From the IMG/VR virus record IMGVR_UViG_3300037484_000235, positions 188,522-252,521 of that record: a stretch of DNA of 64,000 nt. One strand, written 5' to 3'. The notes under the pieces were generated by a model. It was not told where the DNA came from. It saw nothing but the letters and a program-made list of their open reading frames with translations, and did no database searches. Made by a program: the position numbers and the translations under genes. Shown piece after piece: positions 1 to 64,000 of the stretch. This stretch comes from a virus (Duplodnaviria; Caudoviricetes). How positions within the stretch are numbered: position 1 is the stretch's first letter; every line of letters begins with the position of its first letter.

Positions 1-2
1 GG

Positions 3-3000
3 ACCGCAGGTGGTTCACTTGCACCTGCCAATGCCTCTAAGGACATTGAGCGTGGGCGCCCCATCTTCGCACGCATCTCCCAGGTGGGTATAGACCTCCC
101 ACTCACGTTGCTCACGCAGTCCGATTTGGGCGTGGTGGCAAATGGCTCTTTGAGCGTTCCCACAGTGGGGGCCCGCTTCACATCGGGCGCATTCAATCTG
201 AGGATCGGAACCCAGGAGTTCACCCAGGGTATCGAGCTTCTCCCAGTGGCCGCCTTCTCCCCGAGCCCCGCGAACATCGAGTACATCAACACGGGCATCA
301 ATGCTGGTGACTTGAAGTTCAGCGCTGCGCTACTTGATGAGTACCAGTCTGCAACTGTTCTCTATGTCGAGACTCTCCTTCCGGCTGCGGACCTACTCTC
401 TGGTCAGGCGGAAATCGATCCAGACTCTGGGTCCCTCTCACTCTCCCAAATCGATCTCACGGCGGGGTCTGGCAGTCCTGTCTACTTTGTGTCCCAACTT
501 TCCACAGAGGGCACCACAGACGTAACTGCAAATCCCATCCTTGGGTCGTTCACGTTCCTAGCCAATCCGATCCAAGCATCCCAGCTTGTGGAGGCGGTCT
601 ACTACAGGGCTGTCCCCAACTCCGGGGATCTGTTCCTAGATGCCGATGGGAACCCCGTCCAGATGCGGGAGTTTCTCCCTCTCTACATTCGGGCGGAAGT
701 GGCAACTCGGATTTCGAGTCAGCTCTATGCGTTCAATCCAACGGGACGCACTGTTGACCAGATCGTGGATCCTGTTGTCTACACGGGATCTAGGCAGCAG
801 ACTTATGGCGCCCCTAGTGGGTGTTCGATCGACTTCAATCGGAATACGATTTCGATCAACTCCGAAGTCTCCGAAGCCACGAACGTCACCATCTCGTACG
901 CGGTGTATGAAGCCTTTGGAGGGGAGACTTCCTATAGCGTGTCGCTGCCACCTGTGTGGCGCCCACCGTTCCGAATCGACAAGAATCAGACCCAGTTCCT
1001 TCTGGATACGAACCGGACAAGTGACCTGCTTGCGGGCAAGGTTCTGCGCGTGGGGTCATTCACCACCTATGTCCGAAGTGCTACCTACGACGTCATCAGT
1101 GACACAACTCTGGTCACAGTCTTCCCGTCTTCGGTCTACGGGGCTGGGTCGCTCAATCCAGGAGTAAATGCACTCTCTCTTCTCACTGATCGAACGGTCG
1201 CAGTTACAGTAGACCCCTTCGGTGTGCCCGTATCTGTGCCTGGGTCGGATCCAGGCTTCCTGCCAACCATGGCGCAGGCATTCACCCTGGCTTCAACCCC
1301 ACACTTTGAGACGGTCACTAAGGGTCAGGTCGAGATCAAGTTCGATGGAGATCTCACCCAGTATGCCGTTGCAGGGCATCTCCTCGAACTGTTCGGGAAG
1401 CCCTTCGCAATCGTGAAGTCCGTCTTCTCTCAGGACGGCCGGGTCACAACGGTATCCGTCAGTTCTCCCTTCCCAGAAGATTTCGTGTGGTCCTCTGGCC
1501 TGTTGGATACAGCAGCCCGAATCTCGGTACGCCCAATCTATCCAGAGGGGGCAACCCAGTTCTTGGGGGCCGGTGGGTTCCTTTCCAGTGAGCCTTACGA
1601 AGTCGTGCTCTTCGGAGAAACTGACGACTCCGGGAACACACTCCCAGGACGAACTCTCGTATCGGGTCAGGACTACAACTTCCTCGAAGGTAACGGGAGT
1701 CTGGCATTCATTCAGCCGCATCAGGCGGGGTTCGCCGCCGGTCAGAAGCTTCTTTTTGCCCGGACTGACGTACAACAGATTGGCCCCAAGATGTCTCTGG
1801 GGCACGTTCAGTACCCACGAGTTTCTTCGAGCTTCCTGTACGTGGACCCGCCTTCCGCTCAGAATGGGCGTGAGGGTGGTGTTTTGCAGGGCACGTACAC
1901 CTTTGAGAGTCCCGACGCGTTCTACGTGCGCGCGGTTCCCCTACTCACGTACGTGGGTGAGGTGTCCCTGGATATCCAGAAGGAAGCCACTGCCCAAGAC
2001 CCTGCTAAGGGCCCGACGTATTCGAGTGGTGCGAGCAAGCTCAACTCTGACTATGGGCGTATGGGGCTGGTATCCGAGAGCCAGAATCTTGTGGACCGGG
2101 ACCGGGCTGCCCGCACGTTCCTCGGCTTCTACAATGCAGTTGTCTCGTCGTTCGAACAGATCGAAGAGACGCTCAATGGGGCCTTTGTTGGTGAGCGTGA
2201 TGGTAAGCTCCGCCTCTACGTAGGCAAGGGAGACCCATGGGTTCCGCCCGGCTACGAGGATGAGATCACAGGTGCTCTGAATCCTCGTGTGCTCTGGTTC
2301 GATGCTTGGATGTCCGCCCGCCAGGGACTTCCAACGATCCGCCTCATCGCAACAGACCCCGTCACGGATCCCCTCAACACCACCACGGACGCAAACGGCC
2401 GTCCTGTCGGATCGTTCCAGGACTCGTCGGGATTCCACGCACTCACAGACTACCAGGACATTCTCATCAAGAACGATGTGGATGACGTGGTGCTTGTCAC
2501 CCGGAATAATGTCCAACGCAAGATCGCTGGATTTATCCACTTCAAGGTCACTGCCACTGGCCTGTTCTCTCAACTGAGCGAGGCCAATCCGTTCTCCCGG
2601 CTGTTCCCTGAGCGCACGTCTGGGTTCACGACCCTCGGACCTGGACTCGACGGTGACGAGACTCTCGGAAACCCGGGTGTCTACTCGGCTGGAAAGTTCG
2701 GACTGGATCCCCTCGGGTTCCTCTTCGGGTCATCCTTCTCGTCTCGATCCACGACGGGAACTGTCATCGGAACCCTGGAGAATCCGGTCCTCGGAACAAT
2801 CCAGAACATCCTGGGTGTCAAGGCCCGGGACCGTCTCGCGCGTGCTCGTATCTGGTCGTACTCTGCAACGGGATTCCCCGAAGTGGATGTGCTCTCGACG
2901 GGCCTCCCGAGCTTCATCGCAACCCCACTACCACTGGTGGACTTCCCCATCCTTTCGGACACGGGTCTTCCGGACACCTCGCAGCTTGCCTCACAGAGCA

Positions 3001-6000
3001 TCACTCCTCTGCCAACAGGGTTCAACGATCTCCTCACCGGAGACCCTGACCTGCACACCCCACCGTTTGCCTCGGGGGCTCAGCTCGCACTCGGATACCC
3101 CAAGGGCAATGCAACCGAGCTTGGATATGCAGACCCCACAACCATCATTCCCGTGGGTGCGTCGTTCCGGTACGCTGGCGTCTTCGTAGACCAAATCCTC
3201 AAGGGGTGTGTCATCACCCTCAAGAGCAAGAACACTGCGGGGGCGGACGTGCCTGTCACGGATCCTACCCTGCTATTGGCGTTGACCGGGGCCATGTCGG
3301 GAGACCCCGTCAACCCAGAACGTGGCGACACTCTGTTTGTGGTCCCAGGAACAGGCAGCGTACTTCCTGTCACCGCCGATCCACCAACGATTGCACAACT
3401 TCAATCGTTCACAGCGGCACTTCCAGGGTACCGCACAGGCACGGACTTCAACTACACGCCACGTACCGGTGAGATCACCGACGCAACACTCCCCTCGTTC
3501 TCAGACCCCACGATCTTCGGTCTGAAGGAAATCACGGGTCAGAGGCCACCATCCCCGCTCTCTACAATCGAAGCCCAAATCTCATTTCAGAATGGGTCTC
3601 GGTTGCCTACTAGGATCCCCGCACTGGATGGTGACAAGACCCTGGACTCAGGGGACTACTCACTTCCATACTACGGGTCGACCTTGAACGAGTTGGAACT
3701 GTTGGGTGAAACTGCCACCCTGATTACAGGGTTCATTCGAGCGGACAGCCCAGACCCGGCCCCCGTCGCCGTCCCTCAGGTTCTTCCCTATACGACAGAG
3801 GCCGTTTTCCCAGATGAGACACTGGGAGACGCAGGTGTAGTCTCCACCAACTCTGCTCTTTTGGCGACTCTCTCCACCTTCGAAGACCTCAGCAGGAAGA
3901 CAACTTCTGGTGCTTACCCACCACCTCCGGGACACGCTGGGGTAGGGGATGTGGAGCCCTACGATCTTGTACTGGTTCAGGCGCCCAACACAGCGACCCC
4001 GGGCCCTGCTGGATTCCCTGCGGGAGCTACTGGCATCCACTCTATCGCTGATATTTCTCTTGGAGCCCCAAATCAGGTTGATCTACCTCGATTCACGACG
4101 GCTGTTTCCGAGGGAACCAGTCTGAATTATGACATTGGAAACGCCATCGCGTGGGTGGACTTCCCAGCTTATGCCTCTGGGGTTGTCGTCAAGGAAGACA
4201 CCAATCTAGTCCCCACCGAAACGACATTTGATATTGTCTCGGTGGGTGCTGCCAACATCGTCCTCGATGATGGGCTGGGTGGCGGACTACTCCCTATCCC
4301 CGTTGGTGGTTTGAACGATGTGTTCACCCTCAACGGAAAGGGGAGCCAACTTATCATCAAGCTAATTAACAAGGCAACGGGGCAATTCGTTCCTGGAAGT
4401 ATCGTGACCGTCGAGAAGGATGCTTCTGGACCAAATATCCTTGCTTGTACCTTCCTTGTCTCTGGGGATGGTACCGCTCCTACTATCCCAGTGGCGGCGG
4501 GTGGTTTCTACTTCCTGCCGGACAAGATTGTCATCAAGACCACAGCCCCCGATGTGTTCTTTGATTTTGTCCCTTTTGATCCTGTCGCTGTACCTCCGCC
4601 AGGGACTCAGTTGACCGATGGGTTCCATGACTTCGCCCTTAGCGTTCATTGTCTGGGTTCCAGTACTGGATCTGTTGGACGTGACCGATTGACTTTCAAC
4701 GATCACATTGATTTTAGGTCGGCTTTGCCCCGTGGATTCACCCACCCTGCGAACATCGCAGGGTCACTCATGGAATGCCAACTATCCACCTTCCGATTTG
4801 AGTCTACTGTCTACAACACAGTTACGGCGCTCATGACGACGCGGGCCAACTTCGCAAATGACATCCTTGCCATCAACGCTGGTGTGGCCTTCACGTTCCC
4901 CGCCCGGTCGTGGATTACACCCTCCGTCAACGGGGTGGGTACATTTGCGTTGGGTCTGGGTTCTCTTCGAGCGCTAGGATTCGAGGGGCAGGGAAACGTG
5001 CCTATCGAGGCTACGGGGATCACGTTCACTGCTATCCCATCCTCTCGTCAGGACGACCTTGGTCCGATCTACAACAGCTTGATGGTTGTTGGAGAGGACT
5101 TGGGAGCTGGGGCCCCGTTCCGATTCACCAACGAAAACGGATTCCTCCCACTCGTCACCTACGAGGGTGATTTGAGCCAAATCCAATCGGGAGATATTGC
5201 GGTCGTCAAGGGCTTCGTGGATCCCACCCTCTTCCCAATGGTTTTGGATGGAAGCGGAAAGGTCGGAACCTACCTCATCCGTGCAGCGGTTGCACCCACA
5301 GTTTCGACGCCTGGCCACCAGCTCGATTTGACCATGACCCTGGGATCCACCGGGGACTGGATGGACTTCACCTTCCCACAGGTGGTCAACTTCGACCCGC
5401 TCGGACCAGACCTCACAGTCACATCGCTTCTCCCGCTGCAACCCCTCCAGGATGTGACGGGCGGTATCATCCCCGCAAGCGCCGCGTTCCCAGCGGCCGG
5501 GCGTGTATACGTGATCTTGGACGCAACCGCTGTGGGGCTTGCGTCCAGTGCGGTCTCTGCGGCATATGCCTCTCTGAATCTCGGGGGCAACACCTTCGTC
5601 AATCTCTCTGGATACCAAGATGGTGTCGGGGCTGCGATCACACTTGCTCAGTTCCAGACAGCAGTTACAGCGGGCTTGTTTGTCTCGGGCATGACGGTTG
5701 TGCCCGTATCCCCATATAATGATGATGTGCCGGTGAACTTGCCCGGGTACACATTCTGGCCAATACCCGTTCCGGGAACCGAGCACTACTTTGGGTTCCG
5801 CACGGTCACCGCGACTCGGACTGGATCCGTTACCTATGATGCAGCTGCCCTCAATCTTGTGGGCGTAGCACCGGCTCCCGGCCAGATCTCAGCCTACTCG
5901 AAGGTAAAAGTGCCCTCCACTTCGTTCATACAGTTGAACGAGCCCGTCTACGACAACATCCCAGGTGCAATGGATCTGACAGAGTTCAACTGGGCAGGCA

Positions 6001-7850
6001 TTCATGGCGCGGGCCCCGCGTGCATGCTGCCCGGGGACATTTGGGATCTTGAGTACCACGCACGGCACGGAATATTTATCGAGCCCTCGTTCCCGGTATC
6101 GGGCAACGACCTTGGCCGTGTAACTGCAAATGTCGTGGATGCGACGCACACTTTAACAGCCCCTGAAGTGGGTTCCCGAGACGCCGCAATCTACCTCCTC
6201 GGGGGCCCCCCTGGCGGTTCGTACTTGGAGTGGGCACAAGTCGAAGTGCGTCGTATCCGCCGGTTTCACCCACTGCTCAATGAGCTGGTGAGCGCGTTCC
6301 TGAGACTCCGGTTCGTTTACGAGATTCGTCGGGGCATTGTCCAGACGTTTACCCTGTTTGGTAACACGGGGGTTTTGGTCGCCGAGCCTGTAGACACCCA
6401 GCTCGTCCCTTCTCCCCTGGTTGGGGGCACTGCAACACAAATGGGAGACTTCACGGATACCGATATGGGTATTCGGTCTGGGGATCAGGTCCGGTTCCTC
6501 GATTCTCTTGGGCGGGTGGTTTCTGAAGCGGATATCTTGGTTGTCGAGACGGACGGTAAGACACTCACTCTCTCGAAGAACGCACTCACTCTAGTCTCTC
6601 CGGGAACTAGATTTGAAGTGTACCTGCGAACGGCGCCTATTCCCCATGAGCAGTCTTGCGCAGAACTCCTCGAACTCGCGACCGATCGTGTGCTCCTTGA
6701 CCGGAAGGCAGACCTGGTCACGCAAGACGGTGGCAAGGTTGACTACATCGCAGACGCAAATCAGCAGACCGCCTACGACCAATCGATCAACGTCCTATCG
6801 GACACTGACGGGGGCATCGACTTCACCTCCCTTGGGATCTTGCCGGGAGACATACTGGTCATCGACCCAGAGGGGGCTTTGCGCGGCCCCACAGGCTCGC
6901 CTGTGCCCCCCGAGAAGGGTTCCCGACCGTTTGGGGATGATGGCGTGCTTCCTCGCGGAGGGCCCGTCTACGTGCCAGGAAGCCCGTCCCGTACGGACGA
7001 CAACCGTGGCTACTACAAGGTGGCGAGCGTGTCCCCGACTGAGATCGGGGTTGTGCCCCTTGGTGGGACACTTGCTGGAAATCGCGGGACCCCGGACGTG
7101 ATTTTTGATTCCGCCTACGCGGTATACCCTACGGTGCACGGTTCCAATCTCTCGGGGGCTGGGGATGGCATCGAGGGACAGATGGATCTGCGGCCTACGG
7201 CGTTTGCGGACGTGTCCAACTCGTTCCAAAGTGATTGGCTCTCGGTTGCCCCGTTCTCTTACAAGGTGATCCGCCCTAGCTTGTTCCTTACGGAAGAGAC
7301 AGTAGAGCTGATCCTATCTACCCGTGAGCGAATGCTGTCCTGGATTGAGGAACTACAGGGGCTCTTTGAAGCTAACAAGAGCGGAACGTACTTCGAGTTC
7401 CAGCGTGATGAGCACATCTCGGATCTTGGAGATCCTTCGGATCCAGCCGATGGCCTGGGTGTTCTGTTTGATGCGTACATCGCGGGTCTTGAGGGCCGTG
7501 TGCTCGTCAGCCCGTTCGCGAACACCTCGGATTGCCTGTCGGTTTTGGATCGTCGGTTCTGGGGCTTGGACTTCAGGCTCGATTACCTTCAGCCGCCGTT
7601 TGCTCCGCTCGACCCCCCATACAGCGACTTCGTGAATGGCGTCGGTCGCCCCGTGCTTCCAGACCGCATCGAAGAGGCTCTTCAACAGAGGGACCAACTT
7701 CGGGATTCCCGCTGGGCTTGGCTCTGCAACAGAGTGGACCGCGTGACCGGCACACTCGAAGCTATCCGGCGTTTTGAGCGGGAGATCCCTCGTCGCCGTG
7801 CTGAGCAAGAACGACTCCTTACGATGGTCAAGGGAACCAAGACGCCATGA
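3..7850 (+). CDS. Giant virion structural protein, probably baseplate or wedge-associated (>=2615 aa, 5' truncated by window edge)
   Basis: The frame of ORF 84..7850 is open back to position 3. It is beta-rich and Gly/Pro/Thr-rich, ends in a coiled coil (RDQLRDSRWAWL...RRRAEQERLL) and lies in a structural gene context. No enzyme motif seen. Confidence 0.7.
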   Translation, partial: TAGGSLAPANASKDIERGRPIFARISQVGIDLPLTLLTQSDLGVVANGSLSVPTVGARFTSGAFNLRIGTQEFTQGIELLPVAAFSPSPANIEYINTGINAGDLKFSAALLDEYQSATVLYVETLLPAADLLSGQAEIDPDSGSLSLSQIDLTAGSGSPVYFVSQLSTEGTTDVTANPILGSFTFLANPIQASQLVEAVYYRAVPNSGDLFLDADGNPVQMREFLPLYIRAEVATRISSQLYAFNPTGRTVDQIVDPVVYTGSRQQTYGAPSGCSIDFNRNTISINSEVSEATNVTISYAVYEAFGGETSYSVSLPPVWRPPFRIDKNQTQFLLDTNRTSDLLAGKVLRVGSFTTYVRSATYDVISDTTLVTVFPSSVYGAGSLNPGVNALSLLTDRTVAVTVDPFGVPVSVPGSDPGFLPTMAQAFTLASTPHFETVTKGQVEIKFDGDLTQYAVAGHLLELFGKPFAIVKSVFSQDGRVTTVSVSSPFPEDFVWSSGLLDTAARISVRPIYPEGATQFLGAGGFLSSEPYEVVLFGETDDSGNTLPGRTLVSGQDYNFLEGNGSLAFIQPHQAGFAAGQKLLFARTDVQQIGPKMSLGHVQYPRVSSSFLYVDPPSAQNGREGGVLQGTYTFESPDAFYVRAVPLLTYVGEVSLDIQKEATAQDPAKGPTYSSGASKLNSDYGRMGLVSESQNLVDRDRAARTFLGFYNAVVSSFEQIEETLNGAFVGERDGKLRLYVGKGDPWVPPGYEDEITGALNPRVLWFDAWMSARQGLPTIRLIATDPVTDPLNTTTDANGRPVGSFQDSSGFHALTDYQDILIKNDVDDVVLVTRNNVQRKIAGFIHFKVTATGLFSQLSEANPFSRLFPERTSGFTTLGPGLDGDETLGNPGVYSAGKFGLDPLGFLFGSSFSSRSTTGTVIGTLENPVLGTIQNILGVKARDRLARARIWSYSATGFPEVDVLSTGLPSFIATPLPLVDFPILSDTGLPDTSQLASQSITPLPTGFNDLLTGDPDLHTPPFASGAQLALGYPKGNATELGYADPTTIIPVGASFRYAGVFVDQILKGCVITLKSKNTAGADVPVTDPTLLLALTGAMSGDPVNPERGDTLFVVPGTGSVLPVTADPPTIAQLQSFTAALPGYRTGTDFNYTPRTGEITDATLPSFSDPTIFGLKEITGQRPPSPLSTIEAQISFQNGSRLPTRIPALDGDKTLDSGDYSLPYYGSTLNELELLGETATLITGFIRADSPDPAPVAVPQVLPYTTEAVFPDETLGDAGVVSTNSALLATLSTFEDLSRKTTSGAYPPPPGHAGVGDVEPYDLVLVQAPNTATPGPAGFPAGATGIHSIADISLGAPNQVDLPRFTTAVSEGTSLNYDIGNAIAWVDFPAYASGVVVKEDTNLVPTETTFDIVSVGAANIVLDDGLGGGLLPIPVGGLNDVFTLNGKGSQLIIKLINKATGQFVPGSIVTVEKDASGPNILACTFLVSGDGTAPTIPVAAGGFYFLPDKIVIKTTAPDVFFDFVPFDPVAVPPPGTQLTDGFHDFALSVHCLGSSTGSVGRDRLTFNDHIDFRSALPRGFTHPANIAGSLMECQLSTFRFESTVYNTVTALMTTRANFANDILAINAGVAFTFPARSWITPSVNGVGTFALGLGSLRALGFEGQGNVPIEATGITFTAIPSSRQDDLGPIYNSLMVVGEDLGAGAPFRFTNENGFLPLVTYEGDLSQIQSGDIAVVKGFVDPTLFPMVLDGSGKVGTYLIRAAVAPTVSTPGHQLDLTMTLGSTGDWMDFTFPQVVNFDPLGPDLTVTSLLPLQPLQDVTGGIIPASAAFPAAGRVYVILDATAVGLASSAVSAAYASLNLGGNTFVNLSGYQDGVGAAITLAQFQTAVTAGLFVSGMTVVPVSPYNDDVPVNLPGYTFWPIPVPGTEHYFGFRTVTATRTGSVTYDAAALNLVGVAPAPGQISAYSKVKVPSTSFIQLNEPVYDNIPGAMDLTEFNWAGIHGAGPACMLPGDIWDLEYHARHGIFIEPSFPVSGNDLGRVTANVVDATHTLTAPEVGSRDAAIYLLGGPPGGSYLEWAQVEVRRIRRFHPLLNELVSAFLRLRFVYEIRRGIVQTFTLFGNTGVLVAEPVDTQLVPSPLVGGTATQMGDFTDTDMGIRSGDQVRFLDSLGRVVSEADILVVETDGKTLTLSKNALTLVSPGTRFEVYLRTAPIPHEQSCAELLELATDRVLLDRKADLVTQDGGKVDYIADANQQTAYDQSINVLSDTDGGIDFTSLGILPGDILVIDPEGALRGPTGSPVPPEKGSRPFGDDGVLPRGGPVYVPGSPSRTDDNRGYYKVASVSPTEIGVVPLGGTLAGNRGTPDVIFDSAYAVYPTVHGSNLSGAGDGIEGQMDLRPTAFADVSNSFQSDWLSVAPFSYKVIRPSLFLTEETVELILSTRERMLSWIEELQGLFEANKSGTYFEFQRDEHISDLGDPSDPADGLGVLFDAYIAGLEGRVLVSPFANTSDCLSVLDRRFWGLDFRLDYLQPPFAPLDPPYSDFVNGVGRPVLPDRIEEALQQRDQLRDSRWAWLCNRVDRVTGTLEAIRRFEREIPRRRAEQERLLTMVKGTKTP

Positions 7851-8080
7851 GTCCTGAAGAACTACGGCAAAAAATTGCCGCCTTGGGAATCGACGCAGAC
7901 AACCCATCGTGGGGGAAGTCGGCGCCCACGGATCTTGGGAGGCTCCCAATCATCCAGAAGCAGCGGGACGCTCTTGCCAAGGTCAGAGATCTTCTTGCAG
8001 CCCAAGTACAAGGGGATGAGGCACAGATCCAAGCCTTGCGTGAGCAGCTGGCTAGACTTCACCGTGGCGGTGGGCAATAG
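7847..8080 (+). CDS. Small coiled-coil hypothetical protein (77 aa)
   Basis: ATGA overlap with the upstream stop; heptad-like QRDALAKVRDLLAAQVQGDEAQIQALREQLARL. Confidence 0.75.
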   Translation: MSPEELRQKIAALGIDADNPSWGKSAPTDLGRLPIIQKQRDALAKVRDLLAAQVQGDEAQIQALREQLARLHRGGGQ

Positions 8081-8267
8081 ACGCTTCGCCATACAGGATG
8101 AAGACTTTCGAGCCGTCTCCTAGATAGGCCCCTTCCGTCGCTTCAGCGATAAGGATGTGGTGATGTTTGGGAGGAAAAACACCCCCCGGACGTCCTTCAT
8201 GGAAGTGCACCTCAACAGATCCACCTACGCCGCGAAGAGCTTTACGGAGTTCTTTTACTGTGATCAT
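8052..8267 (-). CDS. Hypothetical protein (71 aa, MITVKELRKAL...)
   Basis: ATG at 8267 overlaps the stop of the DHH gene, so it is the last gene of a coupled - strand operon. Confidence 0.6.
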   Translation of the reverse strand: MITVKELRKALRGVGGSVEVHFHEGRPGGVFPPKHHHILIAEATEGAYLGDGSKVFILYGEASIAHRHGEV

Positions 8268-9106
8268 CAATCCCCCATGTGAAGATCCCAAGGAGGGTGT
8301 TCACTGCTGAATCCAGATGCATTCTTGTGGCCACCACCACCGAATCTCTTTGCAATTGTTGATACGTCGAAGTCTCCGTTTGAACGCATTGAGTACCTGA
8401 AGGTGCCATCACTCACCTGATTCCAGGCCACCGCAAAATAGTTCTTTGATGCCAGCTGGTTTACCAGGTCACTGATGATATTGCCACCAGCATTGACCAC
8501 AGGCACGTCGGGGTACCCTGCGAACTTGCTGAGTACGGCATTGCGTTTGTAGTTGGCGATATCGATAGCTTTACTGCGCTCTATGGCCTCACCCGCACGG
8601 ATGAGTATGTCGCGACTGTTTTCGCACGTGTTGACTAGCATTTGCCACAGCTCAAAATCCCCGTGAGCGTAGCTTGACAGCACCGCACTCACTGCATGTG
8701 AGTCTGGCAATGCCCACCGCCAGAGGTCCCTATCTTCGACATAGTTCACGAGTGTTGGACGTGGCTTTTCCGAGTGAAAATAGTCCCATGCCATACCTGC
8801 ACCACTTCGATGTTGATCGAAGTGGCAATAGTCGAGTTGGGCACAGGTCTCTTCCGCCGACTTGTGGTGATCGAGAACCACACACGACTTGGCGAGACTG
8901 GTGTAGGAGAGAAGTTCTGGTAGCTGCGGGCAATAGTCGAGGATGTAGACTTCACGCCCAGCCACGTCGAATACCTCACCTGATTGGTAGGTCGCTGGAA
9001 GGTATTCTGCGGAGTCGCCAAACTTGCGCCAGGCACACCACGCAGCGGTCCAGCCGTCGGTGCAGTTGGAGTGATAAAGGACGAGGATGCCCTTACGATC
9101 AGTCAC
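8267..9106 (-). CDS. DHH/DHHA1 family phosphoesterase (nanoRNase NrnA/NrnB-like)
   Basis: Motifs YHSNCTDG, YILDY, VVLDHH, DRDLW and the C-terminal DHHA1 signature GGGHKNASGF. Confidence 0.9.
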   Translation of the reverse strand: MTDRKGILVLYHSNCTDGWTAAWCAWRKFGDSAEYLPATYQSGEVFDVAGREVYILDYCPQLPELLSYTSLAKSCVVLDHHKSAEETCAQLDYCHFDQHRSGAGMAWDYFHSEKPRPTLVNYVEDRDLWRWALPDSHAVSAVLSSYAHGDFELWQMLVNTCENSRDILIRAGEAIERSKAIDIANYKRNAVLSKFAGYPDVPVVNAGGNIISDLVNQLASKNYFAVAWNQVSDGTFRYSMRSNGDFDVSTIAKRFGGGGHKNASGFSSEHPPWDLHMGD

Positions 9107-9447
9107 TTGCTGTCGCTAATCATGAGCAGAAGAAGTGTGGAGAGTGAAGAATGCTCATCTTGAGTGGCTACATTGATACGGCTCTGCATTCGAGCGGAGA
9201 GAAACCTGCTCAGCTTCTCTTTGCATTTGGCATCCATCTCAGGGGAGAACTCCATGAAGTCGTCGTCGTCCGTCTTCATGAGCATGATTTCTACGGCAGG
9301 GTCACCTGGGCCCCCATCCCCCTCGTAACTCAGGGAAAGAGCCATCCCTACTGGGTGAAGGACTAGCTTGTTGATTGCGTATAGAAGACCATCATCCAGT
9401 AGGATCTTCTCTGCTTTTTCGAGTGAGACAGGGACGAGTTTGCTCAT
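9103..9447 (-). CDS. Hypothetical phage protein (114 aa)
   Basis: Its stop overlaps the GTG start of the DHH gene (GTGA). It carries a GLLYAINKLVLHPVGMAL segment of a kind seen in small phage proteins. Confidence 0.75.
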   Translation of the reverse strand: MSKLVPVSLEKAEKILLDDGLLYAINKLVLHPVGMALSLSYEGDGGPGDPAVEIMLMKTDDDDFMEFSPEMDAKCKEKLSRFLSARMQSRINVATQDEHSSLSTLLLLMISDSK

Positions 9448-9614
9448 GCTTCAACCATACACTCACTGCGATCCTTGCAGATGACACCAATCAGAACTTC
9501 TCTGTCGAGACTGGCTTGATTAGGATTCCTCTGACGAGAAGGATTTGCGAGAATAGCTGCGAGCAGTTCTCTGCCTTTGGGTGTGATTTTCGTTCTGGGA
9601 TTCCAGATTTCCAT
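9444..9614 (-). CDS. Small ORF absent from the supplied track (56 aa, MEIWNPRTKITPKGRELLAAILANP...MVEA)
   Basis: Hand-translated. Its TGA overlaps the ATG of the 9447 gene (ATGA), and AAAGG lies upstream of its ATG. Confidence 0.65.
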   Translation of the reverse strand: MEIWNPRTKITPKGRELLAAILANPSRQRNPNQASLDREVLIGVICKDRSECMVEA

Positions 9615-9740
9615 AGGGTGTATTACGCCTTTTCAGGGTGCTGCGTAGAGCAGATTCCGCGCCAACGATGGGGCTGCCCATACTGACGCGCCTCAAAAGT
9701 GCGTCTGTGGCGGTAGAGTCCCTTTGATTCACGGGGTACA

Positions 9741-12329
9741 ATGGCGACAACAGGCGAGTGGGGTGGTCTTCAGGTTCGATTTGACATCCCGGAGATCCGA
9801 GATGCGGTCGATGCTGTCAACTCTGTCTTCGAGATCATCATCGTTGCGCTGGATATTGCCCTGAGCGTTCTGAACATCATCAAGGCGTTCGTTTCCAGCC
9901 TCCTGAATCCCGTCCGGGCAATCATCCAAGAGCTGATTTCGGCCTTGCAGAACTTGCTCTTGGATTTCAGACAGGCCGGATTCTACACCAATGGTGACTG
10001 GAATCTTCTGGGGGACACGACCCGAGAGCAACTCCGTGGGGGTTACGCCGCCTACCAGAATCGGATGCTCACCCGGCTCACGGACCGGACTGACCTCTCT
10101 CGTCCCAACTTCTCCCCTTCTACGACCGTGCTGGCACTGTTCCTCTACACAGGGGCGGACATCTCTTTCGTGGATGGGCTGACCGATTTCAGCAAGCTGA
10201 ACCAAATCAATCAGCTAGTCGAGGGTTTCGCCGGGTTCTTTGGGATTGACGTGGGCGATTCACCACTGCCTATTCCTACAGGGCTCCGGTCGAACTTCGC
10301 TGGTGGGTCGACTAGGATCACGTCGGGGGGTGTCCCTAGTTCATCAATTTCCGACTTGCGTGCCTCTGTCTCCCGGATTGCAGGTCGGACCAGTACAATC
10401 CTCCAATGGGGTCTCGCCCCAAGCCCTGGCAGCGCAAGCACCCAGCCGACCCCCGTGGTGCCACCTGACGGGTTCCTGATCGAACTCTCGGTCTTCGCCC
10501 AGGGTCTGTACGTGGGCTATCTGGCACCGGTCCCCAGCAGCACAGGAGGTGTCGCAGGCGTGCCCAGCGAGGGCAGCACTACGACGCCCGCCACGTACGC
10601 GACCGGCATGTATAAGGAAGCGGACACAGGTAGGCCCCTCCAAGTCTTTGGCGGATTGGACAGCGTGAGTCTGTCTGACGGGGTGCAATGGTCCTCAGCC
10701 TTTGATTCCAACGTGGCACTGATCCCCGGCGCCCGCCCCGCATTCTTCCTCACGGACCTGTCAAGTACCCAGCTCATTCAGACGAATGTCCTACAACCGC
10801 CGCCAGGTGCTCCTGAGGGCCGTTACTACAACCAACGCACGCTCTACGTGCCCCACTCGTCAGTCCTTGCCCAGTCGCTCGTGGGAGGCACCTACAGCTT
10901 TGAGCTGTCTTCGGCAGACTTCCCCTGGCAGACGCCCATCTCTGCGGATGGGGTGCCTGACTTCGAGGGTGCCACACAGGCGACGTCCGTGTACGTTCGA
11001 GTTCTCTCGTGCAGTGACAAGGTGTCGGCGATGAACTCATTCCGATGGAATGTGGTTCCGTTCACGACGCCCGAATCCGCCATGATCTTGCCTTGGAACG
11101 ATTTGGGCGTGGCAGACCGGAGTCAATCGAGTCAGATCATTCCCGTGACATTCCCTACAGCAGAAGCCGACGCCTATCTGGGGGCACTTCAAACGGCGCT
11201 GACTGTGATGCTTCTTTCGCGATCGGATTTGGTGCTACCTAGTGCAGCACTCAATCCGGAACTGGCTCTAGAAGTCACGGGCCAGACAAGCTACACGCCG
11301 ACTGGGTTGGAGACGTTCGCACAGAATCTCCTGCCTGTCTTGGGTGTGGACCCCCAGGACTACTTTTCAAGTGCGGCCACCCCCCAAGCATTTGGCTTGG
11401 ACCTGCGGGCTAAGGTTGGTGTCCTCACGGACTTGATTATCGAGCGCCAGGGGAATCTTCCACAGAATACCCTCCAGGCACTGGCCAACACGTTTACCAG
11501 GCTCACTGAGTGGGAGTGGGCAGACTCCACGGTGGCCGGGGCCAGTGGAAACACCAATCTTGGAGTGACTATCCTGAGCAGCTTGCTTGCGACGGGGCCC
11601 GACGACGACACGGACATGGGGATGTACGTCGCGAAGAACGCTGCGTCCCTCTTCGGGTATCCCACGGCCCCTGGGGCATCTCTGGCCAAGGTCCGGAGTA
11701 GCGGTGTGCTCAACACCTATGACCAGGCTGGATTTGGGTCTGGGATTCCAACCATGCCGGACGCTACTGAGGCAGCCCCGTTCCTCGTAGATCTAGGAGT
11801 ACCTGGACGCAATACCCCGATTCGGGCTTGGTACGCACGCGACCTCATCCCCGCAGAAATCTACACCGCAGCCCAACAGGTACTCAGCCTGGCTGTAGGT
11901 GAGTCTACGGCTGCGGGGGGCTGGATTTCGGTGCGTCCTTTCCAGTCTGTAGGAAACCTGGCAGGGATTCAAAACGTTTCGGCTATCATCCAAAACTACT
12001 TGGAAGCGATTGCAGCAGGTATTCAGGGCGGGGCCGACCTGATCTTGAATTTCATCTCCATGCTTGAACAGCGTGTCAACGAGATTCAGGAACTCATCCG
12101 GCGCATCGACACGTACTTGACTATCCCGCTCTCGATTGAGATTCCGGACGCTGTGGGGCTGGCTCTCGTAGCCAACGGTATGGATGGGGTGGTCTCCGGT
12201 CTTGTGTCGGCGACGAACAAGCCGACGGATGGCCCGGGAGCCTACGCCGGGGGCTTAGTGGTCTTGGGGGGCGGGCTCCCCGCTCTCATCACCGACCTCA
12301 TGCTCTTGCTCATCGCCCCCACACCTTGA
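9741..12329 (+). CDS. Virion structural protein, probable baseplate component (862 aa)
   Basis: Long ORF with amphipathic helical N- and C-termini around a beta-rich core; structural context. Confidence 0.6.
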   Translation: MATTGEWGGLQVRFDIPEIRDAVDAVNSVFEIIIVALDIALSVLNIIKAFVSSLLNPVRAIIQELISALQNLLLDFRQAGFYTNGDWNLLGDTTREQLRGGYAAYQNRMLTRLTDRTDLSRPNFSPSTTVLALFLYTGADISFVDGLTDFSKLNQINQLVEGFAGFFGIDVGDSPLPIPTGLRSNFAGGSTRITSGGVPSSSISDLRASVSRIAGRTSTILQWGLAPSPGSASTQPTPVVPPDGFLIELSVFAQGLYVGYLAPVPSSTGGVAGVPSEGSTTTPATYATGMYKEADTGRPLQVFGGLDSVSLSDGVQWSSAFDSNVALIPGARPAFFLTDLSSTQLIQTNVLQPPPGAPEGRYYNQRTLYVPHSSVLAQSLVGGTYSFELSSADFPWQTPISADGVPDFEGATQATSVYVRVLSCSDKVSAMNSFRWNVVPFTTPESAMILPWNDLGVADRSQSSQIIPVTFPTAEADAYLGALQTALTVMLLSRSDLVLPSAALNPELALEVTGQTSYTPTGLETFAQNLLPVLGVDPQDYFSSAATPQAFGLDLRAKVGVLTDLIIERQGNLPQNTLQALANTFTRLTEWEWADSTVAGASGNTNLGVTILSSLLATGPDDDTDMGMYVAKNAASLFGYPTAPGASLAKVRSSGVLNTYDQAGFGSGIPTMPDATEAAPFLVDLGVPGRNTPIRAWYARDLIPAEIYTAAQQVLSLAVGESTAAGGWISVRPFQSVGNLAGIQNVSAIIQNYLEAIAAGIQGGADLILNFISMLEQRVNEIQELIRRIDTYLTIPLSIEIPDAVGLALVANGMDGVVSGLVSATNKPTDGPGAYAGGLVVLGGGLPALITDLMLLLIAPTP

Positions 12330-12650
12330 GGTAGTCTCCGCCGCCTCGTGCACGCCAGACTCGAACTGGGGGCCGTTGCCCACCTTGCTGGATGCCGTTA
12401 CATCCGCCTCGGACACGAGACGGCAGAGTTCATTGGTGCCCCGTGGCTTGCGGCTGTGGAATCCACCGACGCTGGCGCCATCTGTGCGGCGCTCTGCACG
12501 AGAGGCGATGCGCTTCCATGCGCGTCGAGCGCCTGCTACATGCGTGCTGTTGGAACCGGAGTTAGGGGGTCCGCCCTCCCACGTAGGTCCGTTGTCTTGG
12601 TGATGGCGACCATCACGGCGCATGTTGGTTCGTTGTGACACGGGGCTCAA
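12255..12650 (-). CDS. Possible small basic hypothetical protein
   Basis: TTG start overlaps the stop of the 12647 gene (TTGA); Arg-rich (HVAGARRAWKRIASRAERRT). It overlaps the convergent 9741 gene by 75 nt and competes with + strand ORFs. Confidence 0.4.
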   Translation of the reverse strand: MSPVSQRTNMRRDGRHHQDNGPTWEGGPPNSGSNSTHVAGARRAWKRIASRAERRTDGASVGGFHSRKPRGTNELCRLVSEADVTASSKVGNGPQFESGVHEAAETTSRCGGDEQEHEVGDESGEPAPQDH

Positions 12651-13114
12651 TCTGACTCTTCGGGCTCTTCTGTGTAGATCAGCGCAGCGCCCGGGGGCAT
12701 GGGCTGTACCTGAATCATGGACTTGCCCAGGTAGCTCATAAGAGAGTCATGGTAGTCACATGCGGTGCATCGAACTGTTCCAGAGTATGGCCCAAACAGC
12801 CTCATCATGGATCTCTCAAGAGCGCCTTTGCATCGTGGACAGCTGGATCCCTCGGGGGCAGGAATCCAAGAGATCTCGAAGAACCTTGTGACCTGAAGCG
12901 GTATGGGATTCTTCACAGCCTCAAGTAGGAGTCTGGCTTGCTCGAAGTCTTTATGTGGTTTCATTTGGCACGACCCACCGGTGTTTGTTCTGGTCTTACG
13001 CTCTTCCCTCAGAGCGTAGACCGCAAGGTGCAGAGAAAAGGGCGTGATACGGCCTGAGTAAGCAGCCCGCAGTACAACAGCTTCAAGATTGGAGAGAGGC
13101 TGGGATTGGTTCAT
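12647..13114 (-). CDS. Hypothetical protein with zinc ribbon (155 aa)
   Basis: CPRC...CTAC pair in the C-terminal half. Confidence 0.7.
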   Translation of the reverse strand: MNQSQPLSNLEAVVLRAAYSGRITPFSLHLAVYALREERKTRTNTGGSCQMKPHKDFEQARLLLEAVKNPIPLQVTRFFEISWIPAPEGSSCPRCKGALERSMMRLFGPYSGTVRCTACDYHDSLMSYLGKSMIQVQPMPPGAALIYTEEPEESD

Positions 13115-13157
13115 GAGCCGGACCCTAGTGGACTCGGCTCACACGGTCAAGAAAGCG

Positions 13158-14228
13158 TTATCGATTTGGATCGTAGGGTCTTCCGGATGGATCCGTGATG
13201 TAGAGGTCGTCATCCTCGGCATCTGTAATCCGGAATCCAGGATCTAACCCAAGGTCTTTTTCGACCGAAGCCTGCGTCTCAAGCATCTCCAATGCTTTGT
13301 TGATGGCGCGGGCAGCTGGAGGCATGCGGGAACCGCGCAGGGCGTACATGGACACCCTTCGGAGTAAGTTCGCGAAGGCGATGGCCTCATCCTCTGGGAA
13401 GCCAGAGTTCCGGCTTGCTACGACCAGTTCCTTGGCTGACTCAAGGATTTGGGTGGTGTAGAACGTCGTTCGCGAAGCGCGGCGTTGACCGTGAGGTGAA
13501 CTGTGTTCGTCTAGTTCACGCAGGACTTCCCAGGGTCGCTTGGGTGTCACGCGTGGATCGTGTGCGTCAAGTGCCAAGGCCGCCTTGTAGAGAAGGCTGG
13601 CAGCCCCACGATTGCCGCCGGACTTGGCGTAGGCCGCACAGGTCAAGAGTACCTGGTGGAAGGCTTCGTCAATGTCTTCCGTCGAGCTGCGGGCCCCATG
13701 GTGCGCGTCCAGAAGGTCTTGAACGTTGGCCTTGAGCAGAAGCGCCTTCGACGCCTGATTTGCCCGCTTGGCCACGGACGCCTTCTTGTCGTCCTTCTTG
13801 CCCTCTTCGACCTTCTTTTCGCAGTTGTCTCGCATCCCGCCCTCGGGAAGCTTCTCGCAACCGGCGGTCTTGTCAACATCCTTGGCCTTCTTGTCGCAAA
13901 CAGCGCAACGTCCAGAAGACACGTTTCCGAAGGCTCTCGCCTTTGAGACAGCGGACGGCTTGAACTTCTTGCCGCACAGGGCGACGTTGTTCACGACGTT
14001 GGATCCGTCCTCGAATACTGCGTTCTTGAAGGCGTGGGATTCTCCGTCACGTTGGTTGCCAGGACGCGCCCAGGCAACCTCGATTTTCTCCGGCGTCTCC
14101 CCGTGCATGACGGGTTCCCAGAATGGTGCTACCGCAGCTTCCTTGAGAAGGGGGAGCAAGTCAGCCCGGAGAGCCGGGTTCTGGTGGGCAAGGCGAATGA
14201 GGCGTGAGCGGAGGGCTTGGTCTGACAT
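13158..14228 (-). CDS. Leader-bearing modular protein (356 aa), candidate internal virion protein
   Basis: N-terminus MSDQALRSRLIRLAHQNPALRADLLPLLKEAA is shared with three other genes; SD AAGGTGG precedes the ATG; internal KTAG/KKAS/RRAS junctions. Confidence 0.75.
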   Translation of the reverse strand: MSDQALRSRLIRLAHQNPALRADLLPLLKEAAVAPFWEPVMHGETPEKIEVAWARPGNQRDGESHAFKNAVFEDGSNVVNNVALCGKKFKPSAVSKARAFGNVSSGRCAVCDKKAKDVDKTAGCEKLPEGGMRDNCEKKVEEGKKDDKKASVAKRANQASKALLLKANVQDLLDAHHGARSSTEDIDEAFHQVLLTCAAYAKSGGNRGAASLLYKAALALDAHDPRVTPKRPWEVLRELDEHSSPHGQRRASRTTFYTTQILESAKELVVASRNSGFPEDEAIAFANLLRRVSMYALRGSRMPPAARAINKALEMLETQASVEKDLGLDPGFRITDAEDDDLYITDPSGRPYDPNR

Positions 14229-14239
14229 ACCACCTTGGG

Positions 14240-14283
14240 CCTATCAAACGATTCACGGAATCGTATTTCATCGGTAGAGTCCC
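14240..14283. repeat. Intergenic elements repeated elsewhere: CCTATCAAACG (also 63567-63577); GATTCACGG and CGGTAGAGTCCC (also within 9711-9734)
   Basis: Exact 9-12-nt matches read directly from the sequence, all in divergent intergenic regions. Confidence 0.6.
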
Positions 14284-14311
14284 GGGCCAGCTACTGGCAG
14301 GAGACCCGATC

Positions 14312-14617
14312 ATGACGACAGAAAATACGACGAATGCGGATACCGAGGTCAAGGAAGTCAACAAGCTCTCCCCTGAGGAGGTTGCCCAGCTGACTCAGTT
14401 GCACCGTCAGGCGCAAGAAATTGTGCAACAGATCGGTCAGATTGAAGTCCGCAAGCACCGTATGATGGCTTCTCTCTCCGAGATTGAAGAGCATGCTCAG
14501 GGGATCATGAATGCTGCGGCCTCACGTCTGGGGATCGCTCCTGGCACCGCATGGCAAATGGCCCCGGACGGAACTGTGATCGTTCTGCCGAAGACTCCAG
14601 CAGCTCAGACGCACTAA
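14312..14617 (+). CDS. Small coiled-coil protein (101 aa), possible assembly chaperone
   Basis: SD AGGAG before ATG 14312; long amphipathic helix LTQLHRQAQEIVQQIGQIEVRKHRMMASLSEIE. Confidence 0.75.
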   Translation: MTTENTTNADTEVKEVNKLSPEEVAQLTQLHRQAQEIVQQIGQIEVRKHRMMASLSEIEEHAQGIMNAAASRLGIAPGTAWQMAPDGTVIVLPKTPAAQTH

Positions 14618-14648
14618 CCGAGCTATCATCTAGAGAAGGGGACGCATC

Positions 14649-16037
14649 ATGTGGACCCCCACAACATACCCCTTACCACCAATGAACGTCATGGTGGTCA
14701 GTCCCTTCGAGAGGGGTATGCTCGACGTGCGATGGGATGATCCCTCCCTTCTAGGGGGGAACTCACCATACAACGTCCTTGGGGTCAACGTCTACAGATC
14801 GGATTCGAGTGACAGAGGACCGTTCCGTAGGTTGAATTCCTATCCTGTGGGAGGGACGTTTTTCCGGGATTTCACGGATGTGGCCCTCGTCTCTAACGAG
14901 ATCATCTCTTGGGAGGCTGGGTGGCAATCTCGTGGGGATGCCCCAAACGTTCGACGATGGACTCTGCGGACACGGTACCCCATCTACAAGCCTCGGACTC
15001 AGGGAGTCGAGGCAAATGCACCCGCTGATGTGATCGTCACAATCAACGGCATACCCGCACGCATCCACGAGGTCTTTGGATCCTCTTGTGAGATCACACT
15101 TGGGGACGCTCCGGATATCGATCCGAGACCTGATCGCTTTGCATTTGCCCCACTTCCTACAGGAAGTGGGGATGCTGTCGTCGTCACATACTACACTCTG
15201 AAGAATCTTGTCTCCCCAGGCGTGGACAAGAAGTCGTACTACCGAGTGACAACGGTTGCAGTGGATGCCACACAGCCTGGCGGCCTTGCTGAAACTCCGA
15301 TGAACGTGTCCCAGCCAGCATCTGAGACACAGATTGAGCAGCTTGACTACATCTGGCGTGAGGCCATTAGGCGCAACCACTGGATTCTTCAACAGGGTGG
15401 GGAACGCGTTAGCCTGTTCTGTCAGAAGGTGTCTGGGGTCCCTTGCGAGTGCCGCGCAGAGATAGAGAACCACGTCCGGGTGTACTCAAAACAGCACTCA
15501 AACCGGTGCAAAATCTGTTTCGGCACTGGATTCGTTGGGGGTTTTGAAGGGCCATACAACGTCATCATGGCACCGGATGACGCTGAGAAGCGCATCTCTC
15601 AGTCACTGACTGGCCGTAGAAAGGAACACGCTTACGAGGTGTTCATGACGTTCACCCCCATTGTCTCCCAAAGGGACTTCGTGGTGAAGCAGAACAACGA
15701 TCGCTACTCGATCGGCCCTGTGCGTCGCCCCACAAATCGTGGGAACGTGATGCAGCAGCATTTCACTCTGGGGTACTTGGATTCTGGTGACATTCGGTAT
15801 TCGGTGCCGATCGATGGTTCTTTGGAGTCTCCAAATCTTCCATGGCCACAGACTCGCTACACATACAGTCCACCACGTGAGACGTATGATGCCCGTGAGG
15901 ATGCCCCGTGGCCAGTCACGCCTGATGCAGCGCTGCCAATGGCAACCGATGTGGCACTTGTTCCGGCTCCTGTCCAGCAGAGATACCGAACGGGAACTGG
16001 GGCAAACAACACTGGCAATAAGCCAAATGATCCATAG
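14649..16037 (+). CDS. Neck / head-tail connector-like structural protein (462 aa)
   Basis: N-terminal FN3-like strands (LDVRWD...GVNVYRS...FFRD), CxC...CxxC motif (CECR...CKICFGTG) and a head-closure-like C-terminal part; first gene of the neck operon. Confidence 0.65.
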   Translation: MWTPTTYPLPPMNVMVVSPFERGMLDVRWDDPSLLGGNSPYNVLGVNVYRSDSSDRGPFRRLNSYPVGGTFFRDFTDVALVSNEIISWEAGWQSRGDAPNVRRWTLRTRYPIYKPRTQGVEANAPADVIVTINGIPARIHEVFGSSCEITLGDAPDIDPRPDRFAFAPLPTGSGDAVVVTYYTLKNLVSPGVDKKSYYRVTTVAVDATQPGGLAETPMNVSQPASETQIEQLDYIWREAIRRNHWILQQGGERVSLFCQKVSGVPCECRAEIENHVRVYSKQHSNRCKICFGTGFVGGFEGPYNVIMAPDDAEKRISQSLTGRRKEHAYEVFMTFTPIVSQRDFVVKQNNDRYSIGPVRRPTNRGNVMQQHFTLGYLDSGDIRYSVPIDGSLESPNLPWPQTRYTYSPPRETYDAREDAPWPVTPDAALPMATDVALVPAPVQQRYRTGTGANNTGNKPNDP

Positions 16038-16049
16038 TAGGGGGAACAC

Positions 16050-16604
16050 ATGCCAGATGATGATGAGATCGTACCAGGTCCAATAGAGAACAGGGTAATC
16101 CGTGCCGGCAAGCTCATGGGCGCTGTTACTGGCATCCTTGTGGCTGTTGCAGCTGTGGTGTCTGGCATTTGGCAGGTAGGCAGCATGGTGAGCGATCTGA
16201 AGGACACCAAGACAGATTTGGAGTCCCTCAAGAAGTCGTTCAACGACTATCAAATTGAGGCACGAAAAGAGAACGAGATCCAGAAAGAGATTCTCGTCAA
16301 TCTCAGGATTGCTGTTGCCTCAATACAAACTGTCAATGGCTATCAGACCTCGGGCCACTCAACTATGGCCTCCATGCCTCCCATTTCGGCCTCTCGTATC
16401 CGTCAGGTTCTACCAAGAACATTGGGACCACTAGACGACAATCCTGAGTTTGCGTCTCTGATTCGGTCATTGCCCCCATTGCCCCCGGACCCCACCACAT
16501 CTGCTGTTGGCAATATGGATTCAAGTGACGTAATTCAGCATGAGTCGGATACGGCAGATGTGGCATTGCAGAGAGCTGAGATCCTTCAGGGTAGTCTCCA
16601 GTAA
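16050..16604 (+). CDS. Single-TM coiled-coil membrane protein (184 aa)
   Basis: Hydrophobic LMGAVTGILVAVAAVVSGIWQVG followed by a coiled coil; topology resembles an i-spanin or antiholin, but no partner o-spanin was found. Confidence 0.65.
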   Translation: MPDDDEIVPGPIENRVIRAGKLMGAVTGILVAVAAVVSGIWQVGSMVSDLKDTKTDLESLKKSFNDYQIEARKENEIQKEILVNLRIAVASIQTVNGYQTSGHSTMASMPPISASRIRQVLPRTLGPLDDNPEFASLIRSLPPLPPDPTTSAVGNMDSSDVIQHESDTADVALQRAEILQGSLQ

Positions 16605-17191
16605 TGGCGGGACCACCAAAGCCACCTGTCCAGTTAAAATCCTCTGTCCAGGCTACAAACAAGAAGGCTGCCACTAAGCTGCACAGCGGCCCAAAGCGAG
16701 TCATCCGGAGCCGTTACGTCTCTCCTCTGGAACGACGTGTCGGAGCCGTGCTCGACAAGTCCGATCTTCAGTTTTTCGGGCGCTGCCTCATCAAGTACAT
16801 CAAAGAGGAGGCAGCGAAGGATGCTGCGAAGACGCATCAGGTGCCTGTCACTGAGGAATTTTACAAGTCTTTCACTTACCAGGTGAAAGACAACACCATT
16901 GAGGTGTCTTCAAGTTGGCCGTGGATCGACCTGATTACCTTCGGAACAAGTGGCCCATACCCCATGAAATGGCTCACTCAAGCCAAGGGCGTCTACAAGG
17001 TGCCGTTGCGTGGTGAACATGGTGAACTGCTCATCCGCTCGACACCTCTTACGACGGACAAGGCGTGGATCCACCCTGGTATCTCTCGACATACGTTCAT
17101 CGAACGAGCGTTTCGTCGAGCGCGAGAGGATTGCGTCTCCAAGTTCCTCTCGAAGAACATTGGGAAGATCATGGGTGGGGTCCTCAAATGA
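16604..17191 (+). CDS. Neck / tail-completion protein (HK97 gp10-like, tentative)
   Basis: Basic 195-aa protein with WIHPG...TFIERAF C-terminal motif; coupled in the neck operon. Confidence 0.55.
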   Translation: MAGPPKPPVQLKSSVQATNKKAATKLHSGPKRVIRSRYVSPLERRVGAVLDKSDLQFFGRCLIKYIKEEAAKDAAKTHQVPVTEEFYKSFTYQVKDNTIEVSSSWPWIDLITFGTSGPYPMKWLTQAKGVYKVPLRGEHGELLIRSTPLTTDKAWIHPGISRHTFIERAFRRAREDCVSKFLSKNIGKIMGGVLK

Positions 17192-17820
17192 ACGAAGTCG
17201 AGTTGACTTGTGTTGGGGACACAGCCCACATCCCTGATTTAGGATTGAAGATGGTCCGAGGATCCCAGTCTTTCATCACCCTCACAGCTCTTGCCAACTC
17301 CCGCGATCTGGTTGAGGCTAGGAAATTCGGGCTTGTCACGGTGCGGGTGATCAAGGCTCAGGTAATCAAGAGGGGTTCACCCACCGTGTCAGTCAAACAC
17401 CCCAATAATCGCCAGACGATTTTTCTCCCAGCTTACCAACCGTCAACACCTGTGAATCCACCCCCCAACATTCCGGATCCACGGGACATACCCAATAACC
17501 AGATTGCCGAGTTGATCCGGGAGATTCGTGGTCTTCGGGGGGACATACAAAAACGCCCACAGGAAGTCCTGAGTGGGCAAATGGTAGGGGCCATCTCCGC
17601 AGCTATCCGAGATGCTCTACAGGGTCTCCAACTGGGTGCAATCTCTGGTTCTCAGGTGAGGGGGCCAATTGATCCTGAAGACATGTTCATTCCTAGTGGT
17701 ATCGTTACAGGAGTGAAGGCAGAGATCACAACACTGAATGAGACATCTGAGAGTACCTCTGGCCTGGACGATGCTCACAGCGCCTTGAAGAAGGCTCGAA
17801 GAGATCGCCAGGAACCATGA
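17188..17820 (+). CDS. Hypothetical protein (210 aa), candidate adaptor of the actin-like protein
   Basis: ATGA overlaps at both ends; N-terminal small domain, Pro-rich linker, short coiled coil (IAELIREIRGLRGDI), basic C-terminal helix. Confidence 0.75.
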   Translation: MNEVELTCVGDTAHIPDLGLKMVRGSQSFITLTALANSRDLVEARKFGLVTVRVIKAQVIKRGSPTVSVKHPNNRQTIFLPAYQPSTPVNPPPNIPDPRDIPNNQIAELIREIRGLRGDIQKRPQEVLSGQMVGAISAAIRDALQGLQLGAISGSQVRGPIDPEDMFIPSGIVTGVKAEITTLNETSESTSGLDDAHSALKKARRDRQEP

Positions 17821-18911
17821 CAGATATTGCCGTGACTACGCCTTTGGGCGTTGAGCAAACTGATATACTGACCCTGATGAAGGAGACGCCTGTGGCCAAG
17901 GACGAATCGACAAAGACTCAAGAATCCCGTGGTGTGGGGCTTGATTGCGGAACCATGAATCTAGTTTCTGCGCGCCGTACCCCAAAGGGAATCGAAACCC
18001 GAAGGATGCGGGACGCCTTCCTAGATCTTCCGAGCGAGTCAAAGAAGATGCTCAAGCTCTCTGGGGTGTCCTATGTGGACCGGGGAGATGAGATTCTCAT
18101 CCTCGGAGATGCAGCTCTTGACATGGCCAATGTTTTTGGCAGGGAGGCTCGTCGCCCGCTTTCCGGTGGCCTTGTCTCCGCAACGGAGTCAGATTCCCTG
18201 GAGGTGCTCGGTCTGCTTGTGCAGAACGTCCTGGGGGCACCTAAAGAGAAGGGTGAGCACTGTTACTTCTCTGTCCCGGCGGCTCCGATTGATGTGGTAG
18301 GACGGGATATTGTCTACCACAAGGGAATCTTCGACAGAATCGTGTCCGAGTGTGGGTACACACCGCACTCCGGAAACGAGGCCATGGCCGTGATCTATGC
18401 GGAGTCCGCCAAGGATGGGTTCTCTGGGGTGGCGCTATCTTTCGGGAGTGGAATGTCCAATGTGGCGCTATCGGTCGGGACGATTGAGGGACTCTCCTTT
18501 TCGGTTGGCCGTGGGGGCGACTGGATCGATTCTGGTGCGTCGAAATCTGTGGGGTCCACACAGGCTCGAATGTGTTCCACCAAGGAGAAGGGCTTTGACC
18601 TCAATATCCCGGAAAATCGGGACCAAGAGGCACTGGCCTTCTACTACAAGAACCTGATCGAGTACGTTTTGGATCAGATTGCTCTCCAGTTCAAGACGAT
18701 CGAAGGGAAGTTCTCGCTTCCCAAGCCTATTCCAATCATCGTCTCTGGGGGCACGTCACTTGCTGGAGGGTTCCTGGAGTTCTTCACGAAGGTATTTGAG
18801 AAGAAGCGCAAGAAGTTCCCTATCAATGTGAGTGAGATACGGGCTGCAAGTGACCCACTCAACGCCGTCGCACATGGCCTACTGATTCAGGCACTCCAGG
18901 AGTACGAGTGA
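17817..18911 (+). CDS. Actin-fold (ASKHA) ATPase, MreB/ParM/FtsA-like (364 aa)
   Basis: Phosphate-1 GVGLDCGT, connect-1 NEAMA, phosphate-2 variant SFGSGMSN, GRGGDWID, adenosine IIVSGGTS, connect-2 PLNAVAHG. Confidence 0.88.
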   Translation: MTDIAVTTPLGVEQTDILTLMKETPVAKDESTKTQESRGVGLDCGTMNLVSARRTPKGIETRRMRDAFLDLPSESKKMLKLSGVSYVDRGDEILILGDAALDMANVFGREARRPLSGGLVSATESDSLEVLGLLVQNVLGAPKEKGEHCYFSVPAAPIDVVGRDIVYHKGIFDRIVSECGYTPHSGNEAMAVIYAESAKDGFSGVALSFGSGMSNVALSVGTIEGLSFSVGRGGDWIDSGASKSVGSTQARMCSTKEKGFDLNIPENRDQEALAFYYKNLIEYVLDQIALQFKTIEGKFSLPKPIPIIVSGGTSLAGGFLEFFTKVFEKKRKKFPINVSEIRAASDPLNAVAHGLLIQALQEYE

Positions 18912-19720
18912 TGGTACGCGTAATGCGCGAGGTGCATATGGCAGAAAGGGCCTGTGCGGAGCTTTCAAAGGTGTGTCATCGATCCGGCGCCTCCGAACAG
19001 CCATGTTGGGGTCGAATAGAGCCACTCGCGGATCCTGATTGGAACGGTAGCAATGATGCCCTAAAGTTCGCTTGTAGGGCTCATCGGACTTCTCAGTACA
19101 AGGCAAAGTCTGGGATTGACCTGGATATGGACTACGCGGCGGCTCAGGCCTTGGGGATGGACCCCAGGATCGTGGGAGATGAGTCCCACTCCTTTGCTCC
19201 AACCTTCTCTGGCAGAGAAGAGCTTGCACGAATGCAGGGTACCATGGAGGTCCCAGAAGAAATTCAAAATGTATTTGACCTTCAAGAGGTGGTAGACGCC
19301 TCTTTAGCCCAACAGGAATGGGCCAGAAGGATGGTTGAGGGCAAAACGGGTCGGGTTGAGAACCTCTTTTATGTGCCACGCGTCAAGATATCCACAGAGG
19401 CCGTAGAAAACCTGACTGCCAAGATTCTAGAGTACTTGGCACAGATTGAAGTACTGAAGCATAGGATCAATCAGCATCGATGTGAGTTAGCTGGGTTCCC
19501 GCCAGAATTTGCTGTTGGCATGGGCGACCCTTGCCACAAGTACGAGCCTGAGCAGAACACACATCACTGTTTAGAGTCCGTCAACGGACCCGGTGACGTG
19601 ACCACTATCTGCTGGTGTGAGAGTGCCACAACACGAACCAGGCCCATTGATGTTGAAGCCTATGTGGTGACTCCCGGTAGATTCCGGGTACGCGAAACTC
19701 AGGATCAGACGAAAGACTAA
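18908..19720 (+). CDS. Hypothetical Cys/His-rich protein (270 aa)
   Basis: GTGA overlap with the actin stop; Cys/His clusters at both ends flank a coiled coil. Confidence 0.65.
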   Translation: MMVRVMREVHMAERACAELSKVCHRSGASEQPCWGRIEPLADPDWNGSNDALKFACRAHRTSQYKAKSGIDLDMDYAAAQALGMDPRIVGDESHSFAPTFSGREELARMQGTMEVPEEIQNVFDLQEVVDASLAQQEWARRMVEGKTGRVENLFYVPRVKISTEAVENLTAKILEYLAQIEVLKHRINQHRCELAGFPPEFAVGMGDPCHKYEPEQNTHHCLESVNGPGDVTTICWCESATTRTRPIDVEAYVVTPGRFRVRETQDQTKD

Positions 19721-19727
19721 TAGTTTC

Positions 19728-20849
19728 ATGTACTTCCACATGGCAGAGGCGACGCGCCGAAGACTCATCAAAGAGCTTCGAGCCTATTGGTCCTTGAACC
19801 CAAGGTACCAAGACCTCATTGACAACATCCAGGGGAAATACTCGTTCCAAGAGAGGCCCCAGTACGGGATCATTGTCAAGATGGGTTCCGCCTCAAAGGT
19901 CCAGTTCTCCGCTGACAATCTCATGGGGACGATTCAGAGTTACGTGACATTGGCTAGGATTCCAGGGTACTCGGGACTGTCTGTTGAGTGGGTTAGGGAG
20001 GATGCCTATGCCATCCAGGGCAATGGTGGGGTCTTCCCGTCGCAAGCTGGCGTCTATTACTGTGAAATGTCCTCTGCGGATGAATTCTACGTAGACCCAT
20101 TGCTCGACGTACGTGATGAGCGGGTCACGATGACTACCAATTCAGAGGGCATCCTTCAAGGTGTCCCATTCTCCGAAAGCTTGCGTCTCTTTGAGGTGCC
20201 TGGCGGCCGACTCCTTCAGCTCGGTACAGACTACTCAGTGGATGCAGACGGTGTTACAATCTACTTGGCAGTGCCGCTGGCCAATGGGCAGGCCCTCTCA
20301 GCGGACTACCGTGTAGCAGGGACAACGACTGGGCCATGGAAGGTAGAGGCACAGGCGGGGCTTCACAAGATCATCCCCGGAGTCGTGATGGTCTTTGGGC
20401 GGAACTATGTACAAGGTGATCGTTGGGCTATTCTCGTTTCTTCGATTCGGGAGCCTGCATACATGGAGTACGGCGGGAAGTGGGAGATTGGTGTAGACAT
20501 CGACATCATAGCTAGGGACGTTAATTCCCAGGCAGAGATTGCAGATCAGACGGCGATGTTCCTGTGGGCCATCTTGCGACCGAACGTCATCGATGAGGGG
20601 ATTGATATCCAGGATGTGTCCATGGGCGGGGAGTCTGAAGAAATATACGACGAGAACGGGGACGACTACTTCTACAATGCGTCAATTTCCCTAACAATTC
20701 AGGCGGATTGGTTCCTTCATGTTCCGATCCTACCGAGAATTCTATCCTACCAGGAGGATATCAAGGGGCTTCCGAGGGAGCTGTCGCTCTCTCCGTTCAG
20801 AGACCCATTCTTCGCATTGAAGTCGGAACACTTCGAAAAGATCTTGTGA
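19728..20849 (+). CDS. Tail terminator / tail-completion-like protein (373 aa)
   Basis: Lies between neck and sheath genes; C-terminal IDIIARD...AEIADQ...IQDVSMGGESE...SISLTIQADW pattern fits tail-completion folds. Confidence 0.6.
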   Translation: MYFHMAEATRRRLIKELRAYWSLNPRYQDLIDNIQGKYSFQERPQYGIIVKMGSASKVQFSADNLMGTIQSYVTLARIPGYSGLSVEWVREDAYAIQGNGGVFPSQAGVYYCEMSSADEFYVDPLLDVRDERVTMTTNSEGILQGVPFSESLRLFEVPGGRLLQLGTDYSVDADGVTIYLAVPLANGQALSADYRVAGTTTGPWKVEAQAGLHKIIPGVVMVFGRNYVQGDRWAILVSSIREPAYMEYGGKWEIGVDIDIIARDVNSQAEIADQTAMFLWAILRPNVIDEGIDIQDVSMGGESEEIYDENGDDYFYNASISLTIQADWFLHVPILPRILSYQEDIKGLPRELSLSPFRDPFFALKSEHFEKIL

Positions 20850-20894
20850 TCCGTTGGCCCCTCTATACCTATCCCTTGTTGAAGAGAGGCCACC

Positions 20895-21371
20895 ATTCCT
20901 GTTTTCAGATACCAGTGCGACTGCGGATTGAACTTCTCGACTCGTGTCGCTTCGGCAGCGAGTCCGGTGAAGTGCTCCTGCGGGTCATTGGCGAAACAAG
21001 ATCTCCCCCGATCTTTTTCGGTGGGCACGTCTGTTCCTACGAATGGACTCTCTGCCCCATCAACAGGCCTATCGTCACATGACTATGTGTTTGACAAGGT
21101 TGTGGGAGAAGATGCCAAGGGCAAGTGGGACAAGATTGCGGCCCGCCACAAGGACAAGGTTCGGCTTCTTGAGCAGACTGGGGCCACAGGATTCGATCTC
21201 ACCAAGCAGCATGACGGTTCCTACGCCATCATGACCCCCCAGCAGCGGGCTGCCTCTGAACGGACACGGGCATTCCACTTCAAGATGGATGCTGCGGGTC
21301 CGGCTCAAGCCCGAAAGAAGCAGATTGAGGCAACAAGTTTGGTCCCTAAGGATCACAAAAGCCATGTCTGA
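20895..21371 (+). CDS. FmdB-like zinc-ribbon protein (158 aa), probable ATT start
   Basis: In-frame extension upstream of the track start gives (M)PVFRYQCDCGLNF...CSCG, the FmdB-type N-terminus. An in-frame TGA lies at 20880 and no ATG/GTG/TTG occurs before 20928. Confidence 0.75.
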   Translation: MPVFRYQCDCGLNFSTRVASAASPVKCSCGSLAKQDLPRSFSVGTSVPTNGLSAPSTGLSSHDYVFDKVVGEDAKGKWDKIAARHKDKVRLLEQTGATGFDLTKQHDGSYAIMTPQQRAASERTRAFHFKMDAAGPAQARKKQIEATSLVPKDHKSHV

Positions 21372-22053
21372 ACTTCGAAGTAAGCTCATTCGTTTGGCCA
21401 ACTCTAACCCAGAGTTGCGATCCACATTGCTACCTTTGCTGAAGGAGGGCGCCGCCGAGAAGACCGGGTCCTCTGTCACCTATGCGATGGCTGTGAGGGA
21501 CGCTTCTCTGGAGTTGATTGGAGCGTCAAGAGGAAGTGATGTTACAGACGAGGGGCAGATGCTCATTCTGCTTCTTGCTGCATGCTCCACATTCGTCAAG
21601 AAGGGCAGGATTGGAAGCAATCAGACCGCTATCCTCATCAAAAGGGCAGCCGACTCGTTGTACAAGGAGATGTTCGGGGAGAGTCCTGATGCGGTGTCAC
21701 CAGTTGTTGCCGCTCCGACCCCCAGGGATCTGTTCTTTGGTTCGGGCAAGCTAAGTGGGTATGCCCTAGAAGTCATCCGTGGGATGCAGATGTTGGATGG
21801 TGACATCCACACCAAAGGCAAAGTAAATCCCAATGGCTCGGTGGAGTTCATGCATGGTGGTGTCTACGGCACAGTTCTGGTTGAGATGGGATTGTCCAAT
21901 GATGCCCGTGCGTGGGTATCTGTGTACACGACTGGGCGTCGGCCCGCTTCCATCATGTTTCCCTCAACCTTCGATGTGAAGAGCGTGGCTGGGTCAAAGT
22001 TTCCCAGGATGCTCCTGAACAAGCTCTCTGACCTGAGTGCTTGGGCTGAGTAA
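21364..22053 (+). CDS. Leader-bearing modular protein (229 aa), candidate internal virion protein
   Basis: True start is likely ATG 21364: MSELRSKLIRLANSNPELRSTLLPLLKEGAA. Confidence 0.75.
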   Translation: MSELRSKLIRLANSNPELRSTLLPLLKEGAAEKTGSSVTYAMAVRDASLELIGASRGSDVTDEGQMLILLLAACSTFVKKGRIGSNQTAILIKRAADSLYKEMFGESPDAVSPVVAAPTPRDLFFGSGKLSGYALEVIRGMQMLDGDIHTKGKVNPNGSVEFMHGGVYGTVLVEMGLSNDARAWVSVYTTGRRPASIMFPSTFDVKSVAGSKFPRMLLNKLSDLSAWAE

Positions 22054-22121
22054 GATTTCCCTCCCGGTGCCTTAGGGCCCCGTGGTCCACAAACATACCT
22101 AACATCCTGCGCTTTCATTTT

Positions 22122-22141
22122 CTCTCCTTTATTTAGGAGAG
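22122..22141 (+). promoter_or_regulatory. Hairpin CTCTCCT-TTATTT-AGGAGAG upstream of the sheath gene
   Basis: Perfect 7-bp inverted repeat in the intergenic spacer; function unknown. Confidence 0.35.
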
Positions 22142-22178
22142 GTTGATTCACATCAGTTCTCTCAGGAGCGCGCGAACC

Positions 22179-25100
22179 ATGCCAAGTCTTCTCCGTGGCG
22201 GATACACTCCCCCAGGTGTTTACACCCAGACCACTTTCGGAGTCCCACCGACCCCGACTCCGATTCCAGCTCGTATTCCCGTGTTCGTCGGGACGGGCAC
22301 TGAGATCCTCTCTCGGTCGAGTCTCCCTGTCGTGCGTGGCAGTTCCAGCACCATTGACCAACAGGTCGTGGACGAGGATGAGGCTGGTCGTGGCGTAGTT
22401 AGCGTCACCTCAGGTGGCCTTGTCACTCTTGGGGACTTCGATGGCCTGCTCACGAAGTTCCAGGTCCGCAACCTTCCCATCGTCTCTGGCGATGGGACTG
22501 GCACCGTTGCGGTCGATACCAGCGCAGTCTCGTGCAAGATCAACGGATTCCCCGTTGTGGTTCTTGGACTTGACGCAGCCGAGGGCATCGTCGAGCTGTC
22601 GGTAGCACCAGTGTCTACGGACGTGGTCCTCTGCACTTACTTCTTCGACCGCACAGACACTCTGACGACGGATGACGTGTCGGATCAGGTCACTGCTGAG
22701 GCGGCGATCATCGATGGCCTTGCGGGACAGAGCTTCGCGTTCGCACTTGCCGCGAACGACGTTTTCTCCCTCTCGGTAGATGGATTGGCGTTCGTGAACA
22801 TCACGATGCCCTCGTCCGCCCCATCGGTGAGCGGCGCAGTGGTAGCAGCAACCATCAACGGCACCGCAGGAATTGGCTCTCTCGTCGCCACGACCTACGT
22901 CAACAACCTTGCTCAGACTTGCATCCGGCTTACGGCCGACAAGTCCATCACCATTGGAACGGGCACGGCGAATACAACCCTTGGGTTCACGCCTGGTGCA
23001 ACGACCTCTCGCAATCGTGTGTTCTACACGTTCCAGGGTCCGATCGTCGATGGTTTCGGCGGCGGTACCACAACGACGGACCCTTCGTTGGTTGTTGTCC
23101 TTGTGGACAGCGTCCAGGTCATCCCAACAGCGGTCAATGGGTCGTCCCGGTCGATCACCTTGCCCTACGCTCCGGCAGTGGGCTCTACGGTTACGGTCCG
23201 CTACTACTTTAACACCTGGCAGGACACGTTCGATTACCTTGCCAACATCGGTGTGACGGAGATCACACGCGCAGCCCTCACCCCTGACGGAAGCGTTGCG
23301 GGCACATACGTCCAGGGTGTGTCATACGTTCTCAAGGACGACGTGATCGTGTGGGGCACAGCGGCCCTCGTTTCCTCTGACGTGCATACAGAGGGTGGGA
23401 CGACTCTAGGCACCTCGCAAATCCAAGCGATGTTGGTAGACAACCAGGTCTACCTTGCCCCCTGCGCAACGACCGTGGACAGCACAGGCCCAGTCTCGGT
23501 TGCAAGTCGTACGGTCTTCCAGCTTCCATACCAGCCCACGACGGGTAATGGACGGGGTAATCCCCTGGGTTCGACGCTGTACGCGTCTGTCGCCAACGGG
23601 CGGATGGATCTCCCAACGAATCGCCCCGACCTCATCACAGCCTACTGGGGCTTCGGCGTTCAGGATGCAGTGGATCGTGGCGCGGTTGCGGTCCTCAAGG
23701 TGGACAGCGAGACTTCGCAGATCACACTCGGTTCGAGTGTGCCTGAAGGTGCAAGCGTCTACGCCTCGTTCTACTACAACACGCTTGTGGACATGGCGAA
23801 CATCGGTTCGAGCCACGCATACACACTAACGTGTGTGACGCCTGGACCTGGCGGAATCGGAACGTATTCCATCGCTGATGGTGAGGGAGTCCTGCTTTTC
23901 GGGGCGAGCCTTACAGCCAAGGGAAGCGACCTCACGACCGTAGACGTGATGTTCCCTTCGGGCTCCGAGTTCTTCCCAGACGCGCATGTCTCGGGCGGGG
24001 CGCCTGTCGAGGAGACTGTCACAGTCCAGTTCGCTACGTCGGACGTGACACCTGCTCGGTTCACGAACCTCGGACCTGGCCCGTACTACATGATCGACAA
24101 CACCTCGGATCGTCTCCGGGTGACGTTCGATGCGGCGGCACAGCAGACGGGTCTTGCGGCTGGTATGGACCTCTCCGCCCCAACGCTGGGCACACGCGCC
24201 GGTGCATTCGCCTCTCTTCTGGGTGAAGAGATTGCGTACACAGCGGCCTCCGGTGAAACCACCTACGACCTCACCTCCGGTGTGGATGATGCCCTCGATC
24301 TCATCGTAGACGGTGTGCCCCTGACCGTAGCAGTCGGTACTGCCCCAGGTACAACGGCTGCGGGCTTTGTTACGGCCATCAACGCAGCGGCCGTCGCTGC
24401 GGGCAATGAGCCCTACTACGACACCGCGGGTACGTTCACGAGCTTCATTGTCACGGTGAACGAGTACGACCAGCTTCGTCTTCACTACACGGGTGGCACC
24501 AACGGTGCGTCCGGTGTTGAGACGATCACCATCACCCCTGGTACCTACGCATCTCTCGGTGCGCTTGTTACCGAGATCAATGCGCAGCTTGCGCTGATCA
24601 ACGGTCTGTCCAGCACCGCTCTGTTCGGTTGGGTGACGGCTTCGGCTCTCTCTTCCGGCAAGATCCGATTCACTCTCGAAATCGGAAAGGGTATGGATAC
24701 CCTGACCTTCGGTGGTATCCCAATCGCGGGTGAGACTGTTACGATCAATGCCAAGATCTATACGTTCCGAGCGGTCATCAACGGAGCATCTGTAGACGGT
24801 GATGTCCTCATCGGAACGGCGAGCGGTTCGCTCGACAACCTGATTGCAGCCATCAATCTCGGTGCAGGCTCAGGCGTCACCTACGCAGCGGCAATGACTC
24901 TTCACCCCACGGTGTCTGCGGTTGCGGGCGCAGGCGTCACGATGATCGCATACGCCAAGGCAGTTGGAACTGCGGGCAACGCAATCACCGATGCAACCAA
25001 CGTTACACTTGGTGCATGGACGAACGCAGCTCCCGCTGGATTCTTTGCGGGTGGCGATGACACGGGTTACCTGGAGTTCATCGCAAACGCCACACCAGCT

Positions 25101-27506
25101 CGGGACTTCGCGATCATCGCGGGTATTGACACTGGCACGGCAATCAGCCTCAACCAGACCAAGATCTACAATGGTCCAATCGCTCGCCGCTTCACTGTGG
25201 CTACGACAGCGGGCCGCTTGCCCTACGACCGGATCATCCTCCGCAATCGTCTCTTCCCAGGTGGGGCTTCGCTGTCTTACGTACCTACCCTTGCACAGAC
25301 TGGAATCACCCTTCAGGGTGGGACCGGTGCAACCAAGGCCGGGCTTCTCAATGGGGAGACGGCTGAGGCTGTGTTCGGGGCAAACGTCAAGAATCCTACC
25401 ATTGTCGCCCTCACGGGATGGGCTGGCGGACAGGTAGCAACGGCTACCTACGGTGACGCACGGGACGGCCAGGCAAATGTCACCTTCTACGATGGGACGG
25501 ACCCTGCCAATCCTGCCAACAACCTCATGACTTTCACCGCCGGTGGAAGTCTCGTGACGGTGACCTTCACGGCTTCGGCCTTGGGTACGGCTACGGCACT
25601 AGGCCCCGTCACTGTCGCGGGCTCTGTGCTTGGTCAGATCAACGCGGCCATCGTGGCTGCAAGCCTCACAGCGGTCGTCTCTGTCCAACAGGAGGGTGCG
25701 GCCATCCGCCTTGTTGGCGGCGGCGTCGGCCCCGCAGCAACCCTGGTCATCGGGGCAGGAAGCGCGAACGACACACTCGGATTTGTCGAGGACGACTCGG
25801 CAGCTCCGGTTCCAGTCTCCACCCGCCAGCTTGCTTCGGCACTCATGGGTGCCAGCCAGTCGAGCGCAAACTTCACTGTCGCGATGCTCAGCTACTCGGC
25901 ACCGGACGCAGCGTACTTCGCAGGTCGAGCCCTCGCCGGAATCAAGGTGGACTCGACGGGCAACGTCTACCTCTACCTCCAGAGCCTGACCCTGGGCACT
26001 GCGTCGAGCATCGACTTCGGAGACGCAACCTCGAACAACGCCCTGGTGACAGGGACCTTGCTCCTCATCACGTCGGCGGACGGATCGTCTGGCGAGGCAG
26101 CCATCAACGGCTACTTCGTGACCAGCTCGAATCCCGGGCTGGGCTCGGGTTCGGCCGATACCTCGGTGTTCAACTCGGGTACGGGCCAAGACGGTGTGGT
26201 TGGACAGACGTATGTCGATGACGTGTCTGGCTTGACCTTCACCATTCTGCCTCGCTCGGGTGGCATTGCCTACCCAGTTGGTGTGAATGCCACGCTCAAC
26301 TTCCGTGTGAGCAAGACGTTCACGACGGATGGCAACATCCCCACTCTCGCAATCCCCGGAGTCGAACTCACGGTCACGAACACATCGGGTGTGGTCGCGC
26401 TGGACTCGGCCTTCGTGGAGACCTTCAAGAAGACGGGAGACGAGCCTACCAATGGGCAGATCTACTACGTCAGCTACAACTACGCGAAGCAGGACTTCAC
26501 CCCAAAGTTCTTCTCTCGCCTCTCGGAAGTCGTCACTGAGTACGGGCCTGTCAGCCCTGACAACCCGCTCTCTCTGGCAGCCCACATCGCCTTCCTAGGC
26601 GGTTCGTCTGTCATCGCTACCTATCAGGTGCTCAAGACGACTGGGTCGTCTCAGGCGAGCGAGCAGGCGTACTTGGATGCGCTTGTAGCTCTTGAGGGCA
26701 GCTCACTCCCAGGGAACATCATCCCAACAGTGCTGGTCCTTCTGACTCCAGCCACAGCAAACCTAGCGAAGCAGACAGCCATCCACTGCGACGTGCAGAG
26801 CAGCATCCGCTACCGTGCGGAGCGTACCGCGGTCTTCGGTTTCGCTTCGGGCACCCAGCCTTCCCAGGTTGGCACAATCTCCCAGGCAACAGGATCGACA
26901 CGTGTTCGGTTTGTCTACCCAGACATCTGGACAATCACGATCACCGATGTACTTGGAACCTCCAAGGCATATCTCGTGGATGGTCGCTACATGGCAGCCT
27001 CCGTGGCAGCCTCCACGACCGCACCCTCTATCGACTCTGCAACTCCATGGACTGGTCGGCTTCTCCCAGGCTGGACTGCCAGTGGGCGGTCTCTGGACGC
27101 TGTGGAGGCAAATCAGGTCGCGTCCAAGGGCGTGACCGTGATCGAAGAGAAGTTGCCGAACATGCGGATTCGGCATGGCCTCACGTCAGACATGACCAAT
27201 GTCCTGACGAAGATCCCAACGGTCATTCAGATCGCTGATGACATGCAGCGTCGTGCACGCGCAGTGCTCGACCAGTTCGTGGGTGTCAAGTTCCTCCCAC
27301 AGATCCTCGGACAGATCGAGGGACAGCTGAGCGAGATGTTCAAGCGCGCCGTGCAGGAACAGATCATCACGAGCTTCACGGGTATCAGCGTGGTTCTCGA
27401 CCCTGAGGATCCCACTGCCACTCTGGTAGAAGCCTTCTACCTCCCCGTCTTCCCTCTTTTGTATCTCCAGCTAAACTTCAGGGTGTCTTCACAGTCGAAC
27501 ATTTGA
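22179..27506 (+). CDS. Contractile tail sheath protein, unusually large (1775 aa)
   Basis: N-terminal GGYTPPGVYT and sheath C-terminal domain (RIRHGLT...QIADDMQRRARAVLDQFVG...YLPVFPLLYLQLNF). SD AGGAG favours ATG 22179 over TTG 22143. Confidence 0.9.
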   Translation: MPSLLRGGYTPPGVYTQTTFGVPPTPTPIPARIPVFVGTGTEILSRSSLPVVRGSSSTIDQQVVDEDEAGRGVVSVTSGGLVTLGDFDGLLTKFQVRNLPIVSGDGTGTVAVDTSAVSCKINGFPVVVLGLDAAEGIVELSVAPVSTDVVLCTYFFDRTDTLTTDDVSDQVTAEAAIIDGLAGQSFAFALAANDVFSLSVDGLAFVNITMPSSAPSVSGAVVAATINGTAGIGSLVATTYVNNLAQTCIRLTADKSITIGTGTANTTLGFTPGATTSRNRVFYTFQGPIVDGFGGGTTTTDPSLVVVLVDSVQVIPTAVNGSSRSITLPYAPAVGSTVTVRYYFNTWQDTFDYLANIGVTEITRAALTPDGSVAGTYVQGVSYVLKDDVIVWGTAALVSSDVHTEGGTTLGTSQIQAMLVDNQVYLAPCATTVDSTGPVSVASRTVFQLPYQPTTGNGRGNPLGSTLYASVANGRMDLPTNRPDLITAYWGFGVQDAVDRGAVAVLKVDSETSQITLGSSVPEGASVYASFYYNTLVDMANIGSSHAYTLTCVTPGPGGIGTYSIADGEGVLLFGASLTAKGSDLTTVDVMFPSGSEFFPDAHVSGGAPVEETVTVQFATSDVTPARFTNLGPGPYYMIDNTSDRLRVTFDAAAQQTGLAAGMDLSAPTLGTRAGAFASLLGEEIAYTAASGETTYDLTSGVDDALDLIVDGVPLTVAVGTAPGTTAAGFVTAINAAAVAAGNEPYYDTAGTFTSFIVTVNEYDQLRLHYTGGTNGASGVETITITPGTYASLGALVTEINAQLALINGLSSTALFGWVTASALSSGKIRFTLEIGKGMDTLTFGGIPIAGETVTINAKIYTFRAVINGASVDGDVLIGTASGSLDNLIAAINLGAGSGVTYAAAMTLHPTVSAVAGAGVTMIAYAKAVGTAGNAITDATNVTLGAWTNAAPAGFFAGGDDTGYLEFIANATPARDFAIIAGIDTGTAISLNQTKIYNGPIARRFTVATTAGRLPYDRIILRNRLFPGGASLSYVPTLAQTGITLQGGTGATKAGLLNGETAEAVFGANVKNPTIVALTGWAGGQVATATYGDARDGQANVTFYDGTDPANPANNLMTFTAGGSLVTVTFTASALGTATALGPVTVAGSVLGQINAAIVAASLTAVVSVQQEGAAIRLVGGGVGPAATLVIGAGSANDTLGFVEDDSAAPVPVSTRQLASALMGASQSSANFTVAMLSYSAPDAAYFAGRALAGIKVDSTGNVYLYLQSLTLGTASSIDFGDATSNNALVTGTLLLITSADGSSGEAAINGYFVTSSNPGLGSGSADTSVFNSGTGQDGVVGQTYVDDVSGLTFTILPRSGGIAYPVGVNATLNFRVSKTFTTDGNIPTLAIPGVELTVTNTSGVVALDSAFVETFKKTGDEPTNGQIYYVSYNYAKQDFTPKFFSRLSEVVTEYGPVSPDNPLSLAAHIAFLGGSSVIATYQVLKTTGSSQASEQAYLDALVALEGSSLPGNIIPTVLVLLTPATANLAKQTAIHCDVQSSIRYRAERTAVFGFASGTQPSQVGTISQATGSTRVRFVYPDIWTITITDVLGTSKAYLVDGRYMAASVAASTTAPSIDSATPWTGRLLPGWTASGRSLDAVEANQVASKGVTVIEEKLPNMRIRHGLTSDMTNVLTKIPTVIQIADDMQRRARAVLDQFVGVKFLPQILGQIEGQLSEMFKRAVQEQIITSFTGISVVLDPEDPTATLVEAFYLPVFPLLYLQLNFRVSSQSNI

Positions 27507-27532
27507 CCTGTGTAGGGACCGGATGAAAGCTG

Positions 27533-27578
27533 AACTAGAGCGGAGTCGGGGACAAAATCCTCAGGCTCCGTTCTAGTT
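27533..27578 (+). other. Long stem-loop downstream of the sheath gene
   Basis: AACTAGAGCGGAG pairs with CTCCGTTCTAGTT (one G-U), plus an inner GGGGA/TCCTC stem; weak U-tract. Confidence 0.55.
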
Positions 27579-27609
27579 TCTAGCCTATCTCACACGTCTG
27601 GAAAGAGCT

Positions 27610-28857
27610 ATGTCCAATCCACTCTCCAAACTCGTCCGGTTGGCACAGTCAAATCCAGAGCTTGCCACCATCTTGAAGCCAGAGCCATTGGCTTCTCGGG
27701 TTGCGGACGCAGCTAGGAAGGCGGGGATGCTGGGCCGCACTTCTCTTGAGGCATTCGTCTTCAAGAGGTTTCCGCCTGACAACAAGATGAAGGGTGGGGG
27801 GCGGCTGATGGTGATGCTTACGGGCAACACCGCAACAGCAGTTGGTGTCCCCAACTACACCACTAGGTACTTGGACCAGCTTGACGACGATCAGCTCAAG
27901 GCCCTCGTGGATGCGGTAGATCCTCACGGACATGGTTATCGCCTGGCGGGCTACGGGCGAGGCTACGGATCGTCCTACAAGGGTGACCCCAGGTGGATGG
28001 AAGCCAAGTACCCTGGCGTGGACTCCAAAGGCAACTCTTTCCGTAAGGGAGAGGAAGTCCTCTACTGGCCTTCGACAAAGACCTTCATGACGGGCCCTGA
28101 AGCCAAGGCGGCTTGGCAGAAGTTCCTGTCCGAGAAGGGCGACGAAGAGGGCAATCCATACGCTCGTGCGGCTTCTGCTAAGCGGGTTGTTGCCACTTTT
28201 CTTCCCACATGTTCGGATGGCACCCCCGCAGAGTATGATGATGGGTTAGACGCTTATGCGTGTCCATCGACTGGGGAGGTTGGACCAAACGGACCTGCCT
28301 ACCAAAAGTGTGCGGCTCACGGTGCGGTTTCTGTCAGGCGGGTAGCGGGGGAAATTGACCACTCAATCGCTCGCCGACAGGCAGCATTGGTGTTGAAGGG
28401 GCTCAGGCCCTCTACTCGTGCAGGAGTTCTCAAGGAACTTCTTGCAAGGATCACGGGGGATGCTGTCCTCATGGATTATCTCTACCGGGAGACCGTCTCT
28501 GGTTCCTACGCAGGTAAAGACGGCAAGCTGAATTACCACATGATGGGGGACCTGTTTGGGGGGCCCGTCGCACAGTGGAAAGAGCGCAATGAGATTGAGG
28601 ACAATCCCGCCTATGAAGAGTTGTCTCTTGACCCCAAGCTTGCAGCAGGAATTGAGAAGGCACTCAAAACCTACCGCCCACAGAACCCAACTATCTCCAA
28701 GGTTGACTCCATCGACTTTGATAGTGTGAGGATGAAAATCCGCTTCGATCTGACAGACAAGATCAAGCGCCTTCAGGCCGGAAACAGCACGGACCCCGCT
28801 GGAGACGCAGCGGAAATCGCCCGCATCTTCGAAGAACTAGCAAGGATGTTCAAGTGA
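27610..28857 (+). CDS. Leader-bearing modular protein (415 aa), candidate internal virion protein
   Basis: N-terminus MSNPLSKLVRLAQSNPELATILK; modules bounded by RKAG, RLAG, RAAS and RVAG. Confidence 0.75.
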   Translation: MSNPLSKLVRLAQSNPELATILKPEPLASRVADAARKAGMLGRTSLEAFVFKRFPPDNKMKGGGRLMVMLTGNTATAVGVPNYTTRYLDQLDDDQLKALVDAVDPHGHGYRLAGYGRGYGSSYKGDPRWMEAKYPGVDSKGNSFRKGEEVLYWPSTKTFMTGPEAKAAWQKFLSEKGDEEGNPYARAASAKRVVATFLPTCSDGTPAEYDDGLDAYACPSTGEVGPNGPAYQKCAAHGAVSVRRVAGEIDHSIARRQAALVLKGLRPSTRAGVLKELLARITGDAVLMDYLYRETVSGSYAGKDGKLNYHMMGDLFGGPVAQWKERNEIEDNPAYEELSLDPKLAAGIEKALKTYRPQNPTISKVDSIDFDSVRMKIRFDLTDKIKRLQAGNSTDPAGDAAEIARIFEELARMFK

Positions 28858-29162
28858 CTACTCTCCGCAACAAAGTCATCCGCCTCGCTCATGCCAAGCC
28901 TGAGCTTCGGGCTCAGTTGCTTCCTTTGCTCAAGGAAGCTGCCTATACCTATGAGAGCTACTCGAAGGGGCTCAATCTTCGTGGTGAGATCCGCAAGCTA
29001 GAGGCACTCGCTAGCACCCCCTTGGAAGCTTACCTCCCCAGCGAAGACTCACTCATGGACAAGCCCGGCGGGTACGACAAGGAGTTTCGTAAGCTGAAGA
29101 CCCAGTTGGAAAAGATCATCGCTCTTCGAGAGCAGTATGCGAAGGACGCCGGAAACCTCTGA
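28854..29162 (+). CDS. Leader-bearing small protein (102 aa)
   Basis: GTGA overlap; MTTLRNKVIRLAHAKPELRAQLLPLLKEAA followed by about 70 aa of helix. Confidence 0.8.
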   Translation: MTTLRNKVIRLAHAKPELRAQLLPLLKEAAYTYESYSKGLNLRGEIRKLEALASTPLEAYLPSEDSLMDKPGGYDKEFRKLKTQLEKIIALREQYAKDAGNL

Positions 29163-29168
29163 TCAATC

Positions 29169-30455
29169 CTATGGCGTCAGACCCAATGTGTTGAGTCTAT
29201 CTTGGAGGAAGTTCAGATCTTCCCATGGATCGTTGTAGTGGACTACCAGGTACAAATACACCCCTACGGTGAGACGCTCTTTGAGCTTGTCTCTTTCCTG
29301 TAGGGCCCTGAACTGGTTCAGGTTCTTGATGTGGGTGGACGGAAATACCGTATGTTGCCAACCTTGGAACTCAGCTAGGAGGTTGTGATCTGGGAAGTAC
29401 CCATCATATCTTAGGCGCCCACCTGTCTTTGGATTGAGGAACCCAGGTGGGTTCCACTCCTGTTCGTAGGCGAGTCCACCGAGTGCCCGAGATACGGCGT
29501 CCAAGAATAGTTCCTGGGAGATGGCCCGATGCGCTATAGGCAGACCTAGTTGGATACAGATCTTTTGAAGTGTTGTGTGGCAGTGCCCGAGACCAGTTAC
29601 GGCCTTGCAGATTGCTACCTTCCCATTCTTCAATCTGTAGGGATCGAAATCTTCTGGTCGAAGAGTGAATTTCTTGTAGTCCGATCGGGTGAGGGAATAT
29701 TTCCGTGTGCATCGGAGCCCCAGCTCTTGGATGTTTCTCTTCATGGGCATGATCCCAACCCCTAGCCCCTTTACGGCAGAGTGGTGATCTACCGTCCCAT
29801 CAGACTCGATGTAGGGGGTCAAATCCTTGAGCGTAAGCCTGATGATTTGAGATTCAGCATACACCTGGAATTTCTTCTTCCAGATCTCGGTTTTAGGCTT
29901 ACCCTTGGATTGTGCTGAGAGTTTGCTTCGGAAGGATTTTGCTGTGATTGAAGCCCCTGGATACTTGTCCCGATACTTCTTGGAGAGTTCTGGGTGTGAT
30001 CTCTGGATGTGGGATGCTAGCGACTCGGACTTGTGTCCGCACTCCAGGCACGTTACATAATCATGGAGTTCTGATTTCCCATCCCACTTTTCTTTCAGAG
30101 CTTTCTGAATCTCCTCACCTTTACACTTGAGGCATTTTGTAAATGGGGATGTGCGATACGGTACCTCATTTGATTCCCCACAGTTGGGACAATTAGCCAA
30201 CCTCTTTCCTACCTTTCGGTGACTCTTCCCTCGTCTCGATGCGCCCCTTTTTTCCTTGGATACTGAACCGAAGACAAGCGCTCCAGCCCCATACAACTCT
30301 CGATACCTGACAGCTGGGGTGTTGTGTTCCTTAACAAGGTGTCGCGTAAGGGAGACGGCTTTTTTCCCACAGATCCTGCACCTCACGTAATCAACACCCT
30401 CAACCAATCCATTGAATTGGTCTGAACGGTCGATCTCGGACTCTTTTTTGCCCAT
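29169..30455 (-). mobile_element. Free-standing homing endonuclease gene, PD-(D/E)xK/Vsr-like nuclease with repeated zinc fingers (428 aa)
   Basis: Two CxxC..H..H fingers (YVRCRICG...HLVKEH; YVTCLECG...HIQRSH), a CPNC...CLKC ribbon, and a C-terminal RLRYDGYFPDHNLLAEFQGWQH nuclease motif. It is antisense, Lys-rich and visibly lower in GC. Confidence 0.75.
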
Positions 30456-30465
30456 ATCGAAGGCA

Positions 30466-30489
30466 CACTATAACACCACAAGTGGTGTT
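30466..30489 (-). promoter_or_regulatory. Extended -10 promoter (TGTTATAGT) of the endonuclease gene, overlapped by a palindrome
   Basis: The - strand reads TGTTATAGT, 11 nt before the ATG; perfect 8-bp inverted repeat AACACCAC-aa-GTGGTGTT at 30472-30489. Confidence 0.55.
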
Positions 30490-30625
30490 TACCTCAATCA
30501 TTCTCGTTCACCTACTTATCATGCAACCAAGATAGGTGAGGGATCCTGAAACGAGTGGTCCAGCTATCCGTTTCCGTTCCTATAGCCCAACATAAATAGG
30601 AACGACATCGTCCCACGGAGAGTAC

Positions 30626-31438
30626 ATGGCTAATCAAGATTTGCATCCCGCTAACGGTACCGCTGGTTCCAGCTACTTGTATGATTTTGGAACCTCTCCG
30701 AACACGCGGGTAGCTGTCTCCCAGAAGGTGCGTCTCCTTGCCCCAGCCTATGGCTCGGGAACAAAGGCACTCTTTCAGATGGGTGTTGTCTCTTCGTTCA
30801 GTCCCAGCCAGAGCCGCAACATCGATACGGTGCGTGGCATTGGCTTTGGAGACATGATCGCAGAGCTGGTGCCCTCCGTGACGGAACCCGTCACAGGCAG
30901 CATCGAGCGAGCGCTCCTGTATCTTGCAAATCTCTGGCAGGCGACTGGCTACGCAGGCGGCGTAGATGGTCCCGTGCGTTCGTTGGCCCATCATCGTTGG
31001 CCCTTCGACATTGAGCACCAGCTTGTGTTCTCATCCCTTGCGGACTCGGACCTTGGTTTTGCGAACGTCGGGCACTCCGGTGCGGAGAGGAATTTCGGCG
31101 GCGGCGTCCAGAAGGTTTCCTACCCTCAGGTCAGCATCCCCAACCCGGCGCCTCCCACCTATGGTGGTTCGCAGGGCCACTCGGCCGTCATCACGATGTA
31201 TGAGGCGGCTTGGTTCACGAGCTGGTCGGCGACCTACACGCAGGATGCGGGTCAGATCATGGAGTCCGGAGACGTAACTGTCTCGGATGTACATGATTTC
31301 TCTAGCCTTTACGGCGAATTCCTTCCGAGCGGGAACGATCCTTCCGTCGACCAACTAGGGTCGATTCGTTTCGGCGGGGCTGCCGAAATTGGTACGGCTA
31401 CTGGCGCAGGCGCAGTGGGTGGTACTGGAATTCGCTGA
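30626..31438 (+). CDS. Major tail tube protein (270 aa)
   Basis: Follows the sheath; tube-type pattern GVVSSFSPSQSRNIDTVRGIGFGD...ELVP, WPFDI, YEAAWFTSWSATY..D...IMESGDV. Confidence 0.85.
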   Translation: MANQDLHPANGTAGSSYLYDFGTSPNTRVAVSQKVRLLAPAYGSGTKALFQMGVVSSFSPSQSRNIDTVRGIGFGDMIAELVPSVTEPVTGSIERALLYLANLWQATGYAGGVDGPVRSLAHHRWPFDIEHQLVFSSLADSDLGFANVGHSGAERNFGGGVQKVSYPQVSIPNPAPPTYGGSQGHSAVITMYEAAWFTSWSATYTQDAGQIMESGDVTVSDVHDFSSLYGEFLPSGNDPSVDQLGSIRFGGAAEIGTATGAGAVGGTGIR

Positions 31439-32199
31439 TGCCTAGGACGATTGAAGAGCCTGTCCCCGTTTCCGGTGGTGGGCTCTACATTCTTTGGCTC
31501 TCTGATCTCCATTACTATGGGGGTCGGGCTAAGAGGTTCAAGACGCGTTGGAGAAATCACCTGCGGGATCTTCAAGCTGGGAGACACGAGAACCCTCGGG
31601 TACAGGCCGTGTACAACAAGTACGGTCAGTTCGAACCAAGAGTGGTTCTTGATCTTGGGGAAGATGCGTCATTTGAAGGTCTGAGAGACGCCGAGCAGAA
31701 GTGGCTAGATGAGCATTTCCGGAAACCCGGGTGTGTGAATCTGAGCCCATTTGCTGATGGTGGTTGCGCTTTTCGTTCTGAAGAAACGCGACAGAAGATG
31801 TCAGCAACCAGAGCGTCCCGTCCAGATCTTGTGGGAAAAGCAAGGGAATCTCTTGCGAAGAATCGGGTCTATCTGGATCCTCAAAAGAAGTTGGATCATG
31901 CACAGATAATGTCCGAAGCAAACAAGGGGCGGAAGCAATCTCCGGAACACGTTTCAAAACGTGCCACTGCCAACAGGGGACGGAAGAACACCCCTGAGAC
32001 ACTCGCCCAGATGTCGGAGTCTGCAAAGCGGAGGTCTATCGCCCACCCTACCTCTCATGATTCTGAAACCCGAGCGTTGATCTCCAGCCAGCAAAGTGGT
32101 CGGGTGTGGATTAATGATGGGTCGAGAAACTCTCGTGTGTTCCCCGACAAGATCCCAGTGGGATGGGTAACTGGTCGTTTTGCGCGGGCCTGTGATTGA
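31438..32199 (+). mobile_element. GIY-YIG homing endonuclease with NUMOD3 repeats (253 aa)
   Basis: GLYILW...YYGG...RWRNH...H.N..VQ..YNKYG, EQKWLD, VNL, then NUMOD3-like repeats (RSEETRQKMS, SPEHVSKR, TPETLAQMSESAK); TGATG coupling to the tube gene. Confidence 0.92.
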
Positions 32200-32233
32200 G
32201 ATCCCCTTTGAGCAACCTTTCGGCGGTATGGTA

Positions 32234-32271
32234 CGAGGAGCTTACGCAAGTGGGCTCCTCGTTTCGTTTTT
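32234..32271 (+). terminator. Putative intrinsic terminator after the GIY-YIG gene
   Basis: CGAGGAGC...GCTCCTCG 8-bp stem followed by TTTCGTTTTT. Confidence 0.55.
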
Positions 32272-32286
32272 AGGAGCACTGACGCG

Positions 32287-33486
32287 ATGGCTCTCACTCT
32301 TCAAGATCTCAAGACCGCAATGGCACCCCTCGCTGAGATCGGCAAGGGAGAGTTGACCTTCGAGGTCAGCGGGACTCTTATCACTCTTCGGGCCCTGACA
32401 CCGGATGAAGAGATTCAAGTGCAGCGGCATGCCCGGTCGATTTTGGCGGACGGTGACCTCACCGATCAGGCCAACGCCCTTGAATACCTAGATCGATTCC
32501 GCATCGCCTCACTGGGTTACAGCATTGTTCATATTGGGGCTTTGGACTTTCGCGACGTGGAATTTGTCGAGACTGGTGAGAAACTCCCAAATGGTGTGGC
32601 CATCAAGGTCAAGCGGCACGAAGCGATTCAGCAGCTCGTTGGCACATGGTCGCGCAACATGGCGGTTGCCGTCTTCAAGAAGTTTGGCGAGCTGATGAAC
32701 GATGTGGAGAAGGAAGTCGACGGACTCATTGTGTTTGATCCTATCGATTATGACGGAGAGATTTCCAGGCTTGAGGAGCGCGTCAGAGAGCTTCATGAGG
32801 AAAAGGCTCGTGCTAAGGCATCTGAGGACGATCTTCGAACCAACCTACGAAATCAGGTTGCCTCTTCTGGCAAATCTTTCCGCAAGCCAAACGGGGAATC
32901 CACAGCCCAGACGGAAGACTCTTTACAGGACCAGACGAGTACACGTCAGGAGGCGGATTCGGTCACCGTTCCTTCGGACGTTGACCGTGAGGTCATCTCT
33001 GAGGATGGCACCCCACCCGAATCCCCTGATGTACAGCCTACAGCCCCAGCCGGCCCTAGGGCTCCCGTATTCGCCCGTAGTGGTGCACGAGTTCCCCCTC
33101 CAGCTCCCACGGCTGAAATCGCCTCCAGGGCGCAGCCGCAAGACCCGGAGGTAGGAAACGACCCACTATCAGGTGTCATGTCATCCATGGTGGATATGAA
33201 CGATCCCGACATGGCGGAAAAGGCCGTTGAGGCTGAGACGCGGCGACTCATCGAGATGCGTTCTGCGGGGAGGCAGCCGCCACATCAGAAAGCCAAGCAA
33301 GTGGCACAGGAGATGGCTAAGCAGGAAGTTGAGCACCCTGTTGCTGCGGGGACCAAGAATGGTGTCGAGGTCTACAAGATGCCCACCCAGACGCTTACAG
33401 ATCGCAGGCCCCCGGAAGGGCCTCCAGCGGCCCCTGTGAAAAGCAACGTCAATCCTCGTTTCAAGCCAACCCGTAGCGGTGGCTGA
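32287..33486 (+). CDS. Tail assembly chaperone-like protein with a long disordered C-terminus (399 aa)
   Basis: Lies between tube and tape measure; N-terminal ITLRALTPDEEIQV...SLGYSIV chaperone pattern; SD AGGAG. Confidence 0.7.
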   Translation: MALTLQDLKTAMAPLAEIGKGELTFEVSGTLITLRALTPDEEIQVQRHARSILADGDLTDQANALEYLDRFRIASLGYSIVHIGALDFRDVEFVETGEKLPNGVAIKVKRHEAIQQLVGTWSRNMAVAVFKKFGELMNDVEKEVDGLIVFDPIDYDGEISRLEERVRELHEEKARAKASEDDLRTNLRNQVASSGKSFRKPNGESTAQTEDSLQDQTSTRQEADSVTVPSDVDREVISEDGTPPESPDVQPTAPAGPRAPVFARSGARVPPPAPTAEIASRAQPQDPEVGNDPLSGVMSSMVDMNDPDMAEKAVEAETRRLIEMRSAGRQPPHQKAKQVAQEMAKQEVEHPVAAGTKNGVEVYKMPTQTLTDRRPPEGPPAAPVKSNVNPRFKPTRSGG

Positions 33487-33494
33487 ACTCTAGT

Positions 33495-34685
33495 GTGTTT
33501 CCCTCCACCTCCAAAGAGCAGAGGGCTCCAATGTACGAGGATATTGGGGCCCTGGTTGTACCAGGGTTCCTTTCCTCGCGCGTACAGGTTGGAGACGTAA
33601 CGCTAGGGCTTCGTTCTCTGTCAGTGAGTGATACTAGCCTCCTTCGTAAGGTGGCCTTAGAAGGCGGACCCGACTGGCCGTTTCACCTTGCGGCAGCAAG
33701 TATCTGGATGGTTGATGGGGTTCCGCTGTTGGAGAGTCACCCCTACTCCCAGAAGATTGCCCTCACGGCTCTGATGCGGGCCCACAAGTCAATGGTTCGG
33801 ATGATATTCTCACAGGCGGTGAGTTTCTTCCGCCGTATGCGTGAGGCCAACCTCGTATTTGAGTCGTTCCTGTACGAAGAGGAGTCCAGACGGTTGTGGA
33901 ACTCCACAAATCATGGGGTGCACCCTCTTTGGATGCAGGCAGGAATTCCTGGCTTGGATCGTATTGGGATGAATCAGTTCCAATCCTCTTGGGTGCAATG
34001 GAATAGGACAGAGGATGACCGGCTCGACGATGACTATTCGTGGAGCTTGACCAAGGTTTTGGTCTCCGTTCAATCTTCAAAGTCAGCCAAGAAGCTTGAC
34101 GCGAAGGACAAGGCTCGTGTGGATGCAGAGAAGTCTCGCCGGGCTGAGGCTCAGAACAAGGCTTGGCACGTCTTCATGGGTCTCTATGATGAGGCCGGTA
34201 ATAAGCAACACCAAATCCAACAGGTGTTCCAGCCACGTACGCCTCAAGAACTTTCGGAGGAGATGCGCCGTTGGGTCTCTGGTGAGAAGGACATTCACGA
34301 CTCTGTCGTGGACGACTACAAGAACCGGGTTAAGATTGAGTTTGAGGCTCGTGAGCAAGACGCAGAAACTTCGCTTCAACAGGCGAGAGGTCGTGCGCTG
34401 CGGGAAGAGCGAAGTCTTGGGGTGCCTAAGCCAAAGATGATTGGGTACACGGCGGATCAACTTGCCAAGCTCCGGCCTGCTTCTGGGAAGGCGGGGGCCA
34501 AGTTCGTCATTGAGGCCGATATGATCTCCCGGAACTTCAACAAGTACCTGCGTGATAATCCAGATTCTGGGGCTCTTGACGTGTCTGGAGGGAGGGTGGT
34601 CGTCAAGAAAGGCCCTATCTTAACCGATGAAGAGGACCGGCCCACTCTCAACGAACTGATTGCGAACCGGAAGCCCACTCTGTAG
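33495..34685 (+). CDS. Second tail assembly protein (396 aa)
   Basis: Immediately upstream of the tape measure; begins with a chaperone-like LGLRSLS motif. Confidence 0.6.
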   Translation: MFPSTSKEQRAPMYEDIGALVVPGFLSSRVQVGDVTLGLRSLSVSDTSLLRKVALEGGPDWPFHLAAASIWMVDGVPLLESHPYSQKIALTALMRAHKSMVRMIFSQAVSFFRRMREANLVFESFLYEEESRRLWNSTNHGVHPLWMQAGIPGLDRIGMNQFQSSWVQWNRTEDDRLDDDYSWSLTKVLVSVQSSKSAKKLDAKDKARVDAEKSRRAEAQNKAWHVFMGLYDEAGNKQHQIQQVFQPRTPQELSEEMRRWVSGEKDIHDSVVDDYKNRVKIEFEAREQDAETSLQQARGRALREERSLGVPKPKMIGYTADQLAKLRPASGKAGAKFVIEADMISRNFNKYLRDNPDSGALDVSGGRVVVKKGPILTDEEDRPTLNELIANRKPTL

Positions 34686-34687
34686 CC

Positions 34688-37600
34688 ATGGCGAAGACTA
34701 ACTCGGATCACGTAGTCAAGCTATCCGCTGATTTCACTGACTTCGTCCGCCAAGCAGAGAAGGCGAGTAAGAAGTCCAGCGAGATCATGGGCAAGGCCCT
34801 TGAGGTCGGCGTCAAGTCCCATGTGATCAATGGGTTTGAGAAATCCCTGAAGGTCTATGAGAGGCTACGGGAACGCACTGAAAAGAAGATGGATGCGCTT
34901 GTCTATGCACAGGACGCAAAGCGTGCCCATAAGGTGGCAGAGAGATTCACCGAGGTTGCCGAGAAGCTTGCAAAGCTTGATAGGGAACTCAAGGACAAGT
35001 CTCTGGATGCAGAGGTCAAACTCCGGAAGGAAGCTGAAAAAGATCTCTACAAGCAAAAGCAGAAGTATCTGCTCAAGTTGAGTTCTGGACTTGAACTAGG
35101 TTTTGAGGATGCTGAAAGATCGCTCACTGAAACCATGGGGAAGATTACAAAGGAGCAGCGCAAGGCCACTCAGGCGATGACCCGTACCTCGGACCAAATG
35201 GCTCGGGGAGCAGAGCGCAGTGCTGAGTTCATGAAGATGTTCCGCCGGGACGCTACAAAGGGTGCAGACGATTTCAACGAGAAGCTGGGTGGGGCCCTAG
35301 AGACATTCAAGTCCGGATTGTCGGACATTGATGTGGGGTCGATGCTTTCAGGTGGCAGCAAGGGCGTCGGAAAGGGCCTGGGTGGACTTTCTGAGATGTT
35401 TAGTGGATTGGGTGCTTCGGCGGGTACTGGTCTGGGTGGTCTGGGTGGTCTCGCAACAACCTTGGGCGCAGTGCTGGCTGTTGTTGGGCCGCTTGTCATA
35501 GCGTTTGGTCTTTTTGCCGGTGTCATGATGGGCATTGACAAGGAGACTAAGGCGTTTAACAAGAGCGCCATCAATACGTTCGGTACGCGCAGTGTGATGA
35601 ACATTGGCGCTAAGGACATGAGGGAGAACCTTAGGGTTCTTCAGCATGCCACAGCGGACTTGAACAAGACGCTGGGTCTCACCTCGGATGAGGCAATGGG
35701 TGTGTTTGATGCCCTTGACGCGGGTGGCATCACGTTGTCCAATCTTACGAGTAACGTTTCTGGTGTTGAGGGAAAGGCCGCAGCCTTAGATAGGGTGCTT
35801 GTCAGGATTGCTTCTACCTCCAAATCCTTGGGCGTCAGTGTCAATGAGTTCGCTGGGACGATGTCCGAGTACACGCAGACTCTGGGATTTAGTTTGGAGA
35901 ACGTGGCCGGTCAGTTTGCCAACATTGCGGCACAGGCTTCGGATGCGGGGTTTAGCACACGTCGATTTTACTCGTTGATCACTCAGGCATCGGCTGGTCA
36001 GGCGTCCCTCAATACACATCTCGATGTCACAAGCCAACTGCTAGTTCGAATGGCCAAGACCCTAGGGGACAAGAAAGCCGCAGAGACAATTGGTGGTGCC
36101 GCTGGTAGTTTCCAGGATTCCAGTACTCAGGATCGTTACAAGACGATCATGACAACTGGAGCTGGTCGGACAAAGAAGATTATTGAGAAATCCGCTTCTG
36201 CACAGGCCAGGTCGTTTGCCAGCGACTTTGCATCCAGTGGGGTTGGGGATAAGATCGCGAAATCGATTCGCGATGCGGGCATTAATTTCGACACTAGCAC
36301 CATTACCGCTGCTGGTGGGGCTGTGTCAGATGACACGAAAACTAAGGCTCTAGTCAAGCAGCTTGCAGGCATGACTCGCTCTGGCCAGGCAGAACTGATC
36401 GCAGCCGTTACTGCTGGCAACCCAGCAATGGGCCGTCAGCTTGAACAGTTGGTTAGCCTTTCTAGGGGCACGTCCGGGAACATGGCTGACATGTCTGATG
36501 CTATGGCGGATTTGGATCCTGGCGCAACGATTGCCATGAAGATCCAGAGCGCTGCGGCGATCCTTGGAAAGCCACTCAATGAGTTGACAGGGGTAGATAG
36601 GATGGCCGCTGAGTCCATCACTGGTTTGTCTGGGGAACAGATGGAAGTGTATCGGAAGCTGTCGGCAGACTCCGAAGGACGATTCAACATCTTGCAGAGG
36701 AAGAAGTCTCGGGGTGATACTGCACCTGCCGATCAGAAGGCTATGGCAGAGCAGTATGGGGCTATCATCCAAAATGGAAAAATCGTTTCTGCTGCGGTGG
36801 TAGATGGACAGATCCGCACCGGTACGGAGGTCTCCACCGGATTGGACCTGATGACTGCTCAGGTTGAAGTCGGTGGAGACAATACCAAGACGGCACAGGA
36901 ACAGAACTTTGATCTGGCTCAAAGGGCGTTTGATGAGACTGTGACGATTTCTGATCTCCTCCAGAATGACATCAACAATTGGCTCCGTGGCCTCTACGAG
37001 GACTTCGGTCTTCCTATGATTGATATGATGGGAGATTTGCTCTCTAAGATGGGTATTGGAGGCAAGACAAAAGCTCAGCGTAAGGAGGAGCGGGACTTTG
37101 GCGCTAGCCTGGTAACAGGTGTACGGAAGGCTCGTACTGATCTCAGCACTTCCGGAAAAACTATCTCCAATTTGGAGGGAAAGAGCACTCGCACTCCTGA
37201 GGAAAACGCAGCACTAAGTAATGCTCGTATCACAAGAGATTCCGCAACTGCTATCATAGAGGATAGCACAGCCGCTCTTAACAGGCTCTCCCAAGGTAGT
37301 GACTACGATCTCATGCACGTTGGGTCAGAGGGCACCCTTGAGCGGAGTATTTCTGGTAGTGGTGCGCAGGAAGCGGATATTCTCCGGAGCCGTGCTGCAA
37401 CAAGAGGGATACGGCAGGGTACGGCGGCACTTGCCACCTCTGGGGTAGCAGCGGCTGTCCCTGGAACGGCGGCGCCAGGTGCGGGGGCCGCAGCCTCCAC
37501 AGATGCTGTTGTAGCGGACCATGCGGAAGCAACTTCCGCCCCCATCGCAGAAGCCACTGTAGAGGCTTCCGCAGCGGCGGCTGAGGAGCATGCTGAGACA

Positions 37601-38215
37601 CGGACCACAATTGAGAAGGTCCAGAAGCAAGCCACCAAAGAACTCAAGAAGGTTCTCGTTGGTGATACCAAGCTGGGGGATGCCCTTGCACGAAGCAACC
37701 TTCCGGATGCCATTGTTGCAGCTCAGGTCAAGCAGCAGATGGCTGCCCTTGCGTTTGCGGCGGGCCTCAGCCCCGACAAGGCGGCAGAGGCCGTAGACGA
37801 GTACATGACCACGGGCACCCTGTCCAAGACCCTCCAGGAAGGGCTGGGCACCCTACCGGAGCAGTCGAGGCGCGACCTCAGTGGTCTGGCTGGGGGCCTG
37901 GGAATCGGCCTTGGCGGTGGCCCGGAAGCCACTATGGCACGACTCACGGGTCAGCGTCGGGGCGCCACTACTCTCGATGAGGGAGTCGAGGACTTCATCT
38001 ACCGTGGGGATGGTGTGCGTGGGAACATCACTCCGATTGATTCGGCCGACACCTTTGTGGGCTACAAGCCAGGCGGTCCCGTAGACCGTGCCTCGGGCGG
38101 CGGGAACGTGAGCATCAACATCTTTGGTGGGGACGAGCGCAAGATCTTCGATGTGGTGAAGAGGGTTCTTCAGCAGTCAGGGATTGGACCAGGGCGAGTA
38201 GCATCACGTGCCTGA
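34688..38215 (+). CDS. Tape measure protein (1175 aa)
   Basis: Helical Ala/Gly/Ser-rich sequence, N-terminal coiled coil, hydrophobic LGAVLAVVGPLVIAFGLFAGVM segment and canonical position. Confidence 0.88.
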   Translation: MAKTNSDHVVKLSADFTDFVRQAEKASKKSSEIMGKALEVGVKSHVINGFEKSLKVYERLRERTEKKMDALVYAQDAKRAHKVAERFTEVAEKLAKLDRELKDKSLDAEVKLRKEAEKDLYKQKQKYLLKLSSGLELGFEDAERSLTETMGKITKEQRKATQAMTRTSDQMARGAERSAEFMKMFRRDATKGADDFNEKLGGALETFKSGLSDIDVGSMLSGGSKGVGKGLGGLSEMFSGLGASAGTGLGGLGGLATTLGAVLAVVGPLVIAFGLFAGVMMGIDKETKAFNKSAINTFGTRSVMNIGAKDMRENLRVLQHATADLNKTLGLTSDEAMGVFDALDAGGITLSNLTSNVSGVEGKAAALDRVLVRIASTSKSLGVSVNEFAGTMSEYTQTLGFSLENVAGQFANIAAQASDAGFSTRRFYSLITQASAGQASLNTHLDVTSQLLVRMAKTLGDKKAAETIGGAAGSFQDSSTQDRYKTIMTTGAGRTKKIIEKSASAQARSFASDFASSGVGDKIAKSIRDAGINFDTSTITAAGGAVSDDTKTKALVKQLAGMTRSGQAELIAAVTAGNPAMGRQLEQLVSLSRGTSGNMADMSDAMADLDPGATIAMKIQSAAAILGKPLNELTGVDRMAAESITGLSGEQMEVYRKLSADSEGRFNILQRKKSRGDTAPADQKAMAEQYGAIIQNGKIVSAAVVDGQIRTGTEVSTGLDLMTAQVEVGGDNTKTAQEQNFDLAQRAFDETVTISDLLQNDINNWLRGLYEDFGLPMIDMMGDLLSKMGIGGKTKAQRKEERDFGASLVTGVRKARTDLSTSGKTISNLEGKSTRTPEENAALSNARITRDSATAIIEDSTAALNRLSQGSDYDLMHVGSEGTLERSISGSGAQEADILRSRAATRGIRQGTAALATSGVAAAVPGTAAPGAGAAASTDAVVADHAEATSAPIAEATVEASAAAAEEHAETRTTIEKVQKQATKELKKVLVGDTKLGDALARSNLPDAIVAAQVKQQMAALAFAAGLSPDKAAEAVDEYMTTGTLSKTLQEGLGTLPEQSRRDLSGLAGGLGIGLGGGPEATMARLTGQRRGATTLDEGVEDFIYRGDGVRGNITPIDSADTFVGYKPGGPVDRASGGGNVSINIFGGDERKIFDVVKRVLQQSGIGPGRVASRA

Positions 38216-38879
38216 TCAGCGTCAGATCATTCGATCGGCTTTCAACTCGGCTCAAGACAGATTCCTGGGCCTGGGTAAGCGCCCTGTTGTGTTCGATATC
38301 ATCGCCCCAGGCAGTCAAACTTCCCTTCTTGGAGAAGACCTCAAGCTTGTCCTCCATGTCAACCCCGAGAGCATGCAGTTCACGTACACGAAGGTCATCG
38401 AGCGCACTCAGACGCTCGGCGGATTCGTGGAAACTCACTGGGGAGATGCACCGGGAGAAGTGGTCCTCAGCATGGCCACTGGAGGATTTGTACGGCTGTA
38501 CACCGGACTTTCCAATATCACGGGCCCTACCCCTTCGAACTCTAGCATTTTGCCTACAAGCATGCAGGCGACGGCTACGGGCGGAACACGTCGGGATACT
38601 ATCGCCTACGACAAGTACCTGGACATCCTCGCCCTCTTCAAGAACAACGGAGCCATTTACGACTCCTATGGGAATATAGCTCTACAGGGGCAGATCCTCA
38701 TGATGTTTGACGGTGGGGCGTGGTGGGGTTGGTTTGGTCCTTTCTCGGCTGAGGAAACTGCCGAGAAGCCATATCAGTTTGCTCTCACAACGACCTTCAC
38801 GGTAGAGCGTGAGAAGCACGTTCTACGCACAATCAACACACCTCTTGTGCCGATGGCCCGGACCGGAACGGGTACCTGA
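38208..38879 (+). CDS. Tube-like baseplate protein / tail tube initiator (223 aa)
   Basis: LHVNPESM...ERTQT.GG..THWG...G.F..F...E.AEKPY pattern typical of the tube-fold proteins that follow tape measures. Confidence 0.7.
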   Translation: MPDQRQIIRSAFNSAQDRFLGLGKRPVVFDIIAPGSQTSLLGEDLKLVLHVNPESMQFTYTKVIERTQTLGGFVETHWGDAPGEVVLSMATGGFVRLYTGLSNITGPTPSNSSILPTSMQATATGGTRRDTIAYDKYLDILALFKNNGAIYDSYGNIALQGQILMMFDGGAWWGWFGPFSAEETAEKPYQFALTTTFTVEREKHVLRTINTPLVPMARTGTGT

Positions 38880-38881
38880 CT

Positions 38882-40093
38882 ATGGCGAATCCCACACAGC
38901 CAGCCAAGTTCTTTGAGGGTCTTCCAACAGGGCCCGACTTCGAACGTGAGTACGAAACTCAGGATACGGTTCCGATCGATGGATCGAAGGCAAGTCTTCG
39001 AGCGTTCTCCCCGTTTGTCATGCGGGTTCTTCCCCCGATGGTTCTGGGAGAAGACTTCAGTGTTCTGCGTGTCTCCGCCCCCAGCTCCACAAACGGTGTG
39101 CTTACCACAGCACCACGTGCTGATTACGCCGGTGCAATCCGCTCCCTAAATCAGCGGAGAAGTCTTTCGGAAGAGACGTATCAGCAGCAGGCGAACCTGG
39201 GTGGCCTGATCCCTGGACTATCTCAATCGAGCACAAGAGACATCGACGCAGACATCTCAAACTCGGCTCGCAATCAGTCGATCTCTTCTGCCATCCCCGG
39301 GTCTGGTCGCAGTCGAATCGTACCTGCAATCTCCAATGATGCCAGTGCCCTTTCGATACTCCTCCAGCTCAGTCGGTTGAAGGATGTTCCGCCCCTTTGC
39401 CTCTACATCAATCCCAGCACGTTCACTGTCTCCCACGCCAAGATTGCCCAGTTTCAGGAGCGATCTCGCTACGGGTACATCTATCAGGCGTGGGGTGAGG
39501 AACTCACGAAGGTCAGCTTCTCTTGTACGATCGGTGCGTTCATCGCTGGTAGGCAATCAGCGGGACAAGATGGTGTGGCTTCTGGGGTTCAGTACGCTTC
39601 GAAGAGAGATTCCGCTTCGTTCCAGCAACTCATGGCTATCTTCTCCATGTACCGAAGCAGCGGGTACATCCAGGATACAAATGCGAACGCAACTGGTCGC
39701 CAATCCAGGGCAAACCTGCTCATTGGAAACACGGCGATCGAGTACGACCAGACCGTGTACGTAGGGCACATGGATTCATTCTCGTACTCTGAGGAAGAGA
39801 CTACACAGAACGGTGGGCTCAAGTTCGACATCGACTTCACGGCAATTAAGGTCTACGACACGGCCCAGCCGAAGATGTCCATCTCTCCAGAAAACTCTCC
39901 CGGCAACTTCTACAATCCGTCTGCATCTTCTTCCCCATCCTCAGAGTCCAGGCTATCTAGAACGATGCTGGGCTCAGGTTCAACACAGCTCCTATCGGCT
40001 CCGACTATCGGTGGGGCTCCGGCTCAACCTTGGGCGGGCGCAACGGTAGGTCTTCCATCATCAACTGGTAGTGTAATCACATCTAGGAGGTAG
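38882..40093 (+). CDS. Second tube-like baseplate protein (403 aa), paralog of 38208
   Basis: LYINPSTF...QERSRYG...QAWG...G.MDSFSYSEEE...FDIDF aligns by eye with the preceding gene. Confidence 0.7.
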   Translation: MANPTQPAKFFEGLPTGPDFEREYETQDTVPIDGSKASLRAFSPFVMRVLPPMVLGEDFSVLRVSAPSSTNGVLTTAPRADYAGAIRSLNQRRSLSEETYQQQANLGGLIPGLSQSSTRDIDADISNSARNQSISSAIPGSGRSRIVPAISNDASALSILLQLSRLKDVPPLCLYINPSTFTVSHAKIAQFQERSRYGYIYQAWGEELTKVSFSCTIGAFIAGRQSAGQDGVASGVQYASKRDSASFQQLMAIFSMYRSSGYIQDTNANATGRQSRANLLIGNTAIEYDQTVYVGHMDSFSYSEEETTQNGGLKFDIDFTAIKVYDTAQPKMSISPENSPGNFYNPSASSSPSSESRLSRTMLGSGSTQLLSAPTIGGAPAQPWAGATVGLPSSTGSVITSRR

Positions 40094-40095
40094 GC

Positions 40096-40383
40096 ATGGA
40101 ATCAGTCTTCGTTTTGAACATCACGCATTGGCCTCCAACCATGAGTGAAATCTGTGATGCTTTCGCGGCCATAGAGAAGCACATCCAGAGAGTCCAAAGT
40201 CTTACCATGAGTGCCGAGACACATGGGTCTATTGATTATGTGAAGGAGGCCGAACCTGATTCTTTGTGGGGGGCGACCATCCATCTCGAAGGTTCTTCTA
40301 GGTCTATCTCCTTTCTTGGGGAAGCTAACCATTCACATGAGACACCTTGTCTCGCTGAAATTCACTTCGCCCCGTCGAACTGA
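40096..40383 (+). CDS. Hypothetical protein (95 aa)
   Basis: Strong SD AGGAGG; fills the gap between baseplate genes. Confidence 0.6.
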   Translation: MESVFVLNITHWPPTMSEICDAFAAIEKHIQRVQSLTMSAETHGSIDYVKEAEPDSLWGATIHLEGSSRSISFLGEANHSHETPCLAEIHFAPSN

Positions 40384-40391
40384 CTTCTGGA

Positions 40392-43300
40392 ATGAGCCTT
40401 CTTAACCGACCATATGCTGGGACGTGGAGTCCAAATCAGCGCAAGGTGGTGCAATGGACGCCGGATGCTCTTGTCTACCTGAATGGTGATACGAGCATGG
40501 CAGGGTGTCCTACGTGCCATCACAGGATTGACATTCAGCAGTTTGTCACGAGCGTCTCAGTGGACGCCGGAGTGGACCCAGGCGCTAGTTCTGCGAGCAT
40601 CACCATGTCGATCCCCCGTCACTACGGGGATTCCATCTTCCGGGATGGAAACACAATCCTGCGCAACGGGCTCGAAGTTCACGTCTACTTCCGGGGCTAC
40701 TTTCCAATGGTCGGTCTGGCGGATGACTCGGGGACGGAATCCGTAGGCGGTGTCAATCTCGCGGACATCCCACAGTATCCATACTACCATGCGTTTCACG
40801 GGGTGATAACAGGAGTTAGCCACGAATACTCCGGCGGGTACTACTCAGCGTCTTTGACGTGCTCTGGGATGTTGCACTTCTGGCAGTACATGCAGATTGC
40901 CTCCAATGGTTCGTACTTTGGAGCACGACCCAACAACTCCGCAGTTCGACCCAACCTTAAGGGACATGTGTTCACGGGGATGTCCCCGTTTGCGATCATC
41001 TACTCGCTCTACAAGAACACGATGGGTGCGGCTGCTGGTGTTGGTTTTGCGCTCCAGTCCCGCACCAACATGCAGGCGATTTCGACAGCTTCCGGAGACA
41101 CTCTCTACTCGATGGCTCTCCAGTACTGGGAGCGTCGGTTCCTTCAGGGGATGTACGGACTCCGCATGCACGGAGCTTCGGGCCAGCTCTTCTCGGGCAG
41201 CACCCAAGCGTATCTTGCACGGCTTGGTGGAAATGACTCACGGCTCATCTCAGTGGTCAGTGGCTCTGGTCGCGGCCCACCGGACATCCTCGCAAAGAGC
41301 GCGGCAGCGTTCAACCTGATTGACTTGGACGAGAACACGGGAAAAGTTCTCCGAGGCGCCGATGTGCGTTCGCTGGCCTCTTCCGGTGGTGGCCGGAGAG
41401 ACTTCGGCGTGAACGTCGTGCAGATGCAGGCGTTCGTGAATGACATCTCCCAATACGGTCAGGTCAATCTTTTTGAGACGACATACGAGACGAAGCTGGA
41501 CATTGCCACGCAGGTCTCGAACATCTGTGGGTACGAGTTCTACCAGGACATGGACGGGGACTTGGTGTTCAAGCCACCCCTCTACAATCTCGACACCTCT
41601 TCGTCCAGGATCTACCGTCTTGAGCCTGAAGACATCATTTCGATCTCGTTCACTGAGAGCGAGCCTGAGGCTACCTACGCCACCGTGAAGGGCGGCCCGT
41701 TCCAGAACATGCGTGGGGCCGTGGATGAGGCCGAGTTTGGCGTTCGTGGCACCTACTACGACTATCGGCTCATCGCGCAGTTTGGGTGGCGTGAGGGCAG
41801 TATGGAGAGTAACTACTACTCCAACGCCAGGTCGGCTTTCTACGCCGCAGTAGCCAATCTAGATCGCCTCAATCAGGGGATGAACTCGGCAAGCGTTACG
41901 ATCCCTCTTCGGCCTGAAATCCGACAGGGGTTCCCGGTCTACATCCCACACATCGATTGCTTCTACTACGTCCAATCGGTTAGCCATGCATTCACGTTTG
42001 GAAGTGGTTGCACAACGACGTTGAATCTCATCGCACGTCGTCGGAAGTTCATCCCACCTGGAGACCCAAACATCCCAGGTGTCACAGGGATCAAGCTCGA
42101 ACAGACGACGCTTCCACCCAAGTCCCTTCAGTACCTAGACAACAGCGGAATTCCCCGAGTACTTGGGTTCCCAAATGTTGTCTTGGCCTTGGACCCAGAG
42201 CGGATCAATCCCCTCTTTTTTGTACTTGGACTTGACTCTGAGGAAGACCGTAGCAGTGGGTCAAGCGGGGCTGCGGGCCGTGATCGAAGAGACCTCCTCG
42301 CTTCCAACTTTGCGCAACTTCTCGTTCAAAATGGGATTCTTGCTGTTGGGGAACCAAGTCCCGCCACCACGTCACCCCCAGAGGGATTTGATCAGGATGC
42401 CTTCATAGATGAGATCGACCCACAACTGAGGGATGCTCTTGGTGCAATGTCACCAGGAAGTGCCGCGTCTCTTGCCACACCTGGTGTGATGGCCACCGTC
42501 GACTCAGAAACACCTGTCACAACGCACGTTGGACGCCCGGATGTAATCCGTGGACCGTGGGTCATTCAGACTTCAGATAGGACAAACACACCAGTTACCC
42601 CCATGCAATTGAGTGATGGGCTGACTGCACTCATTACGGCACGTACCTCAGTGAGGGCTCGACTTAGGGTGGTTAATCGGGATATCCGGAAAAAGGAGTC
42701 CGAGCTACAGGGGGCTAGTGCGGCTCAGATCGTAGAGCTGACCACACAAATCGGTACCCTTCGCGGGGAGGCTGTCACTCTGAATGAGTTCCTGGCTGGG
42801 GAAGATGCCCAGCACAGGTCCGTTACGAACACTGGTGGGACGGGGGCCTTGAGTGAGAACGGGGAGTTGGTGAACTTCCTCATTGGCTTGGTACGTCAGA
42901 GAAACCCTAACACCGCAAATCGGGATATGAGTGTGGACCCAACTGGGTCTGTCAATGACTCCGCAACTCTCTTGGACATGCTTGGGGATCGAAAAGCCTC
43001 GATTGGGCTCAACACCCCGGGCTATTACCGCTACTACTCCTCAGCTCATCCGGACCCAGACCAACAGGGGTACATTGCAATTCCGGCACCCCCTGAGTCC
43101 ACAACAGCAGTAGTAAGTGATGGTGAGTCACTCAGCCCATCTACCCCCATACGGGATTGGCCTGAGGACATGGATCCGGCCCTTGCAAACTCCCTGGACA
43201 CCCTCAACTTGGACGGACTTTCCGAGGAGTTGTCTTCGGGCACAGAGGCTGTGGGTGTCGTTGCCATAACGGGCGAAGACCTGGGATTGGGGCAGACTGG

Positions 43301-45461
43301 GGACCCAGCTGACCTTGCGAACTTCGTCTCTCTTGTCAACAAGTCTCCAGTGAATGGGTTGAACGTGAGAACGTTCGCCTCACAGGATCCAACACCTACC
43401 CCCACAGACCAAATCTTCGCCCTGTCCTTTGAGCAGCGTGTTACTACTCGATGGGGTAGGACGACTGTCTTTGTCGAGAGGCGGTCAGTACAAGCCATCA
43501 CAGACATGCTTCTGAAGTGCTTGTCCCCTTCAAGCCCTCTCGGGGACAGACTGGGATTGAAATTCCTAAAGAGGGTTAAGGATGGCGCGGGGTCCGATAG
43601 TAATGCAGCCGAAACTGGTGGGGCACTGGTCGCTCGTGCCACAGGTCAGATTACCGACCTTGTGGGTGGTGACAACACCAAGATTACGTCTGCGGATATT
43701 GCCGAAGGGACAGTCAACATTCTCGCGATGTTGGACGGGGCGCTCGTAACGGATGTTGCAGTAGGTCCCACCAACACCCCTGATAGGGTAGCTAATATCT
43801 GCAAGGTAAAGGGGAATGCCCTCATCCAGCAGGTGTCTAAGGCTAACGAAAGCCGTATCCAGACTGCGATTAGGATCATCCAAACGAATCCGGCAACAAC
43901 AGCCCCCGGAGTGTCTACTATATCCCCCCCCGTTACCGAGAGTGATTCAGCATTGGCCTCCAGGGTCTCTTCAGGTCATAGTCAAATATCTGCACAGGTA
44001 CTTCGTGCTATCCGTGTCTTGGAGTCCGGTGGCAACCCTCGATCACTTCAATTTGAGTCGAGATTGTTCAGGGAGGCTACAGGGATCACAGTTTCTGATA
44101 TCCCCGGGGAGAATGCTCGTGTTAGATTCAATCGAATGCTCCGGGATTACCCTGCGTACAGTGATGATGTGATTCGTTCCACATCATTTGGTCTCTACCA
44201 AGTACTTGGGAATACCTTGATCGCAGAGGAGCCCTCTGATCCTGTTGGGTCGTGGGATAGAAACCCTGAGAATGTAAGCAATGACTTACTTGTTCGGTTC
44301 CTTGATGAACGTCCTGCGGTACGATCCGCCATGGAGACGGTCACTCAAGATCCCTCTCAGGGAAACATCAACAGTCTAGCTCGGGTCTATAATGGTGCCA
44401 GGGTAGGCACTGTGGATAACGACAGATGGAGTAGCCGATTCACATCTGCTCTCAACACAGGAGTTGTAGGGCGTGCTGCTACAGGGCAGTCCGGCGGTCG
44501 TAGAATTGTAGGAGAAGCGGCTAGACAGCTCGCGGCGGCTTTCTCTCATTGGAAAGCGGATCTTCTGAAATTGTTTGACGGTGATTTCCCGTCTGATCTT
44601 CCCTTCGGATTCAGTACCGAAGAGGCTGTCATCTCGGAGCCTATCAGTAACTATGCTCCGGTGTTCCCCGTGAGCGACGCTGTAGGGTACGAGCACTATG
44701 GGACGTACCAGTACGGGCGGGGCCTCAGCATCGAGCCTGGGGGCAACTACGAGAAGCTCATGGGGACGGACCCATTCCAGTACGTGGACGCCACTCTTGC
44801 ACAAAACTACGTGGACGCCGTTCGTCGATCAGGGAGCGCTGACAACACCGCCAACAACCCAGAGGTGAGGGCCGCCCTCACGGCCATTGCCAGCGACGCT
44901 GGATTTGCCAACAGCCCGGGAGCCGCCATCGCCCTCCGCATCTATCGGGAGGACAGCGCTGCTGACCTTAGCGGGGACCGTACAGCCATGCTCACCTCAG
45001 GGCTAGCCAACTACGTCATGAGCGATCGGGACGCCATCACCAAGCTCCCAGTGTCCAACGCGGCGTTCCGCCTTGCAGACCTCAACCCTAACATAACTGG
45101 GGAAGACACCTGTGAGTGCCGTGGGGCAGAGGCCGACCTACTCCTCGGGGCCTACATGCGTGGGGCCAACGAGACTACGTTTGCTCAGATTGAGACAACA
45201 GACGAAGCTAGTCAGTGGGTCGCCAATCAGATGGTTCTTGCCGCGGACTCCTGGACCCTCACGCAGAACGCACTGCGGGGTGCAGCTCTCTCTGGCGCAG
45301 GTCGCAAGTCCGTCTTCGACAGCGTGCAGGGCATCTTGGGAATTGCATCTCAGGTGGTTTCCCCTTTTAACCAGCTGGAGTCTGATTTGAATGGGGTGGC
45401 TGATCCATCTAGTCAGAATCTCAGGCGTTTGAACCAATTGGCTAGCAAAGTTGGCGCCTGA
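40392..45461 (+). CDS. Baseplate hub protein with an inserted N-acetylmuramidase (DUF3380/PF11860-like) domain (1689 aa)
   Basis: The N-terminal ~550 aa are hub-like (FYQDMDGDLVFKPP.Y, ITIPLRPEIRQGFP). Near 43985-44460 lies AIRVLESGG...FESRLF...STSFGLYQVLG...LARVYNG. Confidence 0.8.
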   Translation: MSLLNRPYAGTWSPNQRKVVQWTPDALVYLNGDTSMAGCPTCHHRIDIQQFVTSVSVDAGVDPGASSASITMSIPRHYGDSIFRDGNTILRNGLEVHVYFRGYFPMVGLADDSGTESVGGVNLADIPQYPYYHAFHGVITGVSHEYSGGYYSASLTCSGMLHFWQYMQIASNGSYFGARPNNSAVRPNLKGHVFTGMSPFAIIYSLYKNTMGAAAGVGFALQSRTNMQAISTASGDTLYSMALQYWERRFLQGMYGLRMHGASGQLFSGSTQAYLARLGGNDSRLISVVSGSGRGPPDILAKSAAAFNLIDLDENTGKVLRGADVRSLASSGGGRRDFGVNVVQMQAFVNDISQYGQVNLFETTYETKLDIATQVSNICGYEFYQDMDGDLVFKPPLYNLDTSSSRIYRLEPEDIISISFTESEPEATYATVKGGPFQNMRGAVDEAEFGVRGTYYDYRLIAQFGWREGSMESNYYSNARSAFYAAVANLDRLNQGMNSASVTIPLRPEIRQGFPVYIPHIDCFYYVQSVSHAFTFGSGCTTTLNLIARRRKFIPPGDPNIPGVTGIKLEQTTLPPKSLQYLDNSGIPRVLGFPNVVLALDPERINPLFFVLGLDSEEDRSSGSSGAAGRDRRDLLASNFAQLLVQNGILAVGEPSPATTSPPEGFDQDAFIDEIDPQLRDALGAMSPGSAASLATPGVMATVDSETPVTTHVGRPDVIRGPWVIQTSDRTNTPVTPMQLSDGLTALITARTSVRARLRVVNRDIRKKESELQGASAAQIVELTTQIGTLRGEAVTLNEFLAGEDAQHRSVTNTGGTGALSENGELVNFLIGLVRQRNPNTANRDMSVDPTGSVNDSATLLDMLGDRKASIGLNTPGYYRYYSSAHPDPDQQGYIAIPAPPESTTAVVSDGESLSPSTPIRDWPEDMDPALANSLDTLNLDGLSEELSSGTEAVGVVAITGEDLGLGQTGDPADLANFVSLVNKSPVNGLNVRTFASQDPTPTPTDQIFALSFEQRVTTRWGRTTVFVERRSVQAITDMLLKCLSPSSPLGDRLGLKFLKRVKDGAGSDSNAAETGGALVARATGQITDLVGGDNTKITSADIAEGTVNILAMLDGALVTDVAVGPTNTPDRVANICKVKGNALIQQVSKANESRIQTAIRIIQTNPATTAPGVSTISPPVTESDSALASRVSSGHSQISAQVLRAIRVLESGGNPRSLQFESRLFREATGITVSDIPGENARVRFNRMLRDYPAYSDDVIRSTSFGLYQVLGNTLIAEEPSDPVGSWDRNPENVSNDLLVRFLDERPAVRSAMETVTQDPSQGNINSLARVYNGARVGTVDNDRWSSRFTSALNTGVVGRAATGQSGGRRIVGEAARQLAAAFSHWKADLLKLFDGDFPSDLPFGFSTEEAVISEPISNYAPVFPVSDAVGYEHYGTYQYGRGLSIEPGGNYEKLMGTDPFQYVDATLAQNYVDAVRRSGSADNTANNPEVRAALTAIASDAGFANSPGAAIALRIYREDSAADLSGDRTAMLTSGLANYVMSDRDAITKLPVSNAAFRLADLNPNITGEDTCECRGAEADLLLGAYMRGANETTFAQIETTDEASQWVANQMVLAADSWTLTQNALRGAALSGAGRKSVFDSVQGILGIASQVVSPFNQLESDLNGVADPSSQNLRRLNQLASKVGA

Positions 45462-45469
45462 CACAAAAG

Positions 45470-45499
45470 GAAACGCCCGCTGGTGGTAGCGGGCGTTTC
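45470..45499. terminator. Intrinsic terminator between convergent genes (stronger on the - strand)
   Basis: GAAACGCCCGCT-ggtggt-AGCGGGCGTTTC 12-bp stem; on the - strand it is followed by CTTTTGTGT. Confidence 0.8.
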
Positions 45500-45520
45500 T
45501 CAATCTACTCCGGGTCTGGT

Positions 45521-46270
45521 TTAGATACGGTCGGGGTTGCGAAAACCACCACGCGCTTGGCTGGCTGGCACTGTGGCAGCTGCCTCTGTCAATCTCCTGT
45601 ACTCTCTTTGAGACAGTATGAATCGGCGGCGTGCTGCCATGTCCACAGCGTAGAATCGGTTGGTCAGTTGTACGGATCTACCTGGAGTTTCAGGGTCCGT
45701 ACTTGGAACCACTCGATTCAACAGGCGCCCACCGATGGGAACGCCATCCATTGCCCCACCCCAGTGATCCGCACTTGGAGTTGGGTCCGAGTAAACTCCT
45801 TCGTAGAAGTTCTCGACGAACTCCCGTACCTCACGCCATGGTGTGACGTAATTTGTCCAGGCCACGTTTGAGGGAAATCCTGGGTCTGATTCCAGTTCGC
45901 CCCAAGGGAGTTTGCGGACCCACTGTTGGCGAAGGGAAGGTCGAGATACTCGATGTACCGCACAGTATCGGCGGACGAGCCGTTCGAACGTCAGAGTGGG
46001 TTCACTCTGAAGTCTTTTGACCCATCGACGAGTAAGAAGATGGGAGATTGCCGAGTACTCGGTAACACGACCCCAATCTGCTTCACCCACTAGACACTGA
46101 GCTAGTGCTAGACGCGCCCCATCTGTCCACTGGCCATCCAGAGGATTTTGAGTTGTGTCTGGCTTCGATTCAGTTGGGTTTGAATCCTGGGCCATTGCAA
46201 TCGACGATGCAGACATCGTCGTAACTACACAGATCAGAATCCATGCTTTGATCATCTTCAGAAACTTCAT
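45521..46270 (-). CDS. SleB/Hydrolase_2-like cell wall hydrolase with a signal peptide (249 aa)
   Basis: N-terminal MKFLKMIKAWILICVVTTMSASSIAMA|Q signal; LALAQCLVGEA catalytic-Glu motif, DPTPSADHWGG, and a terminal RFY. Confidence 0.65.
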   Translation of the reverse strand: MKFLKMIKAWILICVVTTMSASSIAMAQDSNPTESKPDTTQNPLDGQWTDGARLALAQCLVGEADWGRVTEYSAISHLLTRRWVKRLQSEPTLTFERLVRRYCAVHRVSRPSLRQQWVRKLPWGELESDPGFPSNVAWTNYVTPWREVREFVENFYEGVYSDPTPSADHWGGAMDGVPIGGRLLNRVVPSTDPETPGRSVQLTNRFYAVDMAARRRFILSQREYRRLTEAAATVPASQARGGFRNPDRI

Positions 46271-46418
46271 TGGGAATTCCTATAGCGGGGGACGAGTTGA
46301 CCAGCATGGTCTATCCGCCCTCGTTTTTGGTTAATTGTGGTGTATGCTGGATCTCCTTTGTTGACTGTTGGTTGACGGGATAGTGGTATATCGTCGTGTT
46401 ATCGAGCTATAGCCGGAA

Positions 46419-47090
46419 TCATGGGTTAATTTGCTGTGTCCACCGATTGATCCAATGGGCACACTCTTTGTGAACCCAACTAATGTTCCCCCCACCCCAT
46501 AGGATCTCCTCAGGGGTGTCGTGAACTACTACGCTTTTGTTGCAGAAGACGCATTCCATCCCACGTTTCAGTTCGGGGTACTTCGATCTGAGGAACATGT
46601 TGTCTTCTGTCCAGTCTGTGATTTCCTGGTACACTTCAACGTAGAGCAGAGGGGTTCTCATCGGAGGACTTGGATCAAAGAGTGGAGATGATGGAAATCC
46701 GTTGGTGATTGCATCTAGCATCGTGAATCCCATACGTGGGTCTATCTCAAAGAATGTGGGTGCGAATCTCCTGGCCAGATCCACGAAAACTGAGATGAGA
46801 AATATCTCTGCATCTGGGTTCGTGGCCATTGAACCGAATTTGTCACCGGAGATGATGTGCCTCTGTGACCACTGGCAGTCTTTCTTCCACGTCCAGCCTT
46901 TTGGAAGGTGTTCTGGTTTGACAAGCACTTCCAATGAGATGGTGATGGAGTTAGATATGCCTTCCCTACTCGTTAGGTATGAAGTCTCAATCCAGGGGAT
47001 GGTAGTGAGTGACCCCAGAGTATGCTCGTCTAAGAGCCCTTCGGAGTTACTCAGAACGTCAGCAACTTGAGTTAGAGACAGGGATGTCAC
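46419..47090 (-). CDS. Hypothetical protein with a C-terminal zinc-binding motif (223 aa)
   Basis: GTG 47090 overlaps the HNH gene stop (GTGA); CVFC...HKEC. Confidence 0.65.
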   Translation of the reverse strand: MTSLSLTQVADVLSNSEGLLDEHTLGSLTTIPWIETSYLTSREGISNSITISLEVLVKPEHLPKGWTWKKDCQWSQRHIISGDKFGSMATNPDAEIFLISVFVDLARRFAPTFFEIDPRMGFTMLDAITNGFPSSPLFDPSPPMRTPLLYVEVYQEITDWTEDNMFLRSKYPELKRGMECVFCNKSVVVHDTPEEILWGGGNISWVHKECAHWINRWTQQINP

Positions 47091-47560
47091 AGGATCCTCG
47101 CCCGAAATTCCGGTGGGAGACTGTCCAACCATGAAACGTCAAGCTTCCACGGAAATCGACTCCGTTTGTCCCATTGACGCAGGGCATTCTCCACGTGGGT
47201 GTCAACTTGTGCTGGCGTCCATTGGTTTACCTTGGCTAGGTGCCGTTTGACTTGTGGGCCTTGCCCAATGGCTAGAGACCTTCCCAGATGCCTCACGGAG
47301 TGGCAGGGTGGGCAGAGACCCTCCAGTCCAATGAGTTTCTGAATGTGTCTGTGGTCGTTGTAGGCCCATCTTTCGTGGCACTCGATTGGATGCTTGCGAC
47401 CTTTTCCACCGCAGACTTCGCAAACGAAACCCGCCCTCACGTACTCTCGTTGCCGGAGAAGATCCCATCCCTCTGGGCTCAAGAGAGACCGAAGATTGAA
47501 GCCCCAGGTAGAGGCCGGGACCAATTCTGCGACGAGTCTGGGTGTGTTCACGAAGGGCAC
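47087..47560 (-). CDS. HNH endonuclease family protein (157 aa)
   Basis: CEVCG...ECHERW...LCPPCHSVRH. Confidence 0.85.
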   Translation of the reverse strand: MPFVNTPRLVAELVPASTWGFNLRSLLSPEGWDLLRQREYVRAGFVCEVCGGKGRKHPIECHERWAYNDHRHIQKLIGLEGLCPPCHSVRHLGRSLAIGQGPQVKRHLAKVNQWTPAQVDTHVENALRQWDKRSRFPWKLDVSWLDSLPPEFRARIL

Positions 47561-47620
47561 TTTACGCTTCTAGCCAGATCTTGGCGTTAGCGACACTATC
47601 AGAGCCCGCTTGTTGAACCC

Positions 47621-50617
47621 ATGACTGATACACTCGACAAGCTCAAGAAGGCGTTTCAACAAGCTATCAGCACCTCTGCGACCACACAGTCCTCGAATGA
47701 ACTGTTGATTCGACGCGAAGCGATCCAGTCCGGACAGGCATTTGGATCACCCATTGTCCCTGGTGGTATGGGAGCTTGGGTCGGGTCAGCTGGATTCCCT
47801 TATACTGGTACAGATGATCTGGGCCTTCAACTAGGCACAGGTCTTCCTGTCCGGAATTCCATCGAAATGGGATTGGGGTTGCCTGGTGTCCCCGATGTGG
47901 ACTTTGTCCCTTACGCTTGGAACACCAATCGTTTTGGTGGAAAGGGCCCAGCTCTTCTAGGCCACCCCATCTCTTGGGAGGTCGTTGGACCGACCCTGAA
48001 ATCCCCCTACTGTGACTGGCAATGGTTGGTTGATTTGGGGGCCAACACACTCACGTTAGAGGACGGACCCAATCCCCTAATCATTCCCAAGCCTACAGTA
48101 GCTGAGGCTTACAACTTCTCGGCCACATTTGAGGATGAGGGAGGTCTTTACGTACTCCTCTCATTTACTGGTGAGGGATACACGGGCGCTCTGGCGGCCC
48201 CACGAACTGCAATCCCAACAGCCACCGGCAAGGATCACAGAGCGCCATTTGAGCTTTTCAGGGTTCTGACCGTTGTAGGACAAGTGATCACGCTCCGCAG
48301 CGAAAAGCTCATGTCCTCGTACTTTGATGCGGGCACAGGGTGCCGGGCCATCACAGTTATTCGACCCAAGGTAACGCGCCTTGCACCTCTTCCGGCCGTG
48401 AAGTCTGGTGGTGGGCAGCTCAATCGAACGTTCGTTTTTGTGCCACCTGAGACCTCCGCTAGGTCTGAATACATGCCCCCCTATAGTGGTGGCGCTGGGC
48501 AGGGCACATGGCTAGCTGGTGGGTTTGACTCTTCCGGGTCCATTTCTGAGGGGGAGACTACTGATTGGGGTGGCTCACAAGCACTCCCGATCCCAAAACC
48601 ATTTGGGGAGCAACAGGGATACATCTCTGGCGTCCCTGATTTTGGTAAAGCGGGGCAATGGCGTCTTGAATTCGCTCAGTCCCTTCCTGCTGCGGTTGTG
48701 GTGGGGACTGTGATCCGAGTCCACAACTTGCGTGTGGCTGGGGCCACATTCCTTAGCGGTGGTGAGGGTGGTTCTGGCGGGTTGCCAGGAACCGCATTTG
48801 GTTTCTTCGAGATCGTGAACCTCAATCCTGGCCCACCAGATGAGGCCACACTTAGGAGAGCCCCTGAGATCGATCCGGATACGGGCTACGTCTACTATGG
48901 TGATGGACCATATGCTTCGGATTCTGGGGCTGCTGTTTGGGTCCAGTTCTTTCAGCCCATCTCGACTCTCTTTTCGGATGTTTCCCTCAATCTTGGCAAG
49001 CTTTCGGCGGCCAGGCTACAGAACCTGATTGATCCACGTACGGCGGGTCCCTCTATTACAGGACGAGACGGTTCGGGTGTAAGCCAAGTCCCGAGTGTGA
49101 TGCCTGACAGGGCAATTTTCAATACGCGTCCGGGTGAGGACCCCGGCAATCTTCTGGACCTCGGGTTCCGCTCTGTCTTCTTCCCGGCCAAGATCTTTGG
49201 CGGCGTCGCGGTTCCGGACTTTGACAATCCCATCGACACCGAGGGTGTGGTAGTCAACACCTCTGTCAACACTCGCCAGTACATTGAGGTGGACTACTCG
49301 GCTGGTGTGGCTTACCTATCTGAGGAGCCTCTTCCAAGCGGAACTCGCTGTGATGTGGTCCCGGATCTTGCGACTTACGCAGCCCCAAACAATCCCCGGA
49401 GCGAGATTGTTCTCTATGCTGCCTGTGTCCCCTATTCTATGGAGGAGGGCCAGACCGGGGGCGGGGTTCGAGTCATGTCGTCCAGCTTGGATTCTGTGGG
49501 CGCTGGATTTGGTACCAGTGACTTGGCCGATGTGTTTGGTCGGAGGATCATCACCCAGCCGGACGTAGTGCAGGTTCTTACACCTGCTGCCTTGGCAACG
49601 GTTACAACAGCGATCCCTGACACAAATATAACGGATATCCCCTCGTGCGGGTTCTTCTTCCTGGTGGACTCCCCCGCCGGGGTTTTGGGCAATCGTAGAG
49701 GCCCATACTACTACCAACTCTCAATGATTGGGGGTGGGATTGTCTCTTTGTTTGGGGTCTCGGGTCCGGCAGGGGCCACCACGCTTGATCCGGGTCCTGG
49801 TGTGAACACCCAGATCATCATTCAGCGGTCTATCCGAGCGTTTTCCCCAATCCTGACCAACTCTGATACGGTGCGCGGCTCTTCCAAGAGGGTCAACACA
49901 CTGGCTTTCAAGGGGGGTGACGTTTCGTTCAATGCCGACGGGTCCGTTTCTGTTGACGTACAACAGACGCTCCAGAAGGCTTACGACGGGGGCAATACCA
50001 TCCTGACACCTGTGAACCTGAATCCTGTGACCATTACAGATGGTGTGGACACCACTACTCTTGCTGCCTCAAGCGTCTCGTCTCTTGATTTCCTTTACAG
50101 TGTTGCCCAGACGAGACTCATCGTAATTCCTGTGCTTGATGGCATTTCCCGGACTGCTGCGGGCGTGCCTGATTGGGCGTTTTCATTCCCTGGTGGGACA
50201 TTTCCACACTGGACCTCCGTAATCGCAGCATCCGAAGTCCTTTTTCCCCTTCCGGTTCCCAACAACTGTTCCATTGTCAATGTTCTTGTGGTTGTCACAC
50301 CCATCTCCGTTGGTCTGGCCGCAGGAAATCGCATCCAGGCAGAGGTGTATTCCTTTGATCATGACTTCACAACCCCGGCAAATCCCACAGGAGGCCCGCA
50401 ATGGGCCGAGTGCGATGACAGTACTGGTTTGATTCAAACCTTGGACTTAAAAACCCATCCCAACATCGGTGGTGCCCCAGGTGCTACCCTTGTTGTAGCT
50501 AGTACCTCTGGAACGAAAGAGTGGTTTCTTCGCATCCGGTCTAGCACCGCTGTGGGGAATGACATCATTGCCTCCATCCAGCTCCAGCTTCAACTGAACA
50601 AGCCTGCGCAGTGGTGA
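47621..50617 (+). CDS. Virion structural / tail fibre-like protein (998 aa)
   Basis: Beta-rich; TLQKAYDGG motif before a C-terminal beta-sandwich-like domain, as in phage fibre proteins. Confidence 0.55.
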   Translation: MTDTLDKLKKAFQQAISTSATTQSSNELLIRREAIQSGQAFGSPIVPGGMGAWVGSAGFPYTGTDDLGLQLGTGLPVRNSIEMGLGLPGVPDVDFVPYAWNTNRFGGKGPALLGHPISWEVVGPTLKSPYCDWQWLVDLGANTLTLEDGPNPLIIPKPTVAEAYNFSATFEDEGGLYVLLSFTGEGYTGALAAPRTAIPTATGKDHRAPFELFRVLTVVGQVITLRSEKLMSSYFDAGTGCRAITVIRPKVTRLAPLPAVKSGGGQLNRTFVFVPPETSARSEYMPPYSGGAGQGTWLAGGFDSSGSISEGETTDWGGSQALPIPKPFGEQQGYISGVPDFGKAGQWRLEFAQSLPAAVVVGTVIRVHNLRVAGATFLSGGEGGSGGLPGTAFGFFEIVNLNPGPPDEATLRRAPEIDPDTGYVYYGDGPYASDSGAAVWVQFFQPISTLFSDVSLNLGKLSAARLQNLIDPRTAGPSITGRDGSGVSQVPSVMPDRAIFNTRPGEDPGNLLDLGFRSVFFPAKIFGGVAVPDFDNPIDTEGVVVNTSVNTRQYIEVDYSAGVAYLSEEPLPSGTRCDVVPDLATYAAPNNPRSEIVLYAACVPYSMEEGQTGGGVRVMSSSLDSVGAGFGTSDLADVFGRRIITQPDVVQVLTPAALATVTTAIPDTNITDIPSCGFFFLVDSPAGVLGNRRGPYYYQLSMIGGGIVSLFGVSGPAGATTLDPGPGVNTQIIIQRSIRAFSPILTNSDTVRGSSKRVNTLAFKGGDVSFNADGSVSVDVQQTLQKAYDGGNTILTPVNLNPVTITDGVDTTTLAASSVSSLDFLYSVAQTRLIVIPVLDGISRTAAGVPDWAFSFPGGTFPHWTSVIAASEVLFPLPVPNNCSIVNVLVVVTPISVGLAAGNRIQAEVYSFDHDFTTPANPTGGPQWAECDDSTGLIQTLDLKTHPNIGGAPGATLVVASTSGTKEWFLRIRSSTAVGNDIIASIQLQLQLNKPAQW

Positions 50618-50651
50618 CCTAGTAGGCTGTCTATAAATCCCATGGGTACAG

Positions 50652-51191
50652 GTGGTGCCCATGGTTCAATTCTGGACAAGCATACTCACGTCCCCAATCA
50701 TTCTCATCTCTGCGCTGCTCATTGGCACTATGGGTGAGGCCATAAAGCGAGGCGTGAACTCAAAGCAGATTGAGTGTGATGTGGTGGCCTACAGGGACAA
50801 CACAAAGCACCTCAAGGCCCCGGCTGCTTGGAAGCAAATCTTCTACTTTACACTTCCTGCTCAACCAGTTCTTGTGGGCATTGCGCTTGGATTCATCCCA
50901 TGGCTTCCAGCTGTGGATGGTCTTTCGAAGACTGGATACGACCTTGCAGCTCATGTTGGTACATACAGCCTGGCTGGTGTTGTATGCAAAGTGGGGTATG
51001 ACGTGATTATCTCTACCTTGAAGAGACTCGTTTCACGTGGACTTCAGAGCACTCTCACACCTACCCCAGCCGTACCACCGGTAGTTGTTCCTCCTGCGGA
51101 TCCGACTGTTCCTGTTGCAGAAGCCGATTCCCCTGTTCCCTCAGTGGAAGCCAATCCTTCTGTCACGCCAGCCGACAACGAGAATGTTTGA
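50652..51191 (+). CDS. Holin-like membrane protein (179 aa; start may be 50661)
   Basis: About three hydrophobic segments and a Pro/Val-rich hydrophilic tail. Confidence 0.5.
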   Translation: MVPMVQFWTSILTSPIILISALLIGTMGEAIKRGVNSKQIECDVVAYRDNTKHLKAPAAWKQIFYFTLPAQPVLVGIALGFIPWLPAVDGLSKTGYDLAAHVGTYSLAGVVCKVGYDVIISTLKRLVSRGLQSTLTPTPAVPPVVVPPADPTVPVAEADSPVPSVEANPSVTPADNENV

Positions 51192-51239
51192 CGCTTCGGC
51201 GTTTTGCCTATCGTCCCTAGACGTATAGTGGCATAGGCA

Positions 51240-52040
51240 ATGAGGATCTACGCAGATATCAATAGGCTCCCCGATGCAGGCGCAGAGCCAGACCTGGTGA
51301 TCATTCAGGTGGCCCCCACCCCTGCGGTTGGTTCGGCCCCTGTTCCGATCAATGGGAAATTCTACGTGGATATCCCGGATGGTGTGTCCCCTCCGGCTAT
51401 CACAGCGGCAAGCAAATTGCTAGGTGGTGCCAGCATAATCCCTGAGATTTTCACGGGACTTCTCTCGAAGTTCCCCAAGTACAGCTTCGTTCGAAGCAAC
51501 ACCTTGCTGGTTTCCGCTGACGTGGCTGCCTTGGACCTTGCTGCGACGTTCCCAGCCAGCGCAGGGCCGCCTCCTGTGGCCTGGACGACCAGGGCCCAGG
51601 TCGGGCGTGGGGCTGGTCCAGGGGCCGTTGGGTTGGCTCCCAATGCCGTAGCCATCCTTGCGCAGAACAACACGACGAGCCCAGTTCGTCCTGGACTGCT
51701 CATCACGGACACGATTGACATTTCGGCCGATATTCCAGCAGGGGCTAGCGAACTGGTCGTCTACTGGAAAATCCACGAGTATGGGGTCACGTCAGATGTG
51801 ATGGACTACGATAGCCCAAGTCCTGGGACGAACACGGCAGCAATCAAGCAACTTTCTGAGGTAAACCAGTCACCCGCTGACTTTGAAGTCTATCTATCTA
51901 CTAACGATGGTACAGGATACTCCTTAGTGAGTCGGCTGATACCCTGTGCGGTGTGTGGTCCGGGTACCCTGATTCGGCTGGCCTTCGTGAATAAATCCAC
52001 CACCAAACGCTACCTCGCATCCTATGCGATTCTGTACTGA
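51240..52040 (+). CDS. Virion structural protein (266 aa)
   Basis: Beta-rich C-terminus FEVYLSTNDG...IRLAFVN...YLASYAILY, typical of baseplate and fibre accessory proteins. Confidence 0.55.
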   Translation: MRIYADINRLPDAGAEPDLVIIQVAPTPAVGSAPVPINGKFYVDIPDGVSPPAITAASKLLGGASIIPEIFTGLLSKFPKYSFVRSNTLLVSADVAALDLAATFPASAGPPPVAWTTRAQVGRGAGPGAVGLAPNAVAILAQNNTTSPVRPGLLITDTIDISADIPAGASELVVYWKIHEYGVTSDVMDYDSPSPGTNTAAIKQLSEVNQSPADFEVYLSTNDGTGYSLVSRLIPCAVCGPGTLIRLAFVNKSTTKRYLASYAILY

Positions 52041-52054
52041 GAGGCTTTTGACCA

Positions 52055-55000
52055 ATGGCTGAGAATTGGGGACCCGGCGTTTCGCGCACTCTTTCCGCAC
52101 TTGCGAGGCAGTTTACTGCCGTCGTTTGGCAAGCGGATAGGCCACCTTTGGACAGTGAACTCAATCTCATGTCTCAGATTGAGTGGGAGGCTTTGTCGAG
52201 CACGGTACGCGCACAGGTCCACTCTGGGTTCTTCATGGATCCAACGCGGGCACGGGAGGACTATGCCGTCAATCCCCTCTGGGCCAATCAGTTCGTCATC
52301 GGTGTGCCCGCAACCGTGAGTGCGGTTGAGGAGCTGGAGCCCGTTCTTATTGCTGCGGTCAACGGTTGGGTGTTTCCAGTTGCTGGGACTCGTGAGGTGT
52401 CTGGAAGCATCCAGAATCGGATTGCCCTCAATCCACCTCCTTCGACAGATTCGCGCACGGACTTTGTGTTTCTTGAAGTCTGGCGTACGCTCATCGCCCC
52501 CAATCCATCTCTGGTCAACAAGCCTTCGGCTTCGACACTTTGGAAGTACGGGAACACTGAGTTTGGTGGCGTGAATATCACTGACGATCTCGAAGACCCT
52601 TCCATCGGATTCGAGACGACAGAGAGAGTTCAACTCCAATACAGGATCCGCGTTGTGGGTTCTGGTGACGGCCTTGGAACCAGCATCGACCTCTCCAACT
52701 ATCCTGATGGTTTGGATGACCCACAAGTACGGGCCTTGGGTACTGCTGCGGTTCCAACGGCGTTCACATTCGACAACATGCGTCAAGAGCTTGGTGACCC
52801 CAGCCTCTGGCGCGCTGGGGACGGCAACTATCTCAATGGTCTTGGAGCCATGGATGGGTACGTCTACGCGATACCCATTGCCGGTGTCTTTCGTCGTAAT
52901 GCCAGCCCGTTCGTCGCGGTAGCAAACGCGGGAAATCCCAACCAGAATGGTGCTTCCGAGCGCACCCCAAGCTCACGACTGCTCCCAGATCCCCGGGACG
53001 GTGCCCGTGCGCTGGACCAAGCGACCCTCACTGCGGACATCACCAGCATACAGACTGGTGCGATTGGACTGACTGACCTTGTCGGTTCGGCCCTGTCCGA
53101 CACAGAACTGTTCCCGATCGGTGTTACGACTAGGTTCCTTGTCCTGGGTACTGGTATTGATCGGGAGATCATTGCCTTCACCGGGACCAACGGGGTCAAC
53201 ACAATCACTGTGCCTACCCCAGGTGTTGGTGTGATTTCCGGTCGTGGCCGCAACGGGACGATGGCTCGGCCTCACCTTGCGGGCACACCAGTCGTGCTTT
53301 ACGACACACGCCCAGATGGGATCTACGCAGACGAGATCGCTCTGGACGACCTTGTAGATCTTCGCCGTGCAGTGAACTTTGGGGACTGGGATTACACTAG
53401 GATCCTCCAACACGCAGTGTCCTCCATCGCTCAGGGGACGCTCAAGACCACCTTCAAGAAGGCGGGCACTGGGGCGGACTCTTTCGGAGTGGTTACGACC
53501 GAGGTTTCGTACTTGTGGAGCGTTGGGGGTGCACCCCCAAACCACACCGAGCAAGTTGACGGCCCTGATGGCATCCGTACCGTCTGGTCGGACAGCGCAG
53601 CCATTCAGCCTGACGTCACAGTCATGGTGGACCCAAACGCACCTACAACGGGGGGCTTTGCGGATACTACCTTCTCGTCAAGCGTGGCCGCGAGCTGGGG
53701 TGTCGGAGCGGACTTTCAGCCTAGTGGATTCCTGAACAACCCGACTGTAGACGGCTGGACCAATGGGTCTGTGATTTTGGTCCACCTTGGTGGAACCACT
53801 GGCGCTGAAGGCGCACGAGGTGGATTCCCACAGGCGCCAAATCCAGAGGCTGTCCGCCATGTGTCTCCGGCGGAGATGTGGCTCTCAGATTCCAGCAACA
53901 CAGGTGAGCAGCACCCGTGGAAACTCCGATTCGAGGGCGGCGCTACAGCAGCTACCCCCACCCTCCCTGCCACGACCTCTTTGGCAAACGCATTCAGCGC
54001 AGCCCGCATCACATCCCCTGCGGTTACGGGGGAGACTGCTGCGCAGCATCCAGGTCCGATGTACCCGCTTAGGGACTCGAACTTCGAGCGGCCATTCATC
54101 GTACTGGGCGGGGTTCTGAACTCCGGGCTCACATTTGCGGGGATCCCATCTACGGCGGTGAACTTCATCAATCCAGTGGGCCCTGATATTCGGTATCAGA
54201 TTCGTGTCCCAGGCATGAACTTCGACACATTTGCGCTCCCACTTCTTCGAGGAACGCAAACTCTTCGTAACATGCTCACGGATGGTGATCGGGACAAGAC
54301 TGGAAACTCATCTCTGATCTATGTCGTCGTCTACGGAAATGCTTCGTCCAAGGACAACAACGGTGCATTCAAGGTCGTGGGTGCAGGTACCGCTTTCGGT
54401 GGGTATACAGACCAAATTGCGTCTGCTGTAGACCAGCTCGTGGTCATCCCACTCTCCGCCGATTTCTCTGCGTTCACTAACAACGTGGCAGAGGTAGTCA
54501 ATCTGGAGTTCCGCTCCCAGTTCATCAATGCCGAGGACGATCAGGGACGCACTGTAGGTCCCGCTGGCGTGGCTCTGGTGTTCACAGACCTGGCGAACAT
54601 CGGCACGTCCGTGTCAGGGACAGGTGACAGCATCGCTTTCGTGGCAGGCACCACCTACCGTCTAACGGATGCCGCTGCGGCTTTCACAGCGGAGGATGTG
54701 GGCAAGATTCTTCGAATCACGGGCGCCACTACAGTCGCCAACAATGGCGACTTCTTGATCACGGCTCGAACTGGAACCACCGCCGATTACGTGAATGCCG
54801 CTGGATTTGTGGAAGCCTATGTCGGGACTTGGCGTGTCATCGACAACGCCGGAAACCCTTGGGCCCCTGCGAATACGGCTCTTCTTGCAGTGCGTGAAAG
54901 TGCGGGGAAGGTCATCCCCATTAACAGCAAGGCTGTTATCACCTCAACGCTCATGTGGCACCCAAATCGTGGTTCCAGTCCGCGCGTTGCGGACAGGATG

Positions 55001-57772
55001 GTCCGGTTTACGGCCCGAGCATCGGCAGCCACGTTCCTACGGAACATCCCTTCGGTCGTAGATCCTGAGTTTTCGACTCTAGCCCCATACCCATCGGGTG
55101 AGCGTGAGTTCGATGGGACCCACATCCAGCTCTGGAATCGGCTCTCCTCACTCGGTGAGTTCGAGCCCCTGGCACCAGCCTATGGTGGGTTCGTGGTCGG
55201 CCGCTCTGAGCAAGACCGCGAGCACGAACTGTTCTTTGACCTGGGCTCGAAGAGCATTATCTTCCGACCCTTCATCAAGAAGAACATGACGTTCAAGGCT
55301 CTAACGACAGGGGCCACCCCATCCCTACTGGGGCCTACGGCATACCTTGATCTGACCGTCAAGGACGGGGCTGCAATCTTCACCTCGGGCCTCCAGATGG
55401 GCTTCCCTGTCCCACCTGAGTTCATGCCCCGTTTCGGTCGCCAGGACATCCCATACCATGTACGGACAGGTCCAACGGATCCGTTCATGCCGGGTATCAA
55501 TCACCTCTTCTGTGACGAGACAGACCCCACGGCGGAAGTCTTCTACATCATCGGAGGGGAAGACAACGGTGGCGCCCCCGCCGCCAATCTGGTCAATCCC
55601 ATCTTGTTCATTACGGATGAGGTTGCAATCCCCTATGGACACCGTGGTGACATGGGCCCACCACACCCAGCTTATGGTGGGCGCAAGCAGTTCTACACGG
55701 ATGTGGTTTCTTCTGACCTTGGGGTAGGACTCCACGGAATTGAGCTTCCTCCGTACTTGGGAATTGCACGCCTCTACGGTGTGTACGAGAAGGTGGATTT
55801 CCTTGCGAAGCTTGACCCAACGGCCATCGGTGGATTTCAATCGGACCGGCTCACACCCATCGTGGATCCCCCGACAAATCTGCTGCGCACGGGCGCCACA
55901 CAACAGACGCTGTTCATTCGGCAGGGTGGTGGTAACACTGAGACTGGAACGGCTGACGCCCACACCTATCTTGTGCCAGAGTCGGCTATTGACGTCTCGC
56001 TTGTGCCCGGCTTCATTGCGGGTGACATATTCACCACCTATGACTACGTAGTGGAGTGCGAGGTGTTCGGATTCAGCGAGGGTTGGATCAACAAGAACAA
56101 CTTCGTTCTCGCACGGCGCAATACGGGCACCGGGGCGGACATCACAGACGGGCAGAACCCTGAACTCGTAGATGTGAGCACGGTACTGCCGTGCGCTGCA
56201 CCAGTGGGTGATGCACTCTATCAGGCATACGAGAGGACCGTCTACCAGGGTGACCCCTACATGACCCGTGATGGGACGACCATTCAGGTCGCGGACTACG
56301 CGTCGCGCTACGGGCAGATCCTCCAAAGTGATGCCTTCCAGATTGCGACTCAGATCGAACAGTTCGATCCGGTCACGGGACTCATGAATGTGGAGCGCCC
56401 AAATCCGAGAGCACTTCAAGTGCTCGCGTCGATGGACTTCTACACAACCATTGGGACCGGCAAGATCGGCGGCCTGATGTGGAGTGGTACCCATCTTGAT
56501 GCGGGTTACATCGATACCTCCACGGCTGGAAGCTCCGAACGTGTTCCCTCGTCCTCTGGGGCTCTGCCTTGGCGGGTAGTACCCCGTGCCTTCACAGAGG
56601 GTCAGGTAACCAACACATCCCGTGGGTCTCTCGGTATCCAGCTCACAAACGCCAATCTCATCAATGGTGTAACCGCTGCTTTGTCGGTAGAGGTAGTCCA
56701 TCTGGGCAGTGGCATTACATTCGTAGGTGGCATTGAGTTCGTGGGCGCGAACACCTTGGATCTTGCGGCTAGCCTTGCCGCAGCAATCAATGCCAACGCA
56801 ACACTGGTCAACGTACTAACAGCTATCGCACTCAGTGACCGGGTTGTTCTCGTGTCCAAGGAAGTGGGGTTGGATGGTAACGCGACCCGTGTAAGTCTAG
56901 CCTACAACGCGCCCCCGTCCCCGTTCGTGAATCTGAGCCAAGCTGCCCAGATTCTAGACGGCTACGGTCTCGGCCTGTACCCGTCGAGCAATGCACACCC
57001 TGTCAACGGTGTCATAACCTCGGCCCAATTCGCAGGTGGTGCGGACATCCCTGTCAACGGTGGGTCCGGCAACTCCGCAATCTCGATTGGTGGTATGACC
57101 GAGAGATTGCCACTAGGTATCCTCGTAAGTGACTCCGATTTCATCTCCGAGAATCCACTAGGGGACAATGCCTCTGCCATGCGGACTTATCCAGGTGGTA
57201 TCCGTCCCATCTATGGGAATCTGCCCCTCACAACAGGCGGCGCTGAGTACACCACGTTCCTAAATGATCCTGGGTCACTTCTCGCTATGTCCGATGGTGG
57301 TGTTCTTCTCTACACCCCATACACACAAGCCACTCCGGCAGGATCGAAGAAGTTCCGCATCTTCCGTGGTGGTGGTGCCCTCTTTGTTTTGTCTGGCAAA
57401 GCACCAGGCGGACCTGTGGGGTGGGTGAGTGACTCATTCCCATCGAGTTTGAAGCCTGTTCTCAAGGGAGCGGTTCTAGCGTGCAAGGCTCTTCTCGTAC
57501 GCAACTTCCATGAGGAAGCATTTGCAGCAGCTCCGAATCCAACCCGCTCTGAGGGTGATGAGATTCAGATGGTCATTCTCACGCATGCCATCTATGGGCA
57601 TGGAGATTCACAGCAGGTTGGTGTGACTGTTCAGGGCGTGATTTCTCCCACTGGATACGGTGAGGGACTCGCGGCTTCGGATAGGTATTTGCTCGAAGGT
57701 CGCCCGATGGATCGTGGTCGGACACGTACAACACCAGATCCCGCACTTCAACCCGCCCCATTCCAGAGATGA
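52055..57772 (+). CDS. Large baseplate wedge / fibre-anchoring protein (1905 aa)
   Basis: N-terminal FTAVVWQ..RPPLDSELNL and RTDFVFLEVW...TT.RVQ.QYRIRVV resemble DUF4815-type jumbo phage baseplate proteins. Confidence 0.65.
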   Translation: MAENWGPGVSRTLSALARQFTAVVWQADRPPLDSELNLMSQIEWEALSSTVRAQVHSGFFMDPTRAREDYAVNPLWANQFVIGVPATVSAVEELEPVLIAAVNGWVFPVAGTREVSGSIQNRIALNPPPSTDSRTDFVFLEVWRTLIAPNPSLVNKPSASTLWKYGNTEFGGVNITDDLEDPSIGFETTERVQLQYRIRVVGSGDGLGTSIDLSNYPDGLDDPQVRALGTAAVPTAFTFDNMRQELGDPSLWRAGDGNYLNGLGAMDGYVYAIPIAGVFRRNASPFVAVANAGNPNQNGASERTPSSRLLPDPRDGARALDQATLTADITSIQTGAIGLTDLVGSALSDTELFPIGVTTRFLVLGTGIDREIIAFTGTNGVNTITVPTPGVGVISGRGRNGTMARPHLAGTPVVLYDTRPDGIYADEIALDDLVDLRRAVNFGDWDYTRILQHAVSSIAQGTLKTTFKKAGTGADSFGVVTTEVSYLWSVGGAPPNHTEQVDGPDGIRTVWSDSAAIQPDVTVMVDPNAPTTGGFADTTFSSSVAASWGVGADFQPSGFLNNPTVDGWTNGSVILVHLGGTTGAEGARGGFPQAPNPEAVRHVSPAEMWLSDSSNTGEQHPWKLRFEGGATAATPTLPATTSLANAFSAARITSPAVTGETAAQHPGPMYPLRDSNFERPFIVLGGVLNSGLTFAGIPSTAVNFINPVGPDIRYQIRVPGMNFDTFALPLLRGTQTLRNMLTDGDRDKTGNSSLIYVVVYGNASSKDNNGAFKVVGAGTAFGGYTDQIASAVDQLVVIPLSADFSAFTNNVAEVVNLEFRSQFINAEDDQGRTVGPAGVALVFTDLANIGTSVSGTGDSIAFVAGTTYRLTDAAAAFTAEDVGKILRITGATTVANNGDFLITARTGTTADYVNAAGFVEAYVGTWRVIDNAGNPWAPANTALLAVRESAGKVIPINSKAVITSTLMWHPNRGSSPRVADRMVRFTARASAATFLRNIPSVVDPEFSTLAPYPSGEREFDGTHIQLWNRLSSLGEFEPLAPAYGGFVVGRSEQDREHELFFDLGSKSIIFRPFIKKNMTFKALTTGATPSLLGPTAYLDLTVKDGAAIFTSGLQMGFPVPPEFMPRFGRQDIPYHVRTGPTDPFMPGINHLFCDETDPTAEVFYIIGGEDNGGAPAANLVNPILFITDEVAIPYGHRGDMGPPHPAYGGRKQFYTDVVSSDLGVGLHGIELPPYLGIARLYGVYEKVDFLAKLDPTAIGGFQSDRLTPIVDPPTNLLRTGATQQTLFIRQGGGNTETGTADAHTYLVPESAIDVSLVPGFIAGDIFTTYDYVVECEVFGFSEGWINKNNFVLARRNTGTGADITDGQNPELVDVSTVLPCAAPVGDALYQAYERTVYQGDPYMTRDGTTIQVADYASRYGQILQSDAFQIATQIEQFDPVTGLMNVERPNPRALQVLASMDFYTTIGTGKIGGLMWSGTHLDAGYIDTSTAGSSERVPSSSGALPWRVVPRAFTEGQVTNTSRGSLGIQLTNANLINGVTAALSVEVVHLGSGITFVGGIEFVGANTLDLAASLAAAINANATLVNVLTAIALSDRVVLVSKEVGLDGNATRVSLAYNAPPSPFVNLSQAAQILDGYGLGLYPSSNAHPVNGVITSAQFAGGADIPVNGGSGNSAISIGGMTERLPLGILVSDSDFISENPLGDNASAMRTYPGGIRPIYGNLPLTTGGAEYTTFLNDPGSLLAMSDGGVLLYTPYTQATPAGSKKFRIFRGGGALFVLSGKAPGGPVGWVSDSFPSSLKPVLKGAVLACKALLVRNFHEEAFAAAPNPTRSEGDEIQMVILTHAIYGHGDSQQVGVTVQGVISPTGYGEGLAASDRYLLEGRPMDRGRTRTTPDPALQPAPFQR

Positions 57773-57881
57773 TCTGTATTATCTCGGTCGCTTGTTGGGT
57801 ACTTGTTGGGTAGTGTCATTCGTTCTCCTAAAAGGGGGACGCGAATTGGAACCCTGACATCTATCTCAAGGAGCGACTCGA

Positions 57882-58415
57882 ATGAATCCCGATACAGCCT
57901 CTGGTTTTTGGAAAGCCCTTCAACAGCAGCAGTGGCCTGTCGTTGTCGGGTTTGTGATCGTCTTCCTCATCTACGGGGCAAATAGATTTGGTCTTCAGGC
58001 AGCGGTAGGCCCGAAGTGGATTCCAGTGATCTCCATCGCGCTCGGTATCCTGTCTGCCATTGGAGCACAGCTTGTCCTCGGAATCTCGTGGGTCGAAGCC
58101 ATTGTCAAGGGATTCCTTGCGGGTGCATCAGCCACCGGTCTCTGGGAAGTGGGTCTCAAGCGTATGCTCCCAGCAATCCCTGCTGCAACATCAACGGATG
58201 TGGCTAAGGCTTCTGGTGCCCTAAAGGTGGATCTGGTCCCAGCAGGGACCCCACCTGTTAAGGCACGCAGGAAGCCTGGTCCGAAGCCAGGGTCCAAGAA
58301 GATCAAGGCTGCTGAGGCGCTTGCAGCTACCCCGGCTGCAACGACTGCGGTTGCAATCCCAGATGGTCCCCTTCCAGCCACTGCACCCGTAGTGCAGCCT
58401 GAGCCGAAGGTCTGA
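57882..58415 (+). CDS. Holin-like membrane protein (177 aa)
   Basis: Three TM-like segments, FLAGASATGLWE motif of holin-like families, basic Pro/Lys tail; SD AAGGAG. Confidence 0.6.
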   Translation: MNPDTASGFWKALQQQQWPVVVGFVIVFLIYGANRFGLQAAVGPKWIPVISIALGILSAIGAQLVLGISWVEAIVKGFLAGASATGLWEVGLKRMLPAIPAATSTDVAKASGALKVDLVPAGTPPVKARRKPGPKPGSKKIKAAEALAATPAATTAVAIPDGPLPATAPVVQPEPKV

Positions 58416-58458
58416 GTCTTTCTGTGACAGGGCCATCGCATGGGGCGTAAGAGAACCC

Positions 58459-58686
58459 ATGCGATGGTCACAGAGTCTTCAGGAAGATCGTGGTAGGATC
58501 TGGACGGACTACCTGTCCGATTGTTGCAACTGGCGGATTGAGCAGGGCCACTCGGTAGAACCAGATCAGGTCTGGGCGCTGTTCCACTCGGAGTCCGGGA
58601 AGATGCGTTGGCACTCTTTCTACCGGACGCTGAGCGAAGCAAAGGCTGGTGCGGAAGCCGCAGCGGAAGCTCAGAACAAGTCCTGA
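58459..58686 (+). CDS. Hypothetical protein (75 aa)
   Basis: Protein-like composition ending FYRTLSEAKAGAE; fills the gap after the holin-like gene. Confidence 0.55.
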   Translation: MRWSQSLQEDRGRIWTDYLSDCCNWRIEQGHSVEPDQVWALFHSESGKMRWHSFYRTLSEAKAGAEAAAEAQNKS

Positions 58687-59537
58687 GCCGGATTCCCGTT
58701 CGAGTCCATGACCCTGTAGTTTCGAAGCTTCTCTGTAAGGATTCGAATTTGAGGGCCGGACAGTGCACGCCCCTGGGATACGAACTTCTGGGCGATGTCC
58801 TGGGCAAAATTCATCACCCAGTCGTTGTTGGACCGCTTCGCCATTACGTACAGCTTGCGAAGGGCATCCATACGCATCTCTTTCTTGTCCGAGCCTGGAA
58901 GACTTTGTTGGGCGGGCTCCTGGGGTTCCGGTCGCACAGGCTCCTGGCGACGTTCTGGGGCCACAAAACGCTCTGGGGGCTTTGGTGTAGCCGGACGGTT
59001 GATCTCCGCGTCTAGGGCCCCACGCTCGCGGGGCATGAGCACCCCTCCCTTTTCGATCTTTCGGTAGTAGCCCACCAGGTCCGGGTTGTTCTCCCAGCCC
59101 TGGACCTTCTTGATCTGCTGTAGAAGATCATCCTTGTAGGCGTCCCGGTCTACGATGCCTGCAATGACATCGTAGAAATCAGAAGAGGACATGTACGCCT
59201 TCTTCATCGTCTCAATGCCCGTTGCCCAGGTCTTCTTCCAGCCAATGGTCCGCTTGAAATGGTCTTGGCCCTGAGCCTTCTTGTTGACCGTCCTGCCGGT
59301 CACGCTGCTTACAAGGGCAAGCTGCATACTCGCTTTCCCTCTGCCCATCGCGTCATCTTTCGACCCTATGGTGCTGGAGAGCTTCACGGCTACGGTGTCC
59401 GAGAGCTTGATGAGATACATCCCCACATAGCGGATATCACGCTCCCACTTTCCACGATAGCCAATGGAGTCAAGCCACTCTTCTAGCTCGTCACGAGTGA
59501 TCTGCACGAAGGTGGCGGCTGCTGTCACGGAGGCCAT
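58671..59537 (-). CDS. Hypothetical protein (288 aa) with two related short helical domains
   Basis: Starts 1 nt after the helicase stop; GWENNPDLVGYYRKIEKGGVLMPRE resembles NNDWVMNFAQDIAQKFVSQGRALSGPQ. Confidence 0.75.
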   Translation of the reverse strand: MASVTAAATFVQITRDELEEWLDSIGYRGKWERDIRYVGMYLIKLSDTVAVKLSSTIGSKDDAMGRGKASMQLALVSSVTGRTVNKKAQGQDHFKRTIGWKKTWATGIETMKKAYMSSSDFYDVIAGIVDRDAYKDDLLQQIKKVQGWENNPDLVGYYRKIEKGGVLMPRERGALDAEINRPATPKPPERFVAPERRQEPVRPEPQEPAQQSLPGSDKKEMRMDALRKLYVMAKRSNNDWVMNFAQDIAQKFVSQGRALSGPQIRILTEKLRNYRVMDSNGNPAQDLF

Positions 59538-59538
59538 T

Positions 59539-62500
59539 TCAGTTCCCCTCTTCTTGGGCCATGAGTTCTCCCCATTGAGCTTCTAGTTCTTCGGAGGCTG
59601 CGTCCTCTGGGGCGGCTCCCCAACCCCATCCGGTTGTCCCGGAAACTGGCGGAAGGAACTCAGACACGCTAGCTGTCTTGAGGTAGTCGGCGAAGCGGGC
59701 TTCCTTCATGGGTTGGGTCTGCTCTGGATCTACAGCCTCAACCACGTCTGTCGTGGTGGTTCCCATGAGTGGGATGCACGCTTCGGACATGAACACACTT
59801 GGTGTAACTAGTTTGTCACCAACCATCTTGGGCTCTAGGACGGTGACGCGGGCCCGCCCTCTAGTGATCGCGACATAGGCCAGTCTTCGTTCAGATTCCA
59901 TGAGCTTGTCATCCTTCATGGACCGAGCGTGTGGAAACCCACCATTCCACATCGGTATGTAGAGGTTGTCGACTTCGAGCCCCTTCCAACCGTGGACGGT
60001 GCCAATCTGGACAGCGTCAGGTCTGTCCTTGGGCTTGGGCTCACCCTTCTTTGGGCGTACATTTGGCTTGTTGGCTTCAACCAGAGAGTTGATGTAGTTG
60101 GTGAACTGAATCGCCTTTGGGAACCGCTTGGCAGCATTCATGAGTGGAGCGATGGGGGCCATGGCGTAGTCCGCCATCATGTCAGGGGTGATCTTCCCGT
60201 CACCATCTGCGTCCGCCTTCATTTGAATCTCGCTCATGGCCTCTGAGTCGTCTAGGAGGCTGGCGGCCAGGGAATCAATGAGCGTGTCTCCGTCGGGCCC
60301 CTTCTTGTTGACGATGAGGTTGATGAGATCCGAGGCCGACCCATCTTCCCCAAGCTTCGTGACCTCTTCAAGGTAGTCAGCGTAGTCCTGAAGCTTCGCT
60401 ACCATCTCCCGCATCTTGTAGACCTTGCGGGCACCATCCTTGTTGACGAGGAAATCGTAGTAGTCAGTGATCCCAAGATCATCCATCTTATCGCGGAGAG
60501 TCTTCTGATTTATCCCGAAGTCGGGGGCACGCACACCGTCAATGACACCCTTGTTCCGGGCTTCTACATTGTCTGTCCGCAGAACTGTGAACAGACCAAT
60601 GATCGGTCCAATGGCAGGACCCGAAAGGAAGTTTCTCTTGGACCTGAAGGGGATACCCTTCTCAATCATCTTCATGGCAAAGCCATAGACTTCCTTGTTC
60701 GTGCGAACGGCAAGCCCATACCGAGAGTAGAACTTAGCGGTGCTCCCAGTTGCATCGGCTTCCTTGAAGTCAGCTTCGATGTCAGAGGTCATCATTTCAG
60801 CGGCGTCATCTGGATCTTGGACTGGGATCCGCTGGATCTTCCCCTCCCCCTTGGCGGGGTCGGACTTGCAGACCATTGGGATCTGTTTCGGATTGAATGT
60901 GATGATCTTGTTTGCGGCTTCTACGATGGCGGACCCCGAACGGAAATTCGTGTCCAAGAGCTTCGTAGCGAATCCGGCACCACCGGGCACTAGATCGGAT
61001 TTACTGATGAATTCCATGGGGTTAGCCGCGCGGAACTCGTAAATCGCTTGTTTGTCATCGCCAATGAGAGCGAAGGTGTCCGCAGACATCTTTCCACTGG
61101 CGCGAGGCTTCAGTGTTTGTGCGTCGATATACCCAGCTACCAGTCCGAAGAGTAGGTGTTGTGCAGCGTTCAAATCTTGGGCTTCGTCAACCAAAACGCA
61201 CTTGTACTGCTTCTGGTATTTAGCTAGAAGGGCGGGGCTCTCGATCAGTTCTCTGCTGGGGGCGATCAGCATGTCATCAAAATCAAGACGACCCTTCATC
61301 TCATTGATGTTTCCCTTGAGCCATTCGTAGGCACCGTATACGGCGGAGAACACCTTGGGGGATGCCTCAAGCTTCTCCTCGTCGTCCTCTCCAACACCAG
61401 TGTCAAGAACCTGGCTTTCCATGAAGACAGCACCGGGAGCCTTGAGGCTGTTCTTGTTGAAGCTCGTGAATCGGATGAACTCGCCAACTGGGATTGGCTT
61501 CTTCTCGCCATCCTTGTCTTCCGTCGTGAAGTCATCTTCTGTCGCACCAATGTTGAACCATTGGCCAGCAGCGTTGTGCAACCAGTAGTAGTAGATGGAC
61601 TTGTCGTAGTCGAGACTTCTGAGTTTGCGCTTCCGGGCTGTCTCGATGCCGTCGCCCGAATCATCTTTGTCCGCTGCGGTCTTGACGAGAACATTTCTTC
61701 GTGTCAGTCCATCAGCTACCAGCGGGTGAGTGATGATCCCTTCGAGGATCCCCTTCTCATTGTCGGACATGGCTGCGGGATCCATGGTGTTGAACTGGGT
61801 GAGGGCCCTTACGGCGTTCTCAGCCTTGTCGGCACCCACAGCTTCTCGTAGCTGGGCAGTGGCAGACTCTTGAACGAATGGCGTAGCCGAAAAGCCAACA
61901 AATCGACGAGGTGAACGCCACGTAGGGTCGGCGTCCTTGAACATGAGTCTTCGTCCATCGATCTTCAGATCCGAGAGAATATCCCAGAAGTTGTCGATGC
62001 CAGGACCAAAGACCTCAATCACGTTCGCGTAGATTCCAGTCTTCGAGGTCTTGGAAATCTTGATCTTCGGGATGGTCAAAAGGAAATCGTTGATGGTGTC
62101 GATTGAGGCCGTGATGAGGCTCTTGAATCGGGTCCCATCCTGAAGGTAGTAATCAAGGGGGGACTTGGCCTCGACCGGATTTTGAACGGGGGACTGGGAC
62201 TCAACGGAGGGCTCCGTGGGCCCGGTGGGCGTACTAGCGTCCGATTCCCCTACCTGCCGAGCACTTGGGGCTAAGTTGGGGAAAAATGACATGGCCTCCT
62301 TGGGAGGCATGGGAGCAAGACCGCTCTTCATACTCATCTTGACTTGGGCAATCGCAACCTTCATAAGGCTCGACAGCTCACCTCCGGTGATCGGATCACC
62401 GTTTGGGTTTCCAGGGAGCTTATATCCACGCCCACTGCTCTTCAGGATGGCCGTACCGATGGAGTGGGTTGTCCCAATCCCAGGAAGCGTGTCGATGTCT

Positions 62501-63531
62501 GGGATCGTGAATCCGATCTCACCTGCGTACTTTACGATGCGTTCCTTCAACTCCTCAGCGGAGTCCTTCGTGAAGGACATCGCCATAATGTTTGACATGC
62601 CAAGACCCAAGTCCTGAGCGTGGTGGATGACCTTTCCTGCTAGGACACGCGTTTTGCCGCTTCCCGCGCCAGCAGCAATGACAGCCTTGCCCCGAACGAG
62701 CATGGCGTCTTCCTGCTCGGGGGTCATCCCAAGGTGGGCGCTGATCTTCGTAGCAAACCCACCGTTCGCACCTACTAGGGAGAGTTTGGTGGCGGCGTGA
62801 GCCTTCACCGTTGCAGGATCCTTCGACTTCTCCGCAACTCGACTAACCCGCTCCAGAAGCTCTTGGTTCTCTTGCGTGGCGGCTGCGGCTGCCGGGTCGG
62901 TTGGGTCAAGAAAGTCGAGCTTACGGCTGTTCTTGGCCACCTGGTCGATGATTCTGTCTGCGGTCACTACGTCTACGGCCACCTCTTCGATCTCAGAGAC
63001 TGGATTCCCACAATAGGACGTCGCTTCCTGGGTCCACCTCTTGAGTAGGGCAAACTTGCCCCCTGAAGCCATTCGCAATCCAGCGAGCTTGAACAGACGA
63101 GGAAGAGGGTCTCCAATTTCTGCGGCCTGGACGATTCGAATCGCTTGGGAAGAATCCGTTCCAAACACATCCCGCAACACATTTGAGTGGGCCGCGAGCC
63201 GAGGGAGGAAAGATCCCAAGAAGGCGGTACGGGACTCGTACGAGGCATACGCAGCACCTCGAAGTGCGGCGTCAATCCGAGTCTTCACTCGAAGCTTGGA
63301 CTTGTCGGCAGCATCTCGAATAATCGAATCGATTCCGGCGTCAACGGAGGTTGCAATGCGTCGTAGGAGGGCGTCCCCATCCTTCCTGTGCTTTTGGAGT
63401 CGTACCAGGTCCACGCCAGTCTGCGAGGTAGGGTCGGCTTCCATCCCACTGATGACCTGGTCAATGGACGAGATCGACAGATAAAAGGCGACCATGTCCA
63501 GGAAATCAGACGAGAGTACTTGATCCGACAT
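59539..63531 (-). CDS. UvrD/Rep/PcrA-like SF1A DNA helicase, extended (1330 aa)
   Basis: AAGAGSGKT, VLVDEAQD, GDDKQAIYEFR, NFRS, LAVRTN, TVHGWKGLE, ERRLAYVAITRGR. SD GGGAG favours ATG 63531 (MSDQVL). Confidence 0.92.
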   Translation of the reverse strand: MSDQVLSSDFLDMVAFYLSISSIDQVISGMEADPTSQTGVDLVRLQKHRKDGDALLRRIATSVDAGIDSIIRDAADKSKLRVKTRIDAALRGAAYASYESRTAFLGSFLPRLAAHSNVLRDVFGTDSSQAIRIVQAAEIGDPLPRLFKLAGLRMASGGKFALLKRWTQEATSYCGNPVSEIEEVAVDVVTADRIIDQVAKNSRKLDFLDPTDPAAAAATQENQELLERVSRVAEKSKDPATVKAHAATKLSLVGANGGFATKISAHLGMTPEQEDAMLVRGKAVIAAGAGSGKTRVLAGKVIHHAQDLGLGMSNIMAMSFTKDSAEELKERIVKYAGEIGFTIPDIDTLPGIGTTHSIGTAILKSSGRGYKLPGNPNGDPITGGELSSLMKVAIAQVKMSMKSGLAPMPPKEAMSFFPNLAPSARQVGESDASTPTGPTEPSVESQSPVQNPVEAKSPLDYYLQDGTRFKSLITASIDTINDFLLTIPKIKISKTSKTGIYANVIEVFGPGIDNFWDILSDLKIDGRRLMFKDADPTWRSPRRFVGFSATPFVQESATAQLREAVGADKAENAVRALTQFNTMDPAAMSDNEKGILEGIITHPLVADGLTRRNVLVKTAADKDDSGDGIETARKRKLRSLDYDKSIYYYWLHNAAGQWFNIGATEDDFTTEDKDGEKKPIPVGEFIRFTSFNKNSLKAPGAVFMESQVLDTGVGEDDEEKLEASPKVFSAVYGAYEWLKGNINEMKGRLDFDDMLIAPSRELIESPALLAKYQKQYKCVLVDEAQDLNAAQHLLFGLVAGYIDAQTLKPRASGKMSADTFALIGDDKQAIYEFRAANPMEFISKSDLVPGGAGFATKLLDTNFRSGSAIVEAANKIITFNPKQIPMVCKSDPAKGEGKIQRIPVQDPDDAAEMMTSDIEADFKEADATGSTAKFYSRYGLAVRTNKEVYGFAMKMIEKGIPFRSKRNFLSGPAIGPIIGLFTVLRTDNVEARNKGVIDGVRAPDFGINQKTLRDKMDDLGITDYYDFLVNKDGARKVYKMREMVAKLQDYADYLEEVTKLGEDGSASDLINLIVNKKGPDGDTLIDSLAASLLDDSEAMSEIQMKADADGDGKITPDMMADYAMAPIAPLMNAAKRFPKAIQFTNYINSLVEANKPNVRPKKGEPKPKDRPDAVQIGTVHGWKGLEVDNLYIPMWNGGFPHARSMKDDKLMESERRLAYVAITRGRARVTVLEPKMVGDKLVTPSVFMSEACIPLMGTTTTDVVEAVDPEQTQPMKEARFADYLKTASVSEFLPPVSGTTGWGWGAAPEDAASEELEAQWGELMAQEEGN

Positions 63532-63591
63532 TCGAAACTCCCAAAAGGATGACCACACCTAGCCTTCCTATCAAACGGCTAGGGCAGAACC

Positions 63592-64000
63592 ATGCCATAC
63601 AGGACACCAGACACAATACGCCAAGAACGCGAGAGTGGCCTCAACTCCGATTTCTGGAACGACTCCAATGACCTCACGGAGATCACAGCGGCCATCGCAG
63701 CGGACAACCAAATCACCGCCGGTATGAAGCGGCTCATGGGTCAGTGGTACAAGGTTACGCAGCACAAGTACCCAAAGGACTACCATGTCATCCTCCATGA
63801 CCTGAACCAGGCTAGGATTGGGAGAGGCCAGTTCATTCGTGTGGGTGGAAAGTCCAAGTACTTGATTGGCATTCTATTGGCGGTAGCAGAGTTGGAAGGT
63901 CACCTCGAAGTCATCACTGATTTGTTTGACCAATCCACAGCCACCAAGAAGGAAATGATCACGTACACCAAGGAGTCAGCCATCCGGTGGATTGGCGAAG
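63592..64000 (+). CDS. Hypothetical protein, 3' truncated (MPYRTPDTIRQERESGLNSDFW...)
   Basis: Hand-translated frame is open to the window end and preceded by CTATC 19 nt upstream. It is missing from the track because it has no stop in the window. Confidence 0.7.
   Translation, partial: MPYRTPDTIRQERESGLNSDFWNDSNDLTEITAAIAADNQITAGMKRLMGQWYKVTQHKYPKDYHVILHDLNQARIGRGQFIRVGGKSKYLIGILLAVAELEGHLEVITDLFDQSTATKKEMITYTKESAIRWIGE

Follow-up and report, generated by a model that had tools for sequence, protein, structure and literature searches.

The closest described systems are peptides that bring proteins into phage heads. In T4 the capsid-targeting sequence (CTS) carried by the internal proteins IPI–III and Alt is about 10 residues long, N-terminal, portable, and removed by the head protease, as outlined in PMC9024508 from Mullaney & Black 1996. 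The first 30 residues of the P1 protein DarB suffice to send a reporter into the head (PMC9024508), and the scaffolding protein of P22 binds coat through a C-terminal helix-turn-helix at residues 268–303 (PMC9962691). The P22 hairpin, whose basic residues matter for its function, attaches to the inside of an HK97-fold shell and has been used for loading foreign cargo. In herpesvirus assemblin-type maturation the cut falls between Ala and Ser, and this A/S pair is found at conserved positions both within the linker of the protease itself and close to the scaffold C-terminus.

Here we describe a tag from a huge-phage genome which, like the T4 CTS, is a short peptide common to unrelated proteins of one phage. 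Unlike the T4 CTS (about 10 residues, strictly N-terminal), the tag has 23–28 residues, is found at any position in the chain and can occur in several copies, and there is no sequence similarity between the two. The T4 CTS is cut after Glu by Peptidase_S77, whereas here Ala precedes the presumed cut, and a search of the 57% complete contig for PF03420 (Peptidase_S77, the T4-type prohead protease) gave no match at E ≤ 1. The P1 signal is similar in length to the tag, but DarB is one P1 protein against dozens that are tagged, and its packaging is known by experiment whereas the tag is known here from sequence alone. As in the P22 scaffold (hairpin of ~35 residues), the tag is modelled as a two-helix hairpin with conserved basic residues; the P22 hairpin, however, belongs to the scaffold itself, whereas the five scaffold-like proteins considered here do not carry the tag.

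Four tagged proteins in the window

The window (the whole 64-kb stretch of DNA analysed) contains four ORFs with the tag at their N-termini, all bearing the peptides reported for them in a first-pass annotation, and no fifth copy was found within it. The tagged proteins, their tags and the large ORF between them are as follows, with scores from an HMM of the four leaders.

13158–14228, minus strand: tagged protein 1, 356 aa; ~190 aa are paralogous to the tagged protein at genome position 24856 (E = 3e-25)
14133–14228, minus strand: tag copy 1, residues 1–32 of protein 1, MSDQALRSRLIRLAHQNPALRADLLPLLKEAA; 60.9 bits
13797–13859, minus strand: second mini-module in protein 1, CEKLPEGGMRDNCEKKVEEGK, with KTAG before and KKAS after
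21364–22053, plus strand: tagged protein 2, 229 aa; body without detectable relatives
21364–21456, plus strand: tag copy 2, residues 1–31 of protein 2; 64.8 bits
22143–27506, plus strand: probable tail sheath with large insertions, 1787 aa; tagged genes on both sides
27610–28857, plus strand: tagged protein 3, 415 aa; body without Pfam, PHROG or NCBIfam match
27610–27693, plus strand: tag copy 3, residues 1–28 of protein 3; 48.1 bits
28854–29162, plus strand: tagged protein 4, 102 aa; a 42% identical paralogue of 99 aa lies directly after the portal gene at genome position 152515
28854–28943, plus strand: tag copy 4, residues 1–30 of protein 4; 61.7 bits

The start of protein 2 at 21364 was chosen by the conserved MS-x-LRS over an upstream ATG at 21289, and protein 4 begins with a GTG that overlaps the stop of the preceding ORF. 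When the four tags are aligned, nine columns are invariant and column identity is 61% on average; in copy 3 the second helix is degenerate, with ELATILKPEPLA replacing ELRxxLLPLLK.

Outside the leader, the four proteins show no significant mutual similarity. Their bodies had been called unrelated, which holds within the window but not genome-wide, given the paralogue of protein 1, the 42% identical pair and a shared mini-module of 21 residues (CEKLPEGGMRDNCEKKVEEGK). This module is common to protein 1 and two further tagged proteins, and its three genome copies have 100% amino-acid and 84–89% nucleotide identity. Searches of Pfam, PHROGs and NCBIfam gave no match for any of the four window proteins, nor for four of the seven that carry tags elsewhere in the genome; the Atlas gave none for two tagged bodies, and a homologue search with the 102-aa protein retrieved only itself and one fragment. 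The few tagged bodies with known domains include RelA/SpoT, pentapeptide repeats, WGR, GNAT and bactofilin. Bodies of these kinds are not known as head proteins, which we counted against placing the tag's function in the head.

The 1787-aa ORF is tentatively a tail sheath. Its neighbours in the Atlas (protein-language-model) have Phage_sheath_1/1C with scores of 0.88–0.93, it has a PGVY motif at its N-terminus, and its gene is upstream of a probable tape-measure gene; no match was found among Pfam models and PDB sequences. Tagged genes thus flank this ORF as had been proposed, while its naming as the sheath stays at the level of a lead.

Core sequence, selection and predicted structure

An HMM built from the four leaders, run against the six-frame translation of the 252,521-bp contig as the first-pass annotation had suggested, detected 11 tag copies (E = 1.6e-18 to 6.4e-8), with a clear gap to the next match (E = 0.48). 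Ten are N-terminal and the eleventh lies inside a 416-aa ORF, around residue 207, with KKAG just before it. The core consensus is L-R-x-x-[LV]-I-R-L-A-[HY]-x-x-P-E-L-R-x-x-L-L-P-L-L-K, in a module of ~23–28 residues whose hydrophobic face and Arg/His/Lys residues are conserved. Among 93 full-length copies, L1, A9, R16 and L23 show no variation, and the prolines P13 and P21 are conserved at 99%; the basic positions R2, R7 and R16 are conserved at 96%, 80% and 100%, respectively.

Selection on the tag acts at the peptide level, since identical residues of the core use different codons 68% of the time in this genome. The 23-residue core averages 66% identity in amino acids against 60% in nucleotides, in line with the diverged synonymous sites described earlier for the four leaders.

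The helix-Pro-helix shape proposed for the leader agrees with an AF2 model of a natural tag-linker-tag protein (mean pLDDT 72), in which a helix-kink-helix is predicted twice (helices 6–16/18–29 and 37–50/52–62); the tag is thus modelled as two short helices with a kink at the proline. Foldseek comparison of this two-tag model with the PDB gave no match at E ≤ 0.001. A match to a known standalone domain, which would have spoken against a new tag, was looked for in Pfam, PHROGs and NCBIfam and no family matched; a description of the tag was likewise not found in the literature by fixed-string motif searches and in comprehensive jumbo-phage papers. From its sequence, the tag looks like a portable docking module that has so far gone undescribed.

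The tag in related phages and metagenomes

A profile search of public metagenomes detected 3,390 representative tagged proteins, 498 of them at E ≤ 1e-10, and 56 tag loci were found in IMG/VR on contigs of up to 485 kb; the source environments of these contigs include soil and groundwater. Tags occur almost exclusively on viral contigs; a search of 185,579 cellular genomes found only one locus, on a 1.3-kb MAG contig. No cultured member of the tag-bearing huge-phage clade was found.

In the best 150 database matches, the tag is N-terminal in 109 copies, internal in 166 and C-terminal in 41. Most of the best matches have 2–6 tags, with low-complexity linkers between them that are acidic or rich in Lys/Glu; tandem tags in relatives are spaced 6–11 residues apart, and mini-proteins of 63–123 aa are made up of tag-linker-tag alone. 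Where the tag is C-terminal, the chain stops at LLPLL[KNQ]. The first-pass annotation had taken the tag for a dedicated N-terminal leader, which is contradicted by the internal and C-terminal copies among these matches and by the tag-only proteins. A strict leader of the T4 CTS type, cut at KE/A or KEA/A (slash at the bond) so that cargo is packed and then ejected into the host, is therefore highly improbable: it would fit the N-terminal copies of this genome, the L-K-E seen in 6 of the 11 local copies, which obeys the [LI]-x-E rule of T4, and the T4 and P1 precedents (PMC9024508), but it leaves C-terminal tags with nothing beyond them to cut, finds no Peptidase_S77 in the contig and has the required Glu in just 24% of related tags.

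Tag genes are dispersed over the genome. Adjacent tagged gene pairs occur at 24.1/24.8 kb and 93.9/95.0 kb, and in the window at 27610/28854. The proportion of tag genes near the protease-capsid pair is about that expected by chance (G000 2/11, G001 2/11, G003 1/12, G004 0/6, G005 0/10), whereas in a complete 437-kb relative 13 of 17 tags, which are divergent, are no more than 16 kb away from the capsid and protease genes. Tag genes are hence near head genes in one of six genomes only, and their lack of enrichment there in the other five counts against the capsid-targeting reading of the first-pass annotation; its view that the tag moves independently of operon context is borne out. In relatives, the genes for the large multi-tag proteins neighbour genes of nucleotide metabolism or lie upstream of the terminase gene, rather than where the scaffold would be encoded. 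A promoter search found no convincingly over-represented 7-mers upstream of tag genes, and TCTAGSCTAT, which precedes two of them, was rejected as a promoter because it is not above chance in the window.

Junction motif, head protease and scaffold

The motif [KR]-x-A-[SAG] is present within seven residues upstream of 94 of 203 tags (46%) and downstream of 79 of 279 (28%), and in 1.5% of control windows from the same tagged proteins. The KEA/A end earlier proposed as a cleavage site is a member of this wider junction, found on both sides of the tag. That proposal survives in part: a K-x-A-[A/G/S] end does recur, but PF03420 has no match and only 6 of the 11 local copies have Glu in front of the proposed cut.

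The same motif occurs in the head protease and the scaffold. The head protease is assigned by a match to the PHROG "head maturation protease" (E = 2e-14), has no match among PDB sequences, and shows 43–77% identity across the clade. Within its otherwise variable, indel-rich linker, 30 homologues retain a conserved island, K/R295-A296-A297-S298 (K/R in 30/30, A in 27/30, A in 30/30, S in 15/30). In the scaffold, G[KR]xA[SN] is found in five of five relatives and PQPRxAS in four of five. By sequence, both the protease linker and the region near the scaffold end therefore appear to have assemblin-like x-A-[S/A] sites, with the protease class here taken from the PHROG match alone. As the motif recurs at conserved positions of the protease linker and the scaffold, [KR]-x-A-[SAG] is a plausible protease junction, although its role could instead be to cap helices.

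The tag itself is absent from 120 protease homologues, from the scaffolds of this phage and four relatives, and from the capsid protein; the conserved C-terminus of the scaffold-like proteins is another motif, DLSKLWESAPDVS. The capsid protein of the clade is unusually conserved (at least 88% identity in the best 120 matches), making it a suitably constant receptor candidate. Co-folding of capsid protein and tag, run without controls, scored 0.00, which is below the mark and weighs neither for nor against binding.

Two links to the head were tried and rejected. Capsid processing at LKTA/S (K-x-A) is unsupported because the N-terminal LKTAS is not conserved (IKTPAG in one relative) and the capsid family profile begins already at residue 10. 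The pattern [LIVM]IRLA occurs 12 times in the proteome against 0.4 expected, nine being tags and one the conserved C-terminal helix of the head protease, but as a link between tag and protease it was discarded, a helix-1-only HMM (140 tags) having no match to protease or scaffold at E ≤ 25.

Possible functions of the tag

Our favoured reading, held tentatively, is that the tag is a portable docking module which gathers unrelated accessory proteins, most likely inside the assembling head. The huge-phage clade would graft the tag onto many unrelated, fast-evolving accessory proteins, and the tag would bind one conserved phage-encoded receptor, so that tagged proteins are collected in one place. 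The capsid-targeting peptides of T4 and P1, together with the helix-turn-helix of the P22 scaffold, suggest by analogy the interior of the assembling head as that place, and head loading is the leading candidate function. The head maturation protease would then cut after Ala in the bracketing [KR]-x-A-[SAG] and free the cargo from its tag, a scheme that would work at any tag position in the chain; conceivably, cargo might also be delivered into the host. As an address label, the tag would mark a class of jointly acting huge-phage proteins, mostly without assigned function (about 6–17 per genome, thousands in metagenomes), and provide an experimental handle, one peptide and one receptor, on phages not yet grown. 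A tag that works at either end and is bracketed by defined cut sites would also be useful for loading phage-derived capsids.

A multivalent association module acting outside the capsid is possible but on present evidence unlikely. Here the tag would be an LRV-like alpha-alpha unit that packs against further tags or against a hub formed by a repeat protein. Tagged enzymes, along with the long, charged proteins that carry many tags, would thereby be held together in cytoplasmic assemblies, for example a factory for replication or assembly, or a condensate. The 2–6 tags per protein with low-complexity linkers, the solenoid-like look of tags 6–11 residues apart, the tag-only mini-proteins, the nucleotide-metabolism genes beside the multi-tag giants and the scatter of tag genes over the genome all point this way. 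LRV repeats (PF01816/PF25591) have units of ~24–28 residues, [VI]R-x-A-x-A-x-NP...LL..L, and tandem tags resemble such arrays; three tandem tags of one relative scored 25.6 bits on Pfam LRV_2, just below the cut-off of 27. That score is nevertheless sub-threshold, single tags have no match and this genome none at E ≤ 10, nor did Foldseek match the two-tag model to the PDB, and the enriched [KR]-x-A-[SAG] flanks and their recurrence in protease and scaffold are left unexplained. If the tag is a multivalent assembly module, it would be a pointer to a new intracellular organisation of huge-phage infection. Under either reading the module is widespread, strongly selected, and absent from Pfam, PHROGs, NCBIfam and the searched literature.

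It is improbable that the tag is a mini-domain without an addressing role, whether regulatory, nucleic-acid-binding or for chaperone or protease recognition, that has been kept while paralogous bodies diverged. Some bodies are indeed paralogous (E = 3e-25; the 42% identical pair), adjacent tagged pairs are as expected after tandem duplication, and the conserved Arg/His/Lys could touch an acidic ligand or nucleic acid. Against this, the tag is found on proteins with differing known domains, at both termini and between domains, and it recombines with other mini-modules, which indicates domain shuffling rather than one diverging family; tag-only proteins with acidic linkers are also unlikely to bind nucleic acid.

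Head docking may also be part of something broader, although we consider this rather doubtful: a modular peptide code made up of the docking tag, of further mini-modules (CEKLPEGGMRDNCEKK being one) and of [KR]-x-A-[SAG] as punctuation for an assemblin-like head protease, which would together provide for docking in the prohead, release by a cut after Ala and delivery with the DNA. If true, this would be natural programmable protein delivery on a scale far larger than the T4 or P1 examples. Such a code would concern dozens of fast-changing proteins in each genome, some of which resemble polyproteins.

Distribution of the tag in the genome

The four open reading frames singled out by the first-pass annotation are present in the window with the N-termini it quoted, as read from the sequence, each carrying a tag, a helix-Pro-helix peptide of ~25 residues. 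Three of these copies are near consensus, and the second helix of the 27610 copy is degenerate. The window makes up the final 64 kb of an IMG/VR virus contig (252,521 bp, 56% G+C, CheckV completeness 57%). A four-leader profile, searched with every filter disabled against a six-frame translation of the whole contig, detected eleven tag copies at E-values of 1.6e-18 to 6.4e-8, the next match being at 0.48. Ten of the 11 are N-terminal, and the single internal copy sits at residue ~207 of a 416-aa ORF, right behind KKAG.

Tag copies and head genes (window, coordinates within the 64-kb stretch; genome, coordinates of the contig)
Window 13158-14228 (-), tagged protein
Window 21364-22053 (+), tagged protein
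Window 27610-28857 (+), tagged protein
Window 28854-29162 (+), tagged protein of 102 aa
Genome 24.1, 24.8, 72.0, 93.9, 95.7, 152.5 and 168.9 kb, the seven tag copies outside the window
Genome 148-163 kb, terminase, portal, head maturation protease, acidic scaffold-like protein and 292-aa HK97-fold capsid protein

Over the 23-residue core (L1 to L23) the genome copies show a mean identity of 66% for amino acids vs 60% for nucleotides, and different codons encode 68% of the identical residues, bearing out the earlier observation of a conserved peptide with diverged synonymous sites. As identical residues mostly use different codons and nucleotide identity is only 60%, the copies are old and it is the peptide that is conserved. 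The public gene call for window 28854-29162 (+) is 78 aa and starts within the tag; the ORF really begins at a GTG that overlaps the preceding stop, hence it was called short and its tag hidden from automatic annotation. An exact TCTAG[GC]CTAT match occurs 14–21 nt upstream of two tagged genes (window 27579-27588, gene 27610; genome 152491-152500, the post-portal paralogue), its overall frequency being no higher than chance.

Across 93 full-length related copies, four residues never vary (L1, A9, R16, L23); conservation is 99% at P13 and P21 and 96% at R2. An AlphaFold2 model of a natural 63-aa tag-linker-tag protein forms helix-kink-helix twice (mean pLDDT 72, pTM 0.50). The tag itself matched no Pfam, PHROGs or NCBIfam family, in keeping with the earlier view that it is not a known domain. 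Only about ten of 116 tagged proteins have any Pfam domain (RelA/SpoT in two, pentapeptide repeats, WGR, LRV, TFIIS-like, bactofilin); every PHROG family they match lacks a known function, and the tags do not collect in any one of them.

The proteins behind the tag were described as unrelated, which holds for most: pairwise BLAST likeness is largely limited to the first ~30 residues, but three cases depart from this. First, the 13158 protein and the tagged protein at genome 24856 are paralogues (E 3e-25). Second, a paralogue of the 102-aa 28854 protein, 42% identical to it, is encoded immediately after the portal gene. Third, the 13158 protein shares a second mini-module, CEKLPEGGMRDNCEKKVEEGK, with two more tagged proteins:

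Window 13797-13859 (-), CEKLPEGGMRDNCEKKVEEGK
Genome 25201-25263 (+), CEKLPEGGMRDNCEKKVEEGK
Genome 72148-72210 (+), CEKLPEGGMRDNCEKKVEEGK

These three copies are 100% identical as protein and 84–89% as DNA, hence all DNA differences are synonymous. The mini-module has a pair of Cys spaced by ten residues; K-[TE]-A-G precedes it and K-K-A-[ST] follows. In relatives it again accompanies the tag, as does a third motif, EPYMKGxFTQ. Among the tagged proteins scanned, all four of the window and four of the seven outside it, no body had a convincing Pfam, PHROGs or NCBIfam match.

The tag in relatives and its possible role

A profile of the 11 genome copies matched 3,390 of 1.84 billion representative proteins at E ≤ 1e-3 (498 at E ≤ 1e-10). 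The best 150 of these 3,390 matches, which are skewed to multi-copy proteins because scores add up, hold 316 copies: 109 at the N-terminus, 166 internal, and 41 at the very C-terminus, ending straight after LLPLL[K/N/Q]. In twenty-seven proteins both termini carry a tag. Tandem tags are spaced by as little as 6–11 residues, and tag-only genes exist; one encodes a 63-aa tag-linker-tag protein and another an 86-aa tag-CEKLPEG-linker-tag protein. The tag is present at 56 loci on IMG/VR contigs of up to 485 kb, and five related records have 6–17 copies apiece. Only one GenBank phage, an uncultured 485-kb phage, had the tag by tblastn. When 185,579 genomes of bacteria and archaea were scanned with a pattern, the sole match was the 1,349-bp contig RGPS01000530.1 of a Terriglobia (Acidobacteriota) MAG; this contig is either phage DNA placed in the wrong bin or a clue to the host group.

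The tag is very probably a portable docking module that gathers unrelated proteins at a common, putative partner. We propose more tentatively, at rather less than even odds, that this partner lies inside the prohead and that the head protease cuts [KR]-x-A-[SAG] sites flanking the tag; tag position would then be irrelevant, since the flanking sites would be cut. The main rival, somewhat less probable again, is a multivalent association module working outside the capsid, suggested by tags in tandem array, by proteins consisting of nothing but tags, by long multi-tag proteins of low complexity and by a likeness to LRV repeats that stays below threshold (25.6 vs 27 bits). A strict T4-like N-terminal leader, as originally suggested, is unlikely, internal and C-terminal copies being more numerous than N-terminal ones in the best 150 matches. 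Shared address peptides of the same kind are known on phage proteins from T4 and P1 (PMC9024508); what is new here is position independence, multivalency, the junction motif and scale. The tag motif was not found in the literature searched, including broad jumbo-phage surveys.

Junction motif

The KEA|A end noted previously is one instance of a wider motif, [KR]-x-A-[SAG], which flanks tags on both sides and not just at the end of a leader. The commonest residues following LLPLL are K, [K/E], A, [A/G], and those ahead of internal tags K, x, A, [S/A]. The motif occurs within 7 residues upstream in 94 of 203 tags and downstream in 79 of 279, vs 1.5% of 48,373 control windows from the same proteins. 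In the head protease of the clade, the catalytic part (~residues 100–260) is followed by a variable, indel-rich linker in which [KR]-A-A-[S] stands out as a conserved island (K/R 30/30, A 27/30, A 30/30). The scaffold-like protein has G[KR]xA[SN] in a conserved N-terminal block (5/5 relatives) and PQPRxAS ahead of a conserved C-terminal tail (4/5). Short conserved motifs in a protease's own linker and at scaffold ends look like maturation sites, and in herpesvirus assemblin an Ala/Ser cut is the rule, recalling the Ala-Ser pair in the linker and scaffold motifs of this clade. Because of this recurrence and the assemblin rule, it is reasonable to predict that the junction is a protease cut site. 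Helix capping would also favour Ser or Ala at helix starts. The capsid protein was rejected as support for K-x-A cutting: its LKTAS reads IKTPAG in a relative, and the family profile aligns from residue 10 already.

Possible association with head genes

Association with head genes is the weak point of the prohead model. In this genome, two of the 11 tag genes are no further than 10 kb from the protease-capsid pair (about 1.1 expected), and the counts in four relatives are 2/11, 1/12, 0/6 and 0/10. Tags crowd around head genes in one genome only, a complete 437-kb relative with a divergent tag variant, where 13 of 17 are at most 16 kb away from capsid and protease genes. In relatives, the genes for two Lys/Glu-rich multi-tag proteins of ~1,000 aa adjoin thymidine- and deoxynucleoside-kinase genes, and the gene for a GNAT-plus-tags protein of 1,780 aa is 6 kb upstream of a terminase gene. 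The tag is absent from 120 protease homologues, five scaffolds and the capsid protein.

The capsid protein (genome 162035-162913) is at least 88% identical in the best 120 of 2,073 matches, whereas head protease identity across the clade is 43–77%; such conservation is compatible with the capsid as candidate receptor, a partner for a highly conserved tag. The tag also resembles the coat-binding helix-turn-helix of the P22 scaffold in size, shape and basic character (PMC9962691), an analogy that would fit a capsid receptor.

The helix-1 pentapeptide [LM]IRLA also occurs near the C-terminus of the head protease (genome 158327-159844, residues 470–490), conserved as EA[RK]TLIRLA[KS]LL in 120 homologues, and near the C-termini of two further proteins (genome 144144-146303, residue 659; window 51240-52040, residue 244); homology of tag helix 1 to these sites was unsupported by a helix-1 HMM.

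Genomic setting

The window appears to hold a tail module. The tagged-gene region is preceded by a single ORF of 3,764 aa (window 3-7850 (+), extending upstream to genome 185077), one of several giant ORFs in the window (others 1,689, 1,905 and 1,339 aa). A 364-aa actin-like protein (window 17817-18911 (+); Pfam Volactin, PF25216, E 2.6e-67) lies within the structural gene block, and two mobile-endonuclease-like genes interrupt the tail module, encoding a ROS/MucR zinc-finger plus HNH-like protein (29169-30455 (-)) and a GIY-YIG/NUMOD3 protein (31438-32199 (+)). A protein of 1124 aa encoded between the portal and head protease genes (genome 153591-156965) joins a HAD (Swiss-Army-Knife RNA repair) domain to a eukaryotic-type topoisomerase IB core. 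Relatives keep this core at the same head-module position and exchange its partner domain (poly(A) polymerase, 2'-5' RNA ligase); the protein looks like a polyvalent enzyme, possibly packaged.

Follow-up and report, generated by a model that had tools for sequence, protein, structure and literature searches.

A volactin-family actin and a candidate partner protein encoded in a virion morphogenesis block of an uncultured giant bacteriophage

The cytoskeletons known from phages are the PhuZ tubulin of nucleus-forming jumbo phages and a few actins of the ParM/AlpC type that move DNA. The PhuZ spindle of the Chimalliviridae positions structures and delivers capsids (PMC7950403, PMC13282480), and phage and plasmid actins encoded next to adaptors position DNA, as do AlpC and AlpA of prophage CGP3 (PMC4446434, PMC5539076). 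Volactin is a cell-shape factor in Haloferax, and its dynamic filaments in vivo have been described for VolA of H. volcanii only (PMC10869688). No description of phage-built volactin-type actin filaments was found in the literature searched, and the jumbo-phage reviews and the 2020 huge-phage survey that we searched made no mention of actin homologues. The phage actin described here belongs to this different family, volactin, which has so far been characterised only in a haloarchaeon.

The window, the whole stretch of 64,000 nucleotides that was analysed, is part of a 252-kb IMG/VR record of an uncultured giant bacteriophage. Between positions 14649 and 20849 it carries seven genes on one strand, which overlap or are separated by gaps of 12 nt or less:

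14649-16037, + strand: 462-aa protein, probably a neck or head-completion component; homologues in the same position in 16 or more related loci
16050-16604, + strand: 184-aa protein, variably present (5 loci, 33-35% identity)
16604-17191, + strand: 195-aa conserved protein, in nearly all related loci (28-73% identity)
17188-17820, + strand: 210-aa putative actin partner (candidate adaptor); alignment, motif and basic tail in 27 of 30 loci
17686-17817, + strand: module at the C-terminus of the partner, FIPS motif through basic tail; the sole part conserved in all lineages
17817-18911, + strand: 364-aa Volactin-family actin-like protein, a predicted ATPase (PF25216, E 2.6e-67, 228 bits)
18908-19720, + strand: 270-aa Cys/His-rich accessory protein, with 9 Cys and 9 His in two clusters
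19728-20849, + strand: 373-aa predicted tail terminator with an inserted beta domain; tail-completion hexamer fold (AF2 pLDDT 78)

An earlier note on this DNA had described the actin gene as chained to its neighbours by ATGA and GTGA overlaps, and these were read directly in the sequence. The actin ATG at 17817 overlaps the TGA of the partner gene, with an AGGA a few bases 5' to it, and the GTG at 18908 overlaps the TGA of the actin gene. The ATG of the partner gene at 17188 overlaps the TGA of the gene at 16604-17191. Because the second codon of the ORF at 18908 is itself an ATG (18911), the start of that ORF may lie one codon later. A scan for promoters and terminators gave no signal above chance that would delimit an operon. 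Among the sequencing-run matches there was no RNA run, and every DNA share was below 0.2.

The ORF at 17817-18911 scored 228 bits against Pfam Volactin, where the gathering cut-off is 35, and its residues 40-359 span positions 3-321 of the 321 in the profile. No other actin family, MreB_Mbl (PF06723) included, matched at E values up to 0.1 in the Pfam scan, and membership of MreB/Mbl was rejected on this ground and on the position of the true planctomycete MreB, which forms a very long separate branch. A phmmer search against PDB sequences (E up to 1) returned no relative, not even MreB, MamK or BeeR, so that only fold comparison ties the phage actin to MreB and MamK. The AF2 model (pLDDT 91.8, pTM 0.89) is a bare four-subdomain actin core made up of residues 39-364, with no added or substrate-binding domain. 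Its best match in AlphaFold DB was Haloferax volcanii volactin (D4GU28; E 1.7e-36, TM 0.85/0.89, rmsd 1.7 A), and the superposition of these two predicted structures aligned 329 residues at 35% identity. The closest solved structures were the MamK filament (Z 28.7), BeeR (Z 27.5), MreB (Z 26.1) and F-actin (Z 25.4). MamK, BeeR and MreB have the same four-subdomain core, with 282-302 aligned residues, but identity is only 14-19%, and phosphate-2 reads SFGxGM in the phage actin instead of DxGGGT. The nucleotide-binding domain of Hsp70 reached Z 24.6, about 4 Z units under the best filament formers, and since it scores so close, fold alone is no proof of filament formation; EutJ was also among the structural matches (Foldseek E 8e-13). 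Sugar kinases, which had been named as an alternative, were rejected, the protein being a Volactin member whose structural matches are led by filament formers. We conclude that the ORF encodes a true actin-fold protein of Pfam Volactin. The evidence supports its placement in the filament-forming branch of the superfamily, nearest to volactin and then to MamK, BeeR and MreB. Extrapolating from the 35% identity to volactin, the phage actin would be expected to polymerise and to hydrolyse ATP; Ser in place of the phosphate-2 Asp that other actins use counts against this.

All five actin-fold motifs that had been read in the 364-residue protein were confirmed, and column frequencies for them were taken from 70 Volactin representatives:

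17937-17954, + strand: phosphate-1, G41-L-D43-C-G45-T46 (D43 in 67, G45 in 69 and T46 in 67 of 70)
18375-18392, + strand: connect-1, N187-E188-A-M-A-V (E188 in 69 of 70)
18435-18461, + strand: phosphate-2, L-S208-F-G210-S-G212-M-S-N215 (S208 in 68, G212 in 70 and N215 in 68 of 70)
18744-18773, + strand: adenosine motif, S310-G-G-T-S-L-A-G-G-F319 (G311 in 70, G312 in 68 and F319 in 66 of 70)

Connect-2 reads D346-P-L-N-A-V-A-H-G354, and the G-G-D235-W-I-D238 motif usual for the family comes after phosphate-2. The whole Volactin signature set is present (G[LIV]D[IV]GT; NEAxA; SFGxGMxN; GGDWID; SGGTSxxxGF; DPLxAVAxG), and the nucleotide-binding core of D43, E188, G210/G212, D235/D238 and G311-G312 is kept across the representatives. 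Judged from the order of the motifs, E188 probably takes the position of the catalytic Glu of MreB and ParM. The phosphate-2 sequence SFGSGMSN had been singled out for lacking the usual Asp. The lack is real but is not peculiar to this protein: Asp occupies the position in only 2 of the 70 representatives, and Ser in 68. The Ser is a hallmark of the Volactin family and not a defect. Most homologues have about 335 aa and start near residue 21-38 of this ORF, and residues 1-38 are disordered in the AlphaFold model; M21 (ATG 17877) is therefore a possible alternative start. There is no Shine-Dalgarno-like sequence at this ATG.

The product of the gene immediately upstream consists of an N-terminal domain of about 60 aa, a Pro-rich linker, a short conserved helix, the sequence F167-I168-P169, invariant in the partner alignment, and a tail with A199-L-K-K-A-R-R; the basic tail reads ALKKARRDRQEP. 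The earlier description of a coiled-coil protein with a basic tail was thus right about the tail, whereas coiled-coil character is only modest. The C-terminal module is kept in lineages as separate as L026, L031 and L019. We counted as partners ORFs on the + strand that end no more than 900 nt before the actin domain and carry the motif [FYW][IV]P[STNRE] and a basic tail. Such an ORF stands upstream of the actin in 27 of 30 phage loci, compared with 5 of 1865 other ORFs (0.27%), and is found even in the distant locus L026, which has other neighbouring genes and an actin of 41% identity. This pattern in the sequences supports the view that the 17188 product is a dedicated partner of the actin, and its C-terminal module is proposed to be the actin-docking segment. 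Co-folding of partner and actin gave an ipSAE of 0.54 in three runs and 0.00 in three controls, with no interface returned; the runs agreed in at least 60% of contacts, with a partner pLDDT of at least 57. Of 80 solved complexes, 58 attained the mark set for co-folds, as did 2 of 110 mismatched pairs, and support from co-folding is weak, because scores of 0.60 or below include both mismatches and only 7 of the 80 true complexes. The adaptor role first suggested for this protein therefore stands as that of a dedicated partner, which passes the co-folding controls weakly. No DNA-binding domain or family was found in it by searches that included Pfam, PHROGs and NCBIfam.

Cellular relatives show a similar arrangement. 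Chromosomal volactin homologues of Planctomycetota and Omnitrophota are 42-45% identical to the phage actin and are preceded, at 18-57 nt, by a gene for a protein with a small N-terminal domain, a coiled coil, an aromatic motif and a basic C-terminal tail, which reads LKKLKGGG in the 28 planctomycete loci. Unlike the phage cassette, these genes are not near virion genes. We do not claim homology of the phage and planctomycete partners, because the hhalign probability is 1.6%.

Running from the neck-like gene through the 195-aa gene, partner, actin, terminator and Zn-ribbon to the 1787-aa gene, the order is retained in more than 20 related phage contigs (loci L002-L030) and in the 485-kb genome LR745208.1, so that synteny with the neck-to-terminator genes, which had been put forward as a check, is kept in related phages. 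The actin gene is the slowest-evolving and best-conserved gene of the block, with between-phage identities of 66-86%, against 43-83% for the neck-like gene, 44-79% for the terminator and 23-45% for the partner. In the related clade the cassette keeps its place, flanked by the neck-like gene and the terminator gene, even where actin identity falls to 50%. In the distant lineages L026 and L005, partner and actin adjoin NUDIX and GT9 glycosyltransferase genes, not neck genes.

The location between neck and tail-terminator genes, as claimed earlier, holds by fold for the terminator, while the neck identity is a lead from an Atlas structure only. The predicted structure of the 19728-20849 product matched, by VIA-align, chain M of the phage 812 neck (Z 14.6), the T5 p142 terminator (Z 13.1), lambda gpU (Z 11.8), the Mu terminator (Z 10.9) and T4 gp15 (Z 9.2). 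In all, 33 neck, terminator and collar chains stood at Z 14.6 to 9.0, above unrelated rows, and Foldseek returned 8q01_M at E 4e-8. Fold comparison of the model thus confirms a tail terminator; by sequence, a PDB search with a profile of the family was empty, and the SP10_terminator profile had no match in the record. For the 14649-16037 product, the first of the tightly packed block, residues 232-379 of the Atlas model resemble Phage_HCP, Phage_attach and Minor_capsid_1 (TM 0.71-0.79 by hit), and it may tentatively be called neck-like. Profile searches of Pfam, PHROG and PDB with this family, and a member-by-member Pfam scan, were empty. The 195-aa family had no match in a member-wise Pfam scan or a profile search of PDB sequences; a weak YTV match in 2 of its 17 members is probably due to chance. 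PHROGs, NCBIfam and Pfam returned nothing for the genes at 14649, 16050, 16604, 17188, 18908 and 19728 or for the 1787-aa gene. The Phage_sheath_1 profile had no match in the record, in which 22143-27506 is at most a putative sheath gene. The product of the 18908 gene is Cys/His-rich, as had been read. The gene does not form part of a conserved system but is accessory and confined to the closest relatives: it occurs in the window and in three near-identical contigs. Only the N-terminal 70 or so residues of its product are shared, at 39% identity, with 150-aa proteins of L006-L008, and every other locus lacks it.

Compared with VolA (HVO_2015), the phage actin has the same family, fold and motif set, including the phosphate-2 Ser. 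VolA is encoded on an archaeal chromosome, however, and the phage gene in the virion morphogenesis block of a huge bacteriophage, beside a dedicated upstream partner with a FIPS/basic-tail module; the cell-shape function of VolA cannot be transferred to it. PhuZ offers another likeness, that of a candidate phage-encoded cytoskeletal polymer in a very large phage, but the fold here is that of actin and not tubulin, and there is no sign of a phage nucleus. No tubulin was found in the record, which is 57% complete.

Because a conserved volactin travels with a small partner, it is probable that late infection by these phages involves actin filaments of their own making. The reading that we prefer, to which we give about an even chance, is that 17188-17820 and 17817-18911 together make up a cytoskeletal cassette of two genes, located in the neck-to-terminator block of a huge-phage clade and used for late spatial organisation. 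The cassette would be co-transcribed late together with virion genes, and in infected cells the actin would use ATP to assemble dynamic filaments like those of Haloferax volactin. The partner would dock on the actin through its C-terminal module, in which about 30 residues separate aromatic-[IV]-P-[ST] from a basic AL[KR]xx[KR][KR] tail, and its variable N-terminal domain would link the filament to a site or cargo. Most likely the filaments would serve to position or unite very large heads, tails or the assembly zone. A narrower version, in which the clade uses its actin filaments as virion assembly machinery for head-tail joining, is in our estimate unlikely. There the partner would attach by its N-terminal domain to the neck, the portal or the end of the tail, and elongation of the volactin filament would carry or line up heads and tails measuring at least 100 nm, which could then join in a crowded cell. 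The actin-based assembly or trafficking system of the earlier note is borne out as to the filament-forming branch of the actin and the late morphogenesis block. A role in virion assembly or capsid trafficking is plausible, but gene position alone does not assign it, because the distant lineages have NUDIX and GT9 neighbours; the link to virion assembly may be only positional.

That same displacement bears on the possibility that filament and partner remodel host shape, envelope synthesis or division late in infection, for example by enlarging or stabilising the cell for very large virions, the neck operon giving only late timing. GT9 heptosyltransferase-like genes adjoin the cassette in both distant lineages, volactin is a cell-shape factor in Haloferax (PMC10869688), members of the family in cells occur as fusions to polysaccharide co-polymerase kinases of the Wzz/GNVR/ParA type (P0166), and Planctomycetota commonly have a chromosomal homologue (76 of the 201 genomes sampled) beside a true MreB. 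We nevertheless regard this as unlikely, given the fixed position of the cassette between neck-like and terminator genes throughout the clade and the absence of envelope-related genes near it within the window. That position would also suit a non-polymerising actin-fold ATPase, resembling Hsp70, EutJ or PilM, with a function in neck and tail joining as assembly chaperone or nucleotide-driven clamp and with the partner as co-chaperone or substrate. The Hsp70 and EutJ structural matches and the phosphate-2 without its usual Asp are in keeping with such a chaperone, which we consider quite improbable: volactin, by far the closest relative, forms filaments, MamK and BeeR in their filament states head the solved matches, the bare core has no substrate-binding domain, and conservation to this extreme degree typifies polymers that have many interfaces.

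As in ParMRC and AlpAC, an actin-like ATPase of a mobile element lies beside a small partner thought to couple filaments to cargo, and an adjacent partner gene is a trait of type II partition; the partner might thus be a binder of phage DNA, with the actin responsible for moving or segregating genomes during replication or packaging. The AlpC/AlpA precedent (PMC4446434, PMC5539076) and an N-terminal HTH_ParB domain in some family members (P0156) point the same way. Such DNA positioning is nonetheless very unlikely in our judgement, since the actin has no ParM or Alp Pfam match, the partner is encoded upstream and has no recognisable DNA-binding fold, the cassette lies in the late structural and not the replication block, and no iteron or centromere-like repeat array occurs within 14000-21500, a site outside this interval being possible. 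We would hardly expect actin and partner to be virion components, such as collar- or whisker-like decorations or injected proteins. The cassette does lie among structural genes, and the middle region of the partner is fibrous and of low complexity, but no actin-fold protein is among the neck and tail structures that match the neighbouring terminator, and the actin keeps a complete nucleotide-binding site; packaging would still be compatible with both points.

The actin is a slowly evolving, apparently core gene in a large clade of uncultured huge phages, fixed in that clade among head-tail joining genes; a partner protein of a new type accompanies it in 27 of 30 phage loci. If filaments form, the cassette would be a directly testable system for the organisation of very large virions inside bacterial cells. 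Were the head-tail-joining version true, the PhuZ spindle would have its counterpart in actin, and this would be the first cytoskeleton whose special task is to join heads to tails.

The family takes in actins of phages, planctomycetes and archaea, and in the tree the phage actins form their own clade, not nested within the planctomycete clade. Assignment of the host to Planctomycetota was dropped on this ground and on the weakness of the YTV match. An actin-like protein of 'Ca. Uab amorphum' was of the lokiactin type and was set aside as not relevant. Public data hold at least 1800 matches to the actin, on contigs of up to 473 kb, and relatives carry an intein inserted in the phosphate-2 loop, directly after the motif.

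The ORF at 17817-18911 (+) of the window encodes an intact actin-like protein of the volactin type (P0001, 364 aa), which has a dedicated neighbour, is packed tightly with late virion genes and lies in a gene order that is kept across its clade. The window covers the last 64 kb of an IMG/VR virus record of 252.5 kb, which is 57% complete by CheckV and in which no tubulin was found; within the window itself, Pfam and PHROG matches were few and no tRNA genes were found. The actin matched the Pfam Volactin profile (PF25216) with an E-value of 2.6e-67 and 228 bits (cut-off 35) over the whole profile, and no other actin family matched this ORF at E 0.1 in the Pfam scan. Membership of the Volactin family is thus almost certain. 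All five actin motifs are complete, with their positions checked by aligning 70 representatives of the family. The phosphate-2 segment (SFGSGMSN) does lack the canonical Asp, as the earlier note had remarked, but Ser occupies this column in 68 of the 70 representatives and is a trait of the family; the adjacent G210, G212 and N215 are almost invariant. Since most homologues are ~335 aa long and the first 38 residues of the window's protein are disordered in the model, translation could start at ATG 17877. An AGGA was seen upstream of ATG 17817 only, and none at ATG 17877.

An AlphaFold2 model of the actin, computed from a 70-row alignment, had a pLDDT of 91.8 and a pTM of 0.89. Among Swiss-Prot models, volactin of H. 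volcanii was by far the best match (E 1.7e-36, TM 0.85/0.89, rmsd 1.7 A, 35% identity). MreBH, salactin, MamK and MreB came next, with E-values of ~1e-14. Comparison with solved structures gave the following scores.

Structural matches of the actin model
MamK filament: Z 28.7, rmsd 3.0, 295 aligned
BeeR filament: Z 27.5
MreB: Z 26.1
F-actin: Z 25.4
Crenactin: Z 25.0
FtsA: Z 24.9
DnaK nucleotide-binding domain: Z 24.6

No sugar kinase was present among the best 50 rows of either solved-structure search, and one of the refuting outcomes named in the earlier note is thereby answered. Hsp70 trails the filament formers only modestly, and the fold alone is therefore no proof of polymerisation. Volactin forms dynamic filaments in vivo (PMC10869688), and we predict, with fair probability, that the phage actin does so too.

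The actin gene lies within seven plus-strand genes between 14649 and 20849, which overlap or are separated by gaps of at most 12 nt.

Genes of the block
from 14649 (+): 462-aa candidate neck-like protein
next (+): 184-aa protein
next (+): 195-aa protein
17188-17820 (+): 210-aa protein, candidate adaptor (called the partner)
17817-18911 (+): actin
18908-19720 (+): Cys/His protein
19728-20849 (+): predicted tail terminator

The overlaps described in the earlier note were read from the sequence itself (ATGA at 17188, ATGA at 17817 and GTGA at 18908); the second codon of the ORF at 18908 is ATG. The product of 19728-20849 was folded (pLDDT 78) and compared with solved structures.

Structural matches of the 19728-20849 product
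Phage 812 neck chain M: Z 14.6
T5 p142: Z 13.1
GTA terminator-level protein: Z 12.6
Lambda gpU: Z 11.8
Pyocin collar: Z 11.1
Mu terminator: Z 10.9
T4 gp15: Z 9.2

The best 33 rows were all neck, terminator or collar proteins (Foldseek E 4e-8), and by its modelled fold the product is a tail terminator. It is unusually large (373 aa), with an inserted beta domain at about residues 70-243, whose core (126-195) looks like the small decoration domains found in portal/tailspike proteins and FlgL; the C-terminal 38 residues are disordered. Residues 232-379 of the 462-aa protein resemble head-completion and head-tail attachment proteins in an Atlas model (TM 0.71-0.79, normalised by the hit), which is a lead to a neck-like role. 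The proposed location of the actin between neck and terminator genes therefore stands on the terminator side by fold, and is plausible on the neck side.

The order 462-aa protein, (184-aa protein), 195-aa protein, partner, actin, (variable slot), terminator, Zn-ribbon and ~1770-aa protein was seen in 22 IMG/VR loci, three loci of other assemblies and the GenBank huge-phage genome LR745208.1. It was retained even where the actin is only 50-53% identical (L021-L023). Across relatives, the variable slot contains nothing, small ORFs, a GIY-YIG endonuclease (L003/L004) or a 150-270-aa Cys/His protein. The last was confined to the window and L006-L008, and the part in common is just a 70-residue N-terminal Cys/His motif. 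This restriction indicates an accessory gene and no partner of the actin.

The actin was the most conserved gene of the block in every locus pair; against L017, for example, identities were 70% for the actin, 49% for the neck-like protein, 44% for the terminator, 28% for the 195-aa protein, 27% for the partner and 26% for the Zn-ribbon protein. Several family members of ~700 aa (e.g. P0124) are actins into which an HNH-endonuclease intein is inserted directly after phosphate-2. The borders in one IMG/VR locus (L024:9983-12196) read ...SFGSGMTN / CLSGDT...VFVHN / CALAV.... Such HNH inteins, of ~400 aa, occur in volactin genes of related phages and in P0124, P0126, P0128 and P0132; to our knowledge, no intein has been reported in an actin homologue. 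High conservation and inteins in the active-site loop together suggest that the protein is indispensable and constrained over many of its surfaces, as a polymer would be.

The partner evolves rapidly (23-45% identity). Its constant elements are a small domain at the N terminus, a Pro-rich linker and a short helix, together with an invariant F-I-P motif and a basic tail, AL[KR]xA[RK][KR][KR]. We searched for ORFs with aromatic-[IV]-P-[STNRE] among their final 75 residues and three or more Lys/Arg among the final 14, and found this combination in an upstream plus-strand ORF in 27 of 30 phage loci, versus 5 of 1865 other ORFs from the same loci, a result in favour of the pairing. The exceptions were L020 (truncated at the actin), L028 and L005; in L005, the end of a 76-aa ORF reads ...WAIPEF...KVKFGKKA. 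In two more distant phage lineages the surroundings differ. The pair is retained in L026 (7655-10975; actin 41% identical) next to a NUDIX hydrolase and a GT9 (heptosyltransferase-type) glycosyltransferase in place of neck genes, and the cassette of L005 (10790-13056) adjoins PKD-domain proteins, a GT9-like protein and a primase. These differing neighbours indicate that the conserved unit is a two-gene cassette, and that its neck-block position is a clade-specific trait.

When actin and partner were co-folded, the ipSAE was 0.54 in each of three runs, compared to 0.00 in three controls; at least 60% of contacts agreed between runs, partner pLDDT was at least 57 and no interface was given. Of 80 solved complexes, 58 attain the tool's mark, as do 2 of 110 mismatched pairs. 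Scores no higher than 0.60 came from only seven of the 80 complexes and from both passing mismatches, and the value obtained therefore supports the pairing weakly. We predict, by a narrow preference, that the partner binds the actin.

Relatives of the actin are widespread. A word-index search returned at least 1800 hits, mostly ~70% identical, and an exhaustive search gave 1069 clusters (made at 50% identity) with E <=1e-3, of which 323 had E <=1e-30. Contigs bearing relatives reach 473 kb, and relatives are present in the huge-phage genomes LR745208.1 (485 kb; 69% identity) and LR756511.1 (595 kb; 31%). The literature searched, including jumbo-phage reviews and the 2020 huge-phage survey, held no mention of volactin-family actins in phages, but its coverage was incomplete and this is no proof of novelty. 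Other family forms are tandem duplications and fusions to HTH_ParB or Wzz/GNVR/ParA-type kinases; P0166, P0156 and P0129 include a fusion of volactin with a polysaccharide co-polymerase kinase of that type, an HTH_ParB-volactin fusion and a double volactin in tandem.

The closest cellular relatives (42-45% identity) belong nearly all to Planctomycetota, Brocadiaceae and Omnitrophota. The Volactin profile scored above cut-off in 76 of 201 sampled Planctomycetota genomes (L032-L107, e.g. L037:6001-6993 and L039:2292-3086), and five planctomycete genomes have a true MreB besides the homologue. Some planctomycete loci carry a second volactin paralogue, and these proteins are nearly identical across classes (branch lengths 0.003-0.05). 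In trees rooted on planctomycete MreBs, the window's actin was nested in a clade of phage loci (SH-aLRT 97 with 7 rows, 88 with 13), and planctomycete/omnitrophota sequences formed a separate clade (94-97); deep nodes were without resolution. The phage gene is thus no recent capture from Planctomycetota. Among L028, L029, L030, L031 and L036, module-bearing phage contigs were binned under the MAG labels uncultured bacterium, Actinomycetota, Legionellales and Altiarchaeales, and a contig labelled Luminiphilus carries a planctomycete-type gene. These labels probably reflect mis-binning, and are therefore unfit for host prediction.

In 28 planctomycete loci, a 250-310-aa protein precedes the volactin homologue, 18-57 nt upstream in most. 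It combines a coiled coil with a small domain at the N terminus, and carries a P-x-D-F-G-G-[ML]-F motif and a tail ...NLAKLKKLKGGG; its C-terminal end is LKKLKGGG. Phage and planctomycete partner profiles did not match significantly (probability 1.6%), with a 30-column N-terminal match at E 0.032, and we treat the planctomycete protein as a putative analogue, alike in architecture. This planctomycete system appears to be uncharacterised.

The cassette is predicted to be co-transcribed with the late virion genes; the actin would form ATP-dependent filaments, the C-terminal module of the partner would dock on the actin, and the N-terminal domain of the partner would couple the filament to a cargo. 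A specific role in virion assembly or trafficking, as the earlier note had proposed, is possible but rather unlikely. Its main rival is that the cassette takes over host shape or envelope, which is favoured by the role of volactin in Haloferax, the polysaccharide-kinase fusions and the GT9 neighbours of the cassette in other lineages. Less likely are an actin acting as a chaperone, a cassette that positions DNA, and an actin and partner that are themselves components of the virion.

Phage-encoded cytoskeletal proteins are established in the tubulin PhuZ (PMC7950403) and, for a phage/prophage actin with its adaptor, in AlpC/AlpA (PMC4446434, PMC5539076). The phage cassette follows the same plan as the known mobile-element actin and adaptor, but differs in its actin family, its new type of partner, its late structural context and its apparent core-gene status in a huge-phage clade.

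Elsewhere in the window, an 862-aa protein (9741-12329) lies upstream of the block, with weak VWA matches among relatives. The 1787-aa protein at 22143-27506, after the Zn-ribbon gene, is 56-80% identical in relatives; it had first been read as a tail sheath, and sheath profiles gave no match to it. The strand opposite to the structural genes encodes a 428-aa protein whose zinc-finger regulator domain is of the ROS/MucR type (29169-30455 (-); E 8e-12), and a DHH/DHHA1 phosphoesterase (8267-9106 (-)). GIY-YIG/NUMOD3 homing-endonuclease-like genes were seen at 31438-32199 of the window and at L003:12528-13166.

Follow-up and report, generated by a model that had tools for sequence, protein, structure and literature searches.

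The stretch of DNA analyzed here (the window) covers positions 188522-252521, i.e., the last 64 kb, of a 252,521-bp IMG/VR record with a CheckV completeness of 57%. Judged from sequence, the source is an uncultured huge (giant) phage and kin of Bacillus phage G. Its capsid protein shows 93% identity to that of LR745208.1, an uncultured phage of 485 kb, and 48 and 39% to those of the cultured Tunturiibacter phage Tunturi_5 and Bacillus phage G, respectively, with cluster C mycobacteriophages being more remote kin. The window contains neck and tail genes, and a gene for a 1787-aa sheath-like protein is located immediately 5' of a 415-aa gene, which occupies a variable accessory slot and adjoins a homing endonuclease gene as well as a Ros/MucR-domain gene. 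The stop codon of the 415-aa gene is overlapped by the start of a tagged gene for a 102-aa protein, and a modular protein of 356 aa is encoded on the opposite strand. A sequence-only reading had proposed that both modular proteins are polyproteins joined at [KR]-x-A-[ASG] sites, and all of the sites named there are present, i.e., RKAG, RLAG, RAAS and RVAG in the 415-aa protein and KEAA, KTAG, KKAS and RRAS in the 356-aa protein. The proposed blocks of about 40-130 aa can also be retraced in the 415-aa protein, except for the last one, which is larger: division at the sites gives blocks of about 38, 75, 75, 58 and 169 aa. The following features were deduced (aa, residues of the respective protein).

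27610..28857, + strand: 415-aa modular protein, leader-A-B-C-D (open reading frame; phmmer matches in separate blocks)
27610..27726, + strand: leader, aa 1-39, ending in RKAG, degenerate (tag HMM, E = 0.01, 14 bits, exact N-terminus)
27715-27726, + strand: site RKAG, aa 36-39 (motif scan)
27727..27939, + strand: module A, aa 40-110 (ten matches align only at about aa 30-104, in proteins of 263-1086 aa)
27940-27951, + strand: joint RLAG between A and B, aa 111-114 (AlphaFold2 pLDDT < 50)
27952..28164, + strand: module B, aa 115-185, a beta-sheet plus helix domain of about 60 aa (homology and AlphaFold2)
28165-28176, + strand: joint RAAS between B and C, aa 186-189 (AlphaFold2 pLDDT < 50)
28177..28338, + strand: module C, aa 190-243, Cys-containing mini-domain (alignments of P0080 and P0114 cover C only, that of P0002 covers B and C)
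28306-28317, + strand: extra site KCAA at the end of module C, aa 233 (motif scan)
28339-28350, + strand: joint RVAG between C and D, aa 244-247 (disordered first 7 residues of the D model)
28351..28854, + strand: module D, aa 248-415, all-helical (AlphaFold2 and standalone homologues)
28854..29162, + strand: 102-aa protein with canonical tag ending in KEAA (tag HMM, top score of the genome)
21364..22053, + strand: 229-aa protein with canonical tag (tag HMM)
13158..14228, - strand: 356-aa modular protein with tag, module X1, CEKLP mini-module and two helical domains (open reading frame; blockwise homology)
14133..14228, - strand: canonical tag, aa 1-32, ending in KEAA, aa 29-32 (tag HMM)
13776..13871, - strand: KTAG (aa 120-123), the 24-aa two-Cys CEKLP mini-module and KKAS (aa 148-151) (recurrence)
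13473..13484, - strand: joint RRAS, aa 249-252, before the second helical domain (tandem copies in P0174)
Upstream of the window, same record: head module with large terminase, portal, head maturation protease, scaffold-like protein and capsid protein
Head module: head maturation protease, 505 aa (phrog_18299 and annotated relatives)
Head module: scaffold-like protein, 432 aa, acidic
Head module: capsid protein, 292 aa, HK97-type

Besides the sites at the block borders, the pattern is matched by KCAA 233, RQAA 256 and KLAA 343 in the 415-aa protein and by RGAA 207 in the 356-aa protein. In the AlphaFold2 model, RQAA and KLAA are part of module D helices modeled with confidence; a match to the four letters alone therefore does not suffice. 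A tblastn comparison with 50,697 GenBank phages gave no match to the 415-aa protein, and the sole match to the 356-aa protein was the tag in LR745208.1. An exact peptide-word search of viral contigs for related loci did not reveal a relative.

Modules as independent units

A phmmer scan of 1.84 billion representative proteins with the 415-aa sequence resulted in 202 matches, and architecture was tallied in the best 150 of them. Among these, B only was found in 120, D only in 14, A only in 8 and C only in 2, with combinations limited to B plus C (3), leader plus A (2) and A plus B (1), and the whole leader-A-B-C-D architecture was found in none. The aligned ranges in the best 150 matches center on about aa 115-186 for B, 247-415 for D, 37-101 for A and 194-231 for C. 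Many homologues of module B are standalone proteins of 65-97 aa, and the same domain can be located anywhere in proteins as long as 1438 aa. The block likened in the sequence-only reading to small standalone phage proteins, but lacking Cys, is this module. For module D, 14 standalone homologues of 173-197 aa were obtained, and in P0001 a canonical tag ending in KEAA directly precedes D, replacing the RVAG joint. Leader and module A recur jointly inside P0135, with K-M-A-A at the equivalent place.

The search thus found the four modules apart from each other in other proteins, with edges falling on the four sites. Along the 415-aa query, coverage by the matches changes in steps at aa 37-43, 110-125, 180-195 and 232-250 (approximate positions), corresponding to RKAG, RLAG, RAAS and RVAG. 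These four boundary zones make up 14% of the protein and contain 5 of its 7 motif matches (P about 9e-4), and the chance that 7 random sites cover all four zones is about 7.6e-4. A boundary statistic based on matches spanning each site was dropped in favor of the coverage zones, as alignments often include the conserved motif.

A whole-protein MAFFT alignment drew fragment matches of A and D onto module B and was rejected; because of this misplacement, only modules B and D were folded, using AlphaFold2 with family alignments. The core of module B (aa 124-180) is modeled at a pLDDT of about 90, and RLAG and RAAS lie in flanks with values below 50. The model of module D reaches a pLDDT of 87.5 and a pTM of 0.74, with the first seven residues, including RVA, being disordered. 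According to these models, three of the sites (RLAG, RAAS and RVAG) lie in disordered flanks of confident folds, and each joint of the two proteins would be a short disordered linker with Lys/Arg-x-Ala-Gly/Ser/Ala. In Foldseek comparisons with the PDB, neither B nor D gave a match at E < 0.2, and module B shows only weak likeness to zinc-ribbon and zinc-finger folds (probability of 0.44 at most). Searching the ESM Atlas linked module B to unnamed small proteins only and gave nothing for module D. No family was assigned to the 415-aa or the 356-aa protein by Pfam, PHROGs or NCBIfam, and no peptidase family was detected in either. Profiles of the same three collections did not match any of 106 module B sequences and nine large B-containing proteins. 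Of the earlier proposal that small effectors are released from one packaged precursor, the separate modules stand, whereas none of them matches a family or fold that would give a function.

Blockwise recurrence is also evident in the 356-aa protein. Its module X1 comprises 87 aa with Cys pairs. The strikingly conserved CEKLP mini-module following it was found in 64 copies in 56 proteins, often in tandem. [KR]-x-A-G directly precedes 50 of the 64 copies, and in 45 of the 60 copies whose downstream part is long enough, the motif appears again 22-36 aa further on. P0174 has a related helical domain twice in tandem, with K-T-A-G or K-V-A-G in front of either copy, which corresponds to KKAS and RRAS of the 356-aa protein. 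Each of the two proteins would hence resemble beads on a string, made up, as far as homology tells, of a short leader and small, independently occurring modules.

Specificity of the junction motif and the shared leader

For statistics, occurrences of [KR]-x-A-[ASG] were compared with those in 1000-2000 shuffles of each protein. Using this pattern, which was defined after the fact from the two proteins, 7 motifs compared to 1.8 expected (P about 0.001-0.002) are present in the 415-aa protein and 5 compared to 1.9 (P about 0.04) in the 356-aa protein. Genome-wide, the 415-aa protein ranks 6 of 330 ORFs by motif enrichment; the five above it are the scaffold, the head protease and proteins of 719 aa (encoded close to the terminase gene), 1260 aa and 181 aa. 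In contrast, no excess is seen in seven large proteins of the tail and other structures with 800 aa or more (24 motifs compared to 25 expected). The comparison with tail proteins, put forward together with the polyprotein proposal, is accordingly in its favor, and due to the enrichment over shuffles and the lack of excess in tail proteins, the motif frequency in the two modular proteins differs from that of an Ala-rich background. In 67 phmmer-hit proteins of at least 300 aa, 290 motifs were counted compared to 143 expected, a twofold excess.

Module B allowed the motif to be analyzed in unrelated surroundings, by means of representatives from clustering at 50% identity whose flanks are unrelated. 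Of 97 representatives, 44 have the motif no more than 25 aa upstream of B compared to about 13% expected (5.7-fold over the same-protein background), and of 75, 33 have it no more than 20 aa downstream compared to about 11% (6.2-fold over that background). Upstream, its position peaks 4-9 residues before a conserved Asp-Pro-Arg-Trp. Homologues carry RVAG, REAG, KTAG or KDAG directly before B, with unrelated sequence further upstream, and RSAS, RSAA, RAAS or RYAS at the equivalent place after it. Control patterns, i.e., acidic P3, non-small P1' and most scrambled orders, reach only 0 to 2.3-fold at the B edges. Exceptions are [KR]-x-[GS]-[ASG] with 5.3-fold upstream, which we ascribe to the domain start being rich in Gly and Arg, and [KR]-A-x-[ASG] with 3.6-fold downstream. 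Hence, P3, P1 and P1' are constrained at these edges and P2 and the flanks vary freely. Standalone module B proteins lack the motif, which is therefore a property of the joint rather than of the domain. Moreover, codons at the motif differ from site to site, indicating selection on the peptide and not a DNA recombination signal. At the edges of distant A and C homologues, the motif is mostly missing.

The leader, referred to here as the tag, has about 30 residues with two predicted helices and is common to at least ten other proteins of the source phage that are otherwise unrelated. Scanning the 252-kb fragment with the leader profile revealed 9 strong N-terminal tags, one internal tag with KKAG before it and the degenerate copy of the 415-aa protein. 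LR745208.1 has 11 copies, and the tag is absent from the cultured phages G and Tunturi_5. In 36 aligned tags, similarity stops exactly at K-x-A-[GAS], and 30 of them end in [KR]-x-A-[GAS]. A small tagged gene is the immediate 3' neighbor of the portal gene, and four tagged genes are sited in the neck and tail region, outside the head module. A promoter motif common to the regions upstream of tagged genes was not found, and a literature search found tag or module sequence strings in no paper. When the tag-end site is set aside, internal sites are not enriched in five tagged proteins encoded outside the window, nor in the tagged proteins of LR745208.1, most of which consist of the tag plus one domain with few internal sites. 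Multi-site polyproteins thus appear, from these sequences, to be the exception and not the rule among tagged proteins.

The slot after the sheath gene differs in composition between relatives. In the source phage, leader-A-B-C-D is followed by the tagged 102-aa gene. In L006, a 322-aa protein with leader, Zn-ribbon, B, C and another domain is followed by a tagged 125-aa gene, and in L021 a tagged 107-aa gene precedes a 170-aa protein with leader, B and another domain. L005 encodes tag-D and then an overlapping tagged gene, on a contig too short for checking the sheath slot. A tagged small gene is accordingly found in L006, L005 and L021 near the same place as the 102-aa gene. Across these three relatives and the source phage, modules are swapped at the motif, with RVAG, REAG and RLAG before B and RSAS and RAAS after it.

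Head protease, scaffold and capsid protein

The search for a head protease in the genome, which had been proposed for following up the polyprotein idea, was successful, with the 505-aa enzyme, encoded at positions 158327-159844 of the record and with its protease domain at about aa 1-265, being recognized by phrog_18299 and annotated relatives. Models of Peptidase_S77 (PF03420) and S78 have no match in the 252-kb fragment, which is 57% complete. The head protease has no sequence relative in the PDB, and in its family no solved or characterized member giving specificity was found. The literature on phage G and the Tunturi phages does not contain cleavage data, and no proteomics was found for the source phage or its relatives.

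Both the protease and the scaffold of the source phage are rich in the motif. The scaffold has 11 motifs compared to 2.3 expected, one of them 24 residues from the C-terminus, and the protease has 7 compared to 2.0, located close to either terminus and behind the protease domain. For LR745208.1, the respective figures are 11 compared to 3.1 in the scaffold and 4 compared to 1.2 in the protease. Motif positions in both proteins are kept in this phage while the intervening acidic stretches diverge, and K-x-A-S is kept at 23-24 aa from the scaffold C-terminus in both phages. Tunturi_5 encodes the scaffold-like gp332 with 9 motifs compared to 2.3 and a protease with sites near both ends. Its 827-aa gp328, annotated as DNA ejection protein, contains 14 compared to 3.2, mostly in Pro/Ala/Glu-rich linkers. 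In phage G, the protease gp19 has 4 motifs compared to 0.67, and the putative scaffold and the capsid protein have none. This pattern in scaffold and protease is what the recognition site of a head protease would look like, and the concentration of the motif at conserved positions in these two proteins makes the head protease the candidate for recognizing it.

The capsid protein was dropped as evidence, as its KTAS is not conserved and many close relatives have KTPQ and similar sequences instead. KLAAS of the capsid protein is invariant in close relatives, possibly for structural reasons.

Proposed processing, alternatives and known systems

Taken together, the proposal of polyproteins is retained in so far as both proteins are chains of independent modules joined at [KR]-x-A-[GSA], a motif which is specific, conserved at the peptide level and common to scaffold and protease. 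Weaker points are the leader of the 415-aa protein (E = 0.01) and the non-conserved capsid KTAS. The modules and joints, the specificity and conservation of the motif and its presence in head-assembly proteins were observed in the sequences, and cleavage, the enzyme responsible, packaging into the head and any effector role are inferred. At a probability of roughly one half, the head protease would cut after Ala in modular precursors which are probably packaged. The leader would carry the precursor into the assembling procapsid, where the head protease would cut after the Ala of [KR]-x-A-[GSA]. By this, the leader would be removed and the modules separated from each other, which might then leave with the DNA. 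More tentative, and possible rather than probable, is the extension to a true polyprotein strategy in a large clade of huge phages from soil and freshwater, in which a Lys/Arg-x-Ala head protease would strip a portable leader and cut packaged precursors, with the motif as universal connector for module swaps.

A loose four-residue pattern, picked after viewing these proteins, is prone to chance matches in Ala-, Lys- and Arg-rich sequences, and composition alone gives about two per protein. Nevertheless, the enrichment of 2.6-fold to 3.9-fold over shuffles, without any excess in tail proteins, the coincidence of the sites with independently derived homology edges (P about 1e-3) and their being kept in homologues with unrelated flanks render such an origin hardly credible, and it is rejected. 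The main alternative, though less likely in our view, is that of ordinary uncleaved multidomain proteins in which the motif would be a conserved linker, helix-cap or docking signature traveling with modules and leaders. Many tags end in ...LLKEAG, which would also fit a helix end with a Gly cap, the two copies inside the helices of module D demonstrate that the pattern occurs without a joint, and tagged proteins of LR745208.1 are mostly single-domain. However, the motif accompanies B only when this module is part of a larger fusion, RLAG and RAAS are modeled as disordered joints and not as helix ends, and constrained P3, P1 and P1' with free P2 and flanks suit recognition by a protease better than a structural cap. 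In addition, enrichment is strongest in scaffold and protease, which are classical head-protease substrates, and the site in the C-terminal tail is herpesvirus-like.

Cleavage might also take place outside the capsid or by a host or another phage protease in the cytoplasm, with the small proteins acting in infection without being injected. Such a scenario would agree with four tagged genes lying in the neck and tail region and not in the head module, with the variable slot of the 415-aa gene beside homing endonuclease and Ros/MucR-domain genes and with a tag that nothing links physically to the capsid. It is considered improbable in view of the accumulation of the motif at positionally conserved sites of the scaffold and at either end of the protease across four related phages, in phage G for the protease only, and of one tagged small gene directly following the portal gene. 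Cutting of the modular precursors by the head protease is consequently the reading compared with known systems below.

In herpesviruses, assemblin cuts the protease-scaffold precursor at release and maturational sites with V/L-x-Ala followed by Ser. The sites described here likewise have Ala at P1 and a small P1' residue; they follow the protease domain and precede the scaffold C-terminus by about 20-25 residues. This layout applies to the source phage, LR745208.1 and Tunturi_5, and in phage G to the protease only. In contrast to assemblin sites, P3 is basic, and the likeness is one of site sequence and position. To our knowledge, herpesviruses do not process cargo polyproteins in such a way.

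Among phages, a comparable leader is the capsid targeting sequence of T4, which is present on IPI-III and Alt and is removed by the prohead protease gp21 (Mullaney and Black 1996, cited in PMC10052503; PMC9026906). Common to both systems is a short N-terminal leader on unrelated proteins ending at a motif that marks head-assembly proteins, and, in the logic proposed here, loading of the procapsid followed by trimming. However, the T4 leader has about 10 residues instead of about 30, the T4 motif is (L/I)-x-Glu and not [KR]-x-Ala, and only the leader is removed in T4, whereas further sites here divide folded modules. Furthermore, a protease of the T4 gp21 type (PF03420) was not found in the 252-kb fragment, where the head protease belongs to phrog_18299.

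In the giant phages phiKZ and SPN3US, the proteases gp175 and gp245, respectively, process head and ejection proteins at the motif A/S/G-x-Glu (PMC10052503, PMC5694885). For SPN3US, with the motif A-X-E, all identified cuts other than self-cleavage give N-terminal propeptides, and long ones are removed by multiple cuts. A giant-phage head protease with a simple three-residue motif and often several sites per protein would be a shared feature. The joints described here differ from these sites in having [KR]-x-Ala, and the stretches between them are folded modules encoded by separate genes elsewhere. Polyvalent proteins (Iyer et al., 2017, PMC5512222), on the other hand, possess several recognizable and biochemically disparate enzyme domains and, in many cases, a built-in metallopeptidase with which they are proposed to cut themselves. 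Like these, the proteins studied here combine many unrelated modules in a single chain, for which packaging and injection are predicted and cutting into active parts has been suggested. In contrast, their modules are very small and without family match, no embedded peptidase was detected, and the cut is proposed to occur in trans at a fixed junction motif.

Compared to known systems, the motif, the leader and the folded modules between sites, which exist as separate genes, are different. Known phage examples trim leaders or propeptides only. The analysis also defines mini-domains that have not been described before, namely module B, module D and the two-Cys CEKLP unit. The portable leader plus junction could become a tool for bringing foreign proteins into capsids. 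Provided that the joints are cut, the phage group would deliver sets of tiny proteins with unassigned functions from single precursors, much like RNA viruses with their polyproteins. If the proposed processing is true, a specificity would be defined for the head protease family of phage G, cluster C mycobacteriophages and Tunturi_5, and the motif would provide a simple rule by which mature products and packaged proteomes could be deduced for huge uncultured phages in their thousands.

Start of the 356-aa ORF and its CEKLP mini-module

For the ORF at window 13158-14228 (-), the public gene call (P0151, 316 aa) places the start at Met41. This shorter version lacks the conserved tag, the N-terminal leader of about 30 residues that ends in the junction motif [KR]-x-A-[GSA], a proposed head-protease site. 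Conservation of the tag favours a start further upstream, at the ATG at 14228. The same ORF also carries the following short unit:

Window 13788-13859, minus strand: CEKLP mini-module, 24 aa with two Cys

This unit, named after its first residues, is near-invariant in numerous phage proteins, with further copies found in the ORF at genome position 72043 and in the protein matches P0152-P0204. Tandem copies are frequent, junction motifs are present on both sides in nearly all cases, and in most cases the tag leads directly into the mini-module. Family and literature searches gave neither a family nor a paper for it.

Accessory slot and tagged repeat protein

Window 27507-31438: variable accessory slot, from the sheath gene to the next conserved tail genes, compared with related loci L006 and L021
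L005 774-1397: tagged 207-aa protein

Besides the modular protein and a tagged small gene, the slot contains a GIY-YIG homing endonuclease and a 428-aa protein with a Ros/MucR domain, whose gene has the opposite orientation to that in L006. On the short contig L005, the gene for the 207-aa protein overlaps at its start with the stop codon that closes the tag-D gene. Nearly the whole protein is made up of short repeats, G-x-A-K-I/V-x-G, that resemble a beta-helix or bactofilin.

Other leaders and linkers

Window 28177-28200; L006 5803-5870 and 7197-7260; P0003, P0004, P0033, P0114 and P0136: copies of (P-E)-R-V-A-x-R-F/W/Y
L019 102-3175: three genes in a row from a separate phage clade, each with an Arg-rich leader

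The former is a short leader or linker of a second type, seen repeatedly at N-termini and directly past junction sites; the 415-aa protein has a degenerate copy, AKRVVATF. The L019 leader reads M-K-R-T-S-R-K...R-R-N, once more with R-x-A-S at its end. One of the three genes encodes module B, flanked by R-N-G and N-P-R-R-K stretches, and this arrangement may be a different targeting or junction code. Among the module B matches P0041-P0121, many proteins from another group show a repeated conserved linker between modules, roughly F-E-E-G-K-P-A-D-P-T-K/E-N-M-S-x-E-D.

Capsid protein and annotated ejection protein

Genome 162035-162913 (L001 19036-19911): capsid protein
L023 1779-4262: gp328 of the cultured Acidobacteria jumbo phage Tunturi_5, annotated 'DNA ejection protein'

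Conservation of the capsid protein is extreme, with 88-100% identity in the best 120 of 2073 matches; K-L-A-A-S at its N-terminus hardly changes, in contrast to KTAS close by, which varies. In gp328, 14 junction motifs were observed versus 3.2 expected, sited in Pro/Ala/Glu-rich linkers, and this protein is a candidate polyprotein open to bench testing.
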